Shown: piece after piece, positions 1 to 64,000 of the stretch
Layout: each line of letters begins with the position of its first letter
Position numbering within the stretch: the first letter of the stretch is position 1
Source of the DNA: a virus
IMG/VR virus record: IMGVR_UViG_3300024518_005299
Span: 1 to 64,000 of that record
Strand: one strand, 5' to 3'
Length of the DNA stretch: 64,000 bases
Notes under the pieces: model-generated
Seen by the model: only the letters and a program-made list of their open reading frames with translations
The model's database searches: none
What the model was told of the DNA's origin: nothing
Position numbers and translations under genes: made by a program

Positions 1-157
1 ATTCGGGATGGACCCATTGTGGATTGTCGATGTCGCCAAAGTCTAGGTTGTAATTGTCGACGTTTGCCGCATCGCAAATCGCGTTCGCTATCGATTCGTC
101 ATCGGTGACGTAGACGACTTCCCCGTTACGGGGATCGAAAATTTCCCATTGAGTCAT
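1..157 (-). CDS. hypothetical protein, runs off the window
   Basis: ATG at 157 after AGGAAAGAGAAC; open to position 1 (MTQWEIFDPRNGEVVYVTDD...). Confidence 0.7.
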   Translation of the reverse strand, partial: MTQWEIFDPRNGEVVYVTDDESIANAICDAANVDNYNLDFGDIDNPQWVHPE

Positions 158-162
158 GTTCT

Positions 163-208
163 CTTTCCTAGTTGAATTCCGGTTGCTACCATCCTAGTCG
201 GCATTCCG
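163..208 (-). repeat. start-associated leader repeat, copy 1
   Basis: 24-nt core CTTTCCTAGTTGAATTCCGGTTGC matches 1174-1197 at 23/24; TAGTCG and TTCCG also shared. Confidence 0.85.
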
Positions 209-385
209 TTAGCCGATCTTGAGCCCATAGAACAAAAGTTCATGGAGGATTTCCGTGGCGAATTTCATCGCGCTATCGCGGTTCTCAAACCGCCGGAAAC
301 CCTCTCTCTTGCTCGTCTGATAGTGGACGATGAACGGGACCGTGAACGCGCCGAATCGCTTCTCAGCTCTTTCTAGTTGAATCAT
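209..385 (-). CDS. hypothetical protein (58 aa)
   Basis: Within ORF 209..463; ATG at 385 (MIQLERAEK) follows purine-rich AGAGAGC. Confidence 0.6.
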   Translation of the reverse strand: MIQLERAEKRFGAFTVPFIVHYQTSKREGFRRFENRDSAMKFATEILHELLFYGLKIG

Positions 386-443
386 GATGCTCTCTGTAAG
401 GGTAATGACCGGGCAGATGCCGCCCGGGGGACATGTCGCTAGC

Positions 444-1169
444 TTAGAAGAATTCGCTAGCATCAGCGGCGTTCATAGCGGATAGATCCCCCGCATCCTC
501 GTTATTCCCCCATTTGGGGACGAACGATTTCCCCTTTGTGTCCAAATCCGGATCGATCGTCCCCCACGGGAGACCGAACTTGCTAGCGCAGATCGGACCG
601 TATCCGACCGAACGGCTTTCCTTTGTCGAGAGATCGCGCGCGCAGAAACAGCAATTACCCGTTGCGACACCATGCTGAGTCGCGACCGTTGCCGGATTCA
701 ATTCCAAGGTATTGAGCAATTCGAGAACCGATTCCGATTCGGTAGCAGAGCGGAAACTACCGTCTGTCTGAATCGCTCCGAAGTAGAGATTGGAGCCAAA
801 GGGGCGACCGTCCGTAATGTTGACTTTTCCCGCCTTGGACAACGACAGAACGACCTTTGTCCACGATGCGCCGCTTGTTTGGAGCTTGATTTTCGGGAAT
901 TTCTTCCCTGCGTTTCGCGCACCGGTCAACATCGCGAGAATTTGGGGAAAGCTCGCGCTTGAGGTTTCGCGCTTCGGGTTTTGTGCCCATGATGCCAGAA
1001 CGTGTAGCCAAGAGCGCATCTTTGGGCTCAAGCTCGGTTTATGCGCGAGCGTGCATTCGAAATCGGAGGGATTCGTCTTTGCCATCAGAACGGCTTTCGC
1101 CTCGCGATCCGTCAAGAGGCTATCGACTGTGAAGGACTTTCCCGCGCGTGTTTCGACTGTGAATTCCAT
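444..1169 (-). CDS. DUF6011-type Cys-motif protein
   Basis: C-terminal GNCCFCARDLSTKESRSVGYGPIC matches the CxxCxRxL...S...GxGPxC pattern. Confidence 0.75.
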   Translation of the reverse strand: MEFTVETRAGKSFTVDSLLTDREAKAVLMAKTNPSDFECTLAHKPSLSPKMRSWLHVLASWAQNPKRETSSASFPQILAMLTGARNAGKKFPKIKLQTSGASWTKVVLSLSKAGKVNITDGRPFGSNLYFGAIQTDGSFRSATESESVLELLNTLELNPATVATQHGVATGNCCFCARDLSTKESRSVGYGPICASKFGLPWGTIDPDLDTKGKSFVPKWGNNEDAGDLSAMNAADASEFF

Positions 1170-1173
1170 TGTT

Positions 1174-1219
1174 CTTTCCTAGTTGAGTTCCGGTTGCCAA
1201 TACCTTAGTCGTCTTTCCG
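1174..1219 (-). repeat. start-associated leader repeat, copy 2
   Basis: CTTTCCTAGTTGAGTTCCGGTTGC-N8-TAGTCG...TTCCG upstream of the ATG at 1169. Confidence 0.85.
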
Positions 1220-1230
1220 AAGAGGGATCT

Positions 1231-1470
1231 TTAGAACCGATCTAGAATTTCCTCCGCTCTCTCTTTCGCTTCAGATTCGAGCCTAGTGACTCTCTCCCGC
1301 GCTTCGTCTTTCCTTTGCCGGATCATTCCCGGGACTTCTGCCAGAGTATCGCAGTATCCTATGGCCATCCCGAGACGCGAGACGAACCATTTCCCGTCCG
1401 TTGTCCATTTGATGCGGAAATCCGCCCCGTCGATTGTCGTGCTCATAGTTCCGTTTTCTGAAATTTGCAT
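1231..1470 (-). CDS. hypothetical protein
   Basis: 79-aa ORF, GAGGA leader, co-oriented with neighbours. Confidence 0.7.
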   Translation of the reverse strand: MQISENGTMSTTIDGADFRIKWTTDGKWFVSRLGMAIGYCDTLAEVPGMIRQRKDEARERVTRLESEAKERAEEILDRF

Positions 1471-1517
1471 CGTGTTCCTCGTGCTGTAGTGCGGGATAGC
1501 GGACTAGCCCTAGTGTA

Positions 1518-1706
1518 TCATCGGTAGACCGTTGGTAGTTCTATCATGATGTGAAATTGACTCTTGACGCTTACGTAATAGCTCCATGCTCTGAACTTGA
1601 GCACTAGCTTCTGATTACTAGTAGTTCGTGCATCTCTCTCGATCATCCGAACGAACAGATTGAATCTCTCTAGATTGATACAGCTAGCGTATTGTGGAAC
1701 TTTCAT
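1518..1706 (-). CDS. hypothetical protein
   Basis: 62-aa ORF; leader contains CAACTAGAGAC. Confidence 0.6.
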   Translation of the reverse strand: MKVPQYASCINLERFNLFVRMIERDARTTSNQKLVLKFRAWSYYVSVKSQFHIMIELPTVYR

Positions 1707-1744
1707 CGCTACTCTTGTCGTCTCGTCTCTAGTTGAACTTGAGC

Positions 1745-2299
1745 CTAGATCTCTAGTCCTTCGAATTCCCCTTCGACTATCGGAACGGTATCGGTTGCTA
1801 TCTCTCTCGGCACGACCGTTCGCGCAGCTTGCTCTAGCGCGCCTTGACCGTATGCTGTGAGGATATCGTTTCCCTCACACCGTATCGCTAGGATCCCTTC
1901 TGCGCGCAATGTGCGGTATCCCTGTCCGCTGCCCGTATTGACCTTCTTTCCGTGGGCGAACGTCCAGAATGACAGGTTGAGTCTAGTTGCATCTGCCATC
2001 GAATGCCCGATCCCCTGGACCGCCCCGTCTTGATCTGAATCGTGGACACCCTGTCGACCGATCATGTCCCGAACCGTTCCGTCAAGGCAGACGTAGATGA
2101 CTCGCATGATCTTCCCCCGACATGCTCGCATGAATTCCCAGACCTCGACCGCTTCGGATCGGACATCCCGACCGAACGCATCGAACCGAGGAGCAAACAC
2201 CGTGACCTCCCCTTTGAGCATGAATGAACCCTGCCGGGTAGCGTAGCGGTCGCGCTTCGCTTGCCAGAGTTCCGTTAGGTCGTATGTCGGGTCGGTCAT
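1745..2299 (-). CDS. WYL_2/SH3 beta-barrel-like phage protein
   Basis: VIYVCLDGTVRDMIGRQGV...SFW...YRTLRAEGILAI resembles the phage SH3-barrel (DUF2693-like) pattern. Confidence 0.45.
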   Translation of the reverse strand: MTDPTYDLTELWQAKRDRYATRQGSFMLKGEVTVFAPRFDAFGRDVRSEAVEVWEFMRACRGKIMRVIYVCLDGTVRDMIGRQGVHDSDQDGAVQGIGHSMADATRLNLSFWTFAHGKKVNTGSGQGYRTLRAEGILAIRCEGNDILTAYGQGALEQAARTVVPREIATDTVPIVEGEFEGLEI

Positions 2300-2339
2300 G
2301 TCTCTGTCTCTCTGTCTCTAGTTGCTGAAGTCTACCCTA

Positions 2340-2453
2340 CTACAGAGCGAAATTCAGGGATGACATGAGAAAGTATGCCGGGACCGTGCTCACCGCGGCG
2401 ACTAGCGCGAAGAGGCGGAACGCGAAGGAGTGGCGAACGTACTCGATGGTCAT
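2340..2453 (-). CDS. 37-aa hydrophobic peptide (not in ORF track)
   Basis: MTIEYVRHSFAFRLFALVAAVSTVPAYFLMSSLNFAL*; TACAAT on - strand at 2473-2478 just upstream. Confidence 0.5.
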   Translation of the reverse strand: MTIEYVRHSFAFRLFALVAAVSTVPAYFLMSSLNFAL

Positions 2454-2828
2454 GTCTTTGGCGTAGTGGAACATTGTATTGTTTGGTTTGGAGTTTCGGT
2501 TGACAATTACTTATCGGGTCGATCTTGCTCGATCTTTAGTGCACTATTCATAAATCTTCAGTGACACATAGTGTGCCATTCTCGATGTGAGAAAAAAGAA
2601 AAAAGAACTAAAGGGGGGGGTTTTTCAGCTCGGCGGGGGGTGGTCTCGTTCTGAGACGCGGGGTGGCATGCTACAGCATTTCACGCGCCTTACCTATAAG
2701 ATGAAACAGCTAAACCCCTCAGGAGACAGTAATAAAATGTGGATTATACCAAATAATCCAATACTTTTCCCCGCTTTCTCCCTACTATATAGGTGTATGG
2801 ATTTCTTTTTAGTGTAGAGAGGACAGGA

Positions 2829-3074
2829 ATGAGTATTAACATATTACCGAGTGAGACACTTGAGCAGATGAAAGGGCAGGCTTTCACGCCCCAACCAGGT
2901 GAAGGCATCGTTTATATCAAATTAGTGATGATCAAGCCTGTTACTATGAAAGAGGGTGATCCTACTGAAGTAGTGGATAATGCTGCTGGGGTTGTCCTCT
3001 GTGGACAACTCAGTGAGGTTAAGGCCCAGCTAAACACTTGGTTTGATGAAACCGCTGAGGATTACCCATCATGA
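2829..3074 (+). CDS. hypothetical protein
   Basis: ATG 2829 after GAGGACAGGA; first gene of the rightward block. Confidence 0.75.
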   Translation: MSINILPSETLEQMKGQAFTPQPGEGIVYIKLVMIKPVTMKEGDPTEVVDNAAGVVLCGQLSEVKAQLNTWFDETAEDYPS

Positions 3075-3436
3075 GGGTGATCACTAACTTTTGTCGCCGA
3101 CTTAAGGTTGCGTGGCGCGCTTTTTGCTGTCCTTCTATTCTAGATGTTATTGAGCATTTTGAAGAGTTGCAGAGAAGTGATACAGATTTTGAACAATATC
3201 AAATTAAGCTTCGCAGTGCGATGTCTAAAATGGTGTGTGGTCTGTTGCCAAATATTCAACAGGAACTCCCTATTGAGCTTACTGTTAAAACTCAACACCT
3301 ATTGACCGCAGCAGAAGCTGATGAGATTTTAAAAGAGTCGCGTAGTGGATATCAATATCCACTTGACCAATCTAACACACGAATAAAATTAGCTAAACAT
3401 AATGATATATTTGGCCCTAATGGATTTGAGGAGTGA
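3071..3436 (+). CDS. hypothetical protein
   Basis: ATGA overlap with the previous gene. Confidence 0.75.
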   Translation: MRVITNFCRRLKVAWRAFCCPSILDVIEHFEELQRSDTDFEQYQIKLRSAMSKMVCGLLPNIQQELPIELTVKTQHLLTAAEADEILKESRSGYQYPLDQSNTRIKLAKHNDIFGPNGFEE

Positions 3437-3717
3437 ACATAATGGGTACTACATTTGGTGAAGGCATGAAGCCTGAAAACAAAATTACTATTTCTAAAAG
3501 TGGTGACGTACCAGCTCGCAAGCTGAACACCACCACTAAACAGACCGACAGAAGTTTCGCACAACCCTCACCGACTGTGGAACAGCCGGTAGTTGTCCCG
3601 AAGGTACATGCTAATAAACAGGATGCTGCCGAAGCTCTGGAGAAGAACTCTAAAAAGAAACGAAAGTACACTCCTCAAGACTCCAGGGACTTGGGTTCCA
3701 CTAAGTCCCCTGAATGA
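3433..3717 (+). CDS. hypothetical Lys/Pro-rich protein
   Basis: GTGA overlap; exact start uncertain. Confidence 0.65.
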   Translation: MNIMGTTFGEGMKPENKITISKSGDVPARKLNTTTKQTDRSFAQPSPTVEQPVVVPKVHANKQDAAEALEKNSKKKRKYTPQDSRDLGSTKSPE

Positions 3718-4337
3718 TCGCCGGAAGTGGCATTAAGTATGCCGATGTAGAAGACCTGGTCGAAACTATCGTATCGATGAAGAAAGCGAAATACTCCTTT
3801 CCAGGGGTTGACGCTGAAGATTTGGCGCAGGACATCCGCTTAGAGTGCTGGAGAGTCCTCAGGTTACACGATCCCGACAAGGAAGGAAAGTCGTTATTCC
3901 ATTTTGTCGCAAGGTGTGTTGATAATTTTCTTTACAATAAGTTTCGCGGAATTTATTTAGACAATAACCCACCTTGTTTACGTTGCCCAGATTATATTAA
4001 AGAAACGAAAACGTGCCGGATCGAAGAGGTAGGTTGCGATCGTATCGTGGCTTACAGAGATAGGATGGCGCGCAAACGCGCTATTGCCGCGCCACTTTCG
4101 TACAACGCGCAACTAGATACTGATGATAGCGTGGACTTTACCCAACACGAGTCGATGAGCGTGGGGTCGACTACTGGTGTTGTGGATCTAGATGACGCTT
4201 TAAGGACTAAGCTAGACGACGCCTTAGTGCCTTACTACGATAATATGATTAATGGAGAGATGCAGTCAGTGCCCGCCCATTACAGGCGGCTGGTGCAACG
4301 ACAGGTTAGGGCGATTATAGAGGAGCAGGGAAAATGA
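3714..4337 (+). CDS. sigma70/ECF-like RNA polymerase sigma factor with Cys insert
   Basis: Region-2-like DAEDLAQDIRLECWRVLRLHDPDK...FHFVARCVDNFLYNKFR; Cx2Cx9Cx6C insert; C-terminus short. Confidence 0.7.
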   Translation: MIAGSGIKYADVEDLVETIVSMKKAKYSFPGVDAEDLAQDIRLECWRVLRLHDPDKEGKSLFHFVARCVDNFLYNKFRGIYLDNNPPCLRCPDYIKETKTCRIEEVGCDRIVAYRDRMARKRAIAAPLSYNAQLDTDDSVDFTQHESMSVGSTTGVVDLDDALRTKLDDALVPYYDNMINGEMQSVPAHYRRLVQRQVRAIIEEQGK

Positions 4338-4906
4338 AGCATTATCATGTCACGCCTTCTGATGAGTATAAGTGCTCATGTGGGAAGGCATTTGAGTCAT
4401 TGTCTGAGATTTGGTCTCATGTAGATAGTCATAGCTATACTGAAGTAACTGACGGCGTGACTAAGTGTCCAGATTGTAAAGGCGCGGCTTACTTGCCCAA
4501 ATTAGAGGGATGTCAAAATGTAGGGCACAAAAATGTGATATGGAGAGCGGATGAGTTAGTTCCCGACGCATTATGGGATGCCCAGCCTGGCCACGCACAT
4601 TATGTTAAGGACGAGGTCCATCTCTTGACTTTAGAACTTTTGCGCCGCGCTCGTAAGATTTTCTTCATGAAGGATGACTGCACACCAGAGAGCATTAATC
4701 ACCTTCTAGATGATATTGATGAGTATTGCCCTCAATTTGTAGAGGATGAACCAGATAAAGACAAAAGGTATGGTTTAGGGGAAGAATTTGAAGAGGCGCT
4801 AAATTTAATTGAAGGCGTAATGTCCGATGAGGTCGTCGGCTTCGCCTGGTATGATGAAGCAAAGAAATTTTTGAAAGAGAACGGGAGGGATGTCGATGAC
4901 TCTTGA
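4334..4906 (+). CDS. zinc-finger-containing hypothetical protein
   Basis: CSCGKAFESLSEIWSHVDSH (C2H2-like) plus CPDC...GC...GH. Confidence 0.65.
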   Translation: MKHYHVTPSDEYKCSCGKAFESLSEIWSHVDSHSYTEVTDGVTKCPDCKGAAYLPKLEGCQNVGHKNVIWRADELVPDALWDAQPGHAHYVKDEVHLLTLELLRRARKIFFMKDDCTPESINHLLDDIDEYCPQFVEDEPDKDKRYGLGEEFEEALNLIEGVMSDEVVGFAWYDEAKKFLKENGRDVDDS

Positions 4907-5237
4907 TAACGCACTGCCGCAACCGGAAGATTGGTTTAATAGCAATAATCCCTACAAACCTTATGATCCCGAGAATCCTTTTGGTTTAGTTTATGCTCCC
5001 CCTGTTAATGCTGCCAGTCCATCTATTTTAGAACTCGCCAAGGCATTAAGGGATTGTTTGAAGACAGCCCAAGAAGGAATATCGACTGCCCCTCTTGATG
5101 AATTGATCGGGAAGTATGAATGGGACATAAGTGATTTCCTACCTGAAATTATAAGCGAACCATTCACTATTGACGTCTTCTCTCTACCAGACGATGATGA
5201 TTATCATCCCTATGAAAGAACAGGATTTGGAGATTAA
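4890..5237 (+). CDS. acidic hypothetical protein
   Basis: Overlapping, co-oriented ORF. Confidence 0.7.
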   Translation: MSMTLDNALPQPEDWFNSNNPYKPYDPENPFGLVYAPPVNAASPSILELAKALRDCLKTAQEGISTAPLDELIGKYEWDISDFLPEIISEPFTIDVFSLPDDDDYHPYERTGFGD

Positions 5238-5239
5238 TA

Positions 5240-5908
5240 ATGGTGGCTAATAAGGATTATGAATTAGATTCAGAACTAGCTAAGATGGTTACGGGGCGCG
5301 AGAGAGCAAAACAACAATGCGCGCATCGCTTCATAGTCAGGGATGTCGAAGGGGACAACAACTTTCTCTGCCGAGAGTGCGACGAGCGGTGGCCTCGACA
5401 TCCTGAAGTAATGGAAAAAGAAAAGTCGCCCATGCTCGATGTTGGAGAAGCCATGAGGGGGAGTACGAGTTTTAATGATGGGGACATCAACCTTTATCAA
5501 CTTGCCGACAAACTTGCGATTACGCCTCATCAAGCATCGGAATTTATTCGCAACACTTTTGAAACAAAACCGACTTATGAAGAGATGTATCCATTAGGAA
5601 GCAAGAAGCCGATTAGTATTCAAGTTGGCAATATGCCTGCGCGCACTTCTAATCCTTTAGAGATTGATGCGTACTTTAAAGCTAATTTCAAAACGGTTCT
5701 AGAGGGTCACGATTCTGTGCTATATTCAGATAGATATGATACGTATGATAAGTTTCCAGATATTGTAAGTATTGATATTAATGTAGATTGCCCGCCCATC
5801 CAAACCAATTTAAGATTGCGCCCGATCTCTATTGATTCACCTATGTATTGTATGATTAAATTTAATGATGGATCCATACAAAGAGTAGATATAGATGGGA
5901 CTCTCTAG
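5240..5908 (+). CDS. hypothetical protein with N-terminal Zn-ribbon-like motif
   Basis: CAH...CxxC near the N-terminus. Confidence 0.65.
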   Translation: MVANKDYELDSELAKMVTGRERAKQQCAHRFIVRDVEGDNNFLCRECDERWPRHPEVMEKEKSPMLDVGEAMRGSTSFNDGDINLYQLADKLAITPHQASEFIRNTFETKPTYEEMYPLGSKKPISIQVGNMPARTSNPLEIDAYFKANFKTVLEGHDSVLYSDRYDTYDKFPDIVSIDINVDCPPIQTNLRLRPISIDSPMYCMIKFNDGSIQRVDIDGTL

Positions 5909-6785
5909 AAAACGATATTCACCTGACGAAATACGGACCATTCGTCAGCTGCACAAAGAAGGTTACACTCACCAGCAGATCGCCGATAAGGTGCGCCCAG
6001 GTGTAAAGACCGCTTGGCGATCTATAGGTGAGATGATCCGGAAGGAGCGCAAGGCTAAAGTGCTAGGAGAATCCGCTACCCAGCCTGCGGCATACAGCAT
6101 TGTCCCACCATCTCAACCTTCTACCAAGATTACACTTCCTAGCATCATGGCGGATTCTCTGACAGCAAAAGAATTTATGACTATGATGAATGATGATCAG
6201 CGCGCCCTTTTTGTCGCTCATTACGAAGACTTAAGGGGTGATGCTGATGAGGAAGCATTGACACGCGCCGAAAATGAGATGCTGATTCGTGCATCTTATT
6301 CTAATGTAAAATATTTGCGCGCGCAATCACTTCTGAACACTTCTGAGTCTTACCTGATGGCAGATATGGAGGGTGGTCTTTCTGACTCGGACGCGGATAA
6401 GGCAAAGCGCCGATTCGCGGGTAATCGTGAAATGTATAAGAAAGAAGTTGAGCAATGGCACAAAGAATATATGGAGTTAGTAAACGACCTTAAGCTGACT
6501 CGTAAGCAAAGATTAGATAAGATCAAGGATACGCGCAACACGTTCCTTGACCTTCAACAAGAATTAACAGACCAACTAAAGCGCGATTCTATCGTAGAGG
6601 ATATCAAACGGATCAATCGTTTGACTGAAGATGAGTTTCGTCGAATGGCGCGTGGCGACAAAGGCCCAGATGGCAGAGTATATAATTGGTTATTGGGAGC
6701 ATTTTCAGAATATATATCTGACGAGCCACCGAAGGAGGGGGATGATGAAAACAGGAGTTTATCAGATTCTAAACCTGAAGAATAA
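5895..6785 (+). CDS. HTH/coiled-coil protein, candidate small terminase
   Basis: N-terminal EIRTIRQLHKEGYTHQQIADKV HTH; upstream of terL; function inferred only. Confidence 0.4.
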   Translation: MGLSRKRYSPDEIRTIRQLHKEGYTHQQIADKVRPGVKTAWRSIGEMIRKERKAKVLGESATQPAAYSIVPPSQPSTKITLPSIMADSLTAKEFMTMMNDDQRALFVAHYEDLRGDADEEALTRAENEMLIRASYSNVKYLRAQSLLNTSESYLMADMEGGLSDSDADKAKRRFAGNREMYKKEVEQWHKEYMELVNDLKLTRKQRLDKIKDTRNTFLDLQQELTDQLKRDSIVEDIKRINRLTEDEFRRMARGDKGPDGRVYNWLLGAFSEYISDEPPKEGDDENRSLSDSKPEE

Positions 6786-7671
6786 TAAGTTTTACATAGG
6801 GAGCACTGGCTCTAAAGCGGGATTTATTAAACGTTGGAATGATCATCGATTATTGTTAAAGAAAAATTGTCACCATTCGGTTCATTTACAACGAGCTTGG
6901 GATAAATATGAAGTTGATGCTTTTGTTTTTGAGGTGATTGAATACATTGTTAGATTGGATGAGATGACTGATAAGGAATGGAAGACCTTGATTTTTCAGA
7001 GAGAACAATATTATCTAGATGTATTTTTATTTGCTAGTGATAATGATAATAGATTTCATAAGTTAGGGTATAATATTTGTCGGGTGGCTGGAAGTACGCT
7101 TGGTTTAAAATTAGAACTATCAGAAGACAACCTTAACTTACGTCGTGCTCAGGGTTCGGCATTAGGTAAGTTGAATACTAAATTAGCACGACTTGATGTC
7201 CTAGCCATACTAAATGACTTGTTTATTCATCAAATTTCAGTTAGTGATTTGATTATTAAATACCAAATTAGTCAATCTTCAATCATGGATATTAAACATA
7301 ATCGTACCTGGCAAGACATTGATCGATCTATATATCAAACATTGCCTAATCCGCCAAGACAAAAATTGAGTGCATTAACAAAACAACGGATGTCATTTGC
7401 CAAACGTGGTGAAGGGACGCATCTTTCAAAATTGACAGAATCAAAAGTGATAGAAATTAAAGCAATGATTCAACAAGGTCTAGATAATCATAAAATTGCT
7501 GCAAGATTTAATGTTGATCATAGTAATATTAGTAAAATTCGTACTGGAAAAACCTGGAGGCATATTAATGACGAGAGCAAAATCGCCATACCCCGTCAAA
7601 CCGACGATAATTGTGGACACGAGAGAAAAAACAGCTCATGCTTTATTTCAAGAATCGGAAGAGGGAGATAA
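6742..7671 (+). CDS. GIY-YIG homing endonuclease with two C-terminal HTH modules
   Basis: TGVYQILNLKNNKFYIGS...RWNDH...LQRAWDKY...REQYYLD...GYN; start follows GGAGGGG. Confidence 0.9.
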   Translation: MMKTGVYQILNLKNNKFYIGSTGSKAGFIKRWNDHRLLLKKNCHHSVHLQRAWDKYEVDAFVFEVIEYIVRLDEMTDKEWKTLIFQREQYYLDVFLFASDNDNRFHKLGYNICRVAGSTLGLKLELSEDNLNLRRAQGSALGKLNTKLARLDVLAILNDLFIHQISVSDLIIKYQISQSSIMDIKHNRTWQDIDRSIYQTLPNPPRQKLSALTKQRMSFAKRGEGTHLSKLTESKVIEIKAMIQQGLDNHKIAARFNVDHSNISKIRTGKTWRHINDESKIAIPRQTDDNCGHERKNSSCFISRIGRGR

Positions 7672-8111
7672 AGATGTAAAGGCATATATAAGAGAAAAAG
7701 TTGATGCTGGGGATTATACTATACAAGAGATACCAAATCTTGTAGTGGTAGAAAAAAAAAAGAGATGGAAAGGAATTGTTCACTAATCTGATCTTAAAAA
7801 AAGACAGGTTCTTGCGCAGCGTTGAGAAAATGCGCGCATTTAAATATAAGTATATTATTATACAACAAACCTATGCTGAGTTTCTAGATGTTAAAAACTG
7901 GGCTCATGTAAGTAAAAGCTATCCACGAAGATATCAAGCGATTGCGGCTATAGAGAGCTGGCTGATTTCGTTGTCGCAAAGTGAGGGTATTCATTTTATT
8001 TGGGCGGGGCAGAAGTATGCGCCGCGAATCGCTAAAAAGATTCTCTGCAAATCTTATGAGTATGAAAGGAAACGTTTAATGAGAGAGGATAAGGATGATA
8101 AAGCAATTTGA
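7568..8111 (+). pseudogene. ERCC4/XPF-type nuclease split by a frameshift at A10 (7752-7761)
   Basis: IIVDTRE...GDY...VVEKK in one frame continues as RDGKELFTNL...RF...YIII in the next; removing one A gives one ORF. Confidence 0.8.
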
Positions 8112-8364
8112 TTATGAATGGTTTAACAGTCTAGGTGATAAAGAGTTGATGGATGTTGCTTTTATGGAGGCAATGCGCGAAACCATATCTAGCCCCACAC
8201 AAATAAGACATCTTCTAGCTGCTCTAGGAGAAAGATTGAATAGTAAAATGGTGGCAGATCAGGCACGAGCATCGTCTATAATGAGAGAGATGGATGAAAC
8301 GCTTGACGAGGTCAGGAAGCTCCAACAGGAAATTAGAGATAGAGAGGAGAAGGAGAATGGCTGA
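8095..8364 (+). CDS. hypothetical protein, paralog of 8357..8581
   Basis: Shared WFxxLxD.xL...E.MR...SP...R.LL..LG.RL. Confidence 0.75.
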   Translation: MIKQFDYEWFNSLGDKELMDVAFMEAMRETISSPTQIRHLLAALGERLNSKMVADQARASSIMREMDETLDEVRKLQQEIRDREEKENG

Positions 8365-8581
8365 ACATATGATAAAATGGTTTCACTGCTTAACAGATGA
8401 ACAATTACTACCTATCATCCTTGCGGAGAGCATGCGCACCCAAGGCTCTCCCGAATTAGCAAGAGATCTTTTAGTTGTCTTAGGAGCAAGATTAAAAGCT
8501 CAAGTAGCTGGAGAGATTGACCCAGTGTCAGATTCAGGACGAGCATGGCCTGATCCCCCGACAAGAGCTGATGGGGTATAG
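8357..8581 (+). CDS. hypothetical protein, paralog of 8095..8364
   Basis: ATG 8357 after AGGAGA. Confidence 0.75.
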   Translation: MAEHMIKWFHCLTDEQLLPIILAESMRTQGSPELARDLLVVLGARLKAQVAGEIDPVSDSGRAWPDPPTRADGV

Positions 8582-8717
8582 CATGTGGTATATGCTAGAT
8601 GGTTCTGATCATACAGTTCTAGTAGCGGATCTGACAAGGACAACCAAAGAGATCCCGCCTAAATCTTGGTATGAGGATCGCGCCGGTTATATAATTGAAT
8701 GGAGAGATAAGAAATGA
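8571..8717 (+). CDS. hypothetical protein
   Basis: Fills the gap and overlaps both neighbours. Confidence 0.6.
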   Translation: MGYSMWYMLDGSDHTVLVADLTRTTKEIPPKSWYEDRAGYIIEWRDKK

Positions 8718-9058
8718 ATCAACGTATTGGAGAAGGAGCCACCACTTTAGATATGCTCTATAGTAGCTATCCTTGGTTAAAAGAGATGATGGATGAGAAA
8801 GACGCCGAGTTTCAGGAAATGTTCGATAATTACCAAGATATTGGACGAGAAATGCATAAAGGTATGACTGAGCTTGAAGACAAGTTAGGGAGAGCCCGTG
8901 GCGCCCTAGAGTATCTACGCGCACCTACGATGGGTTATGAGGGCGACTGTAGTCATGAGGAGTTCGCAGAGAAGTATGCTACTAACGCAGATACTAGATT
9001 GGCGCTCACTACCTGTATAGCTTTGGCACAAAAGACATTGGATGAATTAAATGAATAA
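8714..9058 (+). CDS. hypothetical coiled-coil protein
   Basis: ATGA overlap, GGAG leader. Confidence 0.7.
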   Translation: MNQRIGEGATTLDMLYSSYPWLKEMMDEKDAEFQEMFDNYQDIGREMHKGMTELEDKLGRARGALEYLRAPTMGYEGDCSHEEFAEKYATNADTRLALTTCIALAQKTLDELNE

Positions 9059-9374
9059 CCAACCACCGATTAGTAAGTCGCGCCTGAAGAACTTTCGCGC
9101 GAGGATTAAAGATCTCAGCGACCAAGAATCAGAACTGCGTGCCCAAATGCGTCACCTGTATGATGAATTTGCTCTAGATGCCTTTGATTCTGAAATGGCT
9201 CTGCGACACGTGCGACAAGCATATTTTGAGATCCAGAAGTACAGAATGCATGAACAGTTAGCAGACCTAATGGAATTCCACCCCTTCTTTAGCATCAACC
9301 CCATGAGTTCTAATTACTTCCATCAATTTGATGAGGACGACGAAGATGAAAGGGATGATGACTGTATACTATGA
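9051..9374 (+). CDS. hypothetical protein
   Basis: Overlaps the terL start (ATGA). Confidence 0.7.
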   Translation: MNNQPPISKSRLKNFRARIKDLSDQESELRAQMRHLYDEFALDAFDSEMALRHVRQAYFEIQKYRMHEQLADLMEFHPFFSINPMSSNYFHQFDEDDEDERDDDCIL

Positions 9375-11416
9375 CCGTTGCTGCCAAAATTATAACTGAT
9401 TCGAAAGTCATTGAGGACTCACTGTATGTTCACGATAAAAAGCAATATCCTTATATCGTAAATAGAATAGCGAATGTTTGTCTAACAAAGTTAGTAGAGT
9501 TAATATTTAAGAACCAGTTCGGCAATCCACTTCAATTACTTCCCTTCCAAAGTGTTATGCTGCATATGATGTGGCATAAAAAATTCCCCATGGTGTTAGC
9601 CTGTCGTGGAGCAGGTAAAACATTTATGTTAGCAATTTATTGTTTATTAAAGTGCTTGCTAGTGCCTGGTACGAAGGTCGTGGTGGTTTCCGGTGGCTTC
9701 CGTCAGGCAAAGTTTACGTTCCAATATATTGATGACTTAGTGAAGCAATCTCCCATCATCCAGGAAACCATTCGGAAGTACCATCCTGGTAATGACTTCG
9801 GTGTTAAGTTTGCCACGGATCGAGTTTATCTTAAGGTAGGCGTCAATACGCAGATTACTGGCATTCCAGTGGGTGACGGAACCAAAGTGAGAGGTATGCG
9901 AGCCACGACGTTGGTCTGTGATGAGGTTGCGTCAATTGACGATCATGTGTTCGATACTGCGATTGGTCCGTTCCTGTCAGTGAAGGCAGACCCTGCAGAG
10001 GCAGTGATGTTGCGCGAGTTCACAGAGAAATTGCGAGGCATGGGTGTGAATGCAGGTATTATAAATATGATTGAAGAGGCGCGCCGAATGACTGGCAACC
10101 AGCTAGTCTTGTCTGGCACGGCTACTTATCAGTTCTCGCACTTCTTCCGTCGATACGAAGCCTATAAGATCTTTGCTTCATCTGGTGGCGATGCTAAGAA
10201 AATCAAAGAAGGGTTGCGTCGTCAGAGTAGAGATGGGACTATCAACGTCAGTGATGACATGTTGGCAAGATGGCAGAAAATGTATTCAGAGTACGCTATC
10301 TTCCAGCTTCCATACTATGCCATGCCACCAGACTTCCTAGATGAGGATATCGTTGCTAATCATAAAGCAATCATGGATGAAGTCATTTTCGGACACGAAT
10401 ATGAATGTAGATTTAGTAAAGATACTCATGGCTTCTTTCCGCGATCTATTATTGATGCAGCATCCCCCGGAATGCCGGGTCTAGGCGAAGTAAGTCGTGA
10501 ATTTCATTATGAATTGTATGGCGAGCCCGGATTCCAATATGTGATGGGTCTTGACCCTGCTCGACACAATGACAACTTTGGTCTAGTAGTCCTGAAGTTA
10601 GTGGGCACTACGGCACAGGTAGTCTATGTCGATGCTTGGAATAAGACCGAGTATGGCAAGAGTATCGTTAGGATTAGAGAGACTCTACGGAGATTCCCTG
10701 GCGTCATGCGTATTGCTTGTGATACTGGCGGTGGCGGTGTTACTATTCAGGAAATGTTTGCTGACTCAAAGCATATTGACACGAGTAAAGGTGAAGTGCC
10801 AATTATCTCGATTGATCCTGAGACGGAGCATAAAGCTATCCCTAATGCCCAAAGAATGCTCGAGATGATTAATTTCCACACTTGGTCCGCGCCTGCGAAC
10901 CATGCTTTAAAACGAGATATCACCACAGGGCATATTCTATTCCCGGGGCGTCTAGATGATAATATTGTATTAAATCAACATGCCAAGAGAATGATCAACG
11001 AGGTAGAATTTGATCTAACAAATCCAGAACATGTCGTAGCTGCTGAACATATCAATGACTTACTTTATGGGGTGGATAATAGTGATGGAGACCCGGTTAC
11101 GTTAGGTAATTATCGTGAAATGATGGAATTAACTAATGAGCTATGCACTATTATTCAAACAGTAACCGAAAAGGGCAGCGAGACGTTTGGTCTACAGAAG
11201 TTGGCAGATCAACCTGACGGGCTAGATGTCAGGCGTCGAGATCGGTATAGTGCGCTCTTACTTGCTAGTCATGCAGCTAGAGTAGTAAAAGGACATGGTC
11301 ATGAGAAAGGCTGGGGCTCTGCCTATGGTGGGACTCCACAGGATATCTTAAGGAATTCGCCGCGTCGTGGTCATGGACATTACCCCATACGTAAACATGG
11401 TGGGGTGGCCTACTAA
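9371..11416 (+). CDS. terL: terminase large subunit
   Basis: Walker A CRGAGKT, Walker B LVCDE, SGTA coupling motif, RNaseH-like GLDPA...D. Confidence 0.93.
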   Translation: MTVAAKIITDSKVIEDSLYVHDKKQYPYIVNRIANVCLTKLVELIFKNQFGNPLQLLPFQSVMLHMMWHKKFPMVLACRGAGKTFMLAIYCLLKCLLVPGTKVVVVSGGFRQAKFTFQYIDDLVKQSPIIQETIRKYHPGNDFGVKFATDRVYLKVGVNTQITGIPVGDGTKVRGMRATTLVCDEVASIDDHVFDTAIGPFLSVKADPAEAVMLREFTEKLRGMGVNAGIINMIEEARRMTGNQLVLSGTATYQFSHFFRRYEAYKIFASSGGDAKKIKEGLRRQSRDGTINVSDDMLARWQKMYSEYAIFQLPYYAMPPDFLDEDIVANHKAIMDEVIFGHEYECRFSKDTHGFFPRSIIDAASPGMPGLGEVSREFHYELYGEPGFQYVMGLDPARHNDNFGLVVLKLVGTTAQVVYVDAWNKTEYGKSIVRIRETLRRFPGVMRIACDTGGGGVTIQEMFADSKHIDTSKGEVPIISIDPETEHKAIPNAQRMLEMINFHTWSAPANHALKRDITTGHILFPGRLDDNIVLNQHAKRMINEVEFDLTNPEHVVAAEHINDLLYGVDNSDGDPVTLGNYREMMELTNELCTIIQTVTEKGSETFGLQKLADQPDGLDVRRRDRYSALLLASHAARVVKGHGHEKGWGSAYGGTPQDILRNSPRRGHGHYPIRKHGGVAY

Positions 11417-11613
11417 TGGATAAATCAAAATTTCCACACGCTATTGACTGTTATTTATTAGTGTCCCGAAATGGATGGCCGCCATATCCTGAGGATGACC
11501 CCACGGCGACGGCTATTGTCTATTCCGAGGAAGAGGTCGACTCTGTTAAAAAACAACTTTTAGATGAACATCCTGGAGGATGGTTGGTAGAACGCCCTCT
11601 CGATGTGCGCTAG
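11416..11613 (+). CDS. hypothetical protein
   Basis: TAATG overlap with terL. Confidence 0.7.
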   Translation: MDKSKFPHAIDCYLLVSRNGWPPYPEDDPTATAIVYSEEEVDSVKKQLLDEHPGGWLVERPLDVR

Positions 11614-11624
11614 TTAGTGTATAA
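11614..11624 (+). promoter_or_regulatory. putative late promoter TTAGTGTATAA
   Basis: One of 7 near-identical copies; upstream of portal. Confidence 0.7.
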
Positions 11625-11679
11625 GAGGATAGTGATCCTTGTTTTGAGCGATCATGATTCCTAAAAAGGAGATGGCAAT

Positions 11680-14133
11680 ATGGCAGAGCATGAACCCGGT
11701 AATAAAACTCGTGGGGATCTTACAGAGCCCGATGCAATGGACATCTTAAATGCTGCTCCTATTGTAGATAGTCCCACCGCGCCTGGAGACCTAGATGCTT
11801 TCCGCTCGGCTTATGCCAAGGCAGACTATGGTAGTGTTTATGCACGGAGTCAACCAAAAGCTAGTGCCGGTGTTGGATTTTATGGCGAGCATGCTGGTAA
11901 TGGCCTATTTTCTCCTCCAGTAGAATTTGGCGGTGGTGGTGGTTTTCACCAAGCTCACTTTAGTCCTTTTGATGCTTTTAGCAATCCAGCTCGCTATGGT
12001 GGTGGGTATGGTGGGTATGCTGGTAGAGAAGGTTGGGTTTATAATCGGGGTGGCAACTCTAACATTGATCATCAACGCATAGCACAATGTATCCTCCTTT
12101 ATAAGACCGAAGGAGTAGTTCAGACTATTGTGCATCTACTAGCTGATTTCGCTGTTGAGAGTATAGATCTAATTCATGAAGACGTAACAGTACATAGGTT
12201 TTTCCAAGCATGGAAAACTAAAGTAAAACTCAAAGAACGCTTGCATCGGTTTGTGGTCGATTTACTGCGTACGGGTAATGTGTTTATCTGGACACAAGAA
12301 GCAAAGTTAAAGCCTGCTGAGAAAAATCACATGAAGCGTGGGCTAGCTGCTAAACTTATTGGTGATGAACTTGTTGTTGAATTACAAGACGCTGATGGGA
12401 AGCGCCTCAAAGATAAGACTATATCTGTTGAGTTGGCGAATGATGATTTTAGTCGCTTGCAAAAATTAGGTGAGGCATGTCGCGAACATGCCACGGCAGG
12501 CAAGGTGAACGAAGTCATGTTGGAAAAGGTTGAGGCTGGCACTCGCAATGACCCAACAGATCCACGAGCTGCTGATAAGAAGGATAAGAAAAAAGGTTTG
12601 ATTCCATGGGATTATGTCTCTCTCAACCCGCTACAGATGGAGCCTCGCGGTTCGCGCTTTGCTAATGAGCATTATTGGGTTATGCTATTAAATGCTCGTG
12701 ATATGAAGCCCTTATCTAAATTCATGTCATATCGTTATTATGCGGATATCGGCACAACAAAAGTAAATCTTCCAGAGATTTTCCAAGGCAAGCTACAACC
12801 TGTAAAGGCAGGGTCTCCATACGCTGCAGAGCTAAGATTGGACGAAGGTCGACTATCTGTTATCCAAGACGTTACAAAAGCCGATTATGAAGACTGGGCT
12901 ACCCCACAGATCTATCCTGCACATAAAGAGGTTGCATTCAAACGTTTGATGCGTCAATCTGAGATCTCCGCAGTAGAATCTATGAAGCATGCCATCACCC
13001 TAATCAAATTGGGCGATGTAAAGGAAGGGTTCGTTCCTGATCCAGAGCAAATAGAACGAGTTGCAGCCGCCATCGCCGGTGGCTCGCAAACTCATCACTT
13101 AGTATGGGATGATCTTATCGAAGGCCAAGTCTTGCAGCCTGATATTGGCAAGATAATGGATCCTAAGAAATATACTCAAGTTGATAAAGATATCTACGCT
13201 GCTCTTGGCGTATCTGAATCTGTCATGACTGGTAATGGTAGTTTTGCCAACTCTTTTATGTCTATCAAATTGCTACTAGAGAAACTAGAGACTATTCGTT
13301 GCAAACTAGAAGATTGGTTGCAAGTAGAAGTCAAGAAGATTTCTGATGCTATGAAGTTTAGACGGCTCCCGATCATCAAGTGGGGCTTAATGAATTTACG
13401 TGATGAAAATACTGAGCGCAAGCTGTGGATTGACTTGTATGATCGAGGCATAGTTTCTGATGAATCCATGCTAGAAAGATTTGGCACCGATTTTAATGTT
13501 GAGACCGAACGTCAGAAGTTTGAGAAGAAGGTCAAGGAAGACAATAATAAGGGTGTTAAAAAGCCAGACGATCAGTTCCGTTCACCAGTTATGGTGTCTC
13601 GCGGCCCATTTAATCGTGACCTAATTAATAAGCCGCCCCCCGCAGCTGGAGGTAAAGGTGGTCGCCCAGTTAAAACCGGCACCCCTCAGAAGAAGAAGCG
13701 TGAGACTAAACCACAGGGGATGGGGAACGTGCATAAGTTTCAGCAGTATCATCAATTTGCCACGTCGGCACTTAAAGCCATCAGTGATATTTCTACACAG
13801 CTAGCTGTAAAAAATCAAGAGGTGCGCGATTCCCGTTCTCTAACTAAAGCTCAAAAGACAGACCTAGAGGGTATCATAGTTGGTGTTTTGGCAGGGCTTA
13901 ATCCTGAGACACCATTTACTGAGAGTTTAGTGTATGATATATTAAAGGGTGATGACTCTATTTCTTTAAATGAGAGATGCGAAAGAATCCTAGCTCTTTA
14001 TCAAAGTGAAGCCGCTGATGCTGGTAATAAGGAAGAGCGGTTTGATTTGATGTGTAATATATTCGCCGCGATCAATGCAGATCTACTAGAGGACTCAAAT
14101 GAAGAAGCTGTTGGAACTCCTGAAGAAAGCTAG
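11680..14133 (+). CDS. portal protein
   Basis: Follows terL; VVQTIVHLLADFAVESI...RFVVDLLRTGNVFI; IYAALGVSE...GSFANS portal-like segments. Confidence 0.85.
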   Translation: MAEHEPGNKTRGDLTEPDAMDILNAAPIVDSPTAPGDLDAFRSAYAKADYGSVYARSQPKASAGVGFYGEHAGNGLFSPPVEFGGGGGFHQAHFSPFDAFSNPARYGGGYGGYAGREGWVYNRGGNSNIDHQRIAQCILLYKTEGVVQTIVHLLADFAVESIDLIHEDVTVHRFFQAWKTKVKLKERLHRFVVDLLRTGNVFIWTQEAKLKPAEKNHMKRGLAAKLIGDELVVELQDADGKRLKDKTISVELANDDFSRLQKLGEACREHATAGKVNEVMLEKVEAGTRNDPTDPRAADKKDKKKGLIPWDYVSLNPLQMEPRGSRFANEHYWVMLLNARDMKPLSKFMSYRYYADIGTTKVNLPEIFQGKLQPVKAGSPYAAELRLDEGRLSVIQDVTKADYEDWATPQIYPAHKEVAFKRLMRQSEISAVESMKHAITLIKLGDVKEGFVPDPEQIERVAAAIAGGSQTHHLVWDDLIEGQVLQPDIGKIMDPKKYTQVDKDIYAALGVSESVMTGNGSFANSFMSIKLLLEKLETIRCKLEDWLQVEVKKISDAMKFRRLPIIKWGLMNLRDENTERKLWIDLYDRGIVSDESMLERFGTDFNVETERQKFEKKVKEDNNKGVKKPDDQFRSPVMVSRGPFNRDLINKPPPAAGGKGGRPVKTGTPQKKKRETKPQGMGNVHKFQQYHQFATSALKAISDISTQLAVKNQEVRDSRSLTKAQKTDLEGIIVGVLAGLNPETPFTESLVYDILKGDDSISLNERCERILALYQSEAADAGNKEERFDLMCNIFAAINADLLEDSNEEAVGTPEES

Positions 14134-14242
14134 AAAATACTTAGGCGTAGCGCTTGGGTATTTAAAGAAGCTATTCGTATGGGGTAAGAAGACTGATGAA
14201 ATATTGGCAGAGGCTGAAAAAGAGCTAAAGTCCGAAGAGTAG
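14099..14242 (+). CDS. 47-aa cationic amphipathic peptide (not in ORF track)
   Basis: GAGGA 5 nt before ATG; MKKLLELLKKARKYLGVALGYLKKLFVWGKKTDEILAEAEKELKSEE*. Confidence 0.7.
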   Translation: MKKLLELLKKARKYLGVALGYLKKLFVWGKKTDEILAEAEKELKSEE

Positions 14243-14308
14243 GCGGTCGTCCCTAGAATTCTCTTCTAGTTGCTAATTTACAAATACCATTATCTAAGGA
14301 GCTTAATC

Positions 14309-14533
14309 ATGGCAATCGCAAGTACCCCAGGACCATTTGATGGAGAAGTCGGTGGCAATCGTAATCGTATTCGTCGTATTACCTTTATGGTGTCTCCGAT
14401 CAAAACCGTTTCTCATTTAGATAATCGTTCCTCCGGGAGTGTAGGAGCCTACGGGAAGACTCGTAGTGATTCTAGCGATCCTGCAAATATTCACGTGACT
14501 CCTCGCGATCGTTATATCACCGAGGAAGAATAA
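14309..14533 (+). CDS. small putative virion protein
   Basis: AAGGAG RBS, ATG 14309. Confidence 0.75.
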   Translation: MAIASTPGPFDGEVGGNRNRIRRITFMVSPIKTVSHLDNRSSGSVGAYGKTRSDSSDPANIHVTPRDRYITEEE

Positions 14534-15153
14534 TGAATGATTTAGTAAGGGCGCGTTTGTTAGGTCTTACCCTTGAAGAGTTTCAGTCTCTAGTAGGCCA
14601 CGATCCTTTAGACACCTATACTGAGTTTACTAAGGGTGGGACTATGAGACCGAAAGACGCTAAGCAATATAGCGACGATGATGCCAAGCCGAAGGATAAG
14701 AAGAAGAAAGATAAAAAGACAGATGCGACAGGGTCTGATGTTTTTGAGACTGATGAGGATGTCAGAAATAAAACAGCTAGAGAATTAGAGCATTATTGGG
14801 ATCGTCCCATCGAGTCTGAAGCTGACGAGGCTCTTTATTATGGATTCCATATTCATGGTAAAGATAATGCATATGGTTTGCACGCTCATTATCCTAGTGG
14901 TCCATTAGGCGGTGGGCACAAACATGGTCCTCAAGATCAGCTAGGTCATCACACTCACCGATATAGTCGGGAAGAATTGCTACAATTTAAATTTGCTAGT
15001 CCTGGCACTATGATTGAGATAGATGGTCCTCACACGCATCAGCATAATGCCCCTGACGGCAAGCATATCCACCAGGAAGAGAACTTTGGCCCCGCTAGCG
15101 GTCCACGCGCTGAGATGATTAAGAAGCGTAATGAGAGGGTGGATAAGAACTAA
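14533..15153 (+). CDS. His-rich (HxH) protein
   Basis: HIH, HAH, HKH, HTH, HTHQH, HIH in the C-terminal half. Confidence 0.75.
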   Translation: MNDLVRARLLGLTLEEFQSLVGHDPLDTYTEFTKGGTMRPKDAKQYSDDDAKPKDKKKKDKKTDATGSDVFETDEDVRNKTARELEHYWDRPIESEADEALYYGFHIHGKDNAYGLHAHYPSGPLGGGHKHGPQDQLGHHTHRYSREELLQFKFASPGTMIEIDGPHTHQHNAPDGKHIHQEENFGPASGPRAEMIKKRNERVDKN

Positions 15154-15176
15154 ATCCGCCAACTAGATATAAAGTT

Positions 15177-15187
15177 TTAGTGTATTA
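15177..15187 (+). promoter_or_regulatory. putative late promoter TTAGTGTATTA
   Basis: Motif copy upstream of the protease/scaffold gene. Confidence 0.6.
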
Positions 15188-15194
15188 GACTGTT

Positions 15195-16937
15195 ATGGGT
15201 AATAAAGACTATTCTAAAATACGAGCAATAGCCGTTCGAGAGGTTAAGTTCGCACGACCTTCTAAGCTCAATAGCGAGAAGATAACTGCAGCTTTATCTA
15301 CGCTCTCGCGAACATTGGATAATGTTGATGAGCTACAGAAGCAGGCTGATTTGTTGCACGTAGAGGCGGTATTAGTCAGCGAAGGCATTAATGATAATGA
15401 TGATGCTTTTACCCGTGAAGAATTAAAGCGCGCCATCTCAAGTCCGCTTTTAAAGCCTATGAATTGGCAGCACGACGATAAACGTATCCTAGGTGCTATG
15501 TATGCCGTCGAGGCTCGTGATCTTAAGGGGAATCCCCTTACTGTAGAGGAAATTGATAATCAGCCGATTGAGTTAGTTATCCAGGGTGTTGTTTGGCACC
15601 AGCTTCCTCACATTAAAATAACTGCGGATGAGATTGTCCAGCGTATTGAGCAGGGCAGTCTTTTCGTATCTATGGAATGTTGGTTTGACAATTACGGATA
15701 TGGGCTTTATAACCAGTCTGGTGAATTGTTTGATCACATCGCTCGTAAACCAGAAACCGCATTCCTGGACGCACATCTTCGTGCGAACGGTGGAACTGGT
15801 ATATTTAATAATATGCGTATCGGTAGAGCACTAGTTGGTGTCTCCTTTGGTGGTATCGCCTTTGTAGATCGCCCAGCTAATCAACGCTCATTTATTCTCA
15901 ATCACTTTGCATTCGATCCAATTAAAGTATTGGAAGAAATCGGTGCAGGCAGTGATGACTTGGCTCAGGATCAAGTCATTACAAAAACAACGTTGTTTAG
16001 TAATGAACCAATGGAGGTTAACATGAACGATCTGAACCGCGCTGCCGCAGGTAACGCTGACGAGATCACCCAGAGTGTTGAGAAGCTTCTCGATGCGCGC
16101 GAGCGCGCCGAAGCTAGCAAGCGCACGAAGGCTGATCTAGATGTCGCCGTTTCCCGCGTAACAGCTCTAGAAGACAGCCTTAAAGGGGCTGAGAGTACTC
16201 TAGAAAGGCTTCAGACGGCTATCGAACAGGCATATGCCGGTGCAACTTCTGACACACCTGAGGAGATCGCCAAGATCGATCGTGCTCTAGAGGTCACAGG
16301 AGATGGCGCAGGTGACGCAGTATTTGCTGCTAAGGTTGCTTGGATTGCAGATAGTCGTAAGGCAGTTGCTGAGGCTCTTGTTGAAAGCAAGACCACGGCG
16401 TCTGACACTGAGCTGATCGAAGAGAATAAGCTGCTAAAAGCAGAACTTGATTCTATAAAAGCTGATCTACGAACTAATGAAATTAATTATCTCTTCGCTG
16501 AGGTACTTGAGTTCACTAAGGAAGAGGTCGCAAAATATCTAAAAGACGGTCTCGCGAAGGCTTCTGACGAAGACTATAACGAGTGGTTTGAAGATAAGCA
16601 AATCTTTGCTAAGAAATTCATTGACTTTAAGAAGAAAGACAAGAAGGACGGCAAGGACAAGAAAGAAGACACGGAAGCGGGACTTCTTTCTCCATCACAG
16701 CGTGAGACTCCTATTGATGACGAGGGTGCAACTTTGAACACTCGTAACGGTAGCGCTCCTGCTGACATGTCACGCACCCCCCGTTCTAAGTTGACGGCGG
16801 ATCTTGACACCATGTTTGAGGAGGTTGACGAGCCTAACCTAGCTGGCGCTGGCGCTGGTGAAGGTGATAGTAATTCCCCAATGGGGCATCTAGTGGCTAG
16901 TCTTCTACCGAGTACCAATAAGGACAAGGAGGTCTAA
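15195..16937 (+). CDS. prohead protease/scaffold protein
   Basis: Between portal and capsid genes; NxNDDAF...MNWQHD...VSMECW...GIAFVDRPAN, then a coiled-coil acidic C-terminus. Confidence 0.75.
   Translation: MGNKDYSKIRAIAVREVKFARPSKLNSEKITAALSTLSRTLDNVDELQKQADLLHVEAVLVSEGINDNDDAFTREELKRAISSPLLKPMNWQHDDKRILGAMYAVEARDLKGNPLTVEEIDNQPIELVIQGVVWHQLPHIKITADEIVQRIEQGSLFVSMECWFDNYGYGLYNQSGELFDHIARKPETAFLDAHLRANGGTGIFNNMRIGRALVGVSFGGIAFVDRPANQRSFILNHFAFDPIKVLEEIGAGSDDLAQDQVITKTTLFSNEPMEVNMNDLNRAAAGNADEITQSVEKLLDARERAEASKRTKADLDVAVSRVTALEDSLKGAESTLERLQTAIEQAYAGATSDTPEEIAKIDRALEVTGDGAGDAVFAAKVAWIADSRKAVAEALVESKTTASDTELIEENKLLKAELDSIKADLRTNEINYLFAEVLEFTKEEVAKYLKDGLAKASDEDYNEWFEDKQIFAKKFIDFKKKDKKDGKDKKEDTEAGLLSPSQRETPIDDEGATLNTRNGSAPADMSRTPRSKLTADLDTMFEEVDEPNLAGAGAGEGDSNSPMGHLVASLLPSTNKDKEV
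16023..16937 (+). CDS. nested in-frame scaffold protein (internal start)
   Basis: GGAGGT at 16013-16018 before an in-frame ATG at the domain boundary. Confidence 0.6.
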   Translation: MNDLNRAAAGNADEITQSVEKLLDARERAEASKRTKADLDVAVSRVTALEDSLKGAESTLERLQTAIEQAYAGATSDTPEEIAKIDRALEVTGDGAGDAVFAAKVAWIADSRKAVAEALVESKTTASDTELIEENKLLKAELDSIKADLRTNEINYLFAEVLEFTKEEVAKYLKDGLAKASDEDYNEWFEDKQIFAKKFIDFKKKDKKDGKDKKEDTEAGLLSPSQRETPIDDEGATLNTRNGSAPADMSRTPRSKLTADLDTMFEEVDEPNLAGAGAGEGDSNSPMGHLVASLLPSTNKDKEV

Positions 16938-16939
16938 TC

Positions 16940-17419
16940 ATGGCACTTAAAAGTGGAGGCCTAAGTCACATTCACGAGACTACAATAGATTATTCTCTGA
17001 ACCGCGCTGCGGAACCAGGGACCGTCTGTGTAGCTTCGGGCACTGCTGGCTTAGTAGATGTTGTCGCTGCTGATCAGATTGTATTGAACGAGGGGTCTGG
17101 TATTTATCCCATCGGTCTGCTTCTGAACACCCGTGAATCGTTTGACTATGCTAAAGAAACAGAGCGCTCGCAGTATGATACCGATGATATCGGTACACCT
17201 GTAACGCTGCTACGTCGTGGTGAGGTTGAAACCAACCTCGTGATTGCCAATGGCGGCGTTGCTATTGCCGCAGGTCAGCCCGCTTATCTCGCCCAAGATG
17301 GCAAGATTGGTAATGCTAACCTCGCTCCTTCCGGAGCCCTTAGTGACGGTCAGAGAGTTGGTCAATTTATGTCTGCTGTTGTCAGCACTTATGCAAAAGT
17401 TCGCATAGAACTTCAATAA
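16940..17419 (+). CDS. head decoration/cement protein
   Basis: Directly upstream of MCP; PIGLLLN...GEVETN...AGQPAYL..DG. Confidence 0.7.
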   Translation: MALKSGGLSHIHETTIDYSLNRAAEPGTVCVASGTAGLVDVVAADQIVLNEGSGIYPIGLLLNTRESFDYAKETERSQYDTDDIGTPVTLLRRGEVETNLVIANGGVAIAAGQPAYLAQDGKIGNANLAPSGALSDGQRVGQFMSAVVSTYAKVRIELQ

Positions 17420-17437
17420 TCAAAGGAGGAAATAATA

Positions 17438-18466
17438 ATGTATGAGAAGCAAAATGAGGAAACTCTTACGCTCCTACGTGCCATGGCCTCCCGCGATCAG
17501 CGAAAGGCAGAAGCCGCAAGAAAGGCTTTCGCACAGGAGCTTATATCTCCCCTACGTCGAGGCATCTTTGATGCTGACAACCTAGGTGATATTTATAGCC
17601 CACAGGTCATCCCTTATGGATCGACAGCTAGCTACCCGCTAGATTTTGTCCGTCCTGGTGATGAGGACACTTACACCGCTTATACTCTTCCCGAGCAGGG
17701 TCGTCTGCCCGAACGAAGAGTTGAGGCATCGGAAATCAACGTTCCGACCTTCAAGATTGGTAACTCAATCGACTGGGACATTAAGTTCATGAAGGAAGCA
17801 CGTTGGGATGTAGTCAAGCGCGCATTGCAAGTCTTCGAGGCTGGCTTTGTTCGTAAGATTAACTCTGATGGCTGGCGCTGTGTTCTCGCCGCTGGGGCAG
17901 ATCGTGGTCTGGTCGTGGAGGCTTCAGGCACTGCTGTCCTCACTGGTTCGTCTAGTTGTCTCACGACTGCTCCGAATCCTGGTGAGTTCACAAAAGAGCT
18001 AGTAAGTCGAATGCATACCGCAATGACGCGCGGTGCAGGTGGTAATGGTAACGCCGGTCGTTTGACTGATCTTTACCTATCTCTAGAAGCAATGGAATGT
18101 GTCCGTGCATGGGATGCCAGTCGGGTAGACGATTTTACCCGCCGTCAAATCTTTATGAGCGCTGAAAAGGGCTTAGCTCAGATTTATGGTGTTATCCTAC
18201 ACGCGATGACTGAGTATGGTCAGGATCAGGAATACGATGCATTCCTTGAGACCGTCCTAAGTCTTTCCAAGCCGACGGGGACCGAGCAGTTCGTAATGGG
18301 GCTCGACCTAAGTACGGAAGATTCTTTCGTGATGCCAATCAAGGAAGAGTTGGAGGTCTATGATGACGAAGCGCTAGTTCGCTTCCAACGCATGGGCATA
18401 TTTGGTTGGATGCGGCATGGATTTGCATGTCTTGACAATAGGCGCGTTTTAATTGGAGCCTTTTAG
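17438..18466 (+). CDS. major capsid protein (HK97 fold)
   Basis: AAGGAGG RBS, 342 aa, position, followed by a terminator; C-terminal GIFGWMRHGFACLD. Confidence 0.85.
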   Translation: MYEKQNEETLTLLRAMASRDQRKAEAARKAFAQELISPLRRGIFDADNLGDIYSPQVIPYGSTASYPLDFVRPGDEDTYTAYTLPEQGRLPERRVEASEINVPTFKIGNSIDWDIKFMKEARWDVVKRALQVFEAGFVRKINSDGWRCVLAAGADRGLVVEASGTAVLTGSSSCLTTAPNPGEFTKELVSRMHTAMTRGAGGNGNAGRLTDLYLSLEAMECVRAWDASRVDDFTRRQIFMSAEKGLAQIYGVILHAMTEYGQDQEYDAFLETVLSLSKPTGTEQFVMGLDLSTEDSFVMPIKEELEVYDDEALVRFQRMGIFGWMRHGFACLDNRRVLIGAF

Positions 18467-18502
18467 GATCATTCTAAAAAACTCCGAATAACACTCGGCG
18501 AT

Positions 18503-18513
18503 CTAGTGTATAA
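18503..18513 (+). promoter_or_regulatory. putative late promoter CTAGTGTATAA
   Basis: Motif copy abutting the terminator hairpin. Confidence 0.55.
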
Positions 18514-18514
18514 G

Positions 18515-18548
18515 AAGAGTAGCAGCCGAAAGGTTGCTGCTCTTTTTT
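18515..18548 (+). terminator. intrinsic terminator after MCP
   Basis: 13-bp stem AAGAGTAGCAGCC/GGTTGCTGCTCTT, GAAA loop, T run. Confidence 0.85.
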
Positions 18549-18569
18549 CTTTTATACGAGGATAGGATA

Positions 18570-19385
18570 ATGGGTAAGATGACGGAGGAGAAGGCAACTA
18601 GGGTAGTTGAGTTATATAAGAAGTACGGCACCGGAGAGAGAGTGGCGAAAGAGTTGGACGTCACTCTTTATATGGTGTATAAGCATCTACGAATGAATGG
18701 GATAGAACCCAAGAAGAATGGTAGCTGGCAACAAAAAGCTGACGCTCAGGCGATGGTTGACCTATATCAACAGGGGCAGTCTATTACACAGATTGCTGAA
18801 CAGTTTAAAATGGCACCTAGTTCGGTTTGGGAGCGTCTTACGCATGCTGGGATAGAGCTACGAAGTCGTGTTGAAGGCTTGGTTGCTGTTGGTTATAAAA
18901 AGCGTGGTGCTGATGAAGAAATTATTAAAATGTATCAAGATGGCATGAACGCAATGCAAATAGCAAAGCATTATGGATTGAAATATCAGGATACTATATG
19001 TGAGGTGCTTCATAAACACAACATCAAGATTGAAATTCACGGTGAGCGCAGCCCCCATTGGAAGGGTGGCAAATTAGAGTTAAATAAGATGGTGAGGAAT
19101 TGTGCAAAATATGTCAATTGGCGAGATGAGATTTTTCGTGCATCTGACTATACCTGCGAGGTAACGGGTCAGCGTGGGGACAGGCTCAATGTTCACCATA
19201 AGAAGACATTAGCTGAGCTACTAGATGACTTCATGCAAGCCAATCCTAATGGATTTACATCTCAGGAAGAGCGCTTGGCGGCTATAGAGAGCTTTGATCC
19301 TTTTTGGGATAAGGATAATGTGATGGTTGTGACGGAAAAAGTCCACCAGTCTATGCATAGCTCCGTTAGTGTATTAGATATATAG
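18570..19385 (+). CDS. HNH endonuclease with N-terminal HTH repeats
   Basis: Three HTH-like repeats, SPHWKGG, WRDEIF..SDYTCEVTG...LNVHHKK...N...H. Confidence 0.85.
   Translation: MGKMTEEKATRVVELYKKYGTGERVAKELDVTLYMVYKHLRMNGIEPKKNGSWQQKADAQAMVDLYQQGQSITQIAEQFKMAPSSVWERLTHAGIELRSRVEGLVAVGYKKRGADEEIIKMYQDGMNAMQIAKHYGLKYQDTICEVLHKHNIKIEIHGERSPHWKGGKLELNKMVRNCAKYVNWRDEIFRASDYTCEVTGQRGDRLNVHHKKTLAELLDDFMQANPNGFTSQEERLAAIESFDPFWDKDNVMVVTEKVHQSMHSSVSVLDI
19366..19376 (+). promoter_or_regulatory. putative late promoter TTAGTGTATTA inside the HNH 3' end
   Basis: Motif copy 20 nt before the next ATG, ahead of an AGGAGGT RBS. Confidence 0.6.
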
Positions 19386-19395
19386 GAGGTCCATT

Positions 19396-20331
19396 ATGGC
19401 AACTAACGGTAAGATTTTAACAGTGGGCACTGCAGCGACCGAACTGGATATCTTTATTACAGCCGGTCAGAATGGAGTGCCCTTAGACCCTACAAGTATT
19501 CGCTTTAGGATTTTTGATCCTACAGGCACTGAAGCTGTAACAGAAACAGTTGGCACTAAACGAGACGTTGGGGTATATACTGCGTCTGGTGCTCTTATCC
19601 CTACTGGCTTTCCTCTAGGTGAAGATTGGAGTATCCAGTGGGATATTGTAACATCTAGCACAAGCGGTTCATCTACAGAATTATTCTGTGTAGCCAATGC
19701 AACCCTCGCGACATCATTTGCTAACCCGGCGGATAACAGCATAGAAAGTCTTTTTGACAGGGTGCGTATTAATGTTGGTGATCCTAATGGGTCAATCTTT
19801 AATGATGGATTTTTAAGACGTACAATTAGAAAAGCAGTCAGTCGTTTAAATCGTCGTTTGGGGTTAGTGCAAGTATCACAGAATAGTCATTATGTTTGGC
19901 TTATTGCATTCACATCTAGAAGCAATACGCCAACCCTTACTTTGGATCTTCTAAATGGCATAATTGATCCTGATACGGATCCTTATGCCGACATTCTCGT
20001 CCTACAAATGGAGGAAATTCTATTAACGGGAGAAACTGTCGCTCTTGGGCGTCTTAATCAACACACCGCAGGCACATTTGGTAGTGGCATAGTCGGCATC
20101 GGAGGTGATGGTGTGTCAGTGACTGATGTGGATGGCACAACAATCTCCAAAGCAGTGGGGCGCTTGTCTCATAGAGCAGATCTAGCCAAATTTACACTTA
20201 AGAATATTCGCGAAGAGCTAGAGAAGGCTATTGCAGATCTTCGCTGGAGGCTAGCTGGTGGCGCGGGCATAGATGTCACAATTCCAAGATTTCTCCATGG
20301 CGGCTATGGAGGTCATTACGGGGGTTATTAA
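19396..20331 (+). CDS. putative head-tail adaptor
   Basis: After MCP; RVRINVGDP...FNDGFLRRTIRKAVSRLN. Confidence 0.55.
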   Translation: MATNGKILTVGTAATELDIFITAGQNGVPLDPTSIRFRIFDPTGTEAVTETVGTKRDVGVYTASGALIPTGFPLGEDWSIQWDIVTSSTSGSSTELFCVANATLATSFANPADNSIESLFDRVRINVGDPNGSIFNDGFLRRTIRKAVSRLNRRLGLVQVSQNSHYVWLIAFTSRSNTPTLTLDLLNGIIDPDTDPYADILVLQMEEILLTGETVALGRLNQHTAGTFGSGIVGIGGDGVSVTDVDGTTISKAVGRLSHRADLAKFTLKNIREELEKAIADLRWRLAGGAGIDVTIPRFLHGGYGGHYGGY

Positions 20332-20664
20332 ATGCTAGTATTCTTCAGATATCCTAAAGGATCAACTATTATTAATGGCAAGCGCATCTATGGTTATTTA
20401 GAGCGCCATGCTCCCGTGATAATTCCTTGGGAGGTTTACAAGATGTATCGGGGCAATTTGATTCAGGCATCTTACAACAAGCATATTCTGGAAGAATTAT
20501 TTCCAGGTAGTGAATTTCCCAATCTTTCTTTTACATATCATGAGATTCGTTTTTTGAATTGGGAGCAGATGTGCGCGCTCTGTAGCGCGCTTGGTTTCAC
20601 GACCAATCGATCTAATACTTCTCGTCGAAATAAGTTGAGAAAGTTTTTTAAATTTCATTGCTGA
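20332..20664 (+). CDS. hypothetical protein
   Basis: Abuts the previous gene. Confidence 0.7.
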   Translation: MLVFFRYPKGSTIINGKRIYGYLERHAPVIIPWEVYKMYRGNLIQASYNKHILEELFPGSEFPNLSFTYHEIRFLNWEQMCALCSALGFTTNRSNTSRRNKLRKFFKFHC

Positions 20665-20673
20665 GGTATACAT

Positions 20674-21222
20674 ATGGCTTTATTGTTCGATCAGCAAATT
20701 TTAGACACACGAGCTGATTACGTCAATCCGTTTCATGTCGAGCGTGGAGGTATTCTTTCGCTAACGGCATTGAGTGGCGTCCAGTATGCTACTTATGTAG
20801 GTGCTCCGGATAACAACACAGTTCCTTTAGGTCTAGCTCAACATGATCAAGAAGAGGTAGATCTTTACAGGGCATTGGCGCCATGGATTTATGCTAGGCG
20901 TTATTCTGAATACACACCATATCCTTATATTATTGCGGGCACTGTTATAACTAACGCTATTCATCCAGATATTGATGGTTCAACTATTATGCCAGGAGCA
21001 CCCGCTTATCTGGCATCATCTGGTCTAATTACGACTGTGACCACCTTTAGCAATCGAAGGGTTGGGACTTTTGATAGCTTACTAAACGATCCCACTCTGA
21101 GAATTTCTGCTGATACTAGCAATGGGTCTGCTCTACGCGTGGGAGGCAGACAATCTATTGCAGATCCTCAACCGGTGATAGTTCCCACTGCAGGTTGGGC
21201 ACGTATCCGTATCCATATCTAA
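20674..21222 (+). CDS. second decoration-like protein (paralog of 16940..17419)
   Basis: PLGLAQH, GTVITN, PGAPAYL..SG, RVGTF, ARIRI align with the first copy. Confidence 0.65.
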   Translation: MALLFDQQILDTRADYVNPFHVERGGILSLTALSGVQYATYVGAPDNNTVPLGLAQHDQEEVDLYRALAPWIYARRYSEYTPYPYIIAGTVITNAIHPDIDGSTIMPGAPAYLASSGLITTVTTFSNRRVGTFDSLLNDPTLRISADTSNGSALRVGGRQSIADPQPVIVPTAGWARIRIHI

Positions 21223-21226
21223 TCTT

Positions 21227-21826
21227 ATGCTACCGAAATCTGCTAAAATGATTCAAGAATTTCTAGATGCATATAAGGCAGTCTCTGGATGGGATCCTTA
21301 TAGAACTGAGCGTACTAGATCTATTCTATCTATAGTGCTGGAATATATTGAAGGTGACGTGTTGGAGATTGGTGCGCACCAGGGTAGGACCACCAAGATA
21401 TTCTGTGAGGTGGGCCTGAAATATAATCGCCATGTATTTGTAGTAGACCCTTGGGATGGAAGACAACAAGGTAGTCAAGCCGCTTTTGACACATTCAACG
21501 TCGCCACAACTGCATGCAAGAATCTTATGGTGCAACGCAAAGGTTCTGAAGATCCCATAGTGTTAGAAAACTTTCAGAAAGATGATGTCAAATTTGCTTT
21601 TATTTTGATTGACGGCATGCACTCCTATGAGGCTGTTAAGAATGATTTAGAGAAGTATAAAGGCTTATTGGAATTACACGGCATTATTTGTATTGATGAT
21701 TGGCATGGGCCATATGGGTTTTCTAAAGCGATTCGTAGGGCTGCTGTAGATCATTTAGATACTAATTATCAGGAATTTAAAACACCCGATTCCTTCATTG
21801 AACACTATTTTATCAAACTATCATAA
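21227..21826 (+). CDS. class I SAM-dependent methyltransferase (Methyltransf_24-like)
   Basis: VLEIGAHQGRTT, ILIDGMHSYEAVKNDL, GIICIDDW. Confidence 0.85.
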   Translation: MLPKSAKMIQEFLDAYKAVSGWDPYRTERTRSILSIVLEYIEGDVLEIGAHQGRTTKIFCEVGLKYNRHVFVVDPWDGRQQGSQAAFDTFNVATTACKNLMVQRKGSEDPIVLENFQKDDVKFAFILIDGMHSYEAVKNDLEKYKGLLELHGIICIDDWHGPYGFSKAIRRAAVDHLDTNYQEFKTPDSFIEHYFIKLS

Positions 21827-22365
21827 TGGTTACTAAAAATAATATTACACCACTAGGCACGCCCGATGATGATGGTTCATTTTCTGATATTCAATCAGGA
21901 TTTGGCGAGTGCTATGCTAGCTTGATGGATAGTTCGTTTGCTGCGCTTGGGCGTAATATTATCTTACATCTACAACCACAGAAGATTATTGATACGTCTG
22001 GCGTGCAGGCTAGCACTCCCGCCGTGCATTACAATCCTTTTATGCGTAGAGGTGGACGACAAGTTCCTAGCACTATTTCGACTACGCGCACTCCAGCCGT
22101 ACAATTAATACATCGTGACGTGACTTACATAGCGAAGATTAAGCATGGTCCTAAGAAGGCAGACGACAAGGGTGGTCTTGAGCTTCTAGATGATGAAGTA
22201 ATGACTACTCTAGTAATAGCTGCACAGCCCCATGTAAACGTGGCGATATCAGCAACTATAGATGGTAGGCGCTATAGCAGTGCTGAATACGTACATCCCT
22301 TTGGTTTCCAGACAAATAGATATATTTTGGTAAAATGGAAGCGCATTAACGAGAGTGAAAACTAA
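21826..22365 (+). CDS. putative head-closure/neck protein
   Basis: Position; C-terminal IDGRRY...HPFGF...YILVKWKR. Confidence 0.5.
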   Translation: MVTKNNITPLGTPDDDGSFSDIQSGFGECYASLMDSSFAALGRNIILHLQPQKIIDTSGVQASTPAVHYNPFMRRGGRQVPSTISTTRTPAVQLIHRDVTYIAKIKHGPKKADDKGGLELLDDEVMTTLVIAAQPHVNVAISATIDGRRYSSAEYVHPFGFQTNRYILVKWKRINESEN

Positions 22366-22367
22366 GC

Positions 22368-23369
22368 ATGACGCGCAAGATTGATCTATCGCTTCAGGCA
22401 GAAATGGAGAGTTTGGGCGAATCTCTTCGTAAGGTGACTGCTGCAGCATTTGCGGGCGCTCCCGGCGTAGCTCCTTCAATTAAGGGCAAGCGCAAATCTG
22501 CCCAGCTAACTTTTAAAATTCGTAGTGCTAACGAAAAACAAAGTTTAGAAAGTCGCGCTCGTCGTGAAATTTTAGGTAAAGTTTTTTCAGATCGCGCTCC
22601 TGAAATTGAACGTGTGATGAAGACCGCGCTACAAGCTGCAATTGCAGGGCTGGTAGGCGCAGGTAATGCAAACGTCAAAGTATTCAATCGATCCTTAGGT
22701 GTAGCAAAACCAAAGCGCGCATTAGAGCAAGAGGCTTTTGCGAAGTTTATCAAGAGTAAGGCGGGCGCTGGTGAAATTGGCTTGCCAGATCCTAATGAGT
22801 CGATTCGTAATTTAAAGGCTGCCCTCCTACAATCTATTACTGTAGATGTTGTTGTACGTAAGAACGGACCTCAAATTAAATTTGTCTTTGATCAACGTAG
22901 GCTATTGAAACTTACGCCACATCCAGACCAGTTCGAGGGAGGGACAAGAGCCAACTTCTTCTCATGGCTAAGTTTGGTTACGGGGCCTGACTTTTTAAGG
23001 AGTGGCATTAGTGGCTATTCGCTCGTAAGGGCTAGTGATATCAAGGCTTCTCTACGCACATCTAGTAGCACTAGAGGGGGTAGAAGTTCTAGAGCTAGTA
23101 TTCGTCGTATCAACATTGCAGAGAACCTCATAAGTCTTTCTCGCACACGAGGTAATGCTGGGAATTTTGCTGGCATCATGATGCGTAATCGCGCCAAAGG
23201 TGGTGGTCGTTCACCCGCAGAGGCATTCGGTGGACAGATTGAAGATTATCGTCCTAGTAGCCGCTTTGAGGGCTTTTGGGATACATACTGGTTAAAGGTA
23301 AAAGCTGAATTGAGCATTTGGGGTAAGAGGATAGTATTAGCAACAACTAAACAATTGCTAAAAGGATAG
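22368..23369 (+). CDS. basic putative tail-completion/neck protein
   Basis: Arg/Lys-rich, between neck genes and tail tube. Confidence 0.4.
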   Translation: MTRKIDLSLQAEMESLGESLRKVTAAAFAGAPGVAPSIKGKRKSAQLTFKIRSANEKQSLESRARREILGKVFSDRAPEIERVMKTALQAAIAGLVGAGNANVKVFNRSLGVAKPKRALEQEAFAKFIKSKAGAGEIGLPDPNESIRNLKAALLQSITVDVVVRKNGPQIKFVFDQRRLLKLTPHPDQFEGGTRANFFSWLSLVTGPDFLRSGISGYSLVRASDIKASLRTSSSTRGGRSSRASIRRINIAENLISLSRTRGNAGNFAGIMMRNRAKGGGRSPAEAFGGQIEDYRPSSRFEGFWDTYWLKVKAELSIWGKRIVLATTKQLLKG

Positions 23370-23376
23370 GATAAGG

Positions 23377-24177
23377 ATGGCGACTGGAGTATATCAAATA
23401 CGGAATATTGTGAATGAGAAATGTTATATAGGAAGTGCTGCGGGGAAGAATGGGTTCGACGGTAGGTGGGGTATTCATTTACATTATTTAAGACATTCCA
23501 CGCACGCTAATAGTTATTTACAAAATGCATGGAATAAACATGGAGAGGATGCTTTTGTTTTTGAGATTATAGAAGAATGTGTGTCTGATCAATGCTTGAT
23601 GCGTGAACAACACTATCTAGATGCTCAACAACCAGAGTATAATATCAACCCTACGGTAAGTAGTCGTCTTGGTGCAAAACTTAGTGATGAGTCAAAGGCT
23701 AAAATAAGTAAAGCTCATATGGGTAAAAAGGTATCTATTGAAGAAGCTCAGCGTCTTAGAACATTAGCCTGTGGGGCAAAGCGGTCTGCTCAACATCGAG
23801 AGGCGATTAGTCAAGCTCAAAAAGGTAAATCAAAAAGTGATGAACATAGAGCTAAACTATCTCAAGCAATGATTGGTAATCCAAATCGTGTGGGAACTAA
23901 ACATAGCGCACAGTCTAAAATTAAAATTGGCGCTGCTCATAAAGGAAAGGTGGTAAGTCAAGAAACACGTATAAAAATATCTCTTGCTATGAGTAAGCGT
24001 GTAGGTTCACAAACACCATCAGCGAAGTTGGATGAAAACAAAGTTAGAAGCATTTTACAAATGTTGAATAATGGCGTTAAGCAAAAAGACATTGCTAATC
24101 AATTCAATGTTTCTGTTAATACTATTTCTAGAATCAAATTAGGGCTGGCATGGAAACATGTTACGGGAGGTGTTTAG
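23377..24177 (+). CDS. GIY-YIG homing endonuclease (NUMOD3-like repeats, C-terminal HTH)
   Basis: TGVYQIRNIVNEKCYIGS; repeated S.E.R.KIS....G units. Confidence 0.9.
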   Translation: MATGVYQIRNIVNEKCYIGSAAGKNGFDGRWGIHLHYLRHSTHANSYLQNAWNKHGEDAFVFEIIEECVSDQCLMREQHYLDAQQPEYNINPTVSSRLGAKLSDESKAKISKAHMGKKVSIEEAQRLRTLACGAKRSAQHREAISQAQKGKSKSDEHRAKLSQAMIGNPNRVGTKHSAQSKIKIGAAHKGKVVSQETRIKISLAMSKRVGSQTPSAKLDENKVRSILQMLNNGVKQKDIANQFNVSVNTISRIKLGLAWKHVTGGV

Positions 24178-25236
24178 GTGTTCCATAAGTTGAGATTTTT
24201 GTTAAAGCACAGCTATAGGGAGTTTATTGACGCCGAACTTTTAAGAGACGGAAATTATGACACTATAACATCAGGGCAACAGTTTTATGATGGTGTTGAT
24301 CTTAGTAAATTAGTACCAGATACTGATGCTGAAGTGTTGGCTGAGGGTGGCTATGCCGCTGGTCAAGTTTGGCAATCACTTTTTATTAATTGGTGCTATC
24401 AAAATCCGCCAGCTCTTAATCCGTCAGTCATTCTGAATCATTGGCCTACTGCTTTTCGGGCAAGTGGTGTTTATATTGATGGTGCATTTCGTTTAGAAAA
24501 TGACGCTGTCTATCCTCATAGCGTGGATCACCTTAATGGACGTATCATTTTTGATAGTCCTATTACAGATTTTGATAAATTGATTCATGCAGACTTTACT
24601 TATAAGACAGTCAAGGTTTTAAATTTACGTGAATTTAATAATCAGTTGAGGAATGGTATATTAGAACAGCAATATAAAACTAACCCATTTACAGGAGGGC
24701 AATTAGTTTACCCATCAGGTAGCAATAAAATCGTACCACTCCCCATTATATTTGTCGAAGATGTGGGGCGTACTTTTGACGGAGGATACCAATTAGGCGA
24801 TAGGTCTCTTATCGCGCGTGATGAGTTAACTTGTGAGATTTGGGCATTAGATGAAAGTGTTCGAGATAATCTTATTGATCTTGTGTCCTTTCAGGAGGCA
24901 AAAAATGTCCCGATTATTAATTATAATATTGCCCCATTTCCTTTGTCAGGACTTAAAAATGAGTTAAGTCCAGCATATGTACCATATATTAGTTTAGCAT
25001 TAAATGAGCCTCTGCCAGGACCGGCTTTCTCAGGATTGAATCCTATAGCATATAGAGGGTTTATTAAGGAAACTGAGCTGGTAGATTTAGACACCAATTT
25101 CGGTGAATCTCATACTCAACAGGACGTCTTTGAGAGCGCTGTGGTACGTCTGGTGGTTGAGACTTATCCCATTATGCCTACGACCCCATTTGGCTTCGAT
25201 ACCAATTTAGAGGGTGACGGAGGTCTGGAGGGCTGA
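24178..25236 (+). CDS. putative tail terminator/neck protein
   Basis: Directly upstream of tail tube; IWALDESVRDNLIDLV. Confidence 0.45.
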   Translation: MFHKLRFLLKHSYREFIDAELLRDGNYDTITSGQQFYDGVDLSKLVPDTDAEVLAEGGYAAGQVWQSLFINWCYQNPPALNPSVILNHWPTAFRASGVYIDGAFRLENDAVYPHSVDHLNGRIIFDSPITDFDKLIHADFTYKTVKVLNLREFNNQLRNGILEQQYKTNPFTGGQLVYPSGSNKIVPLPIIFVEDVGRTFDGGYQLGDRSLIARDELTCEIWALDESVRDNLIDLVSFQEAKNVPIINYNIAPFPLSGLKNELSPAYVPYISLALNEPLPGPAFSGLNPIAYRGFIKETELVDLDTNFGESHTQQDVFESAVVRLVVETYPIMPTTPFGFDTNLEGDGGLEG

Positions 25237-25260
25237 ATAACTAAGGATAAATAACGATCT

Positions 25261-25271
25261 TTAGTGTATAA
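25261..25271 (+). promoter_or_regulatory. putative late promoter TTAGTGTATAA
   Basis: Motif copy upstream of tail tube, followed by two inverted repeats. Confidence 0.7.
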
Positions 25272-25332
25272 TGAAATGAGCATTATGCTTATCAGATGCA
25301 TCTGAATAGACTACGCAACTTAGGAGGTTAAA

Positions 25333-26715
25333 ATGTCAAACAGGAGAACTTTTTATGCCATCGAGCAGGTGGCTATCAAAGACAATGCTGTTGCTCCAAC
25401 TAATAGTGTGGCACCACTTCACGCGCGTGAATACGCTTCGGGTCTTTTTGCTTGTGATGCTATAGATGAGGTAGCCGGCCTATGGGAGGTCCCTCGTGGT
25501 TTGCAGTCGATGTCAATGTCGACTAATTTCAATCGCGAAACTGTCTTCCAACTCGGTCAGGTTGAACTCTACGAATATAGCGAGCGCCAGCCCGATATCG
25601 AAGTTACCCTTGAAAAAATTATCGATGGTACCAAGCCGTTGTGGTTCATGCTAACCGATCCGTCATTTACGGATCTAGTTGGAAAAACTGCGTTCTATCG
25701 TAGCGATATTGTTATGAATATCTACTCGGATACTCAATTCCGAGCCAATACCGCAACCCCATTATCAACAGTATTAGCTTCAGGTATGTATTTGTCCTCA
25801 GTGACATATACCTTCCCGATTGATGGTGCTGTAACTGAATCAGCAACTCTAGTTGGAAACGACAAGAAGTGGGCTAGCTTTGACGCTACGCTTCCCACTG
25901 AAACTGTTTCTACCTACCCACCCGCACTCACCCCGACCGATAGTGAAACTCCAGTTGGCGTACCATCTGGCGTGTTTGGTCATGAAGGGGATGCTGGCAA
26001 GCAAGAGCTAGCTGGTGGCGATGGTGGCTTTGGTATTCTAGTTGTAGGTTCTGGTGTGCAGCGTCGTGAGGAAGTCGACATCCGTCGTTCGATATTACCG
26101 TCCGATATCCCAGGTGTCCTCGTCGCTCTCGGTTCTGGCGTGAGCACTGTGCAATTAGAACAGAAGGGTTATATGGCTGTGGGTTGTTCTGGCGCCGTTG
26201 ACTCTGCCGGAAATGCACGCACTCAACTAGTAGCTTCTGCCAACGCAAGTGGTGTCGTTGACCATATCCAGTCAATTACTGTCAATGCAGATATTGGTAG
26301 GGATGACGTCTTCGAACTCGGTTCGAAACGTCCATTCTCCAAGTATGTGACCTTCCCTGTGGAAGTAACAACTGCAATTGAAGTAGTGACTTCACAAGGT
26401 GATCTAGTAGATGCTGAGGCGGGGGTTGATTGTGAAACATCTTCTCAAACCACAGATAATACTATCATCATTCGTACTTGTGATGGTCTCCAAGTTGATG
26501 CTGGCGATGTTAACGTTCTAACGAATATTGACATGGGAGGTGGTGAAGCTGGTGGTGATAATATGACCATCACTTACAACTACAGTTCATTCAACAGTCT
26601 TACCGTGAGTCATGATAGATTCCATCCGAATCACCGTGTGTTGGTGTTCGAGCGTGGTGGTAAGTTCAATGTTGGTGCTGCGCCATTCCCCAATTTATTT
26701 GATGATGGTGCGTAA
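25333..26715 (+). CDS. major tail (tube) protein
   Basis: TAGGAGGT RBS, own promoter motif and terminator; internal repeats ETVFQLGQ / DDVFELGS; upstream of chaperones and TMP. Confidence 0.75.
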   Translation: MSNRRTFYAIEQVAIKDNAVAPTNSVAPLHAREYASGLFACDAIDEVAGLWEVPRGLQSMSMSTNFNRETVFQLGQVELYEYSERQPDIEVTLEKIIDGTKPLWFMLTDPSFTDLVGKTAFYRSDIVMNIYSDTQFRANTATPLSTVLASGMYLSSVTYTFPIDGAVTESATLVGNDKKWASFDATLPTETVSTYPPALTPTDSETPVGVPSGVFGHEGDAGKQELAGGDGGFGILVVGSGVQRREEVDIRRSILPSDIPGVLVALGSGVSTVQLEQKGYMAVGCSGAVDSAGNARTQLVASANASGVVDHIQSITVNADIGRDDVFELGSKRPFSKYVTFPVEVTTAIEVVTSQGDLVDAEAGVDCETSSQTTDNTIIIRTCDGLQVDAGDVNVLTNIDMGGGEAGGDNMTITYNYSSFNSLTVSHDRFHPNHRVLVFERGGKFNVGAAPFPNLFDDGA

Positions 26716-26736
26716 TAGCAATAGTTAGGGATTGAT

Positions 26737-26773
26737 AAAGGCTCGCCCTCCTAGTGGGGGCGAGTCTTTCTTT
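26737..26773 (+). terminator. intrinsic terminator after tail tube
   Basis: AAAGGCTCGCCCTC-CTAGT-GGGGGCGAGTCTTT then CTTT. Confidence 0.8.
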
Positions 26774-26792
26774 GGGTATGGGAAGGATAGGT

Positions 26793-28097
26793 ATGGGAGA
26801 CGAGGTTGATGTTACTGAATTATTAGATGCAGTAATCTGGGGACGTCGCATCATTGAAGTCAGCGACGATACCACATTTGTATTACGTCCGCTCACATTG
26901 GAAGAGCGCAATATGGGGAATTACATCTACAAACAATCCATGAAAAAAATGGCGGCAGATGGCACCTTAACGCGCGAACAGCTCATCAAGCAGTCGATTC
27001 AGCATGGATTATGGAAAGCTGACTATAGCGATGATTTAGAAAAATTACGTGCAGAGGTAGTAGTTCAGACAAAAGTGCTTGAAGAAGAAGAGGCTGATAA
27101 AATGCTTGATAGTCAGGGTAAGCCAAAGCGTAAAACTCCCACCTCAAAATATATAAAGCTTAAAGGACGGATTGATAAACTCACAGAGACCATCCGTAAG
27201 CTCGAAGAAGCCTACGCTTCATATATCGAATTACCGAGCGCGGAGCATCAAGCAGAGTGTTCAAGGGGTACTTATTTCCTACATTGCGCAACGCTGTCTT
27301 TCCCTAGCATGAATCCAATTTGGCCTTCTCTGCAGGATCTAAAAGATTCTACTGACACCGTCCTAGTATTAGAGTTGATGCGCGCCTACTACGCTGAATC
27401 AATAGCGAGTGAGGCTGAAATTCGTAGGATAGCCCGTTCAGGATTTTGGCGCTGTAAGTGGATGGGGTCAAAAAAGAATCGTGGTGTAAAAACACTCTTT
27501 GATAGAGAAATGTACGATCTGACTATGGATCAATTCCAACTAGTATATTGGTCACAGATTTACGACTCGGCATATGAAGCTATGGAGCCGCCATCTGACG
27601 AGGTTGTTGATGATGATAAGCTATTCGATCGCTGGCTTGATGACCAGAATCAAAAGCGTAAACAAAAGAATAAAGCGTCTGCCTTCAATAAGAAGACTAA
27701 CCACCTGACTAGGGGCGCTGATGGACAAGAGGTCGGTTTTGACGCACAGGGCGAATTCTGTGAAGACTGTACGTGCGGCATTAAAGACACGGCAGCAGCT
27801 CGCGGTTATGATAAACGTGGGCATGTTCACGATCCTAGTTGCTCTTATGGAGTTTATATTTATTATAACAATGATAAAAGGCAATCTAAGGTAGAAGAGA
27901 TTCAGTCTATTAATCCACTAGTGGTACGTAAAATACTTGGCAATGAACAAAAGCGTCTTGAGGTTGCTGGTGTCGAGGGTATAAAAGAAGAGCATCTCAG
28001 AGGAGATAGGACTCGTTCTGCGCTAGGTATGGGGACGCAATATCATGGTAGTGGAGAGGCAGGTAGAGGTAAACAGGGCAGAGTACGCCCCAGTTAG
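26793..28097 (+). CDS. tail assembly chaperone-like protein (long form)
   Basis: Between tube and TMP; N-half similar to 28633..29352; start moved to the ATG after the terminator. Confidence 0.6.
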   Translation: MGDEVDVTELLDAVIWGRRIIEVSDDTTFVLRPLTLEERNMGNYIYKQSMKKMAADGTLTREQLIKQSIQHGLWKADYSDDLEKLRAEVVVQTKVLEEEEADKMLDSQGKPKRKTPTSKYIKLKGRIDKLTETIRKLEEAYASYIELPSAEHQAECSRGTYFLHCATLSFPSMNPIWPSLQDLKDSTDTVLVLELMRAYYAESIASEAEIRRIARSGFWRCKWMGSKKNRGVKTLFDREMYDLTMDQFQLVYWSQIYDSAYEAMEPPSDEVVDDDKLFDRWLDDQNQKRKQKNKASAFNKKTNHLTRGADGQEVGFDAQGEFCEDCTCGIKDTAAARGYDKRGHVHDPSCSYGVYIYYNNDKRQSKVEEIQSINPLVVRKILGNEQKRLEVAGVEGIKEEHLRGDRTRSALGMGTQYHGSGEAGRGKQGRVRPS

Positions 28098-28106
28098 GAG
28101 TAGATA

Positions 28107-28640
28107 ATGGAGTTTGAATTAGTGATAAAAAAGAGATTAAATGGTATGACGGCTCGTCTCTTAGCCAATATTGAGCATACTGTAGGCGTCAAGCTTAATC
28201 AAATACGTAATAGTGATGAGTTCACATTGACGGGTGGTGATCTTAATATTATCCGTAATGAGATCCTCAATGCTGCTGGGGACACAACTAGGTCTCTAGC
28301 GCCCTTAGTAAGCGTGTCTAAGCCTGGTCAGATATCATTTAGCAGGAATACCATTGCGGCACTTAATAAGGCTGAGGTCGATATTTTAGAAACATCTGAT
28401 ATACCACTATTTAAAGTCTTCGGTGATTTTAATTTACTGTATAAAATTCGCAAGGAAGTGGGTGTCGGTGTAGTGTATAATAAAACATATACGTGTGTGG
28501 GAATTGACGATATCGTGGATTCTCTTATACCGTTTTTGGATTCAGCACAGATTGCTGGTATCAAGATTGCTGACGGTGAGTATTGTGGTTGGCGAGATGC
28601 TGTATGTGAGCTATATCTGGAGGAATTAGGAGATGAGTGA
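28107..28640 (+). CDS. hypothetical protein
   Basis: AGGAG RBS. Confidence 0.75.
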   Translation: MEFELVIKKRLNGMTARLLANIEHTVGVKLNQIRNSDEFTLTGGDLNIIRNEILNAAGDTTRSLAPLVSVSKPGQISFSRNTIAALNKAEVDILETSDIPLFKVFGDFNLLYKIRKEVGVGVVYNKTYTCVGIDDIVDSLIPFLDSAQIAGIKIADGEYCGWRDAVCELYLEELGDE

Positions 28641-29352
28641 CGGAGTGGAATTTGATTCAGTAGTGGAAGGAAAGGAAGTTAAGCTAAGGCTTATAGTCGA
28701 GAATCTGGACATCGAGCGGAAGTGTGACCATGAGTATCACCTGGCGTATACCCAGCTTATGCAAAAGGGTATTTTGCCAAAGGCGACATTAGAGCGAGAC
28801 ATGAAAGAGCATGATATTTGGAGGGATAGTGACGAGGAGCAGCTTGCCGAGATCCAACGTCAGTTAGTTGATCTTCAAATTAAACTAGAAGCGGCTACAA
28901 CTCATGAGGAAGGATTAGCTATCGCAAAAGACATGGGTATCTTGCGAGCTGATTGTCTTAAGCTAGTTGAGGCCAAGGCGGCAGTTTTGTCTAATTCATG
29001 TGAGTCTTTGGCTGATGGTATTCGCCGCGATGCTTATATCGCTTATGCTACGGTATATATGGACACCGGAAAGAAGGTTTTTCGTGATTATCACGACTTC
29101 CTATTACGCGCTAATGAGCCGGTGGTATACGCCGCCCAAGAACAGCTACTGTCTATTGCTGCGGAAACATTTCAAGCATCTTTGATGGGCTTGCCCGAAG
29201 TAGATTATGTGCGCTCTGTAGAAACACAAATCAAGGATGACGCCGATCGAGTAGAGGCTGAGGCTGCTACGGCAACGAAAAAGAAAGCTACTCGTAAAAA
29301 GGGTAAGAAGAAAGCTAAGAAGAAAACAACTAGACGTAAGTCAATTAATTAA
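28633..29352 (+). CDS. tail assembly chaperone-like protein (short form)
   Basis: Immediately upstream of TMP; paralog of the 26793 N-half. Confidence 0.6.
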   Translation: MSDGVEFDSVVEGKEVKLRLIVENLDIERKCDHEYHLAYTQLMQKGILPKATLERDMKEHDIWRDSDEEQLAEIQRQLVDLQIKLEAATTHEEGLAIAKDMGILRADCLKLVEAKAAVLSNSCESLADGIRRDAYIAYATVYMDTGKKVFRDYHDFLLRANEPVVYAAQEQLLSIAAETFQASLMGLPEVDYVRSVETQIKDDADRVEAEAATATKKKATRKKGKKKAKKKTTRRKSIN

Positions 29353-29372
29353 TCTTTACTTAAGGAAGACGG

Positions 29373-32300
29373 ATGGCTGATAAATTTTCAATTGAGGCGA
29401 AGCTGCTTATTTCTGGAGTAGATGTCAAGGGAGATTTAAATGCAGGTACGCTAAAATTTAAGATCGATACGTCTGCGCTAAAGAAATTAGTGGTAGATGC
29501 AGCTGCCGCTGCGAAAAAAGTCAAAGCCAAGTTTGATAATATCAAGCTTAAAAAGCTCAAGCTTGAGGTTAATAAGAGTAGCCTGAAGTCGATCGAGGCG
29601 CAAATTCGAAAAGCGGTTCAGAGTGCTGTTGCAAAAACTAAGGTTAGCCTTCAAACTTCAGTAGCTGGTGGAACTAAAACCGACCCATTCAAAGCACAGC
29701 GACAGGCAGCAGTCAAGTCATCTCAGTCGTTAATGACCCTACATCAATTAACCAAACAGGTTAATCAAGGTTTAAGATCACTGATTCGCACTATGAATTC
29801 TGCGCGACCTGGTCCGGCGGCGGCGGCAGGTAAAGGAAGTCTTCCGTTCCCCGCTGGTGCTCGTACTATTAGCGTAGGCGCACTAGGTGGTAGCGGAGGC
29901 GGTGGCGGTGGAGGCGGCAGAGGCGGCGCTGGTGGTGGATTTGCTGGAGGTGGAAACGGCGGTGGTGGGGTTAGACAGCTAGCAGCTGGGTTAAATACCG
30001 TTACAGCATCAACCAATGAGGCAAAAACAGGATTCCAAGAATTAGTAGACTTGTCAGAACAGGTAGGTAGGAAAGCCGCTGCATTCCGTGGTGTTGCTAT
30101 CGCTATCAACGCTGTTGTGACCGCGTCACAGGCAGCAGCAAAATTCATTATCGAATTCAATGACTCATTGATCGAAGTTAATAAGATTCTTCAACTAACT
30201 GATAGATCACTACAAGTATTAGGTAATGATCTGTTTGAGTTATCTGCTAAGACTGGTGTCGCAGTTGATCAAACTATTGCAATTTCAGAATCGTTTGCTC
30301 GTGCTGGCTTGTCAGGACGTGGATATGGTTCTATCGTTGAATTGACGGATCGCGCCCTTGTTGGCTTGCAAGGCACAACACTAGAAGCCTCGCAGGTTAC
30401 CCAGTTATTCATTCAGATTATTCAGCAGGTCGAGGGTGGTGTTCGTGGTCTAAATAAAGAGCTTATTACCTCAGCTAAACTATTCGATGTTTTAGGTAAG
30501 GCAGAGGACATTACTGCATCTAAAGCAACAGACGTACAGGCTGCATTCAAACGTTCCGCAGCTTCACTCTTTGCAACTGGTGTTTCTATTGAACAAGCTA
30601 CTACCCTAATCTCTGTTCTCCAAGAGAGAACTCAGCGTGGTGGTGATGTTATCGGTACTGCACTTAAGACCTTAGCCTCTCGTATCTCTAGCTCTACTTC
30701 AGACGCTACTAAGGCTCTTAATTCAATTGGTGTAGCTACTATCGACCAAGAAGGCAATTTGCGCAACTTGTTTGAGGTTCTAGAAGATACCGCTGTTGCT
30801 TTCAATGGCTTAACAGAATCTGAGCAGGCAGACGTAGCCGTTAAAGCAGCTGGTATTCGCCAAGTGGAGGTCTTCCGTGCTGCCGTACAAAACTTTAATC
30901 GAGTACAGGATGTAAACAATCAACTCATAGCCGCTAATGGTGATGCTGCTCGTAAGGCAGCTGCTGAACAAACCAAGCTAGCAGTTGTTATAGAAAAGAT
31001 TAAGAATGCTTTTCAAAAATTAGTAAGGACCGCCTCTGAGGGTATCATCGGCGAAATATTCGTTGGTGTAATTACTCTTGCTGAAAAGGCTGCTACTAGT
31101 GTAGCTAATCTAGATAGAAAGTTCGGTGGCGTTCTCTCTACGCTTACTGGTTTATTAGGTCTTGGCTTAGGTATCAAAGTAATCGCGCCATTAGTTGCCG
31201 GCATTAGCAAGGCTATTGCAGCCGTAGGTGGTCTTGGACGACATACTGGGATAGTAGCTAGCACTGTACAAAACAAGGTAAACCCCGCTATCATGCAGAC
31301 AGCAGCGGCGACGGCCAATGCTAATAGTCAAATGGCACAGTTTTCAGCTAGCACTGCTCAGGCAGCTGTTAACGCTCAACGCCTTGCAGCCGCGTCGGGT
31401 GGCGGGATCGGCAGTCCAGGCGCCGTCATGGTTGGTGGCAAGTCTCGACAAGGTCCACAATTCGGCACGGTCCTTGGGGGTGTAGAAAAACAAACCTCTA
31501 GACTTTCTAAAGGCTTGGGAAAAATTGGCAGTATGTTTAAGACTGTGTCGACTAGTTTTATAACCCTTGGCTTAGTTGCTAGTGGCGCAGGCGCTGCCGT
31601 TCAAGGTCTTGCTGAACAGTTCCGAAAAGCCGGCGACTCTGCGTCAGCTACTGCAGCAGATGTTGGTGGAGGTCTTTTAAAAGGAGCTGGGCAGGGAGTT
31701 TTTGCAGGTTCTCTTATCGGTGGTCCTGTAGGTGCCGTATTAGGTGGAGTCATTGGTAGTCTTATTGGTGTATTTGAACCATTAAAACGGGCTCTAGGGC
31801 TTGCGGGTGAAACTGTTGAGGATTTACGTCGACAATATCTTAAATTGGGCATAGTACAATCTGAGAATGGGGAAATTACTGCTGAAGTTTCTGATCAACT
31901 AGATAAGGCATTACGTAATCTAAAAGCCGTTAAGGGTCTCGAAGGTAGGGATTTTGATAAAATTGATTTATCTGATCCTGAGCGTGATCGACAAAGAAGC
32001 AGCGCATTCAAAGGCGCTCGTGGCTCATTTGATGTTTCTGCCGTTGGTTCAGAATTTGGTGATCAACTCAATACCACCATTAATAAATTATTAGCAGCTC
32101 AAGGCGCTACAGGCTTAGATATTGGAGGGCCTGGCTTTAATAAAGCGGATTCTCCTACTCTTAAAAAAGCTAGTGAGAAAACAATTAGAGAAATTGAAAA
32201 GGCATTAGTTTCTGCAGCGCTAGAATTTGAACTTGATCCCGCAGTCATAAAATCAATTGTTGCCGAAAATCTTAAAAAAATAGCTGCTGTTACTGTTCAA

Positions 32301-35300
32301 AGTCCATTAGCAAAAAGAAATACCGGCGCGGCGATTCCGCCTATCTTAAAGGAAGCAAAGGCGGCTATTGCGAAAGCAGCGGCGCGTCAGATTACAGACG
32401 TTAGGGTCCGAAGGGTTGTTGGTAAACGTGAAGAGACTGCTTCGGCTATTGGATCGATTGGTGGTCAAGCTCCCTTAGGCAATATTGAAAAATTTCTTGA
32501 TGTTCCAGTAAATAGATTAGAAGTTGCATTGCGTACTTTTATTGCTGATTTGGGACGAGAGGTGCTAAAATTAAATGAAGCACAGCTGAAGGCAAGCACC
32601 CCACAAAAACAACTAGCTGATGCAATGGCGGAAAATGCTCAATCAAATCTTAAATTTATTCAAGAGCGCATTGCTTTAGAAAAAACAGATGCTTCCACGC
32701 GTGCAAGGGAGGCGTTCTCTAAAGCTCCTAACGCGAAGAATAAACTTTTTGAAACTCTACCTCAACTTATTGGATCGTTCGCAGCTGAAGGAAAAGAGCT
32801 GGATAATAATGCAGTAACTAAGCTAAGAGAACAACAAAAGACACTTGCGGAATTTATGAATACGGCTGGCAATTTAGATATTGCTGATCTATTCAGTACA
32901 GATGAGGCTACGGCGAAAGAGATTAAGGAAAGATTTTCGCGCACTACGGGTGATGCGGCGAAGGCTGTGTTTGAGGCTCTAGTTGGTGCTCAAAAGCAAA
33001 TTGCAGCAAAAGGTATTGTCGATCCCAATCAGCAGCGTCAAATCACAGCATCAGCGCTGTCCGACGCGTCGAGTGATGTTGATGCGCTTGGTAGTAAACG
33101 ATTTGATGCTGTTGCCGAGAACGCAGCAAAATTTAGCAAAGCGCTACTTAAATTAGATGAAGAAGGCTTTAGGGCTATCATCAAAACAAATGCCTTATTA
33201 GTCACCGCACTTAAAAAGCGCATCAGTGAGGAGGCGCGTCTATTGTCATTGGATAAGCGTCGTCGCGAGGCTACCGCTTTGAATGCTCGCGCTGCGGTGG
33301 AGGAACTCACTGGTATTCGTCGTCTAGTTGCTGAACGAGAGATCGAAACACAACTCATCAATGCAAATATTGCAGCGTCACAAACCAGATTAACTTCTCT
33401 TAGTCAAGAAGAAGCGAAGATCAGGGCTATTAAAGAGACAGAATCAAATCGTGCTAGTATCCTTACTCGACTTAAAGTCATTGAAGAGACTCGGGCGAAT
33501 GAGGAAGTTAAGCTATCTAGTCTAGTGGGTAAGAAACGCGTGAGTGATATGCGTAATGTCTTGCAAGTTGCTAAATTAGCTACGGCTGCATCTAAGAAAG
33601 TCGTTAGTGAAGAGCGTAGTCGTATCGGCGCGTTGGCTGATATTAGCACCATACTATCTGTAGATCAATCTCAGTTAACAAAGTTCAATGCAGAATTAGC
33701 TACTCTAGGTGCTCAGTTTAAGAATTCACAGGCGCAACTAGCAGCGGAAGCAGCTGTCGTCAATGCCACTATCACCGATCAAGCTGAAAAGGAAAAGCAA
33801 CTAGGTGATATAAAGAAGCGCGGCGCAGCAATCGCCCTCGCGCAAGCCAAAGCCGAAGCGGACATTATTGCTAAGCGTCGTGAGGCGATTAAGCAGGTGT
33901 CACAGCAGCTACTAAGTAATCAGCAGGAACAAGTGACTGCGCAGAAAGCTATTATTGACGCCACTAAAGGCGTGTCCGATGCTTTTGAAAATTACCTACA
34001 GGCTGTAGATGGCGCTATCATGGCGACCACTCGTTACAACTTAGGACTAGAAATAGCTTCAATTGCGGCTGAAAAAGTTACCGGCGGGTTTACTGGTATA
34101 CGTGATGAGCTAGGCGCAGTGCAAGACGCCTTCCGTGATGCTGAACAATTAGCGCGTGATCTAGGAGCCAGTGAATCAACTCTAGTAGATATTAGACGAG
34201 AGTCTATCAATCAACAGTTAACTCTATTCAATAACTTGTTGCAACAGCAGTCACAACTAGCTCGTAGTTTCTTCACTAGCTCCGCGCAAGATCAAGCAGA
34301 TCTCTTTCAAGGCCTTCAAGAAGCCCAGGGGGTCGCAGACGTACTTGGTGGAAGCTTTGAAGCCTTTAAGAAGAAGGGCGAGGGTGCTATTAATGATCTA
34401 GGTGCTCGGCTTCTAGCCTTACCCCAAGAAGCACGACAACGGGTCGTTTCCTCTCTAGAGACGTTATCTGGAGTCGGTGGCTCAGTTGGTGGTTTTACTG
34501 CTGATGAATTACTTACAGCTATTGAAACAGCATCTCTAGGTGTTAGTGGAGAAGGATTACAAGTAGATCCTCTCTTCGAGGTGCAAAATCGTATTGCTCA
34601 GCTTACTGAAGAACAGGCTCGTTTGGCGACAGAAGAGCTTATCACAGCTAATGAAGGAGTGCAGACAGCTAAAACACAACTAGAGATTGCTGAGGCGGCG
34701 AAGGATCTCGCGGAGATTCAGCTTGATCGTATTAAAGAGGAGGGCGAGAAGCTTCGTGGTAAACTTAATGATCTCCAGGGTAGTTTAAATACTATCCTAT
34801 TACAGCAAGATCAAACAGCGAAATTGGGATTTAGTGCTGTGACTAGCGCCGTGGCAAGAGCGGCAAATGATGTTGTAACAAAATTGCCTGACGCTTTTAG
34901 TGTTAAAGTGGCTGAAGCTTTCCGGGAAGTCCTTCAGGCAGGCGGGCAGTCCATCCCTACTGTGCGTGAATTTAGTGGGAATAAGTTAAGTCAAAGTACC
35001 CCCAAGGGACGTGGAAGGGAGCAGGTGGACGCTAGGCGTGCTCAGGGGGCTAATCTGGCTGAACAGGCGCGGGTGGCATCGCAAGGCGCGAACGGCACCG
35101 TGGTCCCTGCTAGCGCCGCTCAGGGGGCTCCTACTGGGAGAGGCTCGAACAATCCTAATGATCCAGGCTCTGAGCAGACAAATCGTAACTTATCGTCTAT
35201 TCTAGATGAATTAAAGAGCATTAAAACTAATAGTGATGCCAATCTAGTAGCCACTCAAGAAATCCGTGATACCAATGGTAATCAAATTGGCACAGCTGCT

Positions 35301-35531
35301 GCCACAGTAGGTGGTACCGGACAGCCAGAGATCACTATTAATGTTGAGGGGACTTCGACCGTGACAGTGACTGGATTTGAAGCAGCGGTTACCCGTATAG
35401 GCGCAGCTCTTGCTGAGACATTTGGTGGCTTTGCTACCGAGGAAGAGGCAAGGCGAATTGCTAACGAAGTTTTGGATAACATAAGAAAAGAATTATTACG
35501 TCGTAATATTATTACTCCAACAACATTATGA
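29373..35531 (+). CDS. tail tape measure protein
   Basis: 2052 aa, Ala/Leu-rich helical; TP901-like core ISVLQERTQRGGDVIGTALKTLASRI. Confidence 0.93.
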   Translation: MADKFSIEAKLLISGVDVKGDLNAGTLKFKIDTSALKKLVVDAAAAAKKVKAKFDNIKLKKLKLEVNKSSLKSIEAQIRKAVQSAVAKTKVSLQTSVAGGTKTDPFKAQRQAAVKSSQSLMTLHQLTKQVNQGLRSLIRTMNSARPGPAAAAGKGSLPFPAGARTISVGALGGSGGGGGGGGRGGAGGGFAGGGNGGGGVRQLAAGLNTVTASTNEAKTGFQELVDLSEQVGRKAAAFRGVAIAINAVVTASQAAAKFIIEFNDSLIEVNKILQLTDRSLQVLGNDLFELSAKTGVAVDQTIAISESFARAGLSGRGYGSIVELTDRALVGLQGTTLEASQVTQLFIQIIQQVEGGVRGLNKELITSAKLFDVLGKAEDITASKATDVQAAFKRSAASLFATGVSIEQATTLISVLQERTQRGGDVIGTALKTLASRISSSTSDATKALNSIGVATIDQEGNLRNLFEVLEDTAVAFNGLTESEQADVAVKAAGIRQVEVFRAAVQNFNRVQDVNNQLIAANGDAARKAAAEQTKLAVVIEKIKNAFQKLVRTASEGIIGEIFVGVITLAEKAATSVANLDRKFGGVLSTLTGLLGLGLGIKVIAPLVAGISKAIAAVGGLGRHTGIVASTVQNKVNPAIMQTAAATANANSQMAQFSASTAQAAVNAQRLAAASGGGIGSPGAVMVGGKSRQGPQFGTVLGGVEKQTSRLSKGLGKIGSMFKTVSTSFITLGLVASGAGAAVQGLAEQFRKAGDSASATAADVGGGLLKGAGQGVFAGSLIGGPVGAVLGGVIGSLIGVFEPLKRALGLAGETVEDLRRQYLKLGIVQSENGEITAEVSDQLDKALRNLKAVKGLEGRDFDKIDLSDPERDRQRSSAFKGARGSFDVSAVGSEFGDQLNTTINKLLAAQGATGLDIGGPGFNKADSPTLKKASEKTIREIEKALVSAALEFELDPAVIKSIVAENLKKIAAVTVQSPLAKRNTGAAIPPILKEAKAAIAKAAARQITDVRVRRVVGKREETASAIGSIGGQAPLGNIEKFLDVPVNRLEVALRTFIADLGREVLKLNEAQLKASTPQKQLADAMAENAQSNLKFIQERIALEKTDASTRAREAFSKAPNAKNKLFETLPQLIGSFAAEGKELDNNAVTKLREQQKTLAEFMNTAGNLDIADLFSTDEATAKEIKERFSRTTGDAAKAVFEALVGAQKQIAAKGIVDPNQQRQITASALSDASSDVDALGSKRFDAVAENAAKFSKALLKLDEEGFRAIIKTNALLVTALKKRISEEARLLSLDKRRREATALNARAAVEELTGIRRLVAEREIETQLINANIAASQTRLTSLSQEEAKIRAIKETESNRASILTRLKVIEETRANEEVKLSSLVGKKRVSDMRNVLQVAKLATAASKKVVSEERSRIGALADISTILSVDQSQLTKFNAELATLGAQFKNSQAQLAAEAAVVNATITDQAEKEKQLGDIKKRGAAIALAQAKAEADIIAKRREAIKQVSQQLLSNQQEQVTAQKAIIDATKGVSDAFENYLQAVDGAIMATTRYNLGLEIASIAAEKVTGGFTGIRDELGAVQDAFRDAEQLARDLGASESTLVDIRRESINQQLTLFNNLLQQQSQLARSFFTSSAQDQADLFQGLQEAQGVADVLGGSFEAFKKKGEGAINDLGARLLALPQEARQRVVSSLETLSGVGGSVGGFTADELLTAIETASLGVSGEGLQVDPLFEVQNRIAQLTEEQARLATEELITANEGVQTAKTQLEIAEAAKDLAEIQLDRIKEEGEKLRGKLNDLQGSLNTILLQQDQTAKLGFSAVTSAVARAANDVVTKLPDAFSVKVAEAFREVLQAGGQSIPTVREFSGNKLSQSTPKGRGREQVDARRAQGANLAEQARVASQGANGTVVPASAAQGAPTGRGSNNPNDPGSEQTNRNLSSILDELKSIKTNSDANLVATQEIRDTNGNQIGTAAATVGGTGQPEITINVEGTSTVTVTGFEAAVTRIGAALAETFGGFATEEEARRIANEVLDNIRKELLRRNIITPTTL

Positions 35532-36274
35532 TGCATGGAATTTATCAAATACAAAATCTTGTGAATAGCAAGCTTTATCTTGGAAGCACTACTGTCTATG
35601 GATTTAATCGTCGTTGGCGTTCTCACTCAACTGCTTTGAAACGAAATAAGCACTCCAATAGACACTTGCAGTTTGCTTGGAACAAGCATGGGGAAGAAGT
35701 CTTTATATTTGAAGTTATTGAGTATGTCATTAGATTAGATGAGATGACTGATAAAGAATGGAAAACCTTGGTTCTTCAGAGGGAGCAATATTATCTAGAT
35801 ACAATTTTATTTGCTAGTTGTAAAGATCAAAGATTTCATAAATTAGGGTATAATATTTGTCGTAGGGCTGGTAATACATTGGGTTGTAAAATGTCTGAAA
35901 AAACTAAAGCAGCGATGAGTAAAGCTCATAGCGGTGAGAATAATCCTATGCATGGTAGAAATCATTCAGCTTCTACTAAAAAGAAGATAGCGATGAAAGC
36001 CACAGGAAGAGAGCATTCGATAGAATCTCGTAGGAAGATGAGCGAATCACGTAAGGGTAAGCAAGTAGGATCAGACAATCCTATGTATGGCTCGATTCGT
36101 TCTCGTGGAGAGTTGAACGCGCAGGCAAGACTTACTATAAATAATATAAAAGATATTAAAAAATTATTGACTGAAGGCATATCCCAATATATTATCGCTC
36201 AATTATTCAATGTGCGACAATCAACTATTAGTAGAATTAATACTGGTAAAAGATGGGGGCATATAAGTGGCTGA
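35528..36274 (+). CDS. GIY-YIG homing endonuclease
   Basis: HGIYQIQNLVNSKLYLGS; NUMOD3-like GENNPMHG repeats; C-terminal HTH. Confidence 0.9.
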   Translation: MMHGIYQIQNLVNSKLYLGSTTVYGFNRRWRSHSTALKRNKHSNRHLQFAWNKHGEEVFIFEVIEYVIRLDEMTDKEWKTLVLQREQYYLDTILFASCKDQRFHKLGYNICRRAGNTLGCKMSEKTKAAMSKAHSGENNPMHGRNHSASTKKKIAMKATGREHSIESRRKMSESRKGKQVGSDNPMYGSIRSRGELNAQARLTINNIKDIKKLLTEGISQYIIAQLFNVRQSTISRINTGKRWGHISG

Positions 36275-37754
36275 TCCTCAATCGACTATTCCCGGTTTAA
36301 GCGCGTCTTTTATACAGGTAAGTTATGGAGGTAGTATATTACGCCCGTCACCATTGATTGCGCACTCTGTGCAAATCGAGCGTGATGATGCTGACAATCG
36401 AGAAGTTATCCGTACGACTAGGACGTTAACGGGCACGATCCTTACTTCGGGGATCAGCTACCATTTTGTTAGGCAGAAACAGCGTGAATTAGAAGACGCA
36501 TTTTCGATAGATAATCTTGAGTTTAAGATTCTTGCTACAGCGGGCCATCCATGTTTGGTCGCTGGCACGCCAATTGAGTCTGGTGTTTATCCTCTCGTGC
36601 AGTCTATTGATATTCGAGAAGACCAACAATTTAATCGTTTATCGTACAGTATTGTCTTGGAGGACGCAACCGCTCCGAGCGGGATCTCTGGCTTAGTCAC
36701 CAACCTAGCAGACACTTGGTCTTACACGGAGAATGACACAGAATGTCTAGTTGATATCACTCACAATATTAGTGCTCAAGGTGTAAATACTGCAATCTCT
36801 GGATTGCCATCTAATGCCTTAAGCAATGCGCAGGCTAGGGTCAATCAGCTACTTGGTCTCGCGTCAGCGCCTCAAGGGTTCCCTTCTCATGTAGAGCCGG
36901 GTAGTGGCAGTAATGTAAGGTTCTATGAAATAACTACATCTCGTGAAGAAACCGTCAGCGCTGAAGATGGGTCTTATGCTGTTTCAGAAAACTTCAAGTT
37001 GGTCTCGGGACTATTGCCTTTTAATGATGAAAGGACTGCTCAATTTCAACTAGACGATGCTAGTATCACGACCATTACGCTTCAAGGCACCGTTCGTGGC
37101 ATGGGGCGCACTAATGATGGGGCTCCTGCTGGATCTAGTCGCTCTAGTGGAGGAACTGGATTCGTCAATGCTCTAAGTGGTTTTGAGAACTTAGTACGTC
37201 CAGAGTGGACTAGCGATGCATTGAATGTTTATGATCGATATGGTGGGTCTGGCGCATTAGTTATTGGTAGGCCTCAATCAACTTCGATCTCGCAGAATCC
37301 TTGTAATGGCACGATTGGCTATAGCGTCACCTATACAGACAATCCAACGGAAAACCTACCTAGTGGTATTCAAGAAAGAGCCTGTTCGGTTCAGCGCAAT
37401 GATCCTGTTGTTTCTAATGCAATTATTCCTGTTCCATTTAGCGCCCTGGGTCCTGTATTTCAGAGACTATGCTCGACCTCAGCGGGCACCTATGAGGTCA
37501 CTTGTAATGTAATTGCAACCAATACTGGTCAAGAAGTGATAGATACAAATAGAGCGATTGAAGTTGCGGAACAAGAAATCATTAAATTACAGCCTAATCC
37601 CGCAAATTTCATTAAGCTTAAGTTGACTGGTCGCCCTCAAAATGTGGATAGAATTAATAGAAGCATAAGTACGACTTGGACTTGGACGTTCAGTCAAGAT
37701 ATCGCCACCGTCCCCTCAGACACAGGTCCAATCACATTAGGGAGGATAAGCTAA
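36267..37754 (+). CDS. putative distal-tail/hub protein
   Basis: Follows TMP; beta-rich repeated domains. Confidence 0.5.
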   Translation: MADPQSTIPGLSASFIQVSYGGSILRPSPLIAHSVQIERDDADNREVIRTTRTLTGTILTSGISYHFVRQKQRELEDAFSIDNLEFKILATAGHPCLVAGTPIESGVYPLVQSIDIREDQQFNRLSYSIVLEDATAPSGISGLVTNLADTWSYTENDTECLVDITHNISAQGVNTAISGLPSNALSNAQARVNQLLGLASAPQGFPSHVEPGSGSNVRFYEITTSREETVSAEDGSYAVSENFKLVSGLLPFNDERTAQFQLDDASITTITLQGTVRGMGRTNDGAPAGSSRSSGGTGFVNALSGFENLVRPEWTSDALNVYDRYGGSGALVIGRPQSTSISQNPCNGTIGYSVTYTDNPTENLPSGIQERACSVQRNDPVVSNAIIPVPFSALGPVFQRLCSTSAGTYEVTCNVIATNTGQEVIDTNRAIEVAEQEIIKLQPNPANFIKLKLTGRPQNVDRINRSISTTWTWTFSQDIATVPSDTGPITLGRIS

Positions 37755-38287
37755 TGGCTACATTCCCAACCGTTTCATTCTTACAATTTGATGTTGACAC
37801 AGACCCTAGTGGTGTTCGTGACTTAGAAGCGAGTGCAGTTAAGGTATTAGATACGACCATTACTGGATGTTTGGATCTTGGTAATACTAATACTTCTACC
37901 TCTGGTGCGATTAGTGATACTACGATGTTTGTTTTTCGTGTGTCTGATCTAGGTGATGCTTCTGGTGTCTATAATTTACGATTTTACTTAGAGAATGCCT
38001 CAGCATTTAGTGTTGGCAATTATCGCTTCTTGTATAAAGTTGCAACTCACTATCAAGGTGCGGGTTTCACTCTTGGTCTAGGTGACTTAGATATTCCAGT
38101 TGTTCAGCCAACGACACAGAATGTCTTAAGTACAAGCGGTCAGCCTACTTTGAGTGGGACCTTTGACGGGCATGTCTCACAGTATATTTATCTAGCTGTT
38201 TTTACTGATACTGACGTCCCATTCGGAAGTTACGGAGGTTGTGGAGCTGGAAGCTTTAGATATAAAATGGTGTATGACTTCTCATGA
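37754..38287 (+). CDS. virion tail protein, paralog of 38284..38874
   Basis: Shared C-terminus YI...F.D...P.G.(Y/F)G.CG.GS.R....DF. Confidence 0.65.
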   Translation: MATFPTVSFLQFDVDTDPSGVRDLEASAVKVLDTTITGCLDLGNTNTSTSGAISDTTMFVFRVSDLGDASGVYNLRFYLENASAFSVGNYRFLYKVATHYQGAGFTLGLGDLDIPVVQPTTQNVLSTSGQPTLSGTFDGHVSQYIYLAVFTDTDVPFGSYGGCGAGSFRYKMVYDFS

Positions 38288-38874
38288 GTTCAGGTGTTCC
38301 ATTTCCAGTTTTACAGTTTTCCTCATGGGATAATTCTGAATTTGCAGACCCTGTAGGAACGCGCCACTTAGTATCTGGTGCTTTTGCCTATGATAAGTTA
38401 GTGGGGATAGGCTGCGATTTTGCCATGGCGTTTAATAACCTTCAACTTAATGCTGGGGAAAATCAGCCTTTCGTAGGGTCGAACGTGGCGGTTATTAACT
38501 TCAGCGTGCCCAATATGGGCGAGCTGCAAGCCTCTGGATTGACGGCGGTTTCTAACTTTAGATTATGGATTCCGGCAGGCTCCGGCTCTATCATAGACAC
38601 CCCAGGAGCCCACTTAGAGTTTTTCACAAGCGGTGTTTGGTCACCTAATGTTGACTTTCCTAGTGGCCATGGGCAGCCCTTTTTACGAACTTTACCTACT
38701 CAATTTAATGTTCGCCAAATAGACGGCAGGGCTGAATTGACTAGTTATACAGATGTTGAAGTGTCAGAATGGATATATATTAAAATGTTTCTAGACGAAC
38801 GATTCCCTTTAGGAACTTTTGGAGTATGTGGCAGTGGTAGCTTAAGACCAAGGCTCACATTTGATTTTTATTGA
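38284..38874 (+). CDS. virion tail protein, paralog of 37754..38287
   Basis: Same shared C-terminal motif. Confidence 0.65.
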   Translation: MSSGVPFPVLQFSSWDNSEFADPVGTRHLVSGAFAYDKLVGIGCDFAMAFNNLQLNAGENQPFVGSNVAVINFSVPNMGELQASGLTAVSNFRLWIPAGSGSIIDTPGAHLEFFTSGVWSPNVDFPSGHGQPFLRTLPTQFNVRQIDGRAELTSYTDVEVSEWIYIKMFLDERFPLGTFGVCGSGSLRPRLTFDFY

Positions 38875-38887
38875 TATTCAAGTACTT

Positions 38888-38898
38888 TTAGTGTATTA
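38888..38898 (+). promoter_or_regulatory. putative late promoter TTAGTGTATTA
   Basis: Motif copy upstream of the 61-aa gene. Confidence 0.65.
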
Positions 38899-38953
38899 GA
38901 ATCATAGGGGAATATCCCCTAGAACTAGTTCTTTTAACGTTTAGGAGGTCATC

Positions 38954-39139
38954 ATGGCAACTATCAATGGAGCTTCCAGTACCAACAATGTCAATCGTAT
39001 GCGCATGAGTAAGTCGCGTCGGCTATTACTCTATAGCGATCGTAACCCAACCACGGATGCGTTTGTCGGTGTTGCTCAGTTTGTGAGCCGTTTGTCTGTG
39101 ACTGAGGTCACACTGACTAACCCGTTCACCATCGCCTAA
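38954..39139 (+). CDS. 61-aa protein in its own transcription unit
   Basis: TAGGAGGT RBS, promoter motif upstream, terminator downstream. Confidence 0.8.
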   Translation: MATINGASSTNNVNRMRMSKSRRLLLYSDRNPTTDAFVGVAQFVSRLSVTEVTLTNPFTIA

Positions 39140-39164
39140 TTGGGCGAGCTGACTGGTTTGATAT

Positions 39165-39198
39165 GAGCGGCTACCTGAGATATGGTAGCCGCTTTATT
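39165..39198 (+). terminator. intrinsic terminator
   Basis: GAGCGGCTACC/GGTAGCCGCTT stem then TATT. Confidence 0.7.
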
Positions 39199-39224
39199 AG
39201 AATGGGGATAGGATAGGGTAAGAT

Positions 39225-39752
39225 ATGGCGCTTTTTGATTTTGAAATCGTTTATTCAGGCATAGCGTCAATTCCGACAGCTCCAGATATTGAAGTTGGTA
39301 TTACAGTATATTCTCGATTTGTTAATTTATATAATGAGTTACATGAAATCTCAATGTATTTGAATCCCGACATTATGAGTAGTGGGTTTAACGCTATTCA
39401 AGTAGGCGGTACGGCAATTGGTGGATCATTAGAGCAATATATAGGCTTGGTAGTTAATCAAAGGAATCAAAGAAGAATAATTGTATATGCTAATAGTAGA
39501 GAATTTATTTGTCATACACGACCAGATGAAAGATTTGAAATAGATGATACGGTGCTTGTATATGCACATATTAGTCATAGATCAGGACGTTTTGGTAGTC
39601 CGGTTTGGAATGCAACTAAGAAAATGTTAACACGACCAGGTATATTATCTATGATTGTGGATTTACAGGGCGCGGGCGGATCAGGTATTGGTAGAATAAA
39701 CGTAGACCCATATTCAGGAGAGATACATTATGGCTCGGGCTTGGAATCCTAA
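39225..39752 (+). CDS. AT-rich hypothetical tail-region protein
   Basis: 175-aa ORF after the terminator. Confidence 0.7.
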   Translation: MALFDFEIVYSGIASIPTAPDIEVGITVYSRFVNLYNELHEISMYLNPDIMSSGFNAIQVGGTAIGGSLEQYIGLVVNQRNQRRIIVYANSREFICHTRPDERFEIDDTVLVYAHISHRSGRFGSPVWNATKKMLTRPGILSMIVDLQGAGGSGIGRINVDPYSGEIHYGSGLES

Positions 39753-42700
39753 TCCTGGTTCAGTAAATTATTGGAGGAGTGACAATCCATGTTTGGTATT
39801 ACTCCATCTTATGGGTGATGACGAACCCCCTCCACCAACAGCAGCGTCCTTAGGCCCATGGTCCACATTTCGTAAAGATAGCGGTCCAATGAAGCTTCAT
39901 GTTACTGATGGGACAAATCCTGACGCGGCTAGTTTTGAAACTAATATTGGAGTAGCCACTACTGGACTTGCACCTTCACAAAACTTTGGTGATGGAACAG
40001 GACATCCAACTACGAGTGATAGCGGTTTAATATTCAATGGCTCTAGTTGGGTTGCTGGAGCACATGCTGAGGGGTTTGGCGTTAATTTTGGTGATTACTT
40101 AATGGAGCGTGAAAACGCTACCAGTAATGGTGGTATGGGCACCTGGAGTTTTTCTAACCCAAGTGGCTTGACGATATGTGGCTGGTGTAATTTTGCAAAA
40201 ACTTCAACAAACACTTCTACTTATCGTCGTATTGTTGGGGTTCGTAGTATTGAAGGATCAACCAACGGTGGTTGGAGTGTGTCTATACGTCCTAATGATA
40301 TGTCGTTACGTTGGGAATTTGTAATTGCTGGAGGCACACGGTTACGAGCCGTTACCACGATTGGAAATGCCAATAACCCTGTGCCTGATGAACCGTTTTT
40401 CTTTGCGTGTCAAATTAGTCGTGATAGAGAAAATGAACAGGGTACAGGATATACTAGTTGTAATGCTAGTGGAGTAATGTCTATTTGGATTGGGACTCCT
40501 CAAAGTGGTTTAATTCATACTACACGAGGATCATTTGCTCACTCTAATGTTTGTGGATGGGGACCACTTCGTGCAGATTATATCTCTTATGGAGGAACTG
40601 GTAATGGAGTAAACGGGATTTCTAGTAGTGAGCATTTGTCTCCAAATAGCGTTATTGACTCTATTGCGGTGATAAACGACGCGCCCAGCACTTCTGGCTT
40701 GGAAGTCTTACGTTTGAATGGTTGGAATCATGTTCCGGCAACTTCAGATGTAGAGCATTCTAGTTTTGTACCAGTATTACCTGGTACAGAGGATCTAGTG
40801 GGATATTGGGATTGGATTGATGAGTTTACTTCACAGGGTGAAGATAGTTTTGTACTATTAAATAAAGCCCCCACAACATCAGGCATTTTACCGATTGATT
40901 TTATCGCCCCCGGTGGTGCGTCTTTTGGTGCAACTTTTTCCACTGCTGATAATACGGCTGATCCGGTTGTACCATTTACTAATAAGTCTATGATTCCAAA
41001 CGAGACTACGACGGTTGGTGGGCAAATTAGCAATGTTAATGATACAGGGATTGGAGTATTAATTCCTGCCGGTAGTGGGATTAATCATCTTTTTCCATCC
41101 ACTAATCCAGGCAAAGAGGGATGGACGTGGATTTATTGGGCTCAAAATGCAGTGGAGATAGGATGGCAGCATAAGACATTAACACAAAATAATACTAAGT
41201 TTGTTGAAAACTATGGAGATGCCTCTAACTTTGAGAATCCAGGATCATACAATGTAAACTTTAGAGGTAGTGGTATTATCAAAGAAGGCATTATGTATAC
41301 CCCAGCAGCCACTACTAATAATCGTAATTTACGAAAAGTAGCTACAGATGAATGGCACCTTAGAGCTATCGTGTGGCAAACAGATGCCACGATGGTGTAT
41401 AGTTATTGGGATGGTAATTCATTAGAGTTTGCTAGTCAACGCGCCCATCCTTCATCTGGCTTTTCTAAAGAAGGACATGTTGAAGATCCGGACGCCAGCG
41501 TTTTTCGTATTCGGAATGCTACGCCAGGTAGTGTGACGACTTCACAATGGGGTCCTGTTGCAGTATATAATCGTATTCTAAGTGTGGCTGAAATGTCTGG
41601 CTGGGCTTTAAGCGGTGTGAGTACGGTTCCGTTCGTATCACCTATTGGTACGAATTTTAAACAAACCTTAGGTTATTGGCCACTAGACGAATTTACAGTA
41701 TATCATCCAACAATTGTGTCTGGGGTGCGTCTGAATGATGAGAGTTGGTATCGTCATCATTTGACAAATGTTAGTGGGCAATTTAGCTTTGATGCCGATC
41801 CGCTTAATTCGCGTATTGCTAATAATGCCTTGCAGGTTGATACTAGTGGAGCTATGGTTTCCTTAGAAAGAATTTTCACTGGAAGCAACTTAGATATGTC
41901 AAATACACGCGTTGTAGGATCCAGCGGGTTCTCGATGGGTTGTTGGATGCACTTACCATCCGGAGATTTAGAAACCCAAGGTAATGGCTCTAGTGGATTA
42001 TTTGGCGACCATATGTTTATGGGTTGTTGGGACCAAGAGGTTGATAGTCGATCCTGGTTTTTGGGCATGGTTGATAATAAGATACGTGGTCGTGTTGTTT
42101 TAGATGACGGAACCGTGCGTAATTTTAGCACCAATCTCACGCCTCGTTTTAATGATAAGTTTTTCGTGGGCATGGACGTGCAACCATCAGGTAGTGTGTT
42201 GAATGGTCGTATGTTTTATGCTGAAGAATTTGCAGATGATGAGTTTTTAGCTATTCATGATTCAACATTTGGTAATTCAACCGACGTCTTACAGAGTGTT
42301 GGCGCCAGTGGTTTTAGTATTCTAAATGCTCCTAATTTACAATTTGGTTTTCCATCAGGAACTAGGATGAATAATCCATTTGTTTATGCTGGCGCCCCTA
42401 TTGTATCGGATTGGATTGGTATTAAACAGGCTGGAATTAATGAGGTAACTTTAGGTTCAGGGGCTGTTTCTGTTACGGATCCTGAAAACATTAGTCATTG
42501 GAAATTTGATGATCAAGCTTCGCGTTTTGTTGACTTTGGTAAGGAGCAAAACTTTTTATTCCCCATCAATCAAGATGGCAATAAAATTGGTGTCATAGGC
42601 GCTATCCATAGTAGTGGCGTTGTCATTAGACGACCAGAATATTATGATACTTTAGCTAATAATCCTCAATCACGTCGCCTAGATTTAGGATCGGGCAACC

Positions 42701-44241
42701 AGTCGTGGACATTCTTAAGTTGGGTATTCCCGCCTACTATTTCAAATTCTGATCGCCATTACATCATGGCCAAGAGTGATGGTATGTCTGGTATTCAGGT
42801 TTACACACCGCCTGATAGTTTGAACCCAACTACGAATGCCTCGGGCATAATATCAGCTAGTGAAAATGGAAGCTTAGCTCCAGGACAATGGAATCATCTA
42901 GCCGTAGTATTTGATCGTAACAATAACGAATTCACAACGATTGTCAATGGTCGTTATGCCGGTACTACCTTTGACACTTTAGTAGAAGTGCCTGTAAATA
43001 ATTCTGGCATGGCATTCGGTGGTCGTGGAGATCAACAACTTGTGGCTTTGCCTGGAGGTAGTGCGTTTTCTGGTTATCTAGATGACCCAATGTTATTCTC
43101 CAGGGCTCTTACCCTACCGGAAGTCTCAGGGTTAGCAGCTAATAGTTATAGCTATAATGATGGGTATACTGAATTTACAGGAGGCCCAGTTGGTGGTTAT
43201 ATAAGTGGTCTTCCACAATTTATTATCTCAGGCTTAATTGGTTCGTTCTTACATGGTTCGGCTCAAGACGTTGAATTGATTGGTGGTTATGTCAGTGGTG
43301 TCGAGGGATTGTGTATTCCATATGGTGGTTTTATACATGGTAAAGCATTCACCAGTGGGCATATAGGCGCATTCCTACATGGATCTAAAGAAGCCAGTGG
43401 AGTCTTTGGGCACTTCATTCATGGTATTGATAGCGTTAGTGGATTCATTGGTCATTATGCGTTCGGTGCATGTGAGTCTAATGGCGAGTTTGATGTGATC
43501 CTTAATTTTTCTGTTATTACCAATAAAAGTTTTGATGCGCGGCTAGGTGTTGAGAAGACACAATTTATTGACTTTGATGCTAAGCTAGGTGTTATTCGAA
43601 TTACACAACCACCAAGCTGCACGTTTGAAGCGCCTCTAACTGGAGAGCTTGGATCGGGCACACCATTTGTACTAACCGTTAGTGGTAGTGGTATTGCGCA
43701 AGATAATAAAGATATCATTGGAACTCGTTTTACATTTGCTGATTTTAAAGACGCTGAAAAGGGTACGTTAGTTGGTGGTGTTGCTAATAGTGGGTTATAT
43801 CAAGCACAGCGCGAGTTTGATACGGCAGGTTGGTTCACGCTGAAAATCGAAGTTATCGACAGCTTTGGTTATCGTGCTAGTTGCTGTCGTCCATTTTTAC
43901 TCGTGCCATCCGGCTCTACATCAGGCGCATTCATCAATAGCCTACCAGGAGTTTCAATTGAAAGTTCAACAAATACTGGTAGTGCCATTAATACGGTATC
44001 CTTTACGCACTCATTATCGGGTTTAGATACAACCAGCGGGTTGTTATCGTACACGGATTACAGTGATCAACAAGAGAGTTTAGTTGACAGCTTAGAGATG
44101 CCAGTGGGCACTCAGTTTGTTGACTTTGTTAGGAGGCATGACTACACCATGCCAGGTTTTTACTGCCCTATCTTTGTTGTCTCGGGCGAGTTCGGCATTG
44201 TGTCGGATACCGTTGCGAATGGAATTGACTACATTGTTTAA
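39730..44241 (+). CDS. multi-LamG (concanavalin A-like) tail/receptor-binding protein
   Basis: Repeated LVGYWDW/LGYWPLDE/ISHWKFDD starts; WNHLAVVFD; FSGYLDD...FSRALT. Confidence 0.8.
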   Translation: MARAWNPNPGSVNYWRSDNPCLVLLHLMGDDEPPPPTAASLGPWSTFRKDSGPMKLHVTDGTNPDAASFETNIGVATTGLAPSQNFGDGTGHPTTSDSGLIFNGSSWVAGAHAEGFGVNFGDYLMERENATSNGGMGTWSFSNPSGLTICGWCNFAKTSTNTSTYRRIVGVRSIEGSTNGGWSVSIRPNDMSLRWEFVIAGGTRLRAVTTIGNANNPVPDEPFFFACQISRDRENEQGTGYTSCNASGVMSIWIGTPQSGLIHTTRGSFAHSNVCGWGPLRADYISYGGTGNGVNGISSSEHLSPNSVIDSIAVINDAPSTSGLEVLRLNGWNHVPATSDVEHSSFVPVLPGTEDLVGYWDWIDEFTSQGEDSFVLLNKAPTTSGILPIDFIAPGGASFGATFSTADNTADPVVPFTNKSMIPNETTTVGGQISNVNDTGIGVLIPAGSGINHLFPSTNPGKEGWTWIYWAQNAVEIGWQHKTLTQNNTKFVENYGDASNFENPGSYNVNFRGSGIIKEGIMYTPAATTNNRNLRKVATDEWHLRAIVWQTDATMVYSYWDGNSLEFASQRAHPSSGFSKEGHVEDPDASVFRIRNATPGSVTTSQWGPVAVYNRILSVAEMSGWALSGVSTVPFVSPIGTNFKQTLGYWPLDEFTVYHPTIVSGVRLNDESWYRHHLTNVSGQFSFDADPLNSRIANNALQVDTSGAMVSLERIFTGSNLDMSNTRVVGSSGFSMGCWMHLPSGDLETQGNGSSGLFGDHMFMGCWDQEVDSRSWFLGMVDNKIRGRVVLDDGTVRNFSTNLTPRFNDKFFVGMDVQPSGSVLNGRMFYAEEFADDEFLAIHDSTFGNSTDVLQSVGASGFSILNAPNLQFGFPSGTRMNNPFVYAGAPIVSDWIGIKQAGINEVTLGSGAVSVTDPENISHWKFDDQASRFVDFGKEQNFLFPINQDGNKIGVIGAIHSSGVVIRRPEYYDTLANNPQSRRLDLGSGNQSWTFLSWVFPPTISNSDRHYIMAKSDGMSGIQVYTPPDSLNPTTNASGIISASENGSLAPGQWNHLAVVFDRNNNEFTTIVNGRYAGTTFDTLVEVPVNNSGMAFGGRGDQQLVALPGGSAFSGYLDDPMLFSRALTLPEVSGLAANSYSYNDGYTEFTGGPVGGYISGLPQFIISGLIGSFLHGSAQDVELIGGYVSGVEGLCIPYGGFIHGKAFTSGHIGAFLHGSKEASGVFGHFIHGIDSVSGFIGHYAFGACESNGEFDVILNFSVITNKSFDARLGVEKTQFIDFDAKLGVIRITQPPSCTFEAPLTGELGSGTPFVLTVSGSGIAQDNKDIIGTRFTFADFKDAEKGTLVGGVANSGLYQAQREFDTAGWFTLKIEVIDSFGYRASCCRPFLLVPSGSTSGAFINSLPGVSIESSTNTGSAINTVSFTHSLSGLDTTSGLLSYTDYSDQQESLVDSLEMPVGTQFVDFVRRHDYTMPGFYCPIFVVSGEFGIVSDTVANGIDYIV

Positions 44242-44877
44242 ATGAGAAAAACACTTCATCAAAAGGATTTAGATTTTTTTCAAACACCTAATGAACTTAA
44301 TTGTTATTGGGCGGGTTTCATAGCGGCTGATGGAAATATCCAGCCTTCTAAAAATACTGTATGCGTTGTGCTTGCAGCAAAAGACAAATGTCATTTGGAA
44401 AAATTAGCAAAAGATATTCAGTATACTGGATCTGTTAAAGACACTATTACTAAACTAAATAATAAATCTTATCCGGGTGCCCGTTTGAGTATTTGTGGCG
44501 CATCTAATATCATCCACGATCTAGAATTGAATTTCAACATCATAGCCAATAAGTCTTTGACCTTACAATCACCCCAACATCTATCTAGAAGATTATCGTT
44601 GGCATTTATTATTGGATATTTTGATGGTGATGGCTCTACTGGAGTATACAAAAGTACAGGTCGTAGAATGGTGTTTTTAGGCACTTACGATATGCTTAGC
44701 TGGATTAAAGTAATATTTGATGAAGAGTTTCCACAACATGTTTATAAAAATCTGCCCACTGTACGTAAACATAAGGGCATATATGAATATGGCGTTTGTG
44801 GTAAAAGGGCAGAGTATATCATGTCCAAATTGCGAGAAATTGATGTGCCTCGTCTGGGAAGAAAGTGGGCTAGATGA
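44242..44877 (+). CDS. LAGLIDADG homing endonuclease
   Basis: YWAGFIAADGNI and FIIGYFDGDGS. Confidence 0.9.
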   Translation: MRKTLHQKDLDFFQTPNELNCYWAGFIAADGNIQPSKNTVCVVLAAKDKCHLEKLAKDIQYTGSVKDTITKLNNKSYPGARLSICGASNIIHDLELNFNIIANKSLTLQSPQHLSRRLSLAFIIGYFDGDGSTGVYKSTGRRMVFLGTYDMLSWIKVIFDEEFPQHVYKNLPTVRKHKGIYEYGVCGKRAEYIMSKLREIDVPRLGRKWAR

Positions 44878-47120
44878 CATGTTCAGACGATCCATCAGGA
44901 GTATTTGAATTTATAACTCGTCCTATTACTTATCCTAGACTACCGTTTCAGTTGACGTCAGGTGAGTTGGTGACGTTTGAATCAAGATTCTTTTCATTAC
45001 CGGCATATAGTCTATTAGCTGCCAAACGCCTATTTACAGAATCGGCTTCTCATCCTATCGCCAGTGGTGACGTTAAGCTTTACATCAATAAAGATGCGGG
45101 GATCGCTCCTAATATTGAGCCCACTCTAAGCGGCGTTGAGTATCTAGACGGGACGCCACACTATGTGGATTATATAACAGACATGCGTTCGCTCCTTAGT
45201 GAGGTAGTTAACTTACAAGCAGCAGATTCTGATTGGCTTGCATCTCATTTTCTAGAAGCTCATTTAAGTAACGCTCGTGCAACCTATGCTACAGACGTGG
45301 GGGATGGTCAATTTGTACATCCCGAACCAACTAGCACGGTCCCTTCTGGAGCAACTCCTCCTGGATCTTCAGGTTCTATCCAGCCTCCTGGTGATGGATT
45401 TGAATTAGGCGCACAACAAATGATGGATATTGATATGGATGAGATTATGTATCTTCCAATCATCCGTCCTAAAAATCAAAGTTCAACATCGATTGATACT
45501 GCTTCTATTCCTACTGAGCCAATATTTCCTGCCGTGATTACTACAGCAGGTGCAGCGCCAATATTAAATTCTTTTGATGAAAATAATTATAATCAGCTTG
45601 CTTTAGGGGTTCATGCCTCTGGCGGTGGGTTGTTAGTGACTGGAGATGTATTAATCAATGGAGCGCAGGCTCCTGATCTTACATCACCTTCCGTTAAGTT
45701 TTTGACTGGGTCTGGTCAAACCGGAGTAGCAGAAGGAGCATTTAGAGAAGAAATTCCATGGGCTTTATATCCTGCGCAAAGGGAACTTTGTTCTTACTAC
45801 ACGCCAGAAGTTGCGATTAACACAATCAACGCATCGGGGCGGCAGGCGCTCTTCGATGTTCCCGGCGTGTCTTTAACAAACAATACAGTATTGCTTCTAA
45901 ATGTATCCGAGGCGGGTACTAGTGGACAAGTAGTTGCTAATTATCCTGCAAATTACCATGCCACAAGTGGTATTGATGCCAATGGACATGCACATAACGG
46001 TGTTCATGTTTGTAATAAGTTGATCTATGATGTAGGTAGTAACCCGGCAGTTGGTTTTAGTCCTGTTAATGGTCAGAAAGTATTTGCTCATTATCTCGAT
46101 TCGTCTTCTACCAGTTCGAAAGGTCGTCCGTGGTCGTCTGCAGCAGCAAAATATCAAAATGGTGATAACCTATTTGGAAAGGGTCAAATCGTTACCGCGT
46201 TTGATGGAAGCACTGGTTCGGTTATTAACTGGGCTAGTACTAATAATACATTTTCGCCAGTGTCTTGGGCAGAGCTTAAAACAGAGGCGTTACAACCCAT
46301 TGTCTTCTTTGGTCATGCGAGTGTTAATTTTCAGACAGCAGACATACAGGCGGGGTCTGATCGTGGAGTTATATCGCTTAAACAATATGCACAATGGGGA
46401 TTTATTGATACTATCGTCTTTCCTGATTTAGATCGCGCGCAGGGTGGACAACGTAAGACGAGTACTATCACTACAACAACTAGTAGTTATAAAGAAGGTA
46501 AGAATTCTATTGGGGAATTTGCTTGGATTGAGTTAGATGATTCTCCGGTGACTACGACATCCGACATTATATTTTACGAGAATACATTTGGTGTTAACAA
46601 TATCTTTTCATTCTTTTTTGATCAAAGGCCCGGTAATGGATTTGTGCATGTCAATGGAGATATTTATGTGCAGTGGACCCTTCTCTCATTTGCGGCTGGT
46701 GATGCCACTTTGCGCAATAATCTATTTGCTCCTATCGGTGATAGGTCATTTATATTAACGCCACCGGAGAGTCGATCTGATGTGATCGTCACTATTGGAT
46801 TTTTCCCATCATGGGCGCGACGTCGTTATATTACTGTTAATAACCAAGTTTCAGTTCCAAGGAACATTGAGTTGTCGCCAGCTAATTCATCCACTATTTC
46901 ATTTGATCCGGATATTGGATTTGATGATACTTTTGTCACAGAATATAGCGCTCCAGTTTGGGATCCAGACAATGGGGTAAATTATCTTTATTTTCGATGG
47001 AGCGATGGTGGTTCGACCAGGATCTTTTTTGCTCATATGAATACAGATTTTGTCATTTTTCGAATTAACCAAGTGTCTGAGGGCGTCTTATTTGGTAGGC
47101 CAGTCCTATTGTCAATTTAA
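44874..47120 (+). CDS. putative tail/receptor-binding protein
   Basis: Tail module; beta-rich C-terminal half. Confidence 0.5.
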   Translation: MTCSDDPSGVFEFITRPITYPRLPFQLTSGELVTFESRFFSLPAYSLLAAKRLFTESASHPIASGDVKLYINKDAGIAPNIEPTLSGVEYLDGTPHYVDYITDMRSLLSEVVNLQAADSDWLASHFLEAHLSNARATYATDVGDGQFVHPEPTSTVPSGATPPGSSGSIQPPGDGFELGAQQMMDIDMDEIMYLPIIRPKNQSSTSIDTASIPTEPIFPAVITTAGAAPILNSFDENNYNQLALGVHASGGGLLVTGDVLINGAQAPDLTSPSVKFLTGSGQTGVAEGAFREEIPWALYPAQRELCSYYTPEVAINTINASGRQALFDVPGVSLTNNTVLLLNVSEAGTSGQVVANYPANYHATSGIDANGHAHNGVHVCNKLIYDVGSNPAVGFSPVNGQKVFAHYLDSSSTSSKGRPWSSAAAKYQNGDNLFGKGQIVTAFDGSTGSVINWASTNNTFSPVSWAELKTEALQPIVFFGHASVNFQTADIQAGSDRGVISLKQYAQWGFIDTIVFPDLDRAQGGQRKTSTITTTTSSYKEGKNSIGEFAWIELDDSPVTTTSDIIFYENTFGVNNIFSFFFDQRPGNGFVHVNGDIYVQWTLLSFAAGDATLRNNLFAPIGDRSFILTPPESRSDVIVTIGFFPSWARRRYITVNNQVSVPRNIELSPANSSTISFDPDIGFDDTFVTEYSAPVWDPDNGVNYLYFRWSDGGSTRIFFAHMNTDFVIFRINQVSEGVLFGRPVLLSI

Positions 47121-47132
47121 GATTTATTCTAT

Positions 47133-47143
47133 TTAGTGTATAA
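47133..47143 (+). promoter_or_regulatory. putative late promoter TTAGTGTATAA
   Basis: Motif copy followed by AGGAGG. Confidence 0.7.
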
Positions 47144-47160
47144 TTAAAAGGAGGATAGGA

Positions 47161-47874
47161 ATGCAAACAGGTGTGTATCAGATTAGAAATCTTAAAAATG
47201 ACAAGCTCTATATTGGCAGCGCCGCCGGTCAACGCGGTTTTGAGCACCGCTGGGGTAATCATTTGAGTGATTTGAATCTTGGTCGACACGACAATTCTTA
47301 CTTACAAAGAGCTTGGGATAAGTATGGTGCTGAAGCTTTTATTTTTGAGATTCTAGAGATGTGTCTTTCCGAGCAATGTATTGAGCGAGAGCAGCACTAT
47401 ATGGATTCTTTACTTTTTGCTAGCTGTAATGATCAGAGATTTAAACAATTAGGATATAATATTCTGAGGGTGGCTAGTAGTTCGTTAGGGTATAGACATT
47501 CTGATGAAACAAAGATTAAGATGAGCCAATCAGCTAGTGGCAAGAACCATCCTATGTTTGGTAAAAATCTTACACAAGAGCGCAGAATGAAGATTAGTAA
47601 AGCATTACAAGGTAATAAGAACTCTCAAGGCGTTGTGCGTTCTGAAGAGGAGAGGCGACGAATCTCACAATTGCATAAAGGAAAGATAGTGTCTTTAGAA
47701 ACGAGAAATAAGTTATGTTTAGCAAATGCCAAGCTAACAATAGAACAAGTGCGTCAAATTAGACATATGTTAGCATTAGGGTGTGCTCAACAAAAGATTG
47801 CGGAAGTTTTCAATATGTCGAAAAAGGCTATTTCTAAGATTAAATTAGGACAAACATGGGGTGACATCAAATGA
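47161..47874 (+). CDS. GIY-YIG homing endonuclease
   Basis: TGVYQIRNLKNDKLYIGS; NUMOD3-like repeats; C-terminal HTH. Confidence 0.9.
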   Translation: MQTGVYQIRNLKNDKLYIGSAAGQRGFEHRWGNHLSDLNLGRHDNSYLQRAWDKYGAEAFIFEILEMCLSEQCIEREQHYMDSLLFASCNDQRFKQLGYNILRVASSSLGYRHSDETKIKMSQSASGKNHPMFGKNLTQERRMKISKALQGNKNSQGVVRSEEERRRISQLHKGKIVSLETRNKLCLANAKLTIEQVRQIRHMLALGCAQQKIAEVFNMSKKAISKIKLGQTWGDIK

Positions 47875-48527
47875 ACTCGCTAACTTTTTTTGCTCCATCG
47901 GGGGCTCCTGCGTCAGGGACTGTGATTGAAGCTTTAGATCCGCCCGGTAACACCTCAGGTGCTAATAGCGTAGGATTTTTTGGAGCAGGCGGTCCTCAAG
48001 GGGTGCCATTTGCAATTATCGTTAATAAGTACCAGGATTCCACCTATATTACAGGCGTAAGCGGTTATAATATGGGCGTTGCTCCATTTGGAGTGAAGGC
48101 TAGTGGAGAACTTCTTAATACCAAATTTGAAGATACAACCTTGGCTAACGTTGCTGGTGTCGCTGGGGTAACATTAGCTGACATCCCCCAACTTTCTGGG
48201 ACCGTGCTCGTGCGCTTTGTACCATCAGGAGTTACTCCGGTGAGGACGCAAAATGTCCTATGTCGTACTGTAGTTCTTAATGCATCTAGCGGTGTAGACG
48301 ATGTGGCTGGCGTACCTGTAGGTTTAAAAATCCAAGGCTTTGAGCCTGGTGCTGATAGTTCTTGGACTCAAACGGCTGGCATTGGCGCTCTAGATAATCG
48401 CGTCTTCCTAGTTGATCACAATGCTACAGATCTAGTGCATGATTTCTTCGTATCACTTTCAGCTTCACCAGAGGCAGTTGGTGAACGTAATGATTTTGGT
48501 TTCCTATTCATAGTTGAGTTCCTTTAA
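47871..48527 (+). CDS. putative virion protein
   Basis: Gly/Val/Ala-rich beta protein with 8 Ser-Gly pairs. Confidence 0.55.
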   Translation: MNSLTFFAPSGAPASGTVIEALDPPGNTSGANSVGFFGAGGPQGVPFAIIVNKYQDSTYITGVSGYNMGVAPFGVKASGELLNTKFEDTTLANVAGVAGVTLADIPQLSGTVLVRFVPSGVTPVRTQNVLCRTVVLNASSGVDDVAGVPVGLKIQGFEPGADSSWTQTAGIGALDNRVFLVDHNATDLVHDFFVSLSASPEAVGERNDFGFLFIVEFL

Positions 48528-48611
48528 GATGTCAAAAGACATCAAGATAGGTGTCTACACTATTACTAATATTGGAAACATGTGATAGTTTTAAAATGGA
48601 GAGGTTAAACG

Positions 48612-49085
48612 ATGAATTTAAAAACGATAGCAGAAAGTGCGCCATATCATTTGGCGACTAGTATCAATCAAACTCCTTTCCACAGATTTTGGGTAGTGTT
48701 GTTAGAAAATGGTTTAGAGGTTTATCAATCTTGTGATGATCCTAAGTTAAAAGAACCAAATTCGTGGATGCGCCTTAAACAATTTTGTCAAGACAACAAT
48801 GTGAAGCCTGCGAGTATGGCGGTTGCAAGCGCAGACTTAAATCCACATACGCAGATTAATCTAGATCCTCTTGCGGAGGGTTATTTCTACACCAAGCGGA
48901 TACGTAAGTTAATAGCGGCTAATCCTAATTTTTCGGGTCGTGAAGACCACGCCCAGGGTGTCGGACAGCTATATAAGGATACGCTAAAAATTATCTGGGA
49001 GCTTGATGATGGTAGGATTGAAATGGAAGAACGGAATATCAAAGATAATCCAAAATCCAACTTGGTATCACTTATAAGAAAATAG
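48612..49085 (+). CDS. hypothetical protein
   Basis: GGAGAGGT RBS. Confidence 0.8.
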   Translation: MNLKTIAESAPYHLATSINQTPFHRFWVVLLENGLEVYQSCDDPKLKEPNSWMRLKQFCQDNNVKPASMAVASADLNPHTQINLDPLAEGYFYTKRIRKLIAANPNFSGREDHAQGVGQLYKDTLKIIWELDDGRIEMEERNIKDNPKSNLVSLIRK

Positions 49086-49086
49086 G

Positions 49087-52000
49087 ATGACTTATAGTCT
49101 AGCGGGAGAAAGCATTAGCGTTGAGGGCTTGGGGCTTGGTGACTGCAGCCCAATTATTACCTTCCCGTCTGGGCAAGTTCCCCTTAGTCAACCAGGCCAT
49201 GACTTAGAAGCGGCATTGCTGCAAATCAATGCTAGTTTTGGTTTTAATACCACCCCTCATAATTTCAACACATCATGGGTGCCTACCCGCGATGACCCGC
49301 AGGGATTTCATGGCGCTAGTGGACAGGCGCCTCTTCCCGGGGAAATCATCGGCTTTACTGTTGGTCAATTTTTAGTCAGTGGTGAGATTGTTCACTCAGA
49401 ATACCGAGTGAATTCAGGTGGCACTATCCTACAGATTAATCTTCGTGATACTCGTCGCTGTCTAGATGCCATTAAGTTGATGACAGAAGACCTTAAGGAT
49501 AATCCTGGGTCTGGCGTGATTTCTGTCGCGCGCGGTGTTCGTATCACCAAAGGTTTTACAGATATTGAAGGGAATATTTCCGAGGCACTCTTTCGGGAGT
49601 ACCGCAAGGTTTTAGAGCAAGGCTGCACATATCCTCAGATTCTAGATGCTATTCAGCTTGCTATTGATACAGGTGAAATTCAATTTGATATCAGCAAGAT
49701 TCCATCTAGAGAAGATCTTGAAGCAAATCTGGGTGGTGATGCGGCTGCGATTCGATTTAACTTTACAGGAGAGCCCCTCTCAGAAGCCATCACTCGTATT
49801 TTAGAAGCCACAGCGTATGATTGGTATTGGAGTATGTCCGAACAAAAGATACGCCTTATCAATCGGAAGATAGCTTTTGAGCTACGCGAAGATGAGCTGC
49901 TTAATATCGTCGCATCTCTAGGTGCAGCTAGTGGACTTGAGCAAACAACAAGCTTACAGTTCGGTGATGACTTAGTGACCCAACCACGTCGTGTTCGCCT
50001 ACTTGGCGCGCACCAAGAGGGCTGGTTGAACTCTGCGCTCCTAGCTGATATTGATGGTGTTGACGCGCCAGCATCCGGTATAGTTTTTACTCCAGCATGG
50101 CCTAACTTTTCCGTTCAATTCACAGATGCAGTAGGCATCTTGCGTGATTATATACCTGGTGATACAGAACTTCGTGCTGCTCTTAAAAGCATTGAGCATT
50201 GGACTTATTTTAAGAAGTATCAGACTACGGCACCTAACCTGGGCTTGACGTCTCCTGGATTTGGCTTGCCTATTGATGCGGGTAGTATTGCTGCACAACA
50301 TCCAGATTTTGCGAGTCGCGCTGATCCAGCCCAGCCTATTGCTACTCTAGGTGGTAATGAGTCAGGACAACTTCGTTTGATTAATAATCGTCGTGACGCT
50401 AATCAGAACTGGGTGCTCAATTTTTATAATCGTGTTCGTGATCATGCTACGAGATTCTTTGGTCGCGCCTATCTAGCGTCTGGCATTTTGGCTAATGAAG
50501 CTTCTGGTGCCTTCAAGCTTGCGACTGCAGCCTGGGGGAATGTTGAGAACCAGGTAGAGGGGCAGAGCATTAGTGCTACGGGCTCTAGTGGCCTCTTTGT
50601 CAATAACTATGAGATAAATCGTGATCTTGGTCCTCTCGCGCCTTTCAAAGGGACAGACGACAAGATTGCTTCATATGCTGTTTTGCCGTCTGGTACGGTT
50701 TATGGCACTGAGGGCGAAGAGCCACCCGCAGCCTTCGGTCAGTGGACGGAAGACTATAACATAGGTAACGTCCCAGCAACTTCAGGTCGCCGTGCACGTA
50801 CTGGAGAGCATTACATTCCTGTTACTCTTCTAGAGGTGGGCGATTTAGTCATCGATCCTCGTGATCCTTTAGCTGCATTTGAAGCGTATCCAGAGGGGAC
50901 TGTATTATGCGAGCTTCCAATTATCGCAGGCACAGGTTTATCTGAAAACTTTACTTTTCGTAATCTTGTTACTTTAACGGAAGACGCGCTAGACTCTGCT
51001 GGGTCTGGCATATTTGATTTACCTGATCCAGGTTTGTTGGTAGAGCCATATCAAACGTTAGTAGGAGTAGCTCTTCCGGTTACATTCACTGAACGTTATG
51101 GTATGTCATTTCCACAAGAATGGACGAGTGGAACTTTAAGTACAGATTGTGATAGTGAAATGGTAGTTGTAGATGATACATTTGCTCCATGGAACTTTCC
51201 ACCACAGGGACGAACGACCTCTCTCCAATTAATGGAGGATCGTGCTTTCCGTCGCTTGCAAGGCTTGATCGCGCCCGCAGCCAATTCTCAATTTGCTCAG
51301 ATTGAACTCGTTGGATTGCCAACAATCTCTTTTGACTCATTCTCTAATGCAGCACCCAACGCTAGTGGATTTATAGGCATTAGGAATCATGGTATCACTG
51401 ATGTTAACTTTAGTCTTGGCGTTGGTGGCATCCTCACAAATTATCGCATTGGAAGTTTCTTTGCAGAGTTTGGAAAAGAAGCACCTCTCGGTGAACGTCA
51501 ACGTGCAATTCTAAATGGTATTATTAATCCCATAGATGTTGATTTAGCCAGTCCACTTACGCCAACAGAAAGGACTCGTCCCCGTCGACCCAATGGTCCG
51601 ACAGTGATTAGCAACATCCCAGGGCGGGGCGAGACAATTCGTCGTGCTACTATTGATGAGGTGAATTTCGCCTTGACATTCAACAACACCCCTGATGCTG
51701 GTACGCAAGAACGCTATCGTGGCGTGACTAAACAAGAATACACAGTACCTGCTAAAATTGCTGGTAGCACTGATCCAGATTTTGATGATACGGTTGGAAA
51801 GGGCGGCGCATTTTGTATAGATGGATTTTTGAATATTGGTGATGAAGCACTTTACCACGTAAATGAATCTAAACTCCCAGGGCAACTTAGGGTTATCCAA
51901 CGTTACTGGGCTGGCGGTCGTCCATTCTCGAATGGTACTGTGGTTTTTGTCAGCGGCATTGGCAGTACGTCTTCCTTGTTTGATGTGGCAATTCAAGGCA

Positions 52001-52449
52001 CGAGCCCTCTTCGCCGTCTAGCTGACGTGCCTCTTTTAAATGGAGCAGTGAGCGTTGGAGAGTTTTCAACTTTAGCTGCTCAAGCATCTCAAGGTACTCC
52101 TCGTGTTTTAGAACGTCCAGGTTCGGCATTGGCTGTTCCGGGTGTATTTCTTAATCCAGGTGGTAACTCTTCACTACCAGTGGAGATTGTGTCGATCACA
52201 GATGTAGGAACCTCGGGGGCTATTGTGTCAGTGAGGAAGCTGACAGACAATGGCGATATAGATAAAAATGCAAGTTTAGAAACGAACGTTGTTCCTATTC
52301 CACATGCAGAGTTTGTGATCGTAGGTGACAAAGGGGTGTTCTTGAGTGCTGCAGTTTTAAATACAAACTCAAGTAGTCCCGGGACGGGTGAGGAAGAGGT
52401 AGGCAAATTCTTTATGTCAAATAGACAGAATTTTATCAAGTTTGGATAA
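49087..52449 (+). CDS. large tail-tip/baseplate hub-like protein
   Basis: 1120 aa, last gene of the structural block; EAITRILEATAYDWYWS...IRLINR. Confidence 0.5.
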   Translation: MTYSLAGESISVEGLGLGDCSPIITFPSGQVPLSQPGHDLEAALLQINASFGFNTTPHNFNTSWVPTRDDPQGFHGASGQAPLPGEIIGFTVGQFLVSGEIVHSEYRVNSGGTILQINLRDTRRCLDAIKLMTEDLKDNPGSGVISVARGVRITKGFTDIEGNISEALFREYRKVLEQGCTYPQILDAIQLAIDTGEIQFDISKIPSREDLEANLGGDAAAIRFNFTGEPLSEAITRILEATAYDWYWSMSEQKIRLINRKIAFELREDELLNIVASLGAASGLEQTTSLQFGDDLVTQPRRVRLLGAHQEGWLNSALLADIDGVDAPASGIVFTPAWPNFSVQFTDAVGILRDYIPGDTELRAALKSIEHWTYFKKYQTTAPNLGLTSPGFGLPIDAGSIAAQHPDFASRADPAQPIATLGGNESGQLRLINNRRDANQNWVLNFYNRVRDHATRFFGRAYLASGILANEASGAFKLATAAWGNVENQVEGQSISATGSSGLFVNNYEINRDLGPLAPFKGTDDKIASYAVLPSGTVYGTEGEEPPAAFGQWTEDYNIGNVPATSGRRARTGEHYIPVTLLEVGDLVIDPRDPLAAFEAYPEGTVLCELPIIAGTGLSENFTFRNLVTLTEDALDSAGSGIFDLPDPGLLVEPYQTLVGVALPVTFTERYGMSFPQEWTSGTLSTDCDSEMVVVDDTFAPWNFPPQGRTTSLQLMEDRAFRRLQGLIAPAANSQFAQIELVGLPTISFDSFSNAAPNASGFIGIRNHGITDVNFSLGVGGILTNYRIGSFFAEFGKEAPLGERQRAILNGIINPIDVDLASPLTPTERTRPRRPNGPTVISNIPGRGETIRRATIDEVNFALTFNNTPDAGTQERYRGVTKQEYTVPAKIAGSTDPDFDDTVGKGGAFCIDGFLNIGDEALYHVNESKLPGQLRVIQRYWAGGRPFSNGTVVFVSGIGSTSSLFDVAIQGTSPLRRLADVPLLNGAVSVGEFSTLAAQASQGTPRVLERPGSALAVPGVFLNPGGNSSLPVEIVSITDVGTSGAIVSVRKLTDNGDIDKNASLETNVVPIPHAEFVIVGDKGVFLSAAVLNTNSSSPGTGEEEVGKFFMSNRQNFIKFG

Positions 52450-52505
52450 ATTTTTAAAAGCACGCACGAAAACGTCTACTTGACACATAATAGTCTAGAG
52501 GAACT

Positions 52506-52976
52506 ATGACAATCATGATCAAGAAGTATGCTAGCCCTTCTACACCAACAGTTTCCCATAACATTTATAACTTCGTCGTTGAAGCTATTTTAATAAATAG
52601 ACACGGCGCCCTTGTTGAGGGAGGGTGGAGGAAGAACGGACCGTTCGCAAAGGAGTGGGGTCAGCTGCTGACCAAGGTGATGCGTGTCGGCAAACTCGGC
52701 ATTAGCACACAACAACTTGCGTGGTTCGTGCAATTCTACAAGATAACAGACTTAGACTATAAAGAGTTTGGACTTCTACGTTGGAAGATCAAACATTATT
52801 TTAAATGGTGTAATATTGATAAGTTTGTTGCGTATTATATCTCTCTGCATAAGACACTAGTTGGTCAGAGGAGTAGTTATGTTGAAGATACAACAGGATA
52901 TAAGGTCAAGGCAGCTAGTAGTAAAAAGAGAACACTTAGTGATATATTGAGGGAGTTAGAGAGTGAAGATAATTGA
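52506..52976 (+). CDS. hypothetical protein
   Basis: First gene of the replication block. Confidence 0.75.
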   Translation: MTIMIKKYASPSTPTVSHNIYNFVVEAILINRHGALVEGGWRKNGPFAKEWGQLLTKVMRVGKLGISTQQLAWFVQFYKITDLDYKEFGLLRWKIKHYFKWCNIDKFVAYYISLHKTLVGQRSSYVEDTTGYKVKAASSKKRTLSDILRELESEDN

Positions 52977-54012
52977 GGAATTAAAAATGGTAGAGAATGA
53001 TAAGGATGCCAAGCGCGAGCATAAGATATTTATAAAAACTTTACAAAAAGAATATACCGACATGGAAGTTTGTGGTGCTCACGAACTCAAGCTACCCAAA
53101 AGTAATTCTACTGGTTCGCTAACTCTAGATATTAATCTTCATATCCCTTGTTATGACGGTGCGATAGTTGAGATCATTAGCAATGAAGGCGCCGGCAAGA
53201 CTACCTTAGCTTTGTCGATTATGGCAGAGGGCGCTAAGCGTGGTAAGCAACTACTATACATTGATCAAGAGCGCGCCCTTCAACGCACTCTCGTGGATTC
53301 ATTTCCTGAGTTGCGCGAGCCGGGTGTGTTAGAGATTGTTAGCTCTGAGACGGGTGAGGGGGCTTTAGGCATAGCAGAGGCTTGGGCGTTACAATATCCT
53401 GGCTCAATTACTGTGGTAGATTCTGTAGATGCCCTGATCCCTTCTCAGGTTGAACAGAAAGCGTTGGGTGAAACCGATGTAGGCTCGCTACCCATGTTGA
53501 TGAGCAGAGGTTGCCGTAAGCTTTCTCAGGCTGTTGGTAAGTCTGGCAGTGTTATCATTTTTATTAATCAGTGGCGCACAGCAATTGGAACTTATGGCGA
53601 TCCTAATAAAGCTAGTGGCGGAAAGGCCCTGCCGTTCTATGCACGTCAACGTATTGAGCTATTAAACATCACGTCTAAAAGGCGGATCATGGATGATGAT
53701 GGTGTGCAGATTGGGCATATTGTAAAATTCAAAGTTTTAAAGAATAAGGTCGCGCCACCATTTGTGAGTGGTGAATTTCCTTTGATTTATTCTAAAGGTA
53801 TTGATATTTATACAGAATTAGCTACACTGGCTGGGGATTTTGGCATTATTGAAATGGATAAAAAGTATTACTTAATCCCAAATGACAAAGGCGAGATAAA
53901 AAAACGCCCCAAAGCAACGGTTGTCAATATGCTAAGGGCAGACCCTGAGTTTTATCAATCTACTCTAGATGATTTAAAGGAGTTATATCCGGAGACCTTC
54001 TCTAGTGAGTGA
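52963..54012 (+). CDS. recA: RecA/UvsX-like recombinase
   Basis: EGAGKTT, YIDQERAL, VVDSVDAL, FINQWR, GGKALPFYARQRIEL, KNKVAPPF. Confidence 0.93.
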   Translation: MKIIEELKMVENDKDAKREHKIFIKTLQKEYTDMEVCGAHELKLPKSNSTGSLTLDINLHIPCYDGAIVEIISNEGAGKTTLALSIMAEGAKRGKQLLYIDQERALQRTLVDSFPELREPGVLEIVSSETGEGALGIAEAWALQYPGSITVVDSVDALIPSQVEQKALGETDVGSLPMLMSRGCRKLSQAVGKSGSVIIFINQWRTAIGTYGDPNKASGGKALPFYARQRIELLNITSKRRIMDDDGVQIGHIVKFKVLKNKVAPPFVSGEFPLIYSKGIDIYTELATLAGDFGIIEMDKKYYLIPNDKGEIKKRPKATVVNMLRADPEFYQSTLDDLKELYPETFSSE

Positions 54013-54790
54013 TAAAAAACATAAGAATGTCCGACATGGACATGCTACAAGAAAGGATGGTACCTCTAAGGAATATAATGCATGGAGAGGTATGATTCAA
54101 CGTTGTACAAATCCCAATGCTACGAAGTATCCGCGCTATGGAGGGCGTGGGATCAAAGTATGTGATCATTGGTTGGGTTCATTTGAGAATTTTTTTGACG
54201 ATCTAGGATTTGCGCCGTCATCAAGTTATTCATTAGACCGTATTGATAATGACGATGATTATAAGCCTGAGAATTGTCGATGGGCGACTGCTAAAGAACA
54301 AGCGCGGAATAGACACAATACAGTAACTTTTAATGGACAGAGTCTTGCTGAATATTGCGAAGAACATGAGTTGAATTATCATACCGTGATGACTCGTATA
54401 CAGAGAGGCTATTCTGTCGAACGTGCTATTTCAATGCCAGTTTATAACAGGATTAGTAAAGGCGCTCAGCATCTTGCTGATATTATCAGAGAAATCTTCC
54501 CACATCAAAAAGTTGTTTGTGAATATAATGTTGCAGATAGGGGATATTTACCATTAGATTTTTTTATTCCAAGCTTAAATATTGCCATGGAATATGACGG
54601 AGAGATGCATACCATTTTTTCACCTCTATATCATGTTGACCGTGCTGGTTTCTTAGCAATGAAAAAGCGAGACTTAGAGAAGGACGAGTTGTGCGAGCAA
54701 AAGGGGATTACTCTAGTGCGTGTGGCATATAGTGAAAATATGAGTAGAGGCTTGGTGTTAGATAAGATAGAGGAAGCGCAAAATGGCTAG
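54005..54790 (+). CDS. HNH endonuclease fused to a DUF559/Vsr-like nuclease
   Basis: YGGRGIKVC...SLDRIDND..Y.PENCRWAT, then LDFFIPSLNIAMEYDGEMH...RDLEKD...ITLVRV. Confidence 0.85.
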   Translation: MSDKKHKNVRHGHATRKDGTSKEYNAWRGMIQRCTNPNATKYPRYGGRGIKVCDHWLGSFENFFDDLGFAPSSSYSLDRIDNDDDYKPENCRWATAKEQARNRHNTVTFNGQSLAEYCEEHELNYHTVMTRIQRGYSVERAISMPVYNRISKGAQHLADIIREIFPHQKVVCEYNVADRGYLPLDFFIPSLNIAMEYDGEMHTIFSPLYHVDRAGFLAMKKRDLEKDELCEQKGITLVRVAYSENMSRGLVLDKIEEAQNG

Positions 54791-56273
54791 AAATGTTGCC
54801 GCCGAATTTAACTTACTGGCTGGTTTGTGCCGGAACCCAGAGATATTTTTTAATGTCCAACAGCACCTTTCTGCAGATGACTTTACGGAGAAGGTCAATC
54901 AAAAATTCTTCATAGTTTTACAACGGTTACTAATGAACTCCACGGGTGAGTTGGTAGTGACCCAACCTGGATTGTTAGCAGAGGCGGCGTCTTTAGGGTT
55001 TAAGGATTTCTATAAGATTTGCAGAGACGGTGAATTGATCGAGGCATGCCTAGATCATCAATCAACTCCAGCCATCACAGGGCGCGCCTTCTTACACGTT
55101 AAGCGCGAGTCTGTTAAAAGAGGCTATCAATCATATTTCAAACAAAAGCTTAAATATATTGAGGATACGACTGATGATACCAACAGCATCATCGACACTG
55201 TAGACTCTGGGCTAATTGATCTATCTAATAAATTACAAGGCGTAGTAGATGACGAGATCATCCATTTGCCTTCACGCGCTATTGAGATCATTGACGACCT
55301 AGCGGATCATCCGGGCGAGCTTGGTGTTGATATCGGCTTTCCGATTTGGCAACGCGCCACTGGTGGATTGCGCAATGGTACTATTACTTTTCTAGCTGCC
55401 AACGCTAAATCTGGTAAGAGCCAGATTGGGGTTCGTGCCGCAGTTGAGTTATCGCGCTATATGCCGGTGCTTTATTGTGACAGTGAATTGAACGAGATCG
55501 CGCAGGGTGTGCGAGCGTTTGGTATGCATGCTGAAGTGAATTATGAGGTCTTAGAGACTGGCTATTGGAAAGCGGATCATGATAAGATTATCCGCGATGG
55601 CTATAATAAAACCTTTGCTTTACAATGTGGTATCGATCGTCAGACGATCGAGGATGTAGACATTCGAGCAGAGTTTGCTACACGTAAATTGTATTATAAG
55701 CAAATGACTGGCATGACCGCGCGTGAGATACTACCCTTTTTACGTCGTTGGGTCATGCAGCATGTTGGATTGGATAATGATACACGACAAGCTCGTTGTC
55801 TAATTGTTTGGGATTATATTAAGTTGGCTCGAATTGATGAAGTCAAAGCGATGGGGGTAGGTGCTCATGATGTGTTGGGCGACACCTGTATGGCTTTACA
55901 TGATTTTGCTGAAGAGTTTAATCTACCCATCTTGGCGTTTGGACAAACCAATCGTGCTATTGACAAAGACTTTGCGATGATTGCCGGCGCGAAGAAGATT
56001 GTGGAGCTAGTAGATTCTATTAGTTTGTTTCATAAGAAAGACGCTCATGACTTAGTCACATCACCACAAGGAACACACGAGATACACATCTTAGGATCTC
56101 GATACGGTAAGGGCGTGAGCACCCATATTAATGTAGAGGCCGATCTAGGGATCGGGAAGTTCCAAGAGCTGGGCGTGGCTACGCTTGTACAATCAACACC
56201 CGTAACCCCGGCTGTTCCTGTAGGAGGGGCGGTAAAAAATCCGACCACTAGTAAATCTAAAACGAAACCATGA
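54783..56273 (+). CDS. dnaB: replicative DnaB-like helicase
   Basis: GGLRNGTITFLAANAKSGKS, CDSEL, VWDYIKL, FGQTNR, RYG. Confidence 0.88.
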   Translation: MARNVAAEFNLLAGLCRNPEIFFNVQQHLSADDFTEKVNQKFFIVLQRLLMNSTGELVVTQPGLLAEAASLGFKDFYKICRDGELIEACLDHQSTPAITGRAFLHVKRESVKRGYQSYFKQKLKYIEDTTDDTNSIIDTVDSGLIDLSNKLQGVVDDEIIHLPSRAIEIIDDLADHPGELGVDIGFPIWQRATGGLRNGTITFLAANAKSGKSQIGVRAAVELSRYMPVLYCDSELNEIAQGVRAFGMHAEVNYEVLETGYWKADHDKIIRDGYNKTFALQCGIDRQTIEDVDIRAEFATRKLYYKQMTGMTAREILPFLRRWVMQHVGLDNDTRQARCLIVWDYIKLARIDEVKAMGVGAHDVLGDTCMALHDFAEEFNLPILAFGQTNRAIDKDFAMIAGAKKIVELVDSISLFHKKDAHDLVTSPQGTHEIHILGSRYGKGVSTHINVEADLGIGKFQELGVATLVQSTPVTPAVPVGGAVKNPTTSKSKTKP

Positions 56274-57370
56274 CAATGACAAGAGAGCCATCAAAAGATA
56301 GGTTGACTAAAGAAAAGATTGAGGGCGTGCGTAAATTGGCACATAAAAATATGCGCCTGATTATGAAAAAGCTAAACTTTAGTGGGGATGATTTTGGTAG
56401 TCGTCTTGTAGGATGCTGTCCTATTCCTCACAATAATGGTCAAACGCCTAATGATAATCGCCAAGCATTTAGTTGGGATTTTGACCGACAGATGTGGCAG
56501 TGCTTTACCAATCAGTGCCATCAGATTCACGGGGCGGATATTTTTGCGCTTATTCAATGCGCGAAAGACTGCGGGTTCATTCAGGCCCTGCAGTGGATTC
56601 TAGATGCTATAGAAAAAGACATTGGTGATATTAAAGAACTTGATAATGAAGAGTCTCAACGATTAGAGCAGGTCATTCGTAAACGATCAGAACTTGTTAA
56701 ACATAAGCGTATGGAAGAGGCGTTGATGACTCATCTACAGCCTAGTGCTTATTTTGCTGATCGAGGATTTTCAAAAGAAGTTATTGCGGAATTTAAATGT
56801 GGAGGCGAATGGCACAAATATCAAACCTATGGTGAAGATAGAGTAGTCGTTCCAATTTATGATCCGCTTGATGGATATCTTGTCGCTTTTACATGTCGTA
56901 TATTGGACGACAATAAGATTAATAAATGGCGACCTAAATGGTGTCATACTCTTAATTTCGCAGAGATACGCAAGAGGTCTCAAGATCGCGCTGACGAAGA
57001 AAAATTTCATGCCTCGTCTGTGCTCTATAATCTTTATCGTGCTTCTCAGCATATGGGGGCGTCTAAAACTATCTTTGTAGCTGAAGGCCCCGGGGACGTT
57101 ATGAAGATGTGGGATGCTGGAATTAAGAATGCCGTAGCTGTTCTAGGCACCGGGTTTTCCAAACATCATAGAACACTCTTACATAAGATTGGTTGTCAGC
57201 AAGTAGTCTGCGTTTTTGATAATGACTTAGCTGGACAAAAAGCTAGCAATGTAGTGAAAAAAATGTGTGATAATTATTTTGAATTTAAAAACGTAACTTT
57301 ACGAGAAGGAACAGACCCTGGAAGTCTTCTTCCGATGCAGTTACGTATGGTTTTGAGGGAATATTTATAA
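56270..57370 (+). CDS. dnaG: DnaG-like primase
   Basis: N-terminal Cys/His Zn site; TOPRIM VAEGPGD...FDNDLAG. Confidence 0.88.
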   Translation: MTMTREPSKDRLTKEKIEGVRKLAHKNMRLIMKKLNFSGDDFGSRLVGCCPIPHNNGQTPNDNRQAFSWDFDRQMWQCFTNQCHQIHGADIFALIQCAKDCGFIQALQWILDAIEKDIGDIKELDNEESQRLEQVIRKRSELVKHKRMEEALMTHLQPSAYFADRGFSKEVIAEFKCGGEWHKYQTYGEDRVVVPIYDPLDGYLVAFTCRILDDNKINKWRPKWCHTLNFAEIRKRSQDRADEEKFHASSVLYNLYRASQHMGASKTIFVAEGPGDVMKMWDAGIKNAVAVLGTGFSKHHRTLLHKIGCQQVVCVFDNDLAGQKASNVVKKMCDNYFEFKNVTLREGTDPGSLLPMQLRMVLREYL

Positions 57371-57903
57371 TGAGCGTTTATGAGAAGATGAGGGTGTATT
57401 TTTCCTCACCCTATGAGCATGATCGTGCTGAAACGTCGTGGAAGTCAACAATAGAAAACTTTATGATAAGGAAGTTAGATTGGCGTATTCAAACTATCGA
57501 CCCTTGTTCAGACTTATGTGATGAAGCTAATCTTATTGATGAGATGAAGGCTAACGAAGACTGGTTAGGAGTATATTCGTTTTGTGCAAATATTGTGGAG
57601 AGCGATCTTGCAATGTTGAATCGTTGTGAGGGTATGATCGCATACCTACCCTGTAACGCAAGAACTTTTGGCACTACCCATGAGATTATTTATGCTTTAG
57701 CAAATAATATTCCAGTAGTGATGGTTATGCCAGAAGGGATTGACAAAGTGCCGCATTGGTTATGGGGAATTTTAGGTCCGAATCGCATCTTTGACAATCT
57801 AGAAGAAGCGGCAACGACTTTAGTAAAGAGAATGCAAGTAGCAAGAGGAGAACAAGCAAATGACACAGTTCATTACCCTAAGCGGTCGAGAATTGACTTA
57901 TGA
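57370..57903 (+). CDS. nucleoside 2-deoxyribosyltransferase/N-glycosidase-like protein
   Basis: VYFSSP...DLAMLNRCEGMIAYL...GTTHEIIYA...IPV. Confidence 0.75.
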   Translation: MSVYEKMRVYFSSPYEHDRAETSWKSTIENFMIRKLDWRIQTIDPCSDLCDEANLIDEMKANEDWLGVYSFCANIVESDLAMLNRCEGMIAYLPCNARTFGTTHEIIYALANNIPVVMVMPEGIDKVPHWLWGILGPNRIFDNLEEAATTLVKRMQVARGEQANDTVHYPKRSRIDL

Positions 57904-57916
57904 TAGATGTCAGTAA
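57860..57916 (+). pseudogene. relic 5' end of the dNMP kinase gene
   Basis: GAGGAG RBS + MTQFITLSGRELT versus kinase MAKFITLSGKKQT. Confidence 0.75.
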
Positions 57917-58547
57917 ACAAAGATTCAAATATCAACATACCATCCCTATACCGGATCTTGATAGTGAAGCATTTTGTTACTGGTTAGGGTTTATCTTAGC
58001 TGATGGATGTATTACTGATACTGACAGTGGTTCTGATCGTTTTATTATAGGCCTTAAGCAAGATGATAAAGATCATTTAGAAAAGTTACGCAAGTGGTTA
58101 AGATCTAATCATCCAATACGTTATATAAGAAAAACCAAGGCTTATGATTTTAGGATACGATCTCAAGGATTGTGCAATATGCTAGGTGAGTTTGGCGTCA
58201 CCCCTAGAAAGTCACTTACTGCTTGTGTGGACCCTAGATTAAAAAATAATCGCCATTTTTGGCGTGGAATGATTGATGGAGATGGCACTATATTTATTGA
58301 TACTCGTGATAAATTATTTTGTTTTGGCTTGCTCGGTACTGAAAATGTATGTATAGATTTTTGGAATTTTTGTTATGACATTGATTCTACTTTTAATAAG
58401 GTTTCAATTTGCAAACCCCCATGGAATGGATATTCTGTAAGATGTTCTGGAAGAAAAGCTAAAAATATTGCTAGAAAGCTTTACGGAGATTGTAATATTT
58501 ATCTGGATAGAAAGAAAAAATTAGTAGAGGAAAATATTGATGGCTAA
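57900..58547 (+). CDS. LAGLIDADG homing endonuclease
   Basis: YWLGFILADGCI and FWRGMIDGDGT. Confidence 0.9.
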   Translation: MIDVSKQRFKYQHTIPIPDLDSEAFCYWLGFILADGCITDTDSGSDRFIIGLKQDDKDHLEKLRKWLRSNHPIRYIRKTKAYDFRIRSQGLCNMLGEFGVTPRKSLTACVDPRLKNNRHFWRGMIDGDGTIFIDTRDKLFCFGLLGTENVCIDFWNFCYDIDSTFNKVSICKPPWNGYSVRCSGRKAKNIARKLYGDCNIYLDRKKKLVEENIDG

Positions 58548-59289
58548 ATTTATTACATTAAGTGGAAAAAAACAGACTGGCAAGGATAGCGCCGCAAAGA
58601 TTATTCGTCAGTACTTAGTAAGTGAGAGCTTTAGTTTTTGTTTAGATAATGAAGGCGTAGTGCGCCTACAAAGCTCCGTAGGTATTGGTCCTTTAGGTGT
58701 GGAGGGGATTAATCGTGTGCACGTTGTGCATTTTGCAGACGCTCTCAAAAAGGCATGCAATATCATTTTTGGTATTCCATTAGAAGACATGGAGACTGAA
58801 GAGGGAAAACAGAAGGTAACACATGTAAAATGGCCATGCAATATGGCATCATATGATATTGATCAGGAGCCGACATGGGTCCCCTCTAGTCGGTATATTG
58901 ATTATTGTCATAAGAATAATCGTGAAATTAATGGTGGCGCTAGCCACATGACCGTTCGCGAGATTCTTCAATTTGTAGGAACTGATCTTCTGAGGAATCA
59001 ACTAGATCCAGATATCTGGGTAGAGTCAGTATTTCGTCAACCATGGAAAGAAGACGATGTTGTGATCATTGCAGATGCACGCTTCCCCAATGAAGCAGAT
59101 ATCGCCCTTCAACATGGGTTGTTGATCAATATTGAACGTGAAACTAATTTGGCGAGTGATGGACATAGGTCCGAAACAGCCTTGAATGATTATGCTGATT
59201 ATCATTATAGTGTGGATAATAATAGCTCTGTGGATGATTTCGTTATGCATTTAAATAATGTGATGTCAGAACAGAATATCTTAACATGA
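58540..59289 (+). CDS. deoxynucleoside monophosphate kinase
   Basis: P-loop SGKKQTGKDS, HFADALK, REILQFVGT, IADARFPNE, HRSE. Confidence 0.9.
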   Translation: MAKFITLSGKKQTGKDSAAKIIRQYLVSESFSFCLDNEGVVRLQSSVGIGPLGVEGINRVHVVHFADALKKACNIIFGIPLEDMETEEGKQKVTHVKWPCNMASYDIDQEPTWVPSSRYIDYCHKNNREINGGASHMTVREILQFVGTDLLRNQLDPDIWVESVFRQPWKEDDVVIIADARFPNEADIALQHGLLINIERETNLASDGHRSETALNDYADYHYSVDNNSSVDDFVMHLNNVMSEQNILT

Positions 59290-60296
59290 AAATACCATAC
59301 GTTTCACCTTCACGCTTAAAGACTGCTGATGCTTGTGAATTTAAATACTTTCTTCATTATATATGGGGGTGGAGCGATGAGCTATTTACTTATACGTTCT
59401 GCAGCGAGTTTGGTAGTGCAGTCCATTACACGCTTGAGGAGTATGCGGAGTCTAAAGGTACGGCTGATTACAAAGCTATCTATCATAAGCATGTAATGGA
59501 CCTAAAGCCTTTTATGAAAGATATGAATAACGCGCCGTCGAAAGCCCGTGGTTCGTTTTTTGTTGAAAAAGATTGTGAGTTTTGTCCATTTTTTGGTGTA
59601 GAAGACGGGACTTGTGGCGTAATGCCTTTTGTTGTTGAGGACATCGTCACCCTATATAATGTTGATGAGTTTGAGGGCTGTCCCAAGAAACTATATAACG
59701 AGGGGCTAGGCATGGTTGAAGATGCCATCGTTCGTTATGGTGAATATTTTGACACAGGTGTTAAAAGCAAGGATAATCCTAACGGTAAGGTAATCGGTAT
59801 TGAGGCTCCTACTAGAAAAGAGGCTGATCCAGAAGGTCCACATATCACGTGGGGTGTTGATAAGGATGATGAGCCCATCAATATGAATGGGTTTATTGAT
59901 CTAGTTGTTGAGTATGATAAGGAAACACTATTAATTATTGATTACAAAACAGGATATTCTGTTCCTGAGTATGAGAAGTTTCTTCAAGACCTTCAGCCTA
60001 GAATGTATTCCTATGCGGCAAAGCGCATGTATCCTCAATATAAATATCACTGGGTGCAGTTTGATTACTTTAGAAGCCTAGTACCTTTAGAGCATGCATT
60101 TACAGATGAAGATGATGAGCTGACGCGGCAATACGTGGTTGAGCTTTATCATAAAATTAAAGATGCGCGCTCAATCAAGCGTCGTGGAGAAGACTGGTAT
60201 TGTAAACATCTATGTAATCGTCCATTCTGTGATCAAAAATGGAAAGAATTATTAAACGGCTTAGACGGCTCTAATCCCAACCCTCCCAAAAGATGA
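59286..60296 (+). CDS. PD-(D/E)XK exonuclease (AddB/Cas4-like, Fe-S staple)
   Basis: SPSRL...C, FGSAVH, GFIDLV...IIDYKTG, Q..MY, C-terminal CxxxCxxxxC. Confidence 0.85.
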   Translation: MKIPYVSPSRLKTADACEFKYFLHYIWGWSDELFTYTFCSEFGSAVHYTLEEYAESKGTADYKAIYHKHVMDLKPFMKDMNNAPSKARGSFFVEKDCEFCPFFGVEDGTCGVMPFVVEDIVTLYNVDEFEGCPKKLYNEGLGMVEDAIVRYGEYFDTGVKSKDNPNGKVIGIEAPTRKEADPEGPHITWGVDKDDEPINMNGFIDLVVEYDKETLLIIDYKTGYSVPEYEKFLQDLQPRMYSYAAKRMYPQYKYHWVQFDYFRSLVPLEHAFTDEDDELTRQYVVELYHKIKDARSIKRRGEDWYCKHLCNRPFCDQKWKELLNGLDGSNPNPPKR

Positions 60297-60670
60297 TGGA
60301 AGATCCACGCTGTAAATATTTATGGGGTCAGCCTAAAGATATGACAGTTGATCAAAAATTTAGGTTGTTGTTACGTTTATTGCGTAAATACTTCCCACCA
60401 GATTTCCCTGTGCGTGTTCGTCGTGTGACAAAAGACCTTTTGGGTCCTGACGCTCCTCATGGTATAGTTTGGATGGTAAACGAGGGTAAACCCAATTCGT
60501 ATTATAAAATCCTTATTAATAAAAATTATCCATGGAATTCACAATTTGATACAGTCATGCATGAATGGGCGCATACGCTCACCTGGCATATAGTAGGTAA
60601 TGGTAAAGATCATGGCGACCCCTTTCATCGTTGTTTCGGTAGTTTGTATCGAGCTTTTGTAGAAGATTAA
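60293..60670 (+). CDS. HEXXH zinc metalloprotease (SprT-like)
   Basis: TVMHEWAH...HGDPF. Confidence 0.7.
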   Translation: MMEDPRCKYLWGQPKDMTVDQKFRLLLRLLRKYFPPDFPVRVRRVTKDLLGPDAPHGIVWMVNEGKPNSYYKILINKNYPWNSQFDTVMHEWAHTLTWHIVGNGKDHGDPFHRCFGSLYRAFVED

Positions 60671-60673
60671 AAA

Positions 60674-61060
60674 ATGATTTATAACTTTCAATGTAGGACT
60701 TGCCAAGCAGATCTAGAAGTGATATTTGCCGCTAGTGAATATGATAATAAGGTAACTGCGGATAACAGGCTCAAGCGTAAAAAATGTGAGAAATGCAACT
60801 CGATTTCGTTTTATCGACACATAATAGAGGCACCAAGCGTCTTGGGTGGAAATAAAGGTTACGTGAGTATGGAGCGCTGGCAACAGAATAATCCAGACCA
60901 CGCCAAAAAACACGAAGAAGAACTTAAAAACAAAATGGAAGACCGTCATCGTAAGCGCGTGCTTAATAAGATCAACAAGCAGATAGGCGGCGACCGGAGC
61001 GAGGATAGGCATAAGGATTATGGTAGCGGCAAGGAAGAAAAGTTAGACTCTAATGATTAG
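60674..61060 (+). CDS. FmdB-like zinc ribbon protein
   Basis: MIYNFQCRTC...CEKC. Confidence 0.7.
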   Translation: MIYNFQCRTCQADLEVIFAASEYDNKVTADNRLKRKKCEKCNSISFYRHIIEAPSVLGGNKGYVSMERWQQNNPDHAKKHEEELKNKMEDRHRKRVLNKINKQIGGDRSEDRHKDYGSGKEEKLDSND

Positions 61061-61340
61061 GACTCAAGAATCTCTTGATGAGCTACTGCAGTCGTGTGAA
61101 TATGCCGCTTACGTTGACCACGCGATAGGCTCACACAACCCTCATATGCTTTGGACTATTCTTGGTGATCTGCGCTACAATCTATTATGGATTATCATGC
61201 GTGATGATACTAATGAATTATTCATTGAATGTATTATGCCTACGGTCTCTCCATTAAACGTAGACGGAATTCATATGGATGACGCACAACTCGTGCAAGA
61301 ACATAGCGATTATATGTTTGATAAATATAAGAATAAGTGA
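61053..61340 (+). CDS. hypothetical protein
   Basis: Overlapping co-oriented ORF. Confidence 0.7.
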   Translation: MIRTQESLDELLQSCEYAAYVDHAIGSHNPHMLWTILGDLRYNLLWIIMRDDTNELFIECIMPTVSPLNVDGIHMDDAQLVQEHSDYMFDKYKNK

Positions 61341-61381
61341 ATAATATGGCGAAGGCAAGGAAGAAAAATTGAGCGACCAAA

Positions 61382-61999
61382 GTGATGGTATATAATTATA
61401 ATAAACATTACTTTGATAATATTGATTCGGCTGAAAAGGCTTATTGGTTGGGCTTTCTTTGGGCTGACGGATGTCTTTTTAATAGCAAGACTCATCCTAA
61501 ACATGTTATTTTTTCACTTCATAAAAAAGATAGATTGTCTATTAAGACGCTTTTAAATGCGCTCGAATCTAATCATCCAATTCGTACTCAGAAAAATAAA
61601 TATGATCGTGTAGAATTTTACGGTGCAGATTTTTATGATTCTCTTTTTCAAAAAGGATTTGAACCCCGTAAGTCTAAGTTAAATAGGATACCAAAATTTC
61701 CCTCAAGATATGATTTTGATTTTATAAGAGGCGTTTTTGATGGTGATGGATGTGTTTATTATCATCAAGCTCGCAATCAAACCTGTGTTGAAATAGCTGG
61801 TAATTTTAAAATAGTTGATTATATTTTAAACGTTATGCAGTTCGGCACATGTTCTCGTATGTCTTTGAAAGGTACTTGGCGTTGGAGGGCTTCTGGTAAT
61901 CAGGTAGCTAAAAGATTCGCACAAAACATTTATTATGATAATAATATAATATGTATGAAAAGAAAACGTGAAAAATTTAAGAGGTTTATTAATGTCTGA
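61382..61999 (+). CDS. LAGLIDADG homing endonuclease
   Basis: YWLGFLWADGCL and FIRGVFDGDGC. Confidence 0.9.
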   Translation: MMVYNYNKHYFDNIDSAEKAYWLGFLWADGCLFNSKTHPKHVIFSLHKKDRLSIKTLLNALESNHPIRTQKNKYDRVEFYGADFYDSLFQKGFEPRKSKLNRIPKFPSRYDFDFIRGVFDGDGCVYYHQARNQTCVEIAGNFKIVDYILNVMQFGTCSRMSLKGTWRWRASGNQVAKRFAQNIYYDNNIICMKRKREKFKRFINV

Positions 62000-64000
62000 C
62001 AAAAAAATGGCGCATTTACATTGTCATACCCGTCATTCTTTTTTAGATGGTCAATCTTCTATAAAAAAATTGGTTGCTAGAGTAAAAGAATTAGGGATGG
62101 AGTCTTTGGCGGTTACCAACCATGGTAATATATTTTGCTGTGTTGAGTTTTATCAAGAGTGTAAAAAGGTAGGCATCAAACCCATCATGGGTATGGAAGC
62201 CTATCTTACTGATGATCACGCGAATAAAACTAGGCATGCTCATCACCTTATTCTACTAGCTGAGAATGAGATTGGTTGGAATAATATTGTACGATTGACA
62301 ACTAGAGCTAATGAAAACACTTATTACAAGCCCCGAATTGACTTTAAGGATCTAGCTGAACATAAAGAAGGATTGATTGTTCTCACAGCTTGTATGGCTG
62401 GCCCTGTATCATATTGGTTATTTGATAAGATGACGTGGGCAAAACCAGGTGAGGAGTCTGTACTAAAAGAGGCAGCCAATATACCAAAAGCCTACGAATA
62501 CTTGAGAGAGCTAGTAAAGATAATTGATTCAGACAACCTCTTCTTAGAAGTGCAAGATGGAGGTATTCCAGAGCAGCTTATTATTAATGACCGACTGCGT
62601 AAAATGGCAGCAGAATTTAATCTACCAGTAGTAGCAACCCAAGACTCCCATTACGTATATAAAGAAGATGCTGCGGCGCACGGTTTTTTAAAGGCAATAG
62701 CGTGGGGTAAGGCTGGAGTTCCAGCAGGAGAGAGTGGATTCTCGACCGAAGAATTCTACATTAAGTCTAGAGAGGAATGGCTGGAGGGCTCGGATCTTAC
62801 CGAAGCAGAAGTGGATAAGACGCATGAGATTGCTTCTAGATGCAATGTTACACTACCACTTCATCAGATGCGACTACCCAAATATCCCACTACAGACCCA
62901 CGCCCTTCTATTGAAATACTAAAAGAGAGGGCGCGCAAGGGTTGGACGCGTCGTAAAATTGAGGATAAGAATGAAGTATATGCCAAACGAGCTAAGCATG
63001 AGCTGGCTGATATTGAGCAAGCCGGTCTGGCTGATTATTTTCTTATTGTTTCTGATATTACGGACTATTGTCGTGATAATGACATTCTGCTTAGCCCCAG
63101 TCGTGGCAGTGCTGGGGGCAGTCTTATCAGTTTTCTCCTCGGGATCACACAGCTAGACCCTATTCAGTATGATTTGATTTGGGAGCGATTCTATAACGCT
63201 GGGCGTATTGGCTCGATGCCAGATATTGATACTGACGTGGAGAAGAGCCGCCGTGACGAAGTCATTGAATATATCCGCAAACGCTTTGGAGAAAAGAGAG
63301 TGGCGCAAATCGTTACCCTCTCTTCTCTAGGTGCTAAACAAGTAGTACGTGATGTTTTTAAAGTCGCGGGTGTTGATGAAAATACCAAGAATATCATAGC
63401 TGGATTGATACCAGCTAAGAATGATGACCATACTTCCATTAGCTTGGCAGAAGCCATTAAGGCAGTTCCCAAGCTTAAAGAGTATGCGGAGGATGATGAC
63501 AAGTTTGACATTAAAAGGTATGGAAGGGTTATTCGAACAACGTCCTGGAGGGAGCTGTTTGACATCGCCCAACGTTTAGAGGGGTGCTATAAGACTTCTG
63601 GGGTGCATGCCGCTGCAGTTGTTATTGCCGATGATGATTTTGATAATGCTGGTATACCTTTGGTAAGAGCGAAGGGTGAAGATAATAAGCCAAAAATGAT
63701 CTGTGGATGGGACATGGATACCATTGATACTTTTGGGTTGTTGAAGGTGGATATGTTAGGGCTCGCTACTCTAGATGTTCTTAGGTCTGCCCTTGCAATG
63801 ATCAAGGCTCGTCACGTAGAGCATGCGGATATGCCTAAACCTCAAGAGTTTTTGAATAATTTAAAGCTAGATGATAAGAAAGTTTTTGAGGTACTACTAC
63901 ATGGTCATACTCAAGGGGTTTTTCAACTAGAATCGAACTTAGGTAAGTCATGGTCTAAGAAATGTAAACCAACTAATATTGAAGAGATTGCAGAATTGAC
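61992..64000 (+). CDS. dnaE: DNA polymerase III alpha subunit, 3' end beyond the window (absent from ORF track)
   Basis: PHP HLHCHT...S.LDG, KPIMGME, RGSAGGSL, PDIDTD, HAAAVVI, LLKVDMLGL, GVFQLES. Confidence 0.95.
   Translation, partial: MSDKKMAHLHCHTRHSFLDGQSSIKKLVARVKELGMESLAVTNHGNIFCCVEFYQECKKVGIKPIMGMEAYLTDDHANKTRHAHHLILLAENEIGWNNIVRLTTRANENTYYKPRIDFKDLAEHKEGLIVLTACMAGPVSYWLFDKMTWAKPGEESVLKEAANIPKAYEYLRELVKIIDSDNLFLEVQDGGIPEQLIINDRLRKMAAEFNLPVVATQDSHYVYKEDAAAHGFLKAIAWGKAGVPAGESGFSTEEFYIKSREEWLEGSDLTEAEVDKTHEIASRCNVTLPLHQMRLPKYPTTDPRPSIEILKERARKGWTRRKIEDKNEVYAKRAKHELADIEQAGLADYFLIVSDITDYCRDNDILLSPSRGSAGGSLISFLLGITQLDPIQYDLIWERFYNAGRIGSMPDIDTDVEKSRRDEVIEYIRKRFGEKRVAQIVTLSSLGAKQVVRDVFKVAGVDENTKNIIAGLIPAKNDDHTSISLAEAIKAVPKLKEYAEDDDKFDIKRYGRVIRTTSWRELFDIAQRLEGCYKTSGVHAAAVVIADDDFDNAGIPLVRAKGEDNKPKMICGWDMDTIDTFGLLKVDMLGLATLDVLRSALAMIKARHVEHADMPKPQEFLNNLKLDDKKVFEVLLHGHTQGVFQLESNLGKSWSKKCKPTNIEEIAEL

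Follow-up and report, generated by a model that had tools for sequence, protein, structure and literature searches.

Phage T4 carries 15 endonuclease genes, 12 of them free-standing; these lie between conserved genes and overlap the upstream ORF in 5 of the 12 cases, for which coupling has been proposed (PMC2988022). Gene hybrids are made by the mORFs of fungal mitochondria, in atp6 of Allomyces and in atp6, atp9, cox2 and nad3 of Glomus (PMC3630166), and in Torulaspora and Lachancea yeasts each integration of a WHO element replaces the FBA1 3′ end (PMC7282813). In the EDxHD family, I-Bth0305I is encoded in a phage recA intron, and the Hef-type enzymes are free-standing (PMC3239194). Here we compare these systems with nine putative homing endonuclease genes (HEG1–HEG9) in the first 64 kb (the window) of an uncultured phage genome of 131.7 kb.

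Nine endonuclease genes at gene junctions

The nine genes, all on the plus strand, lie at stop/start joints of resident genes. Pfam identified four GIY-YIG genes (HEG1, with an HTH, 6742–7671; HEG3, with NUMOD3 and an HTH, 23377–24177; HEG4, 35528–36274; HEG6, 47161–47874), and three LAGLIDADG genes (HEG5, 44242–44877; HEG8, 57900–58547; HEG9, 61382–61999). The remaining two are HNH-type: HEG7 (54005–54790) matched PHROG HNH families (phrog_3377, 4e-51), and HEG2 (18570–19385) matched phrog_8446 (1e-15), with a C-terminal HNH motif (..NVHH..DN..HQSMH) downstream of two HTH_7 repeats. Together they sum to 6,696 nt (10.5% of the window), with junction overlaps of 0–104 nt, which bears out a first-pass annotation that had listed the same nine nucleases at about 10% of the window, with overlaps of 0–100 nt and no intron or intein.

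Like the seg (GIY-YIG) and mob (HNH) genes of T4, the nine lie between conserved genes, are missing from related phages and are housed in neither intron nor intein; unlike seg and mob, they include free-standing LAGLIDADG genes. HEG starts overlap upstream ORFs here as in T4, where UAAUGA and overlaps of 11–24 bp led to the proposal of coupling, and terminators and promoters are arranged around HEGs in both phages. The load is heavy in both as well, at 15 endonuclease genes in T4 and about 17 in the entire genome of the present phage, in which paralogs number nine for GIY-YIG (30–43% identity), three for LAGLIDADG and four copies for the HNH-like module.

Many phage HEGs are intron- or intein-borne, and HEG7 is an in-frame insertion; both would fit endonuclease genes inside group I introns or inteins, with the interrupted genes restored by splicing. 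Such an arrangement is extremely improbable here. An Rfam scan gave zero matches at the gathering score and zero at E≤1, and the genes flanking the nine HEGs are collinear with those of relatives, none being split or interrupted in comparison with its homologs. A complete kinase start follows HEG8, and the corresponding spacers in the relatives L014 and L024 (59 and 23 nt) leave no room for an intron. HEG7 has no Hint/intein domain by Pfam and no intein terminal residues at its boundaries (MS|D...RI|SKG), and its model consists of an HNH-like and a Vsr-like domain.

The best reading for all nine, as the first-pass annotation had it, is splicing-free homing into gene junctions, and we put the probability that they are free-standing HEGs acquired by this phage lineage through intronless homing at about 0.8. 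In a cell co-infected by a related phage whose allele has no HEG, the predicted nuclease would cut that allele at a gene junction or close to one, repair by recombination would copy the HEG with some flanking DNA into the cut genome, and disruption of the putative target site would confer self-immunity. Because the genes are packed, with spacers of 0–10 nt or overlapping stop and start codons, insertions would survive only if the neighbouring genes stayed translated.

Empty alleles and the insertions at HEG1–HEG6

The comparison set comprised about 30 related IMG/VR and metagenome contigs at 45–89% amino acid identity, the nearest of them at about 80% or somewhat above. All nine HEGs are missing from their sites in these relatives, in which the flanking genes are intact, and neither a same-site intact ortholog of any of the nine nor a closely related pair of occupied and empty alleles was found among the relatives searched. 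Because the closest relatives reach only about 80% identity, insertion points are resolved only to within a few nucleotides, and co-conversion tracts are untraceable except for a short tract in the kinase gene.

Up to 18 distinct relatives per site are seamlessly empty, with ATGA or 8-nt overlaps or spacers of 1–3 nt. Some relatives hold remnants at four of the nine sites (HEG1, HEG3, HEG4 and HEG8) and at two other junctions, and relatives have intact GIY-YIG HEGs at further junctions where the window has none (after g25333, after g28107, before g38284 and before g49087). The remnants indicate that several other lineages formerly carried HEGs; this, along with the lack of closely related occupied and empty alleles, would be compatible with old resident genes kept only here and lost from the relatives by precise deletion, with no recent homing. 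We consider such a history very unlikely, as the seamless empty alleles would require many independent exact deletions, whereas the decay that is seen is untidy, with remnants and frameshifts. The HEGs are also AT-richer than the resident genes (GC of 0.31–0.38 versus 0.429 ± 0.031), and the fused state of HEG7 requires at least two to three changes on the tree. Under intronless homing, later decay would proceed by internal deletion, with the HEG ends tending to persist.

Comparison with empty alleles places HEG1–HEG6 in stop-to-start gaps of 0–130 nt or in a 4-nt ATGA overlap. HEG1 starts 44 nt inside the end of g5895-6785 and lacks its own stop; its ORF overruns the next gene, the start of which is corrected here to ATG 7568, by 104 nt. 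At this site L001 and L002 carry a 137-aa Cys-rich ORF instead, and L003 retains a C-terminal HTH remnant directly ahead of the downstream start. HEG2 lies in a true intergenic region, between the terminator of the capsid gene and the promoter of the next gene, and the promoter-like motif noted on both sides of it in the first pass is present (TAGTGTATAAG at 18504 and TAGTGTATTAG at 19367). The extra copy is the upstream one (18504–18547), which overlaps the 5′ base of an intrinsic terminator hairpin; the downstream motif is the resident promoter and AGGAGGT (19384) the resident Shine–Dalgarno sequence (SD), both found also in empty alleles, where the terminator is followed by the promoter with a single motif copy. 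The 3′ end of HEG2 traverses the resident promoter (19367–19377), and its TAG stop overlaps the resident SD. L001, L002, L018 and L019 lack HEG2 and have a stop–start gap of 114–126 nt, and L003 carries a different ORF there (509 aa, Vsr motif).

HEG3 begins 7 nt past the upstream stop, and its final codons GGGAGGTGTTTAG form the SD for a GTG start at 24178. L051 and L053 are empty at this site, with an ATG start and a spacer of 1–3 nt, and L018 and L019 hold a frameshifted HEG3 remnant (the first 31 and last ~30 codons) that shares the HEG3 3′ end and is followed by a GTG start. The HEG4 start overlaps the tape-measure stop as ATGA, and its end runs 8 nt (GTGGCTGA) into the following gene; the empty site has a spacer of 2 nt in L022 and 11 nt in L021, and L023 contains an in-frame mini-ORF of 34 codons with the identical 8-nt overlap. 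HEG5 sits exactly where the stop and start of two tail genes overlap as ATGA, and it re-creates that overlap at its 3′ end; it is missing in 13 distinct relatives, five of which have the ATGA overlap. HEG6, inserted between a conserved motif TTTAGTGTATAAT and the next start, has replaced a palindrome GACTAGTCA and the native SD, and its end GGGGTGACATCAAATGA yields a new SD and an ATGA overlap; the 18 distinct empty alleles have a spacer of 34–57 nt.

The native SD or stop/start overlap is displaced at four of these six sites, with the HEG 3′ end in its place, and GTG replaces ATG as the downstream start in two cases. HEG1 and HEG6 are both preceded by AAGGAGG, the upstream SD they had been said to take, and the SD-like strings reported at endonuclease 3′ ends were all found. 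Such strings ahead of starts are ordinary in packed operons. In the proposed mechanism, the HEG start would capture the SD or stop/start overlap that formerly served the next gene, and the HEG 3′ end would provide a new SD and rebuild the overlap (ATGA or 8 nt). The further proposal of the first pass, that the elements apparently carry replacements for what they interrupt, is not supported for HEG1–HEG6: the downstream protein N-termini are unaltered relative to empty alleles, and divergence over the first 15 codons is no higher than in other genes. With 5′ ends unchanged, these six come close to insertions into neutral intergenic DNA, but the DNA that they invaded is not neutral.

Duplicated gene ends at HEG8 and HEG9

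Intact HEG8 is absent in all relatives, and its closest relatives (≤40% identity) lie at another junction. It shares an ATGA overlap with the stop of g57370-57903 and an 8-nt overlap with a dNMP-kinase start, corrected here to ATG 58540. The relic kinase 5′ end reported upstream is real: inside the 3′ end of g57370-57903, at 57860–57892, lies a stretch encoding MTQFITLSGRE, with its SD, that is identical to the naive allele L033 at 25 of 33 nt and at 27 of the 30 nt upstream. Behind HEG8 is a working, diverged copy (MAKFITLSGKK, 58540–58572), so that kinase codons 1–11 and the SD are duplicated. This copy matches the relic at 21 of 33 nt, the footprint allele L014 at 28 and L033 at only 20; the working kinase is 81% L014-like over codons 1–16 and nearer L033 over codons 17–48, a mosaic that rests on a short stretch of only 33–48 nt. 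Whether g57370-57903 is itself a kinase fragment was considered and rejected, as it is a genuine resident gene with homologs at 58–75% identity in eight loci on six distinct contigs. The kinase relic is confined to its last ~45 nt, a consequence of the overlap between the two genes in naive alleles (47 nt in L033).

L014 and L024 both have two kinase starts and no endonuclease, and the last ~10 codons of HEG8, as we read the sequence, look like the g57370 3′ end copied in the same phase. These features would fit a tandem duplication, unrelated to HEG8, that un-overlapped g57370 and the kinase before a LAGLIDADG gene landed in the spacer; L014 and L024 would then represent the pre-insertion state. 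That order of events is distinctly unlikely. The L014 spacer aligns with 42 nt of coding sequence from the HEG8 3′ end, the codons for IYLDRKKKLVEENI (34/42 identical, 0 of 500 shuffles), the match reaches upstream of the possibly g57370-derived part, and LAGLIDADG relatives align to HEG8 up to residue 205–211 of 215. The spacer is therefore more likely what a deletion left of the endonuclease gene. L024 keeps ~22 nt of the HEG8 3′ end together with the duplicated kinase start.

Under intronless homing, insertion at the upstream stop would sever the first ~11 codons of the kinase, given the g57370/kinase overlap of 32–47 nt. Because of this severing, the cassette would carry a second, diverged copy of the junction, and the native copy of the kinase start would persist upstream as a relic.

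The duplication at HEG9 is of a different gene end. The functional 3′ end of g60674-61060 (copy A, 61019–61060), the stop of which is overlapped by the start of g61053 (ATGATTAG), is followed by a 95-aa ORF (61053–61340) that is missing in most relatives, with a similar-looking ORF at that slot in L014. Beyond it lies a relic of the same 3′ end (copy B, YGEGKEEKLSDQSDGI and stop, 61345–61395; 17-nt core with one mismatch, z = 5.3 versus shuffles). HEG9 therefore sits behind a ~45-nt duplicate of the 3′ end of the upstream gene, its start overlapping the copy B stop as the polymerase start overlaps the upstream stop in empty alleles, and its end AATGTCTGA restores the stop/start overlap of 8 nt with the DNA polymerase gene (start corrected to ATG 61991). 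HEG9 is absent in all 11 relatives covering the junction. The claim that initiation regions were invaded by elements carrying replacements thus holds at HEG8, through the duplicated kinase start, and at HEG7, through the fusion described below; at HEG9 the initiation context is duplicated, but the duplicate is the 3′ end of the upstream gene.

In T4, mobA and the gene 60 bypass element reportedly form one mobile cassette (work attributed to Bonocora et al., PNAS 2011), the extra sequence of which is said to keep the invaded gene functional and to destroy the target site. HEG8 resembles this cassette in pairing a free-standing HEG with sequence that preserves the function of the invaded gene, though by a duplicated start region rather than translational bypass. 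As with HEG8 and the kinase, fungal mORFs travel with a diverged copy of the invaded gene's end, and, of the two copies, the adjoining native relic is the more similar to close relatives (PMC3630166). The mORFs replace 3′ (C-terminal) ends of organelle genes, whereas the end replaced here is 5′ (11 codons and the SD) and belongs to a phage gene, a replacement needed because the two resident genes overlap. WHO elements likewise combine splicing-free homing with a replacement for the cut end and relics beside the gene; they are nuclear and eukaryotic, with an intein-derived nuclease and a 3′ target end, and unlike them the present loci show single relics, with no relic arrays seen. The T4 review (PMC2988022) makes no mention of flanking gene-end duplication (0 occurrences of the word) or of in-frame fusion to a resident gene.

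The in-frame fusion at HEG7

The N-terminal part of HEG7 (54005–54451) opens with the resident start codons GTG AGT, after which a module of 147 codons (54011–54451; HNH-like plus HTH) follows in frame. The module lacks the Zn-ribbon N-terminus of its family and its own stop, has three paralogs elsewhere in the genome, and meets the resident gene at the exact end of its free-standing homologs. Its fold match is weak and PacI-like (Z 5.9), and in our alignment an Arg occupies the position of the first His of HNH_3-type enzymes, so it may serve in DNA binding only. The C-terminal part (54452–54790; SKGAQ...) is the resident ORF, a nuclease domain of Vsr/DUF559/EDxHD fold (AF2 model pLDDT 86; Foldseek Vsr prob 1.0; VIA Z of 10.4 to Vsr, 9.3 to DUF559 and 9.1 to I-Bth0305I), with no sequence-level matches among PDB entries. 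The fusion to a resident gene's start seen in the first pass is confirmed as an in-frame join, the resident ORF being a separate gene of 112–117 aa in every relative examined at the site (16 distinct sequences), between a UvsX-like recombinase and DnaB and coupled to its neighbours on both sides. Here the HEG stop would have been lost and the resident start codon changed to ATT, and the HEG would now be read as an N-terminal extension of the conserved Vsr-fold nuclease.

The catalytic domain of I-Bth0305I has a Vsr-like fold, which recurs in the resident domain of 112 aa and in the HEG7 C-terminal half. The fused layout, with an N-terminal DNA-binding region and then a C-terminal Vsr-like nuclease, is that of EDxHD enzymes, and, as a further likeness, the gene adjoins a RecA/UvsX-like gene. 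The two differ in that the N-terminal part is an HNH-like module with one HTH in HEG7 and two NUMOD2 repeats in I-Bth0305I, and in that the catalytic domain is a lone conserved gene in most relatives of the present phage. Fused forms occur in other contigs at 49–66% identity, and fused and unfused states are scattered over the resident-domain tree (three changes, at least two forced by well-supported branches).

Conservation of the Vsr-fold ORF and fused forms at such identities, which imply a fusion maintained over time, raise the alternative that some or all of the nine have been domesticated as nucleases or DNA-binding proteins working for the phage and have lost homing, as documented for HEGs in ICP1 phages (PMC10448857). 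They might exclude co-infecting phages, degrade host DNA, or act in regulation or recombination, and HEG7 in particular would function as a two-domain enzyme in the recombination/replication module. We think domestication unlikely: relatives conserve none of the nine in place, and the several copies per family, the AT-rich composition and the pseudogene remnants are consistent with selfish turnover. The long branch of the window's copy of the resident domain (0.85 versus 0.04 for P0002) suggests relaxed constraint rather than refined function. We therefore return to intronless homing, a kind of mobility already known from T4 and, with end replacement, from the elements of fungi; the replacement of a 5′ end in a phage and the in-frame fusion are variants of that kind.

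The virus genome and its homing endonuclease genes

The nine homing endonuclease genes of the window (HEG1–HEG9) form, as a whole, a well-documented instance of predicted intronless homing in a very HEG-rich uncultured phage, and include three informative variants: one replaces a 5′ gene end, one is fused in frame to a resident Vsr-fold nuclease, and one is accompanied by a duplicate of the upstream gene's end. All nine belong to recognized homing endonuclease families and lie on the + strand. GIY-YIG domains were found by Pfam in HEG1 (6742–7671), HEG3 (23377–24177), HEG4 (35528–36274) and HEG6 (47161–47874), most of which also carry NUMOD3 and a C-terminal HTH, and LAGLIDADG domains in HEG5 (44242–44877), HEG8 (57900–58547) and HEG9 (61382–61999). 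The other two are HNH-type by PHROG and motif: HEG2 (18570–19385) has a PHROG HNH match and, besides two HTH_7 repeats, an HNH motif that can be seen in the sequence, and HEG7 (54005–54790) matches PHROG HNH families at 4e-51; PDB sequence searches with HEG7 and HEG2 returned nothing useful. Pfam, PHROG and motif evidence thus confirms the count of four GIY-YIG, three LAGLIDADG and two HNH genes in the first-pass annotation. Together they sum to 6,696 nt, or 10.5% of the window, and, with the exception of HEG2, they are AT-richer than the resident genes (GC 0.31–0.38 versus 0.429 ± 0.031).

The window covers the initial 64 kb of one virus record 131,680 bp in length, and from about 2.8 kb onward every gene in it is encoded on the + strand. 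These genes include the large terminase, the portal, a highly conserved protein of 342 aa (probably the capsid), a tape measure of 2,052 aa and large tail proteins, followed by a replication block composed of a UvsX-like recombinase, a DnaB-like helicase, a primase, a dNMP kinase, an exonuclease and a DNA polymerase. Two neighbouring genes of ~200 aa (37676–38874) are mutually paralogous (about 27% identity), and the pair is kept in relatives. Genome-wide, the total is about 17 such endonuclease genes: outside the window the genome encodes another five GIY-YIG paralogs and three HNH-like module copies (genome positions 71683–72312, 75469–76293, 87723–88436, 91508–92644, 93014–93688, 94848–95507, 97597–98121 and, on the − strand, 117552–118169), the three module copies being full-length with a Zn ribbon present. 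The ORF at genome position 91508 is 378 aa long and may be another fusion or a read-through.

Nucleotide searches against INPHARED phages in near and distant modes gave no match to the window, and the best matches to the TerL protein were 24–26% identical. Related loci (L001–L053) were taken from IMG/VR and metagenomes, at protein identities of 45–89%; relatives closer than about 80% were not found in these sources. Junctions were compared base by base after tblastn synteny, by which none of the nine HEGs was found at its own site in any relative. Empty alleles, with the flanking genes adjacent, exist in relatives for nine of nine sites, the 6742 site instead holding a different small gene.

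Two other routes of entry were considered. A group I intron-encoded endonuclease is ruled out by Rfam, which gave 0 hits on the window at the gathering score and 0 even at E ≤ 1, and by the flanking genes, which are uninterrupted and collinear with their homologs in relatives. An intein at 54005 is likewise ruled out: there is no Hint Pfam hit, the insert starts with Asp and ends with Arg-Ile, and the structural model contains HNH-like, HTH and Vsr-like parts only. The earlier statement that no intron or intein is involved therefore holds.

Insertions at six gene junctions

At the HEG1–HEG6 sites the N-termini of the downstream proteins match those of relatives. Across the window, genes that follow a HEG differ by about 0 from other genes in how far their first 15 codons have diverged from relatives (Mann-Whitney p = 0.18), so 5′ ends are not recoded in general.

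In five distinct relatives the empty HEG5 allele has the upstream stop and downstream start overlapping as ATGA; in the other relatives a spacer of 1–2 nt separates the two or the start is unresolved. The upstream gene of the window ends in TAA, directly followed by the HEG5 ATG, and the HEG end (..GATGA) re-creates the overlap with a downstream gene whose N-terminus, MTCSDDP, is the same as in relatives. Empty HEG4 alleles have a spacer of 2 or 11 nt and an ATG start; in the window, HEG4 is joined by ATGA on its 5′ side and by an 8-nt overlap (GTGGCTGA) on its 3′ side, and the gene after it starts with GTG. Empty HEG3 alleles have an ATG start behind a spacer of 1–3 nt, and the window has a GTG start behind the last codons of the HEG (GGGAGGTGTTTAG). 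Separately, the HEG5 junction of L008 (427–648), and also of L009, L010, L030 and L034, contains a 73-aa Cys-rich ORF (CRSC..CRFC..CPSCSCC), which may be a remnant of an HNH-type gene.

The HEG6 site is represented by 18 distinct empty alleles, in which the upstream stop lies within TTTAGTGTATAAT, usually followed by the palindrome GACTAGTCA and then by a AGGAGAGG-type SD and the start. The window retains the first motif (TTTAGTGTATAAT), followed by HEG6, which brings an AAGGAGG of its own; neither the palindrome nor the native SD is present, and the HEG end GGGGTGACATCAAATGA serves the downstream gene, itself unchanged. A 16-nt repeat-like stretch before the promoter (47121–47136) may be left over from the end of the upstream gene. 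The motif TAGTGTATAAT, of the extended −10 type and often with the upstream TAG stop inside TTTAG, occurs at 10 sites between 1511 and 47144 (e.g. 25262, 28471 and 47134), all on the + strand, versus 1.9 expected at ≤1 mismatch. It is kept in relatives at the junction of resident genes g44874 and g47871, alongside the palindrome GACTAGTCA, and is probably a phage promoter class.

HEG2 is positioned in a true intergenic region, where empty alleles show, in order, the stop, a terminator, the TTAGTGTATTA motif, the SD and ATG. In the window the stop is followed by an extra TAGTGTATAAG motif overlapping the terminator hairpin and then by the HEG, with the resident motif inside the last HEG codons, ahead of the resident SD and ATG. 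The promoter motif reported on both sides of 18570 is real, and the AGGAGGT at 19384, previously credited to HEG2, is instead the resident SD, as in the order seen in empty alleles. At this junction L003 (18324–19853) carries a different ORF of 509 aa, in which 'FGSW..A..AG' modules recur and a Vsr/DUF559-like motif (CDFYLP..LWVEYDG) is present. Different nuclease genes appear to share this junction as a hot spot.

At the HEG1 junction, relatives have, between g5895 and the downstream gene, a Cys-rich ORF of 137 aa (L001, 3379–3792; homologs in L002 and L003), with a DnaJ-like zinc-finger motif (CPVCEGRGE..); this ORF is absent from the whole genome to which the window belongs. The HEG1 ATG occupies the same position as the ATG of the Cys-rich ORF, within the end of g5895, and HEG1, having no stop before the downstream start (ATG 7568), runs 104 nt past it. 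In L003 the Cys-rich gene is present together with a remnant of a HEG1-type C-terminal HTH directly ahead of the downstream start.

Duplicated gene ends at the kinase and polymerase genes

A Smith-Waterman search for duplicated sequence across each HEG was dominated by one case, a repeat of the 3′ end of g60674 (60674–61060) at the HEG9 site (z 5.3); a HEG2 match, 'GGATAAGGATAATG', was marginal (p~0.05). Neither this search nor the first-15-codon test revealed duplicated gene ends at the HEG1–HEG6 sites. The duplication at the kinase gene is too diverged to score at the nucleotide level in this search and is shown via naive alleles instead.

In the naive alleles L011, L033 and L040, the dNMP kinase gene starts within the 3′ end of the gene before it, and the two overlap by 32–47 nt. 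The window has a relic of this start upstream of HEG8, at 57860–57892 (GCAAGAGGAGAACAAGCAA ATG ACA CAG TTC ATT ACC CTA AGC GGT CGA GAA, MTQFITLSGRE), which is identical to L033 at 25/33 positions in the coding part and 27/30 just upstream. The upstream gene g57370 ends with a TGA after the relic, and this TGA overlaps the HEG8 ATG. The working kinase start is found after HEG8, at 58540–58572 (GTAGAGGAAAATATTG ATG GCT AAA TTT ATT ACA TTA AGT GGA AAA AAA, MAKFITLSGKK), and is identical at 21/33 positions to the relic, 28/33 to the working copy of L014 and 20/33 to L033. Over codons 1–16 the window kinase is 81% like L014 and 58% like L033, and over codons 17–48 the order is reversed. These short stretches give a modest indication that naive alleles are more similar to the relic than to the carried copy. 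L014 and L024 have two kinase starts and no HEG: the 59-nt spacer of L014 aligns to the last 42 nt of HEG8 (34/42, a score reached by 0/500 shuffles), and L024 retains about 22 nt of the HEG8 3′ end, a weaker match (26/500 shuffles). The kinase site is known, then, in naive, occupied and decayed alleles. A search of IMG/VR gave no HEG8 ortholog at the kinase site; the closest relatives of HEG8 (≤40% identity) lie between the homologs of g24178 and g25333.

The simplest rationale is that HEG8 would have landed at the upstream gene's stop, like HEG4 and HEG5; because this point falls about 11 codons inside the kinase gene, both genes could stay intact only if the insertion brought a second junction with it. 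HEG8 is the single case among the nine HEGs in which a duplicated gene end lies beyond the endonuclease and the original is left as a relic. The first-pass annotation had proposed that a relic kinase 5′ end remains upstream of 57900, and the relic itself is borne out, but the whole upstream ORF (57370–57903) is not a kinase fragment, which is ruled out by full-length homologs in eight loci from six distinct contigs (58–75% identity). Its broader proposal, homing into 5′ gene ends with carried replacements, is matched by the HEG8 copy but does not extend to the six junctions with unchanged N-termini; overall its observations were upheld and its interpretation is partly supported. The slot between primase and dNMP kinase is itself variable, holding a 177-aa ORF with no family match in the window, a 240-aa HAD-like hydrolase in L006 (17795–18517), or nothing (L005, L028).

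At the HEG9 site the duplication is of the upstream gene's 3′ end, a feature absent from the first-pass annotation. Relatives have an overlap between the polymerase start and the g60674 homolog's stop (ATGACTAA or ATGACTGA). In the window g60674 ends in copy A and is followed by a 95-aa ORF, whose start overlaps the g60674 stop, by relic copy B of the g60674 3′ end (a 17-nt core with one mismatch), and by HEG9, whose start overlaps the relic's stop. The HEG9 end AATGTCTGA re-creates an 8-nt overlap with the polymerase start at 61991.

In-frame fusion, decay and comparison with known systems

Every relative examined has at the HEG7 site a stand-alone ORF of 112–117 aa ((M/V)SKGA.., 16 distinct sequences), which begins with GTG or ATG in an 8-nt overlap with the recombinase stop (GTGAGTAA) and whose stop overlaps the DnaB start. 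In the window, GTG AGT is followed by 147 codons of an HNH-like module and then by ATT AGT AAA GGC.. (ISKGAQ..); the module is thus an in-frame insertion after codon 2, the second copy of the start now being ATT, and the reported fusion at 54005 to the start of the resident gene is correct. Free-standing members of the module family, with three paralogs in the same genome, are composed of a Zn ribbon, a core (YGGRGI..SLDRIDN.G.Y.P.NCRWAT) and an HTH, and all end precisely at the fusion point; the window copy lacks the Zn ribbon. Among fused homologs in the protein database, P0002–P0004 lack the Zn ribbon, and P0005 and P0006 have it, with the resident GTG read as Val. In a tree of the resident domain, fused forms appear in at least three places beside unfused relatives (e.g. 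P0003 with L012), and well-supported branches force at least two fused/unfused changes. This scatter fits repeated gain or loss at one precise site.

The AlphaFold2 model of HEG7 (pLDDT 86) places residues 147–261 in the fold shared by Vsr (1cw0, VIA Z 10.4), DUF559 (3hrl, 9.3) and I-Bth0305I (3r3p, 9.1). The Vsr-type fold was found for 54452–54790 and for stand-alone homologs, with a Foldseek Vsr probability of 1.0, and the N-terminal module gave a weak match to the HNH enzyme PacI (Z 5.9). On this model the resident gene is itself a predicted small Vsr-type nuclease gene, next to the recombinase gene. As candidate catalytic residues, the resident-domain alignment retains D (LFLDIY), E-x-D-G-x-x-H (FEYDGEQH) and R-D, and the layout of the fused protein is that of the EDxHD/Hef enzymes (PMC3239194). 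Fixation of the stand-alone ORF at this site in all relatives examined argues against mobility of that part. The resident domain of the window has a branch of 0.85, versus 0.04 for the fused P0002, and has lost a conserved EHFHG stretch, which suggests relaxed constraint after fusion.

Relatives also have intact GIY-YIG genes at junctions that are empty in the window, and they have decayed ones as well. The remnants include an in-frame 34-codon mini-ORF with an 8-nt overlap as at HEG4 (L023), an in-frame N-terminus plus HTH (L040), frameshifted copies at the HEG3 site (L018 and L019) and a type with the catalytic core deleted (L008). Internally deleted GIY-YIG remnants keep both ends in 4/4 cases, and the 3′ end adjoining the downstream start is kept in 7/7 remnants (these four plus L003, L014 and L024). 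In these few cases the pattern fits a HEG 3′ end that has become the initiation region of the downstream gene. The large terminase gene of L003 (8438–11518) is split into residues 1–182 and 167–681 with about 1 kb between, possibly by an intron, an intein or a HEG insertion within terL; terL of the window is uninterrupted.

Free-standing HEGs positioned between conserved genes are textbook in T4, as are their overlaps with upstream ORFs, the coupling proposed for them and the arrangements of promoters and terminators; the review describing them does not mention duplications (PMC2988022). Replacement gene ends are carried by fungal mitochondrial mORFs (PMC3630166) and yeast WHO elements (PMC7282813), both of which act at 3′ ends, and the kinase duplication at HEG8 is their 5′ mirror image in a phage. 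Our literature searches found no description of a 5′ end-replacement form in phages.

A wider generalization, which we consider rather unlikely, is that phage free-standing HEGs share a 'translation-neutral cassette' grammar whose ends are addictive at the level of translation. Such elements would land at stop/start joints, take over the initiation signal of the resident gene and bring along a portable one in their final codons, provided by the conserved C-terminal Trp-Gly/Arg codons of the GIY-YIG family and elsewhere by a duplicated gene end. The neighbouring genes could then no longer be expressed without both HEG ends, dead HEGs would survive as mini-ORFs instead of disappearing cleanly, and one stable outcome would be fusion in frame with a resident gene, as seen at 54005.

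Phage mosaicism and marker exclusion are driven to a large extent by free-standing HEGs, and it is mainly from T4 that we know how they enter genomes nearly devoid of non-coding DNA without doing harm. Annotation is affected as well: relic mini-starts, over-long HEG ORFs and fused ORFs can easily be called wrongly. For several sites, this genome and roughly 30 relatives together provide naive, occupied and decayed alleles as a natural series, with three solutions side by side: seamless insertion at a stop/start overlap, duplication of an overlapped gene start, and read-through fusion to a resident nuclease. The series makes testable both self-immunity from target disruption combined with a carried, diverged gene end, and the idea that the expression signals of the host gene come to include the HEG termini.

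What the first reader, a model, noticed from the sequence alone, without database searches (positions are those of the whole stretch)
57845..58578. Synonymously recoded duplicate of the dNMP kinase 5' end flanks a LAGLIDADG gene
Upstream of the HEG, GAGGAG + ATG 57860 encodes MTQFITLSGRELT and then runs to a stop at 57916; downstream, the intact kinase starts MAKFITLSGKKQTGKDS. FITLSG is identical in protein but five of six codons differ (TTC/TTT, ACC/ACA, CTA/TTA, AGC/AGT, GGT/GGA), the downstream copy being AT-richer like the HEG. The break is just before the GK of the P-loop. This is the expected footprint of a nuclease that entered a conserved motif and brought a cleavage-resistant replacement N-terminus, as known for atp6/atp9 in fungal mitochondria.
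Basis: partly seen in the sequence, partly recalled or inferred. Interest (0 to 1): 0.8.

Follow-up and report, generated by a model that had tools for sequence, protein, structure and literature searches.

The report
Homing endonuclease carrying a replacement gene start
A selfish nuclease gene has cut into the start of a phage nucleotide-kinase gene and kept the kinase working by bringing a new ribosome site, start codon and first codons, a trick known from fungal mitochondria (at gene ends) that I did not find described for phage gene starts.

Summary
The window is part of a 131.7-kb uncultured phage. An 18-codon stub, MTQFITLSGR..., with its own GAGGAG ribosome site, lies at 57860-57916. 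Next comes an intact double-motif LAGLIDADG endonuclease gene (57900-58547), then a complete T4-gp1-type dNMP kinase (58540-59289) starting MAKFITLSGKKQTGKD.

Comparative data support the interpretation:
- All 27 endonuclease-free relatives start the kinase where the stub starts; the nearest free relative (L015) also uses the stub's codons.
- A second phage lineage (L018) has the same stub-endonuclease-kinase layout. Its near-identical empty counterpart (L021) places the break at kinase nucleotide 32-33 and shows a co-converted foreign tract of at least 130 nt, possibly about 340 nt.
- Two relatives (L014, L053) have lost the endonuclease by internal deletion but keep both kinase starts.

Two corrections:
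- "Five of six codons differ" is ordinary divergence between alleles of this family, not evidence of selected recoding.
- MAK replaces MTQ because the endonuclease's stop codon lies inside kinase codons 2-3.

Cleavage at this site and immunity of the new copy are inferred, not shown.

This is a new variant of a known kind: fungal mitochondrial mobile endonuclease ORFs duplicate gene 3' ends, whereas this one duplicates a phage gene's 5' end.

The parts
57370..57903 (+). Upstream gene, weakly similar to nucleoside 2-deoxyribosyltransferase (here called NDT). Its 3' end overlaps the old kinase start. Its stop, TGA 57901-57903, overlaps the endonuclease ATG as ATGA.
   Evidence: The Pfam PF05014 hit is below the curated cut-off (22.8 bits vs 28.8). 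Orthologues occupy the same position in 13 of the compared loci. In 9 endonuclease-free relatives its stop lies at kinase nt 42-44, the same offset as in the window's stub.
57845..57850 (+). Original ribosome-binding site of the kinase (GAGGAG), now serving the stub mini-ORF.
   Evidence: Sequence. The same AGAGGAGA lies before the kinase ATG in endonuclease-free L015, L016, L031, L039 and L042.
57860..57916 (+). Remnant of the resident kinase 5' end. Nucleotides 57860-57889 (MTQFITLSGR) are homologous to the family's start. The ORF then runs through 10 nt of junction filler (57890-57899) and the first 14 nt of the endonuclease gene to the TAA at 57914-57916.
   Evidence: The first 20 nt are identical to L015. 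All four remnants (window, L014, L018, L053) carry ACC CTR at nt 16-21, as do most free alleles.
57900..58547 (+). Free-standing double-motif LAGLIDADG homing endonuclease gene (215 aa). The motifs are WLGFILADG (57981-58007) and WRGMIDGDG (58260-58286).
   Evidence: Pfam PF14528 and PF00961 hits are above their cut-offs. The AlphaFold model has pLDDT 94.2, and the top Foldseek hits are I-Tsp061I, I-AniI, PI-PfuI and I-SceI. GC is 33.4% against about 40% in the flanks. It is 72% identical to the L018 orthologue, with pN 0.18 and pS 0.73.
58527..58531 (+). Replacement ribosome-binding site (GAGGA) for the kinase, encoded by the endonuclease's last codons (V-E-E-N), 8 nt before the ATG.
   Evidence: Sequence. 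The same element is kept in L018 and in both deletion scars, L014 and L053. Glu210 is invariant in 7 orthologues.
58540..58572 (+). Replacement 5' end of the kinase (ATG plus the first 10 codons), the part duplicated by the insertion. The endonuclease stop TAA (58545-58547) lies inside kinase codons 2-3.
58540..59289 (+). Intact dNMP kinase of the T4 gp1 type. The P-loop G9-D16 lies at 58564-58587. A mosaic variable middle lies at about 58837-58950.
   Evidence: Pfam PF21448, E = 5e-16. The family profile hits PDB 1DEK at 3.4e-10, with the P-loop aligned. The 71 columns invariant in the 16-sequence alignment, which includes the window kinase, include G9, G14, K15 and D16.

Best explanation
**What it is.** A LAGLIDADG homing endonuclease gene sits inside the 5' end of the phage dNMP kinase gene as a self-contained cassette. 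The cassette holds a few filler bases, the endonuclease ORF, and at its 3' end a ribosome-binding site, an ATG and the first codons of a kinase allele. The minimal duplicated tract is about 32 nt; in L018 at least 130 nt came in.

**How it works.**
- Inferred: the enzyme cuts cassette-free kinase genes at about nt 32-35, in the DNA coding the start of the P-loop.
- Shown for L018 vs L021, inferred for the window: repair copies the cassette from a donor phage. The recipient's own nt 1-32 pair with the donor's stub on the left. The kinase body pairs on the right.
- Shown: the kinase stays intact because it is now read from the imported start.
- Shown: the decapitated original start survives as a short leader ORF.
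- Shown as anatomy, inferred as function: the endonuclease ATG sits in an ATGA overlap with the stop of the upstream gene (window) or of the leader ORF itself (L018). The nuclease is therefore probably translated by coupling to the kinase's old initiation region.
- Inferred, weakly supported: the imported start differs enough from the resident one to avoid re-cutting and to avoid repeat-mediated loss.
- Shown in L014 and L053: after fixation the endonuclease can be deleted while both starts remain.
For: 1. **Empty sites.** 27 endonuclease-free loci start the kinase exactly where the stub starts, directly after the NDT-like gene, the primase gene or a HAD-like gene. L015 matches 83 of 100 nt around the stub start.
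2. **Independent second case.** L018 reads primase, then stub MTQFITLAGQK, then an endonuclease 72% identical to the window's, then kinase MVKFITLAGKK. L021 is 95-100% identical in the primase gene and in the kinase 3' part. It lacks the endonuclease, and its first 32 kinase nt are identical to the L018 stub. Beyond the endonuclease the first ~130 nt of the kinase are only ~45% identical, and identity returns to ~95% from L018 nt 1738.
3. **Same insertion point with different upstream genes.** The break falls at kinase nt ~30 (window), 32-33 (L018) and 35 (L053). The endonuclease start lies 40, 41 and 37 nt after the old ATG.
4. **Deletion scars.** L014 is the closest relative found (downstream genes 87-95% identical in protein). 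It equals the window minus about 57892-58525 and keeps both starts and the GAGGAAAATAT tail. L053 keeps 7 N-terminal and about 13 C-terminal endonuclease codons between two copies of MTRFITLAGKK.
5. **Patchy distribution.** On a tree of the kinase C-terminal half, window+L014 group at 99/99 support, L018 is sister to free L021 at 95/81, and L053 sits apart. At least two gains are needed.
6. **The endonuclease looks active.** Both motifs and their acidic residues are intact, there is strong purifying selection, the fold model is confident, and the composition is foreign.
7. **A discrete orthologue group.** Seven sequences are at least 59% identical and the next hit is 38%. Three of them have longest-contig lengths equal to those of kinase hits.
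8. **Expression signals are conserved.** The kinase ribosome site lies in the endonuclease tail, and the endonuclease stop lies in kinase codons 2-3: GCT AAA, GTT AAG, ACT AGA. ATGA-type coupling is described for T4 mobE (PMC2988022).
Against: - No cleavage data exist. The cut site is inferred only from where homology breaks.
- The filler between break and endonuclease ATG is not conserved among the three lineages, and the break position varies by a few nucleotides. Single origin with drift and repeated imprecise insertion cannot be separated.
- No true empty counterpart of the window's own lineage was found. The nearest free relative, L015, has only 59% kinase identity, so the length of the imported tract in the window is unknown.
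- The window's new copy shares the rare Ser8 with its own stub. That fits a closely related donor, but also some exchange between the two copies.
- The number of synonymous differences is no greater than between random alleles. The only consistent marker of endonuclease-linked copies, ACR TTR at nt 16-21, also occurs in 4 of 24 distinct free alleles (Fisher p = 0.012, on three non-independent lineages).
Confidence: 0.8

Rival explanations
1. Passive passenger. The endonuclease is an ordinary free-standing gene next to the kinase and does not cut the kinase start. The stub is debris from illegitimate recombination that swapped in a foreign endonuclease-plus-kinase segment.
For: - Phage genomes are mosaic. 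The kinase's variable middle has been exchanged independently of the endonuclease (window vs L014, L018 vs L021).
- The junction filler is not conserved.
- The imported tract in L018 may reach about 340 nt.
Against: - The break falls within a 6-nt interval of the same gene in three lineages whose upstream neighbours differ: the NDT-like gene in the window and L053, primase in L018.
- No other kind of junction was seen in 31 loci.
- The cassette ends are built for expression of both genes.
- The orthologue group appears tied to this gene.
Confidence: 0.1
2. A local tandem duplication of the kinase start came first, and the endonuclease later landed between the two copies.
For: - In the window and L014 both copies encode the rare Ser8.
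- In L053 both copies encode the identical peptide MTRFITLAGKK.
Against: - In L018 the copy after the endonuclease belongs to a different allele class from the resident one. The first 130 nt are ~45% identical to L021 and the N-terminal protein region differs.
- The two copies differ as much as unrelated alleles do, by 8-11 of 30 nt.
- No locus shows a duplication without endonuclease sequence between the copies.
Confidence: 0.05
3. The two kinase parts are joined at the RNA or protein level (group I intron, intein or ribosomal bypass), so the stub is a real first exon.
For: - Endonuclease genes inside coding genes are usually carried by introns or inteins.
- In L014 the stub ends GGT TGA, 42 nt before a GGA codon. 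This superficially recalls the T4 gene 60 bypass.
Against: - No intron family matched at E <= 1.
- The endonuclease is not in frame with either kinase part.
- Joining the two parts would duplicate FITLSG.
- The downstream gene has its own ribosome site and ATG, conserved in all four loci.
- The scars leave far too little DNA between the copies for a ribozyme core.
- GGT and GGA are not matching take-off and landing codons.
Confidence: 0.02

Closest known systems
Mobile endonuclease ORFs (mORFs) of fungal mitochondria that create gene hybrids: Allomyces macrogynus atp6; Glomus atp6, atp9, cox2, nad3; Rhizopus atp9; Mortierella cox2 (PMC3630166)
   Same: - A LAGLIDADG (or GIY-YIG) ORF is inserted inside a conserved protein gene without an intron.
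- It travels with a foreign copy of the displaced gene terminus, which becomes the expressed one.
- The native terminus stays next to it as an unused duplicate, and that duplicate is the copy most like close relatives.
   Different: - Here the 5' end is duplicated, not the 3' end, so the cassette must supply a ribosome site and start codon rather than a stop.
- The order is native stub, endonuclease, new terminus: the mirror image of the mitochondrial order.
- The endonuclease is not fused in frame to the host gene. It appears to be translationally coupled to the leftover start.
- The host is a phage, not an organelle.
T4 mobA plus gene 60 bypass cassette, and mobE-split nrdA of phage Aeh1 (PMC2988022; bioRxiv 10.1101/2022.08.31.505936)
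   Same: - A phage free-standing endonuclease lies inside an essential conserved gene and carries accessory sequence that keeps the gene working.
- The cassette is patchily distributed.
- The endonuclease is progressively lost while the accessory sequence is retained.
- The start is coupled to the upstream stop.
   Different: Those elements split the host protein into two polypeptides, with added tails and, for mobA, a ribosomal hop. They use HNH nucleases. Here the host protein stays in one piece and is re-started from an imported 5' end.
Intronless homing by T4 seg and mob genes (SegF, SegG, SegB, MobE)
   Same: - A free-standing endonuclease.
- Co-conversion of flanking markers into the recipient.
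- Presence/absence polymorphism among related phages.
   Different: Those genes sit between genes and cut a neighbouring gene at a distance. No part of the target gene is duplicated.

Membership tests
LAGLIDADG homing endonuclease (monomeric, double-motif) | Two LAGLIDADG motifs, each ending in a conserved acidic residue | tested here: met
   The motifs are WLGFILADG (residues 28-36, with D35) and WRGMIDGDG (residues 121-129, with D128). D35, D126 and D128 are invariant in 45 homologues.
LAGLIDADG homing endonuclease (monomeric, double-motif) | Profile match above the curated threshold | tested here: met
   PF14528 scores 27.8 bits (cut-off 22.5) and PF00961 scores 23.9 bits (cut-off 23.1).
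LAGLIDADG homing endonuclease (monomeric, double-motif) | Pseudo-symmetric two-domain alpha-beta-beta-alpha-beta-beta-alpha fold | tested here: met
   The model has pLDDT 94.2 and pTM 0.90. The top Foldseek hits are I-Tsp061I (E = 1e-9), I-AniI, PI-PfuI, I-LtrWI and I-SceI, all with probability 1.00. A sequence-only PDB search found nothing.
LAGLIDADG homing endonuclease (monomeric, double-motif) | Site-specific double-strand cleavage of a long target | not testable with these tools
   This needs a cleavage assay.
Homing element (mobile by cleavage and repair) | Presence/absence polymorphism at one precise site among close relatives | tested here: met
   L018 vs L021 are 95-100% identical in the flanks. 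Overall there are 27 empty sites, 2 occupied and 2 scars.
Homing element (mobile by cleavage and repair) | Co-conversion of flanking host sequence with the element | tested here: met
   In L018 a foreign tract extends at least 130 nt, possibly about 340 nt, into the kinase.
Homing element (mobile by cleavage and repair) | The occupied allele is immune to its own nuclease | tested here: inconclusive
   The insertion separates the left half of the inferred site from the right half. The new copy restores a similar sequence, differing consistently only at nt 18-19 and in AAA AAA at nt 28-33. Neither state is unique to linked copies.
Fungal mitochondrial mORF gene hybrid | A duplicated gene terminus flanks the endonuclease ORF, and the native copy is closer to relatives than the inserted copy | tested here: met
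   The L018 stub matches L021 at 32 of 32 nt. The window's stub context matches L015 at 83 of 100 nt, against 46 of 100 for the new copy's context.
Fungal mitochondrial mORF gene hybrid | The duplication is of the carboxy-terminal part, with the ORF downstream of the inserted terminus | tested here: not met
   Here the amino-terminal part is duplicated, and the ORF lies upstream of the inserted terminus.
Group I intron-borne endonuclease gene | A ribozyme core flanks the ORF, and the exons join to give one reading frame | tested here: not met
   No Rfam match at E <= 1 over 56500-60500. The 10 nt before the ORF leave no room for a ribozyme core, and the ORF overlaps the kinase ATG by 8 nt. Joining the parts would duplicate FITLSG.
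Intein | In-frame insertion with splicing junction residues | tested here: not met
   The endonuclease ORF is in a different frame from the stub, is bounded by stops and has its own start.
T4 gp1-type dNMP kinase (Pfam DNMK, PF21448) | Profile match, N-terminal P-loop GxxxxGKD, and homology to the solved T4 enzyme | tested here: met
   PF21448 E = 5e-16. PDB 1DEK E = 3.4e-10, with kfitlaGkkqvGkd aligned to KLIFLSGVKRSGKD.

The most novel reading that the evidence does not exclude
This is an active member of a so-far undescribed class of phage mobile element, a start-replacing homing cassette.

- The endonuclease targets the first ~35 nt of an essential gene and carries that gene's ribosome site, start codon and first codons at its own 3' end.
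- It uses the decapitated original start twice: as the left homology arm that makes it portable between genomes with different upstream genes, and as a leader ORF that drives its own translation by coupling.
- Divergence between the two starts would then protect against both re-cleavage and repeat-mediated excision.
- The same layout may exist unnoticed at other phage genes. The second endonuclease gene in this window overlaps the dnaE start in the same way.
Probability: 0.55. Interest if true: 0.72.

Novelty: new variant of a known kind. Interest (0 to 1): 0.62.

Why it matters
Endonuclease genes that land inside coding sequence have four known ways to spare the host gene: introns, inteins, splitting the protein into reassembling pieces, and (in fungal mitochondria) bringing a spare 3' end. 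This locus shows a fifth arrangement in a phage: bringing a spare 5' end together with its translation signals.

- **Annotation.** It explains short orphan ORFs that copy the start of the next-but-one gene, and the tandem "double start" scars left where the endonuclease has gone.
- **Biochemistry.** It points to a compact (215 aa) monomeric LAGLIDADG enzyme whose natural target can be guessed to within a few bases.
- **Evolution.** One small comparative set holds a natural series of empty, occupied and decayed sites for studying the life cycle of such elements.
- **Site choice.** In relatives that carry the NDT-like gene, the inferred site lies where the upstream gene's 3' end overlaps the kinase P-loop codons. 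That may be why it is conserved enough to be a homing site.

Tried and rejected
- **Nucleotide search of the phage collection** with 57300-59400: no match.
- **Single-protein scan of viral contigs:** only relatives at 34% identity or less.
The contigs of the closest kinase hits (P0001, P0004, P0016) and of endonuclease orthologues P0123-P0127 could not be read. Their adjacency to kinase genes rests only on equal contig lengths.
- **Scans of viral contigs with endonuclease alignments:** the first found nothing. The second found only paralogues at 38% identity or less.
- **Test of those 23 paralogue loci for duplicated gene ends:** one recurring weak match (SLNSQLFRA / SSNSRIFYA). It lies inside a complete 310-320 aa upstream gene and was rejected as a remnant.
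- **DNA pattern for the cassette's right junction:** recovered only the L053 contig.
- **The other two LAGLIDADG genes of the window:** no significant duplicated termini.
- **Sequence-only PDB search with the endonuclease:** no hit; the fold search was needed.
- **Promoter/terminator scan:** no enrichment over shuffles.
- **Gene 60-like bypass in the L014 scar:** considered and rejected, because the codons do not match and a complete downstream start is present.
- **Literature:** seven full-text searches found no phage case of a duplicated 5' gene end at an endonuclease gene. This covers only the held library.
Full report
**Setting.** The window is the first 64 kb of a 131,680-bp IMG/VR virus record, estimated 83% complete. 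Around the finding the + strand carries, in order:
- a DnaB-like helicase;
- a primase (56270-57370);
- a gene weakly similar to nucleoside 2-deoxyribosyltransferase, called NDT here (57370-57903; the Pfam hit is below its cut-off);
- a LAGLIDADG ORF (57900-58547);
- a dNMP kinase (58540-59289);
- a PD-(D/E)XK nuclease (59286-60296).

The kinase is of the T4 gp1 type. PF21448 matches at 5e-16. A family profile hits PDB 1DEK at 3.4e-10, and the N-terminal P-loop aligns as kfitlaGkkqvGkd against KLIFLSGVKRSGKD.

**The observation.**
- GAGGAG lies at 57845-57850. ATG 57860 opens MTQFITLSGRELTYDRCQ, stopping at 57914-57916.
- The kinase proper opens MAKFITLSGKKQTGKDS at 58540.
- FITLSG is identical in protein, and five of its six codons differ.
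- The match scores 41 (ungapped BLOSUM62), reached by none of 100 shuffles of the upstream 230 nt.

**Relatives.** A search of 5.8 billion proteins found kinase relatives from 99% to under 50% identity. Many of the best hits start MTQFITL[AS]G[KRQ]KQxGKD, the same opening as the stub. The three closest start MAKFITLSGKKQ. Scans of metagenome and viral contigs with the family alignment fetched 31 loci with readable 5' context. They fall into four groups.

- **Empty sites: 27 loci.**
  - The kinase ATG follows directly on the NDT-like gene, on primase, or on a HAD-like hydrolase gene, with no second FITL-coding stretch anywhere in the locus.
  - The nearest free relative, L015, matches the window at 83 of 100 nt around the stub's ATG, including the ribosome site and the first 20 coding nt. 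The context of the window's downstream copy matches it at 46 of 100.
  - In nine NDT-bearing empty loci the NDT stop is a TAA formed inside the P-loop codons GGT AAR, at kinase nt 42-44. In the window the NDT stop lies at exactly that offset from the stub ATG, but is a TGA that overlaps the endonuclease ATG.
- **A second occupied site: L018.**
  - The order is primase, stub MTQFITLAGQK followed by a stop, an endonuclease 72% identical to the window's, then kinase MVKFITLAGKK.
  - Its empty counterpart L021 is 95-100% identical through the primase gene. Its first 32 kinase nt are identical to the L018 stub, after which the two diverge completely.
  - Downstream of the endonuclease the first ~130 nt of the two kinases are only ~45% identical. 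The conserved core is ~88-93% identical, the variable middle differs, and identity returns to ~95% from L018 nt 1738.
  - Foreign kinase sequence therefore entered together with the endonuclease.
- **Scar 1: L014, the closest relative found.** Protein identity to the window is 89% for the NDT-like gene, 87% for the PD-(D/E)XK nuclease and 95% for the next ORF. The locus reads stub MTQFITLSG-stop, then 15 nt, 13 of them aligning to the endonuclease's 3' tail (AGAGGAAAATATC), then MAKFITLSGKKQTGKD. Aligned to the window, it lacks about 57892-58525, with a junction of 1-3 nt microhomology.
- **Scar 2: L053.** It reads stub MTRFITLAGKK, then the first 7 and last ~13 codons of the endonuclease, then kinase MTRFITLAGKKQSGKD.

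**Junction anatomy.**
- Homology to the empty allele ends at kinase nt ~30 (window), 32-33 (L018) and 35 (L053). The endonuclease start follows 40, 41 and 37 nt after the old ATG. The few bases between are not conserved.
- The break is thus constant to within a few bases, even though the upstream gene is the NDT-like gene in two lineages and primase in the third. This points to the kinase start as the target. It lies just before codons G14-K15.
- At the left end the endonuclease ATG forms an ATGA overlap with the stop of the NDT-like gene (window) or of the stub mini-ORF itself (L018), and no strong ribosome site precedes it. Such overlaps are read as translational coupling for T4 mobE (PMC2988022).
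- At the right end the endonuclease's last codons (V-E-E-N-I-x-G) contain GAGGA 8 nt before the kinase ATG. Its stop codon lies inside kinase codons 2-3 (GCT AAA, GTT AAG, ACT AGA). This explains why linked kinases begin MAK, MVK or MTR rather than MTQ. Both scars retain this tail, as expected if the kinase depends on it.

**The endonuclease.**
- It has both LAGLIDADG motifs with their acidic residues, invariant across 45 homologues.
- It passes two Pfam thresholds.
- The model is confident (pLDDT 94.2), and its best structural matches are monomeric LAGLIDADG enzymes: I-Tsp061I, I-AniI, PI-PfuI and I-SceI.
- GC is 33.4% and GC3 22.8%, against about 40% and 33-37% in neighbouring genes.
- Between the window and L018, pN is 0.18 and pS 0.73, so the protein is under purifying selection.
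- Orthologues form a discrete group: seven sequences at 59% identity or more, with the next hit at 38%. Three have longest-contig lengths equal to those of kinase hits.

**Distribution.** On a maximum-likelihood tree of the kinase C-terminal half, the part outside the imported tract:
- the window and L014 pair at 99/99 support;
- L018 is sister to empty L021 (95/81), nested among empty loci;
- L053 sits elsewhere.

At least two gains of the cassette are needed.

- Five of six synonymous codon differences is not a sign of designed recoding. Random pairs of empty alleles differ at a mean of 3.8 of these six codons, and a third of pairs differ at five or more. The stub and new copy differ by 8-11 of 30 nt, against a family mean of 8.2. 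The difference shows that the two copies come from different allele lineages, which itself argues against a recent local duplication.
- Only ACR TTR at nt 16-21 is found in all four linked copies and none of the four stubs. It also occurs in 4 of 24 distinct empty alleles (Fisher p = 0.012, on three non-independent lineages).
- Immunity of the new copy is therefore plausible but unproven.

**Mechanism proposed.**
- The mobile unit is filler, endonuclease ORF, ribosome site, ATG and the first ~32 nt of a kinase allele.
- After a cut near nt 32-35 of an empty kinase gene, the recipient's nt 1-32 can pair with the donor's stub, and the kinase body with the donor's functional copy. Gap repair then copies everything between.
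- This would make the stub the left homology arm and explain spread between genomes with different upstream genes.
- Shown: the layout, the empty sites, the imported tract in L018, the scars and the expression signals.
- Inferred: the cut site, the repair path, coupling and immunity.

**Alternatives.**
- *Intron, intein or bypass.* There is no Rfam intron. The frames do not fit. The downstream gene is complete. The scars leave too little DNA between the copies (15 nt from stub stop to ATG in L014; under 70 nt from break to ATG in L053).
- *Passive passenger plus illegitimate recombination.* This does not explain the constant break point in different contexts.
- *Prior tandem duplication.* This is contradicted by L018 and by the divergence of the copies. 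However, the Ser8 shared by the window's two copies and the identical peptides in L053 keep a small probability alive.

**Comparison with known systems.**
- The closest known systems are the mobile endonuclease ORFs of fungal mitochondria. They insert into atp6, atp9, cox2 or nad3 with a foreign carboxy-terminal segment and leave the native C-terminus as an unused duplicate (PMC3630166).
- The present case is the mirror image at a 5' end, in a phage, and adds the need to import translation signals.
- Phage literature describes endonuclease genes within coding regions that split the protein (mobE in Aeh1 nrdA, mobA in T4 gene 39/60) or add a bypass (PMC2988022; bioRxiv 10.1101/2022.08.31.505936). 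Seven full-text searches found no duplicated gene start.
- I class it as a new variant of a known kind.

**Limits.**
- Only two intact and two decayed cassettes were readable.
- No empty allele of the window's own lineage was found.
- All functional claims about cutting, immunity and coupling need bench tests.

Noticed in passing
window 61382-61999 and 61992 onward: A second LAGLIDADG gene, 31% identical to the first. It ends FINV-stop, overlapping the ATG of the next gene (a PHP-domain DnaE-like polymerase; ATGTCTGA at 61992-61999). An AAGAGG ribosome site lies inside its last codons. This is the same 3' architecture as the kinase cassette. No significant remnant of the polymerase start was found upstream (score 28, reached by 5 of 100 shuffles).
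   Followed up: partly
window 44242-44877: A third LAGLIDADG gene (211 aa, 33% identical over its N-terminal part) sits between the 1503-aa fibre-like gene and a 748-aa structural gene. Its start abuts the upstream stop, and its stop overlaps the downstream ATG. No duplicated termini were found.
   Followed up: partly
window 58837-58950 (kinase residues ~100-137): The kinase has a hypervariable middle that is exchanged independently of the rest. The window and L014 are 80-90% identical in DNA on both sides but unalignable here. The window's version resembles P0003 and P0007, and L014's resembles P0004 and P0006. L018 and L021 differ in the same segment.
   Followed up: partly
L015, L016, L017, L020, L022, L031, L037, L039 (kinase nt 42-44); window 57901-57903: In endonuclease-free relatives the upstream NDT-like gene overlaps the kinase by 44 nt. 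Its TAA stop is formed inside the P-loop codons GGT AAR, so the inferred homing site lies in doubly coding DNA.
   Followed up: yes
L035:1656-2285: A GIY-YIG-type endonuclease ORF (KNGVYKIRNLVNGKLYIGSA...) lies between the kinase and the PD-(D/E)XK gene in one relative. This neighbourhood attracts several endonuclease families.
   Followed up: no
L023, L024, L026-L030, L041, L054-L060 (between primase and kinase): A HAD-like hydrolase gene of about 240 aa (WVIFDMDNTLIDTE...) takes the place of the NDT-like gene. Its stop overlaps the kinase start as ATGGTTAA, the same overlap that the endonuclease tail makes.
   Followed up: no
L033:143-200: This endonuclease-free allele follows directly on primase and has the full codon pattern of endonuclease-linked starts (GCT AAA TTT ATT ACG TTG GCC GGG AAA AAA). 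It is either a naturally immune allele, a possible donor type, or a site cleaned of both endonuclease and stub.
   Followed up: no
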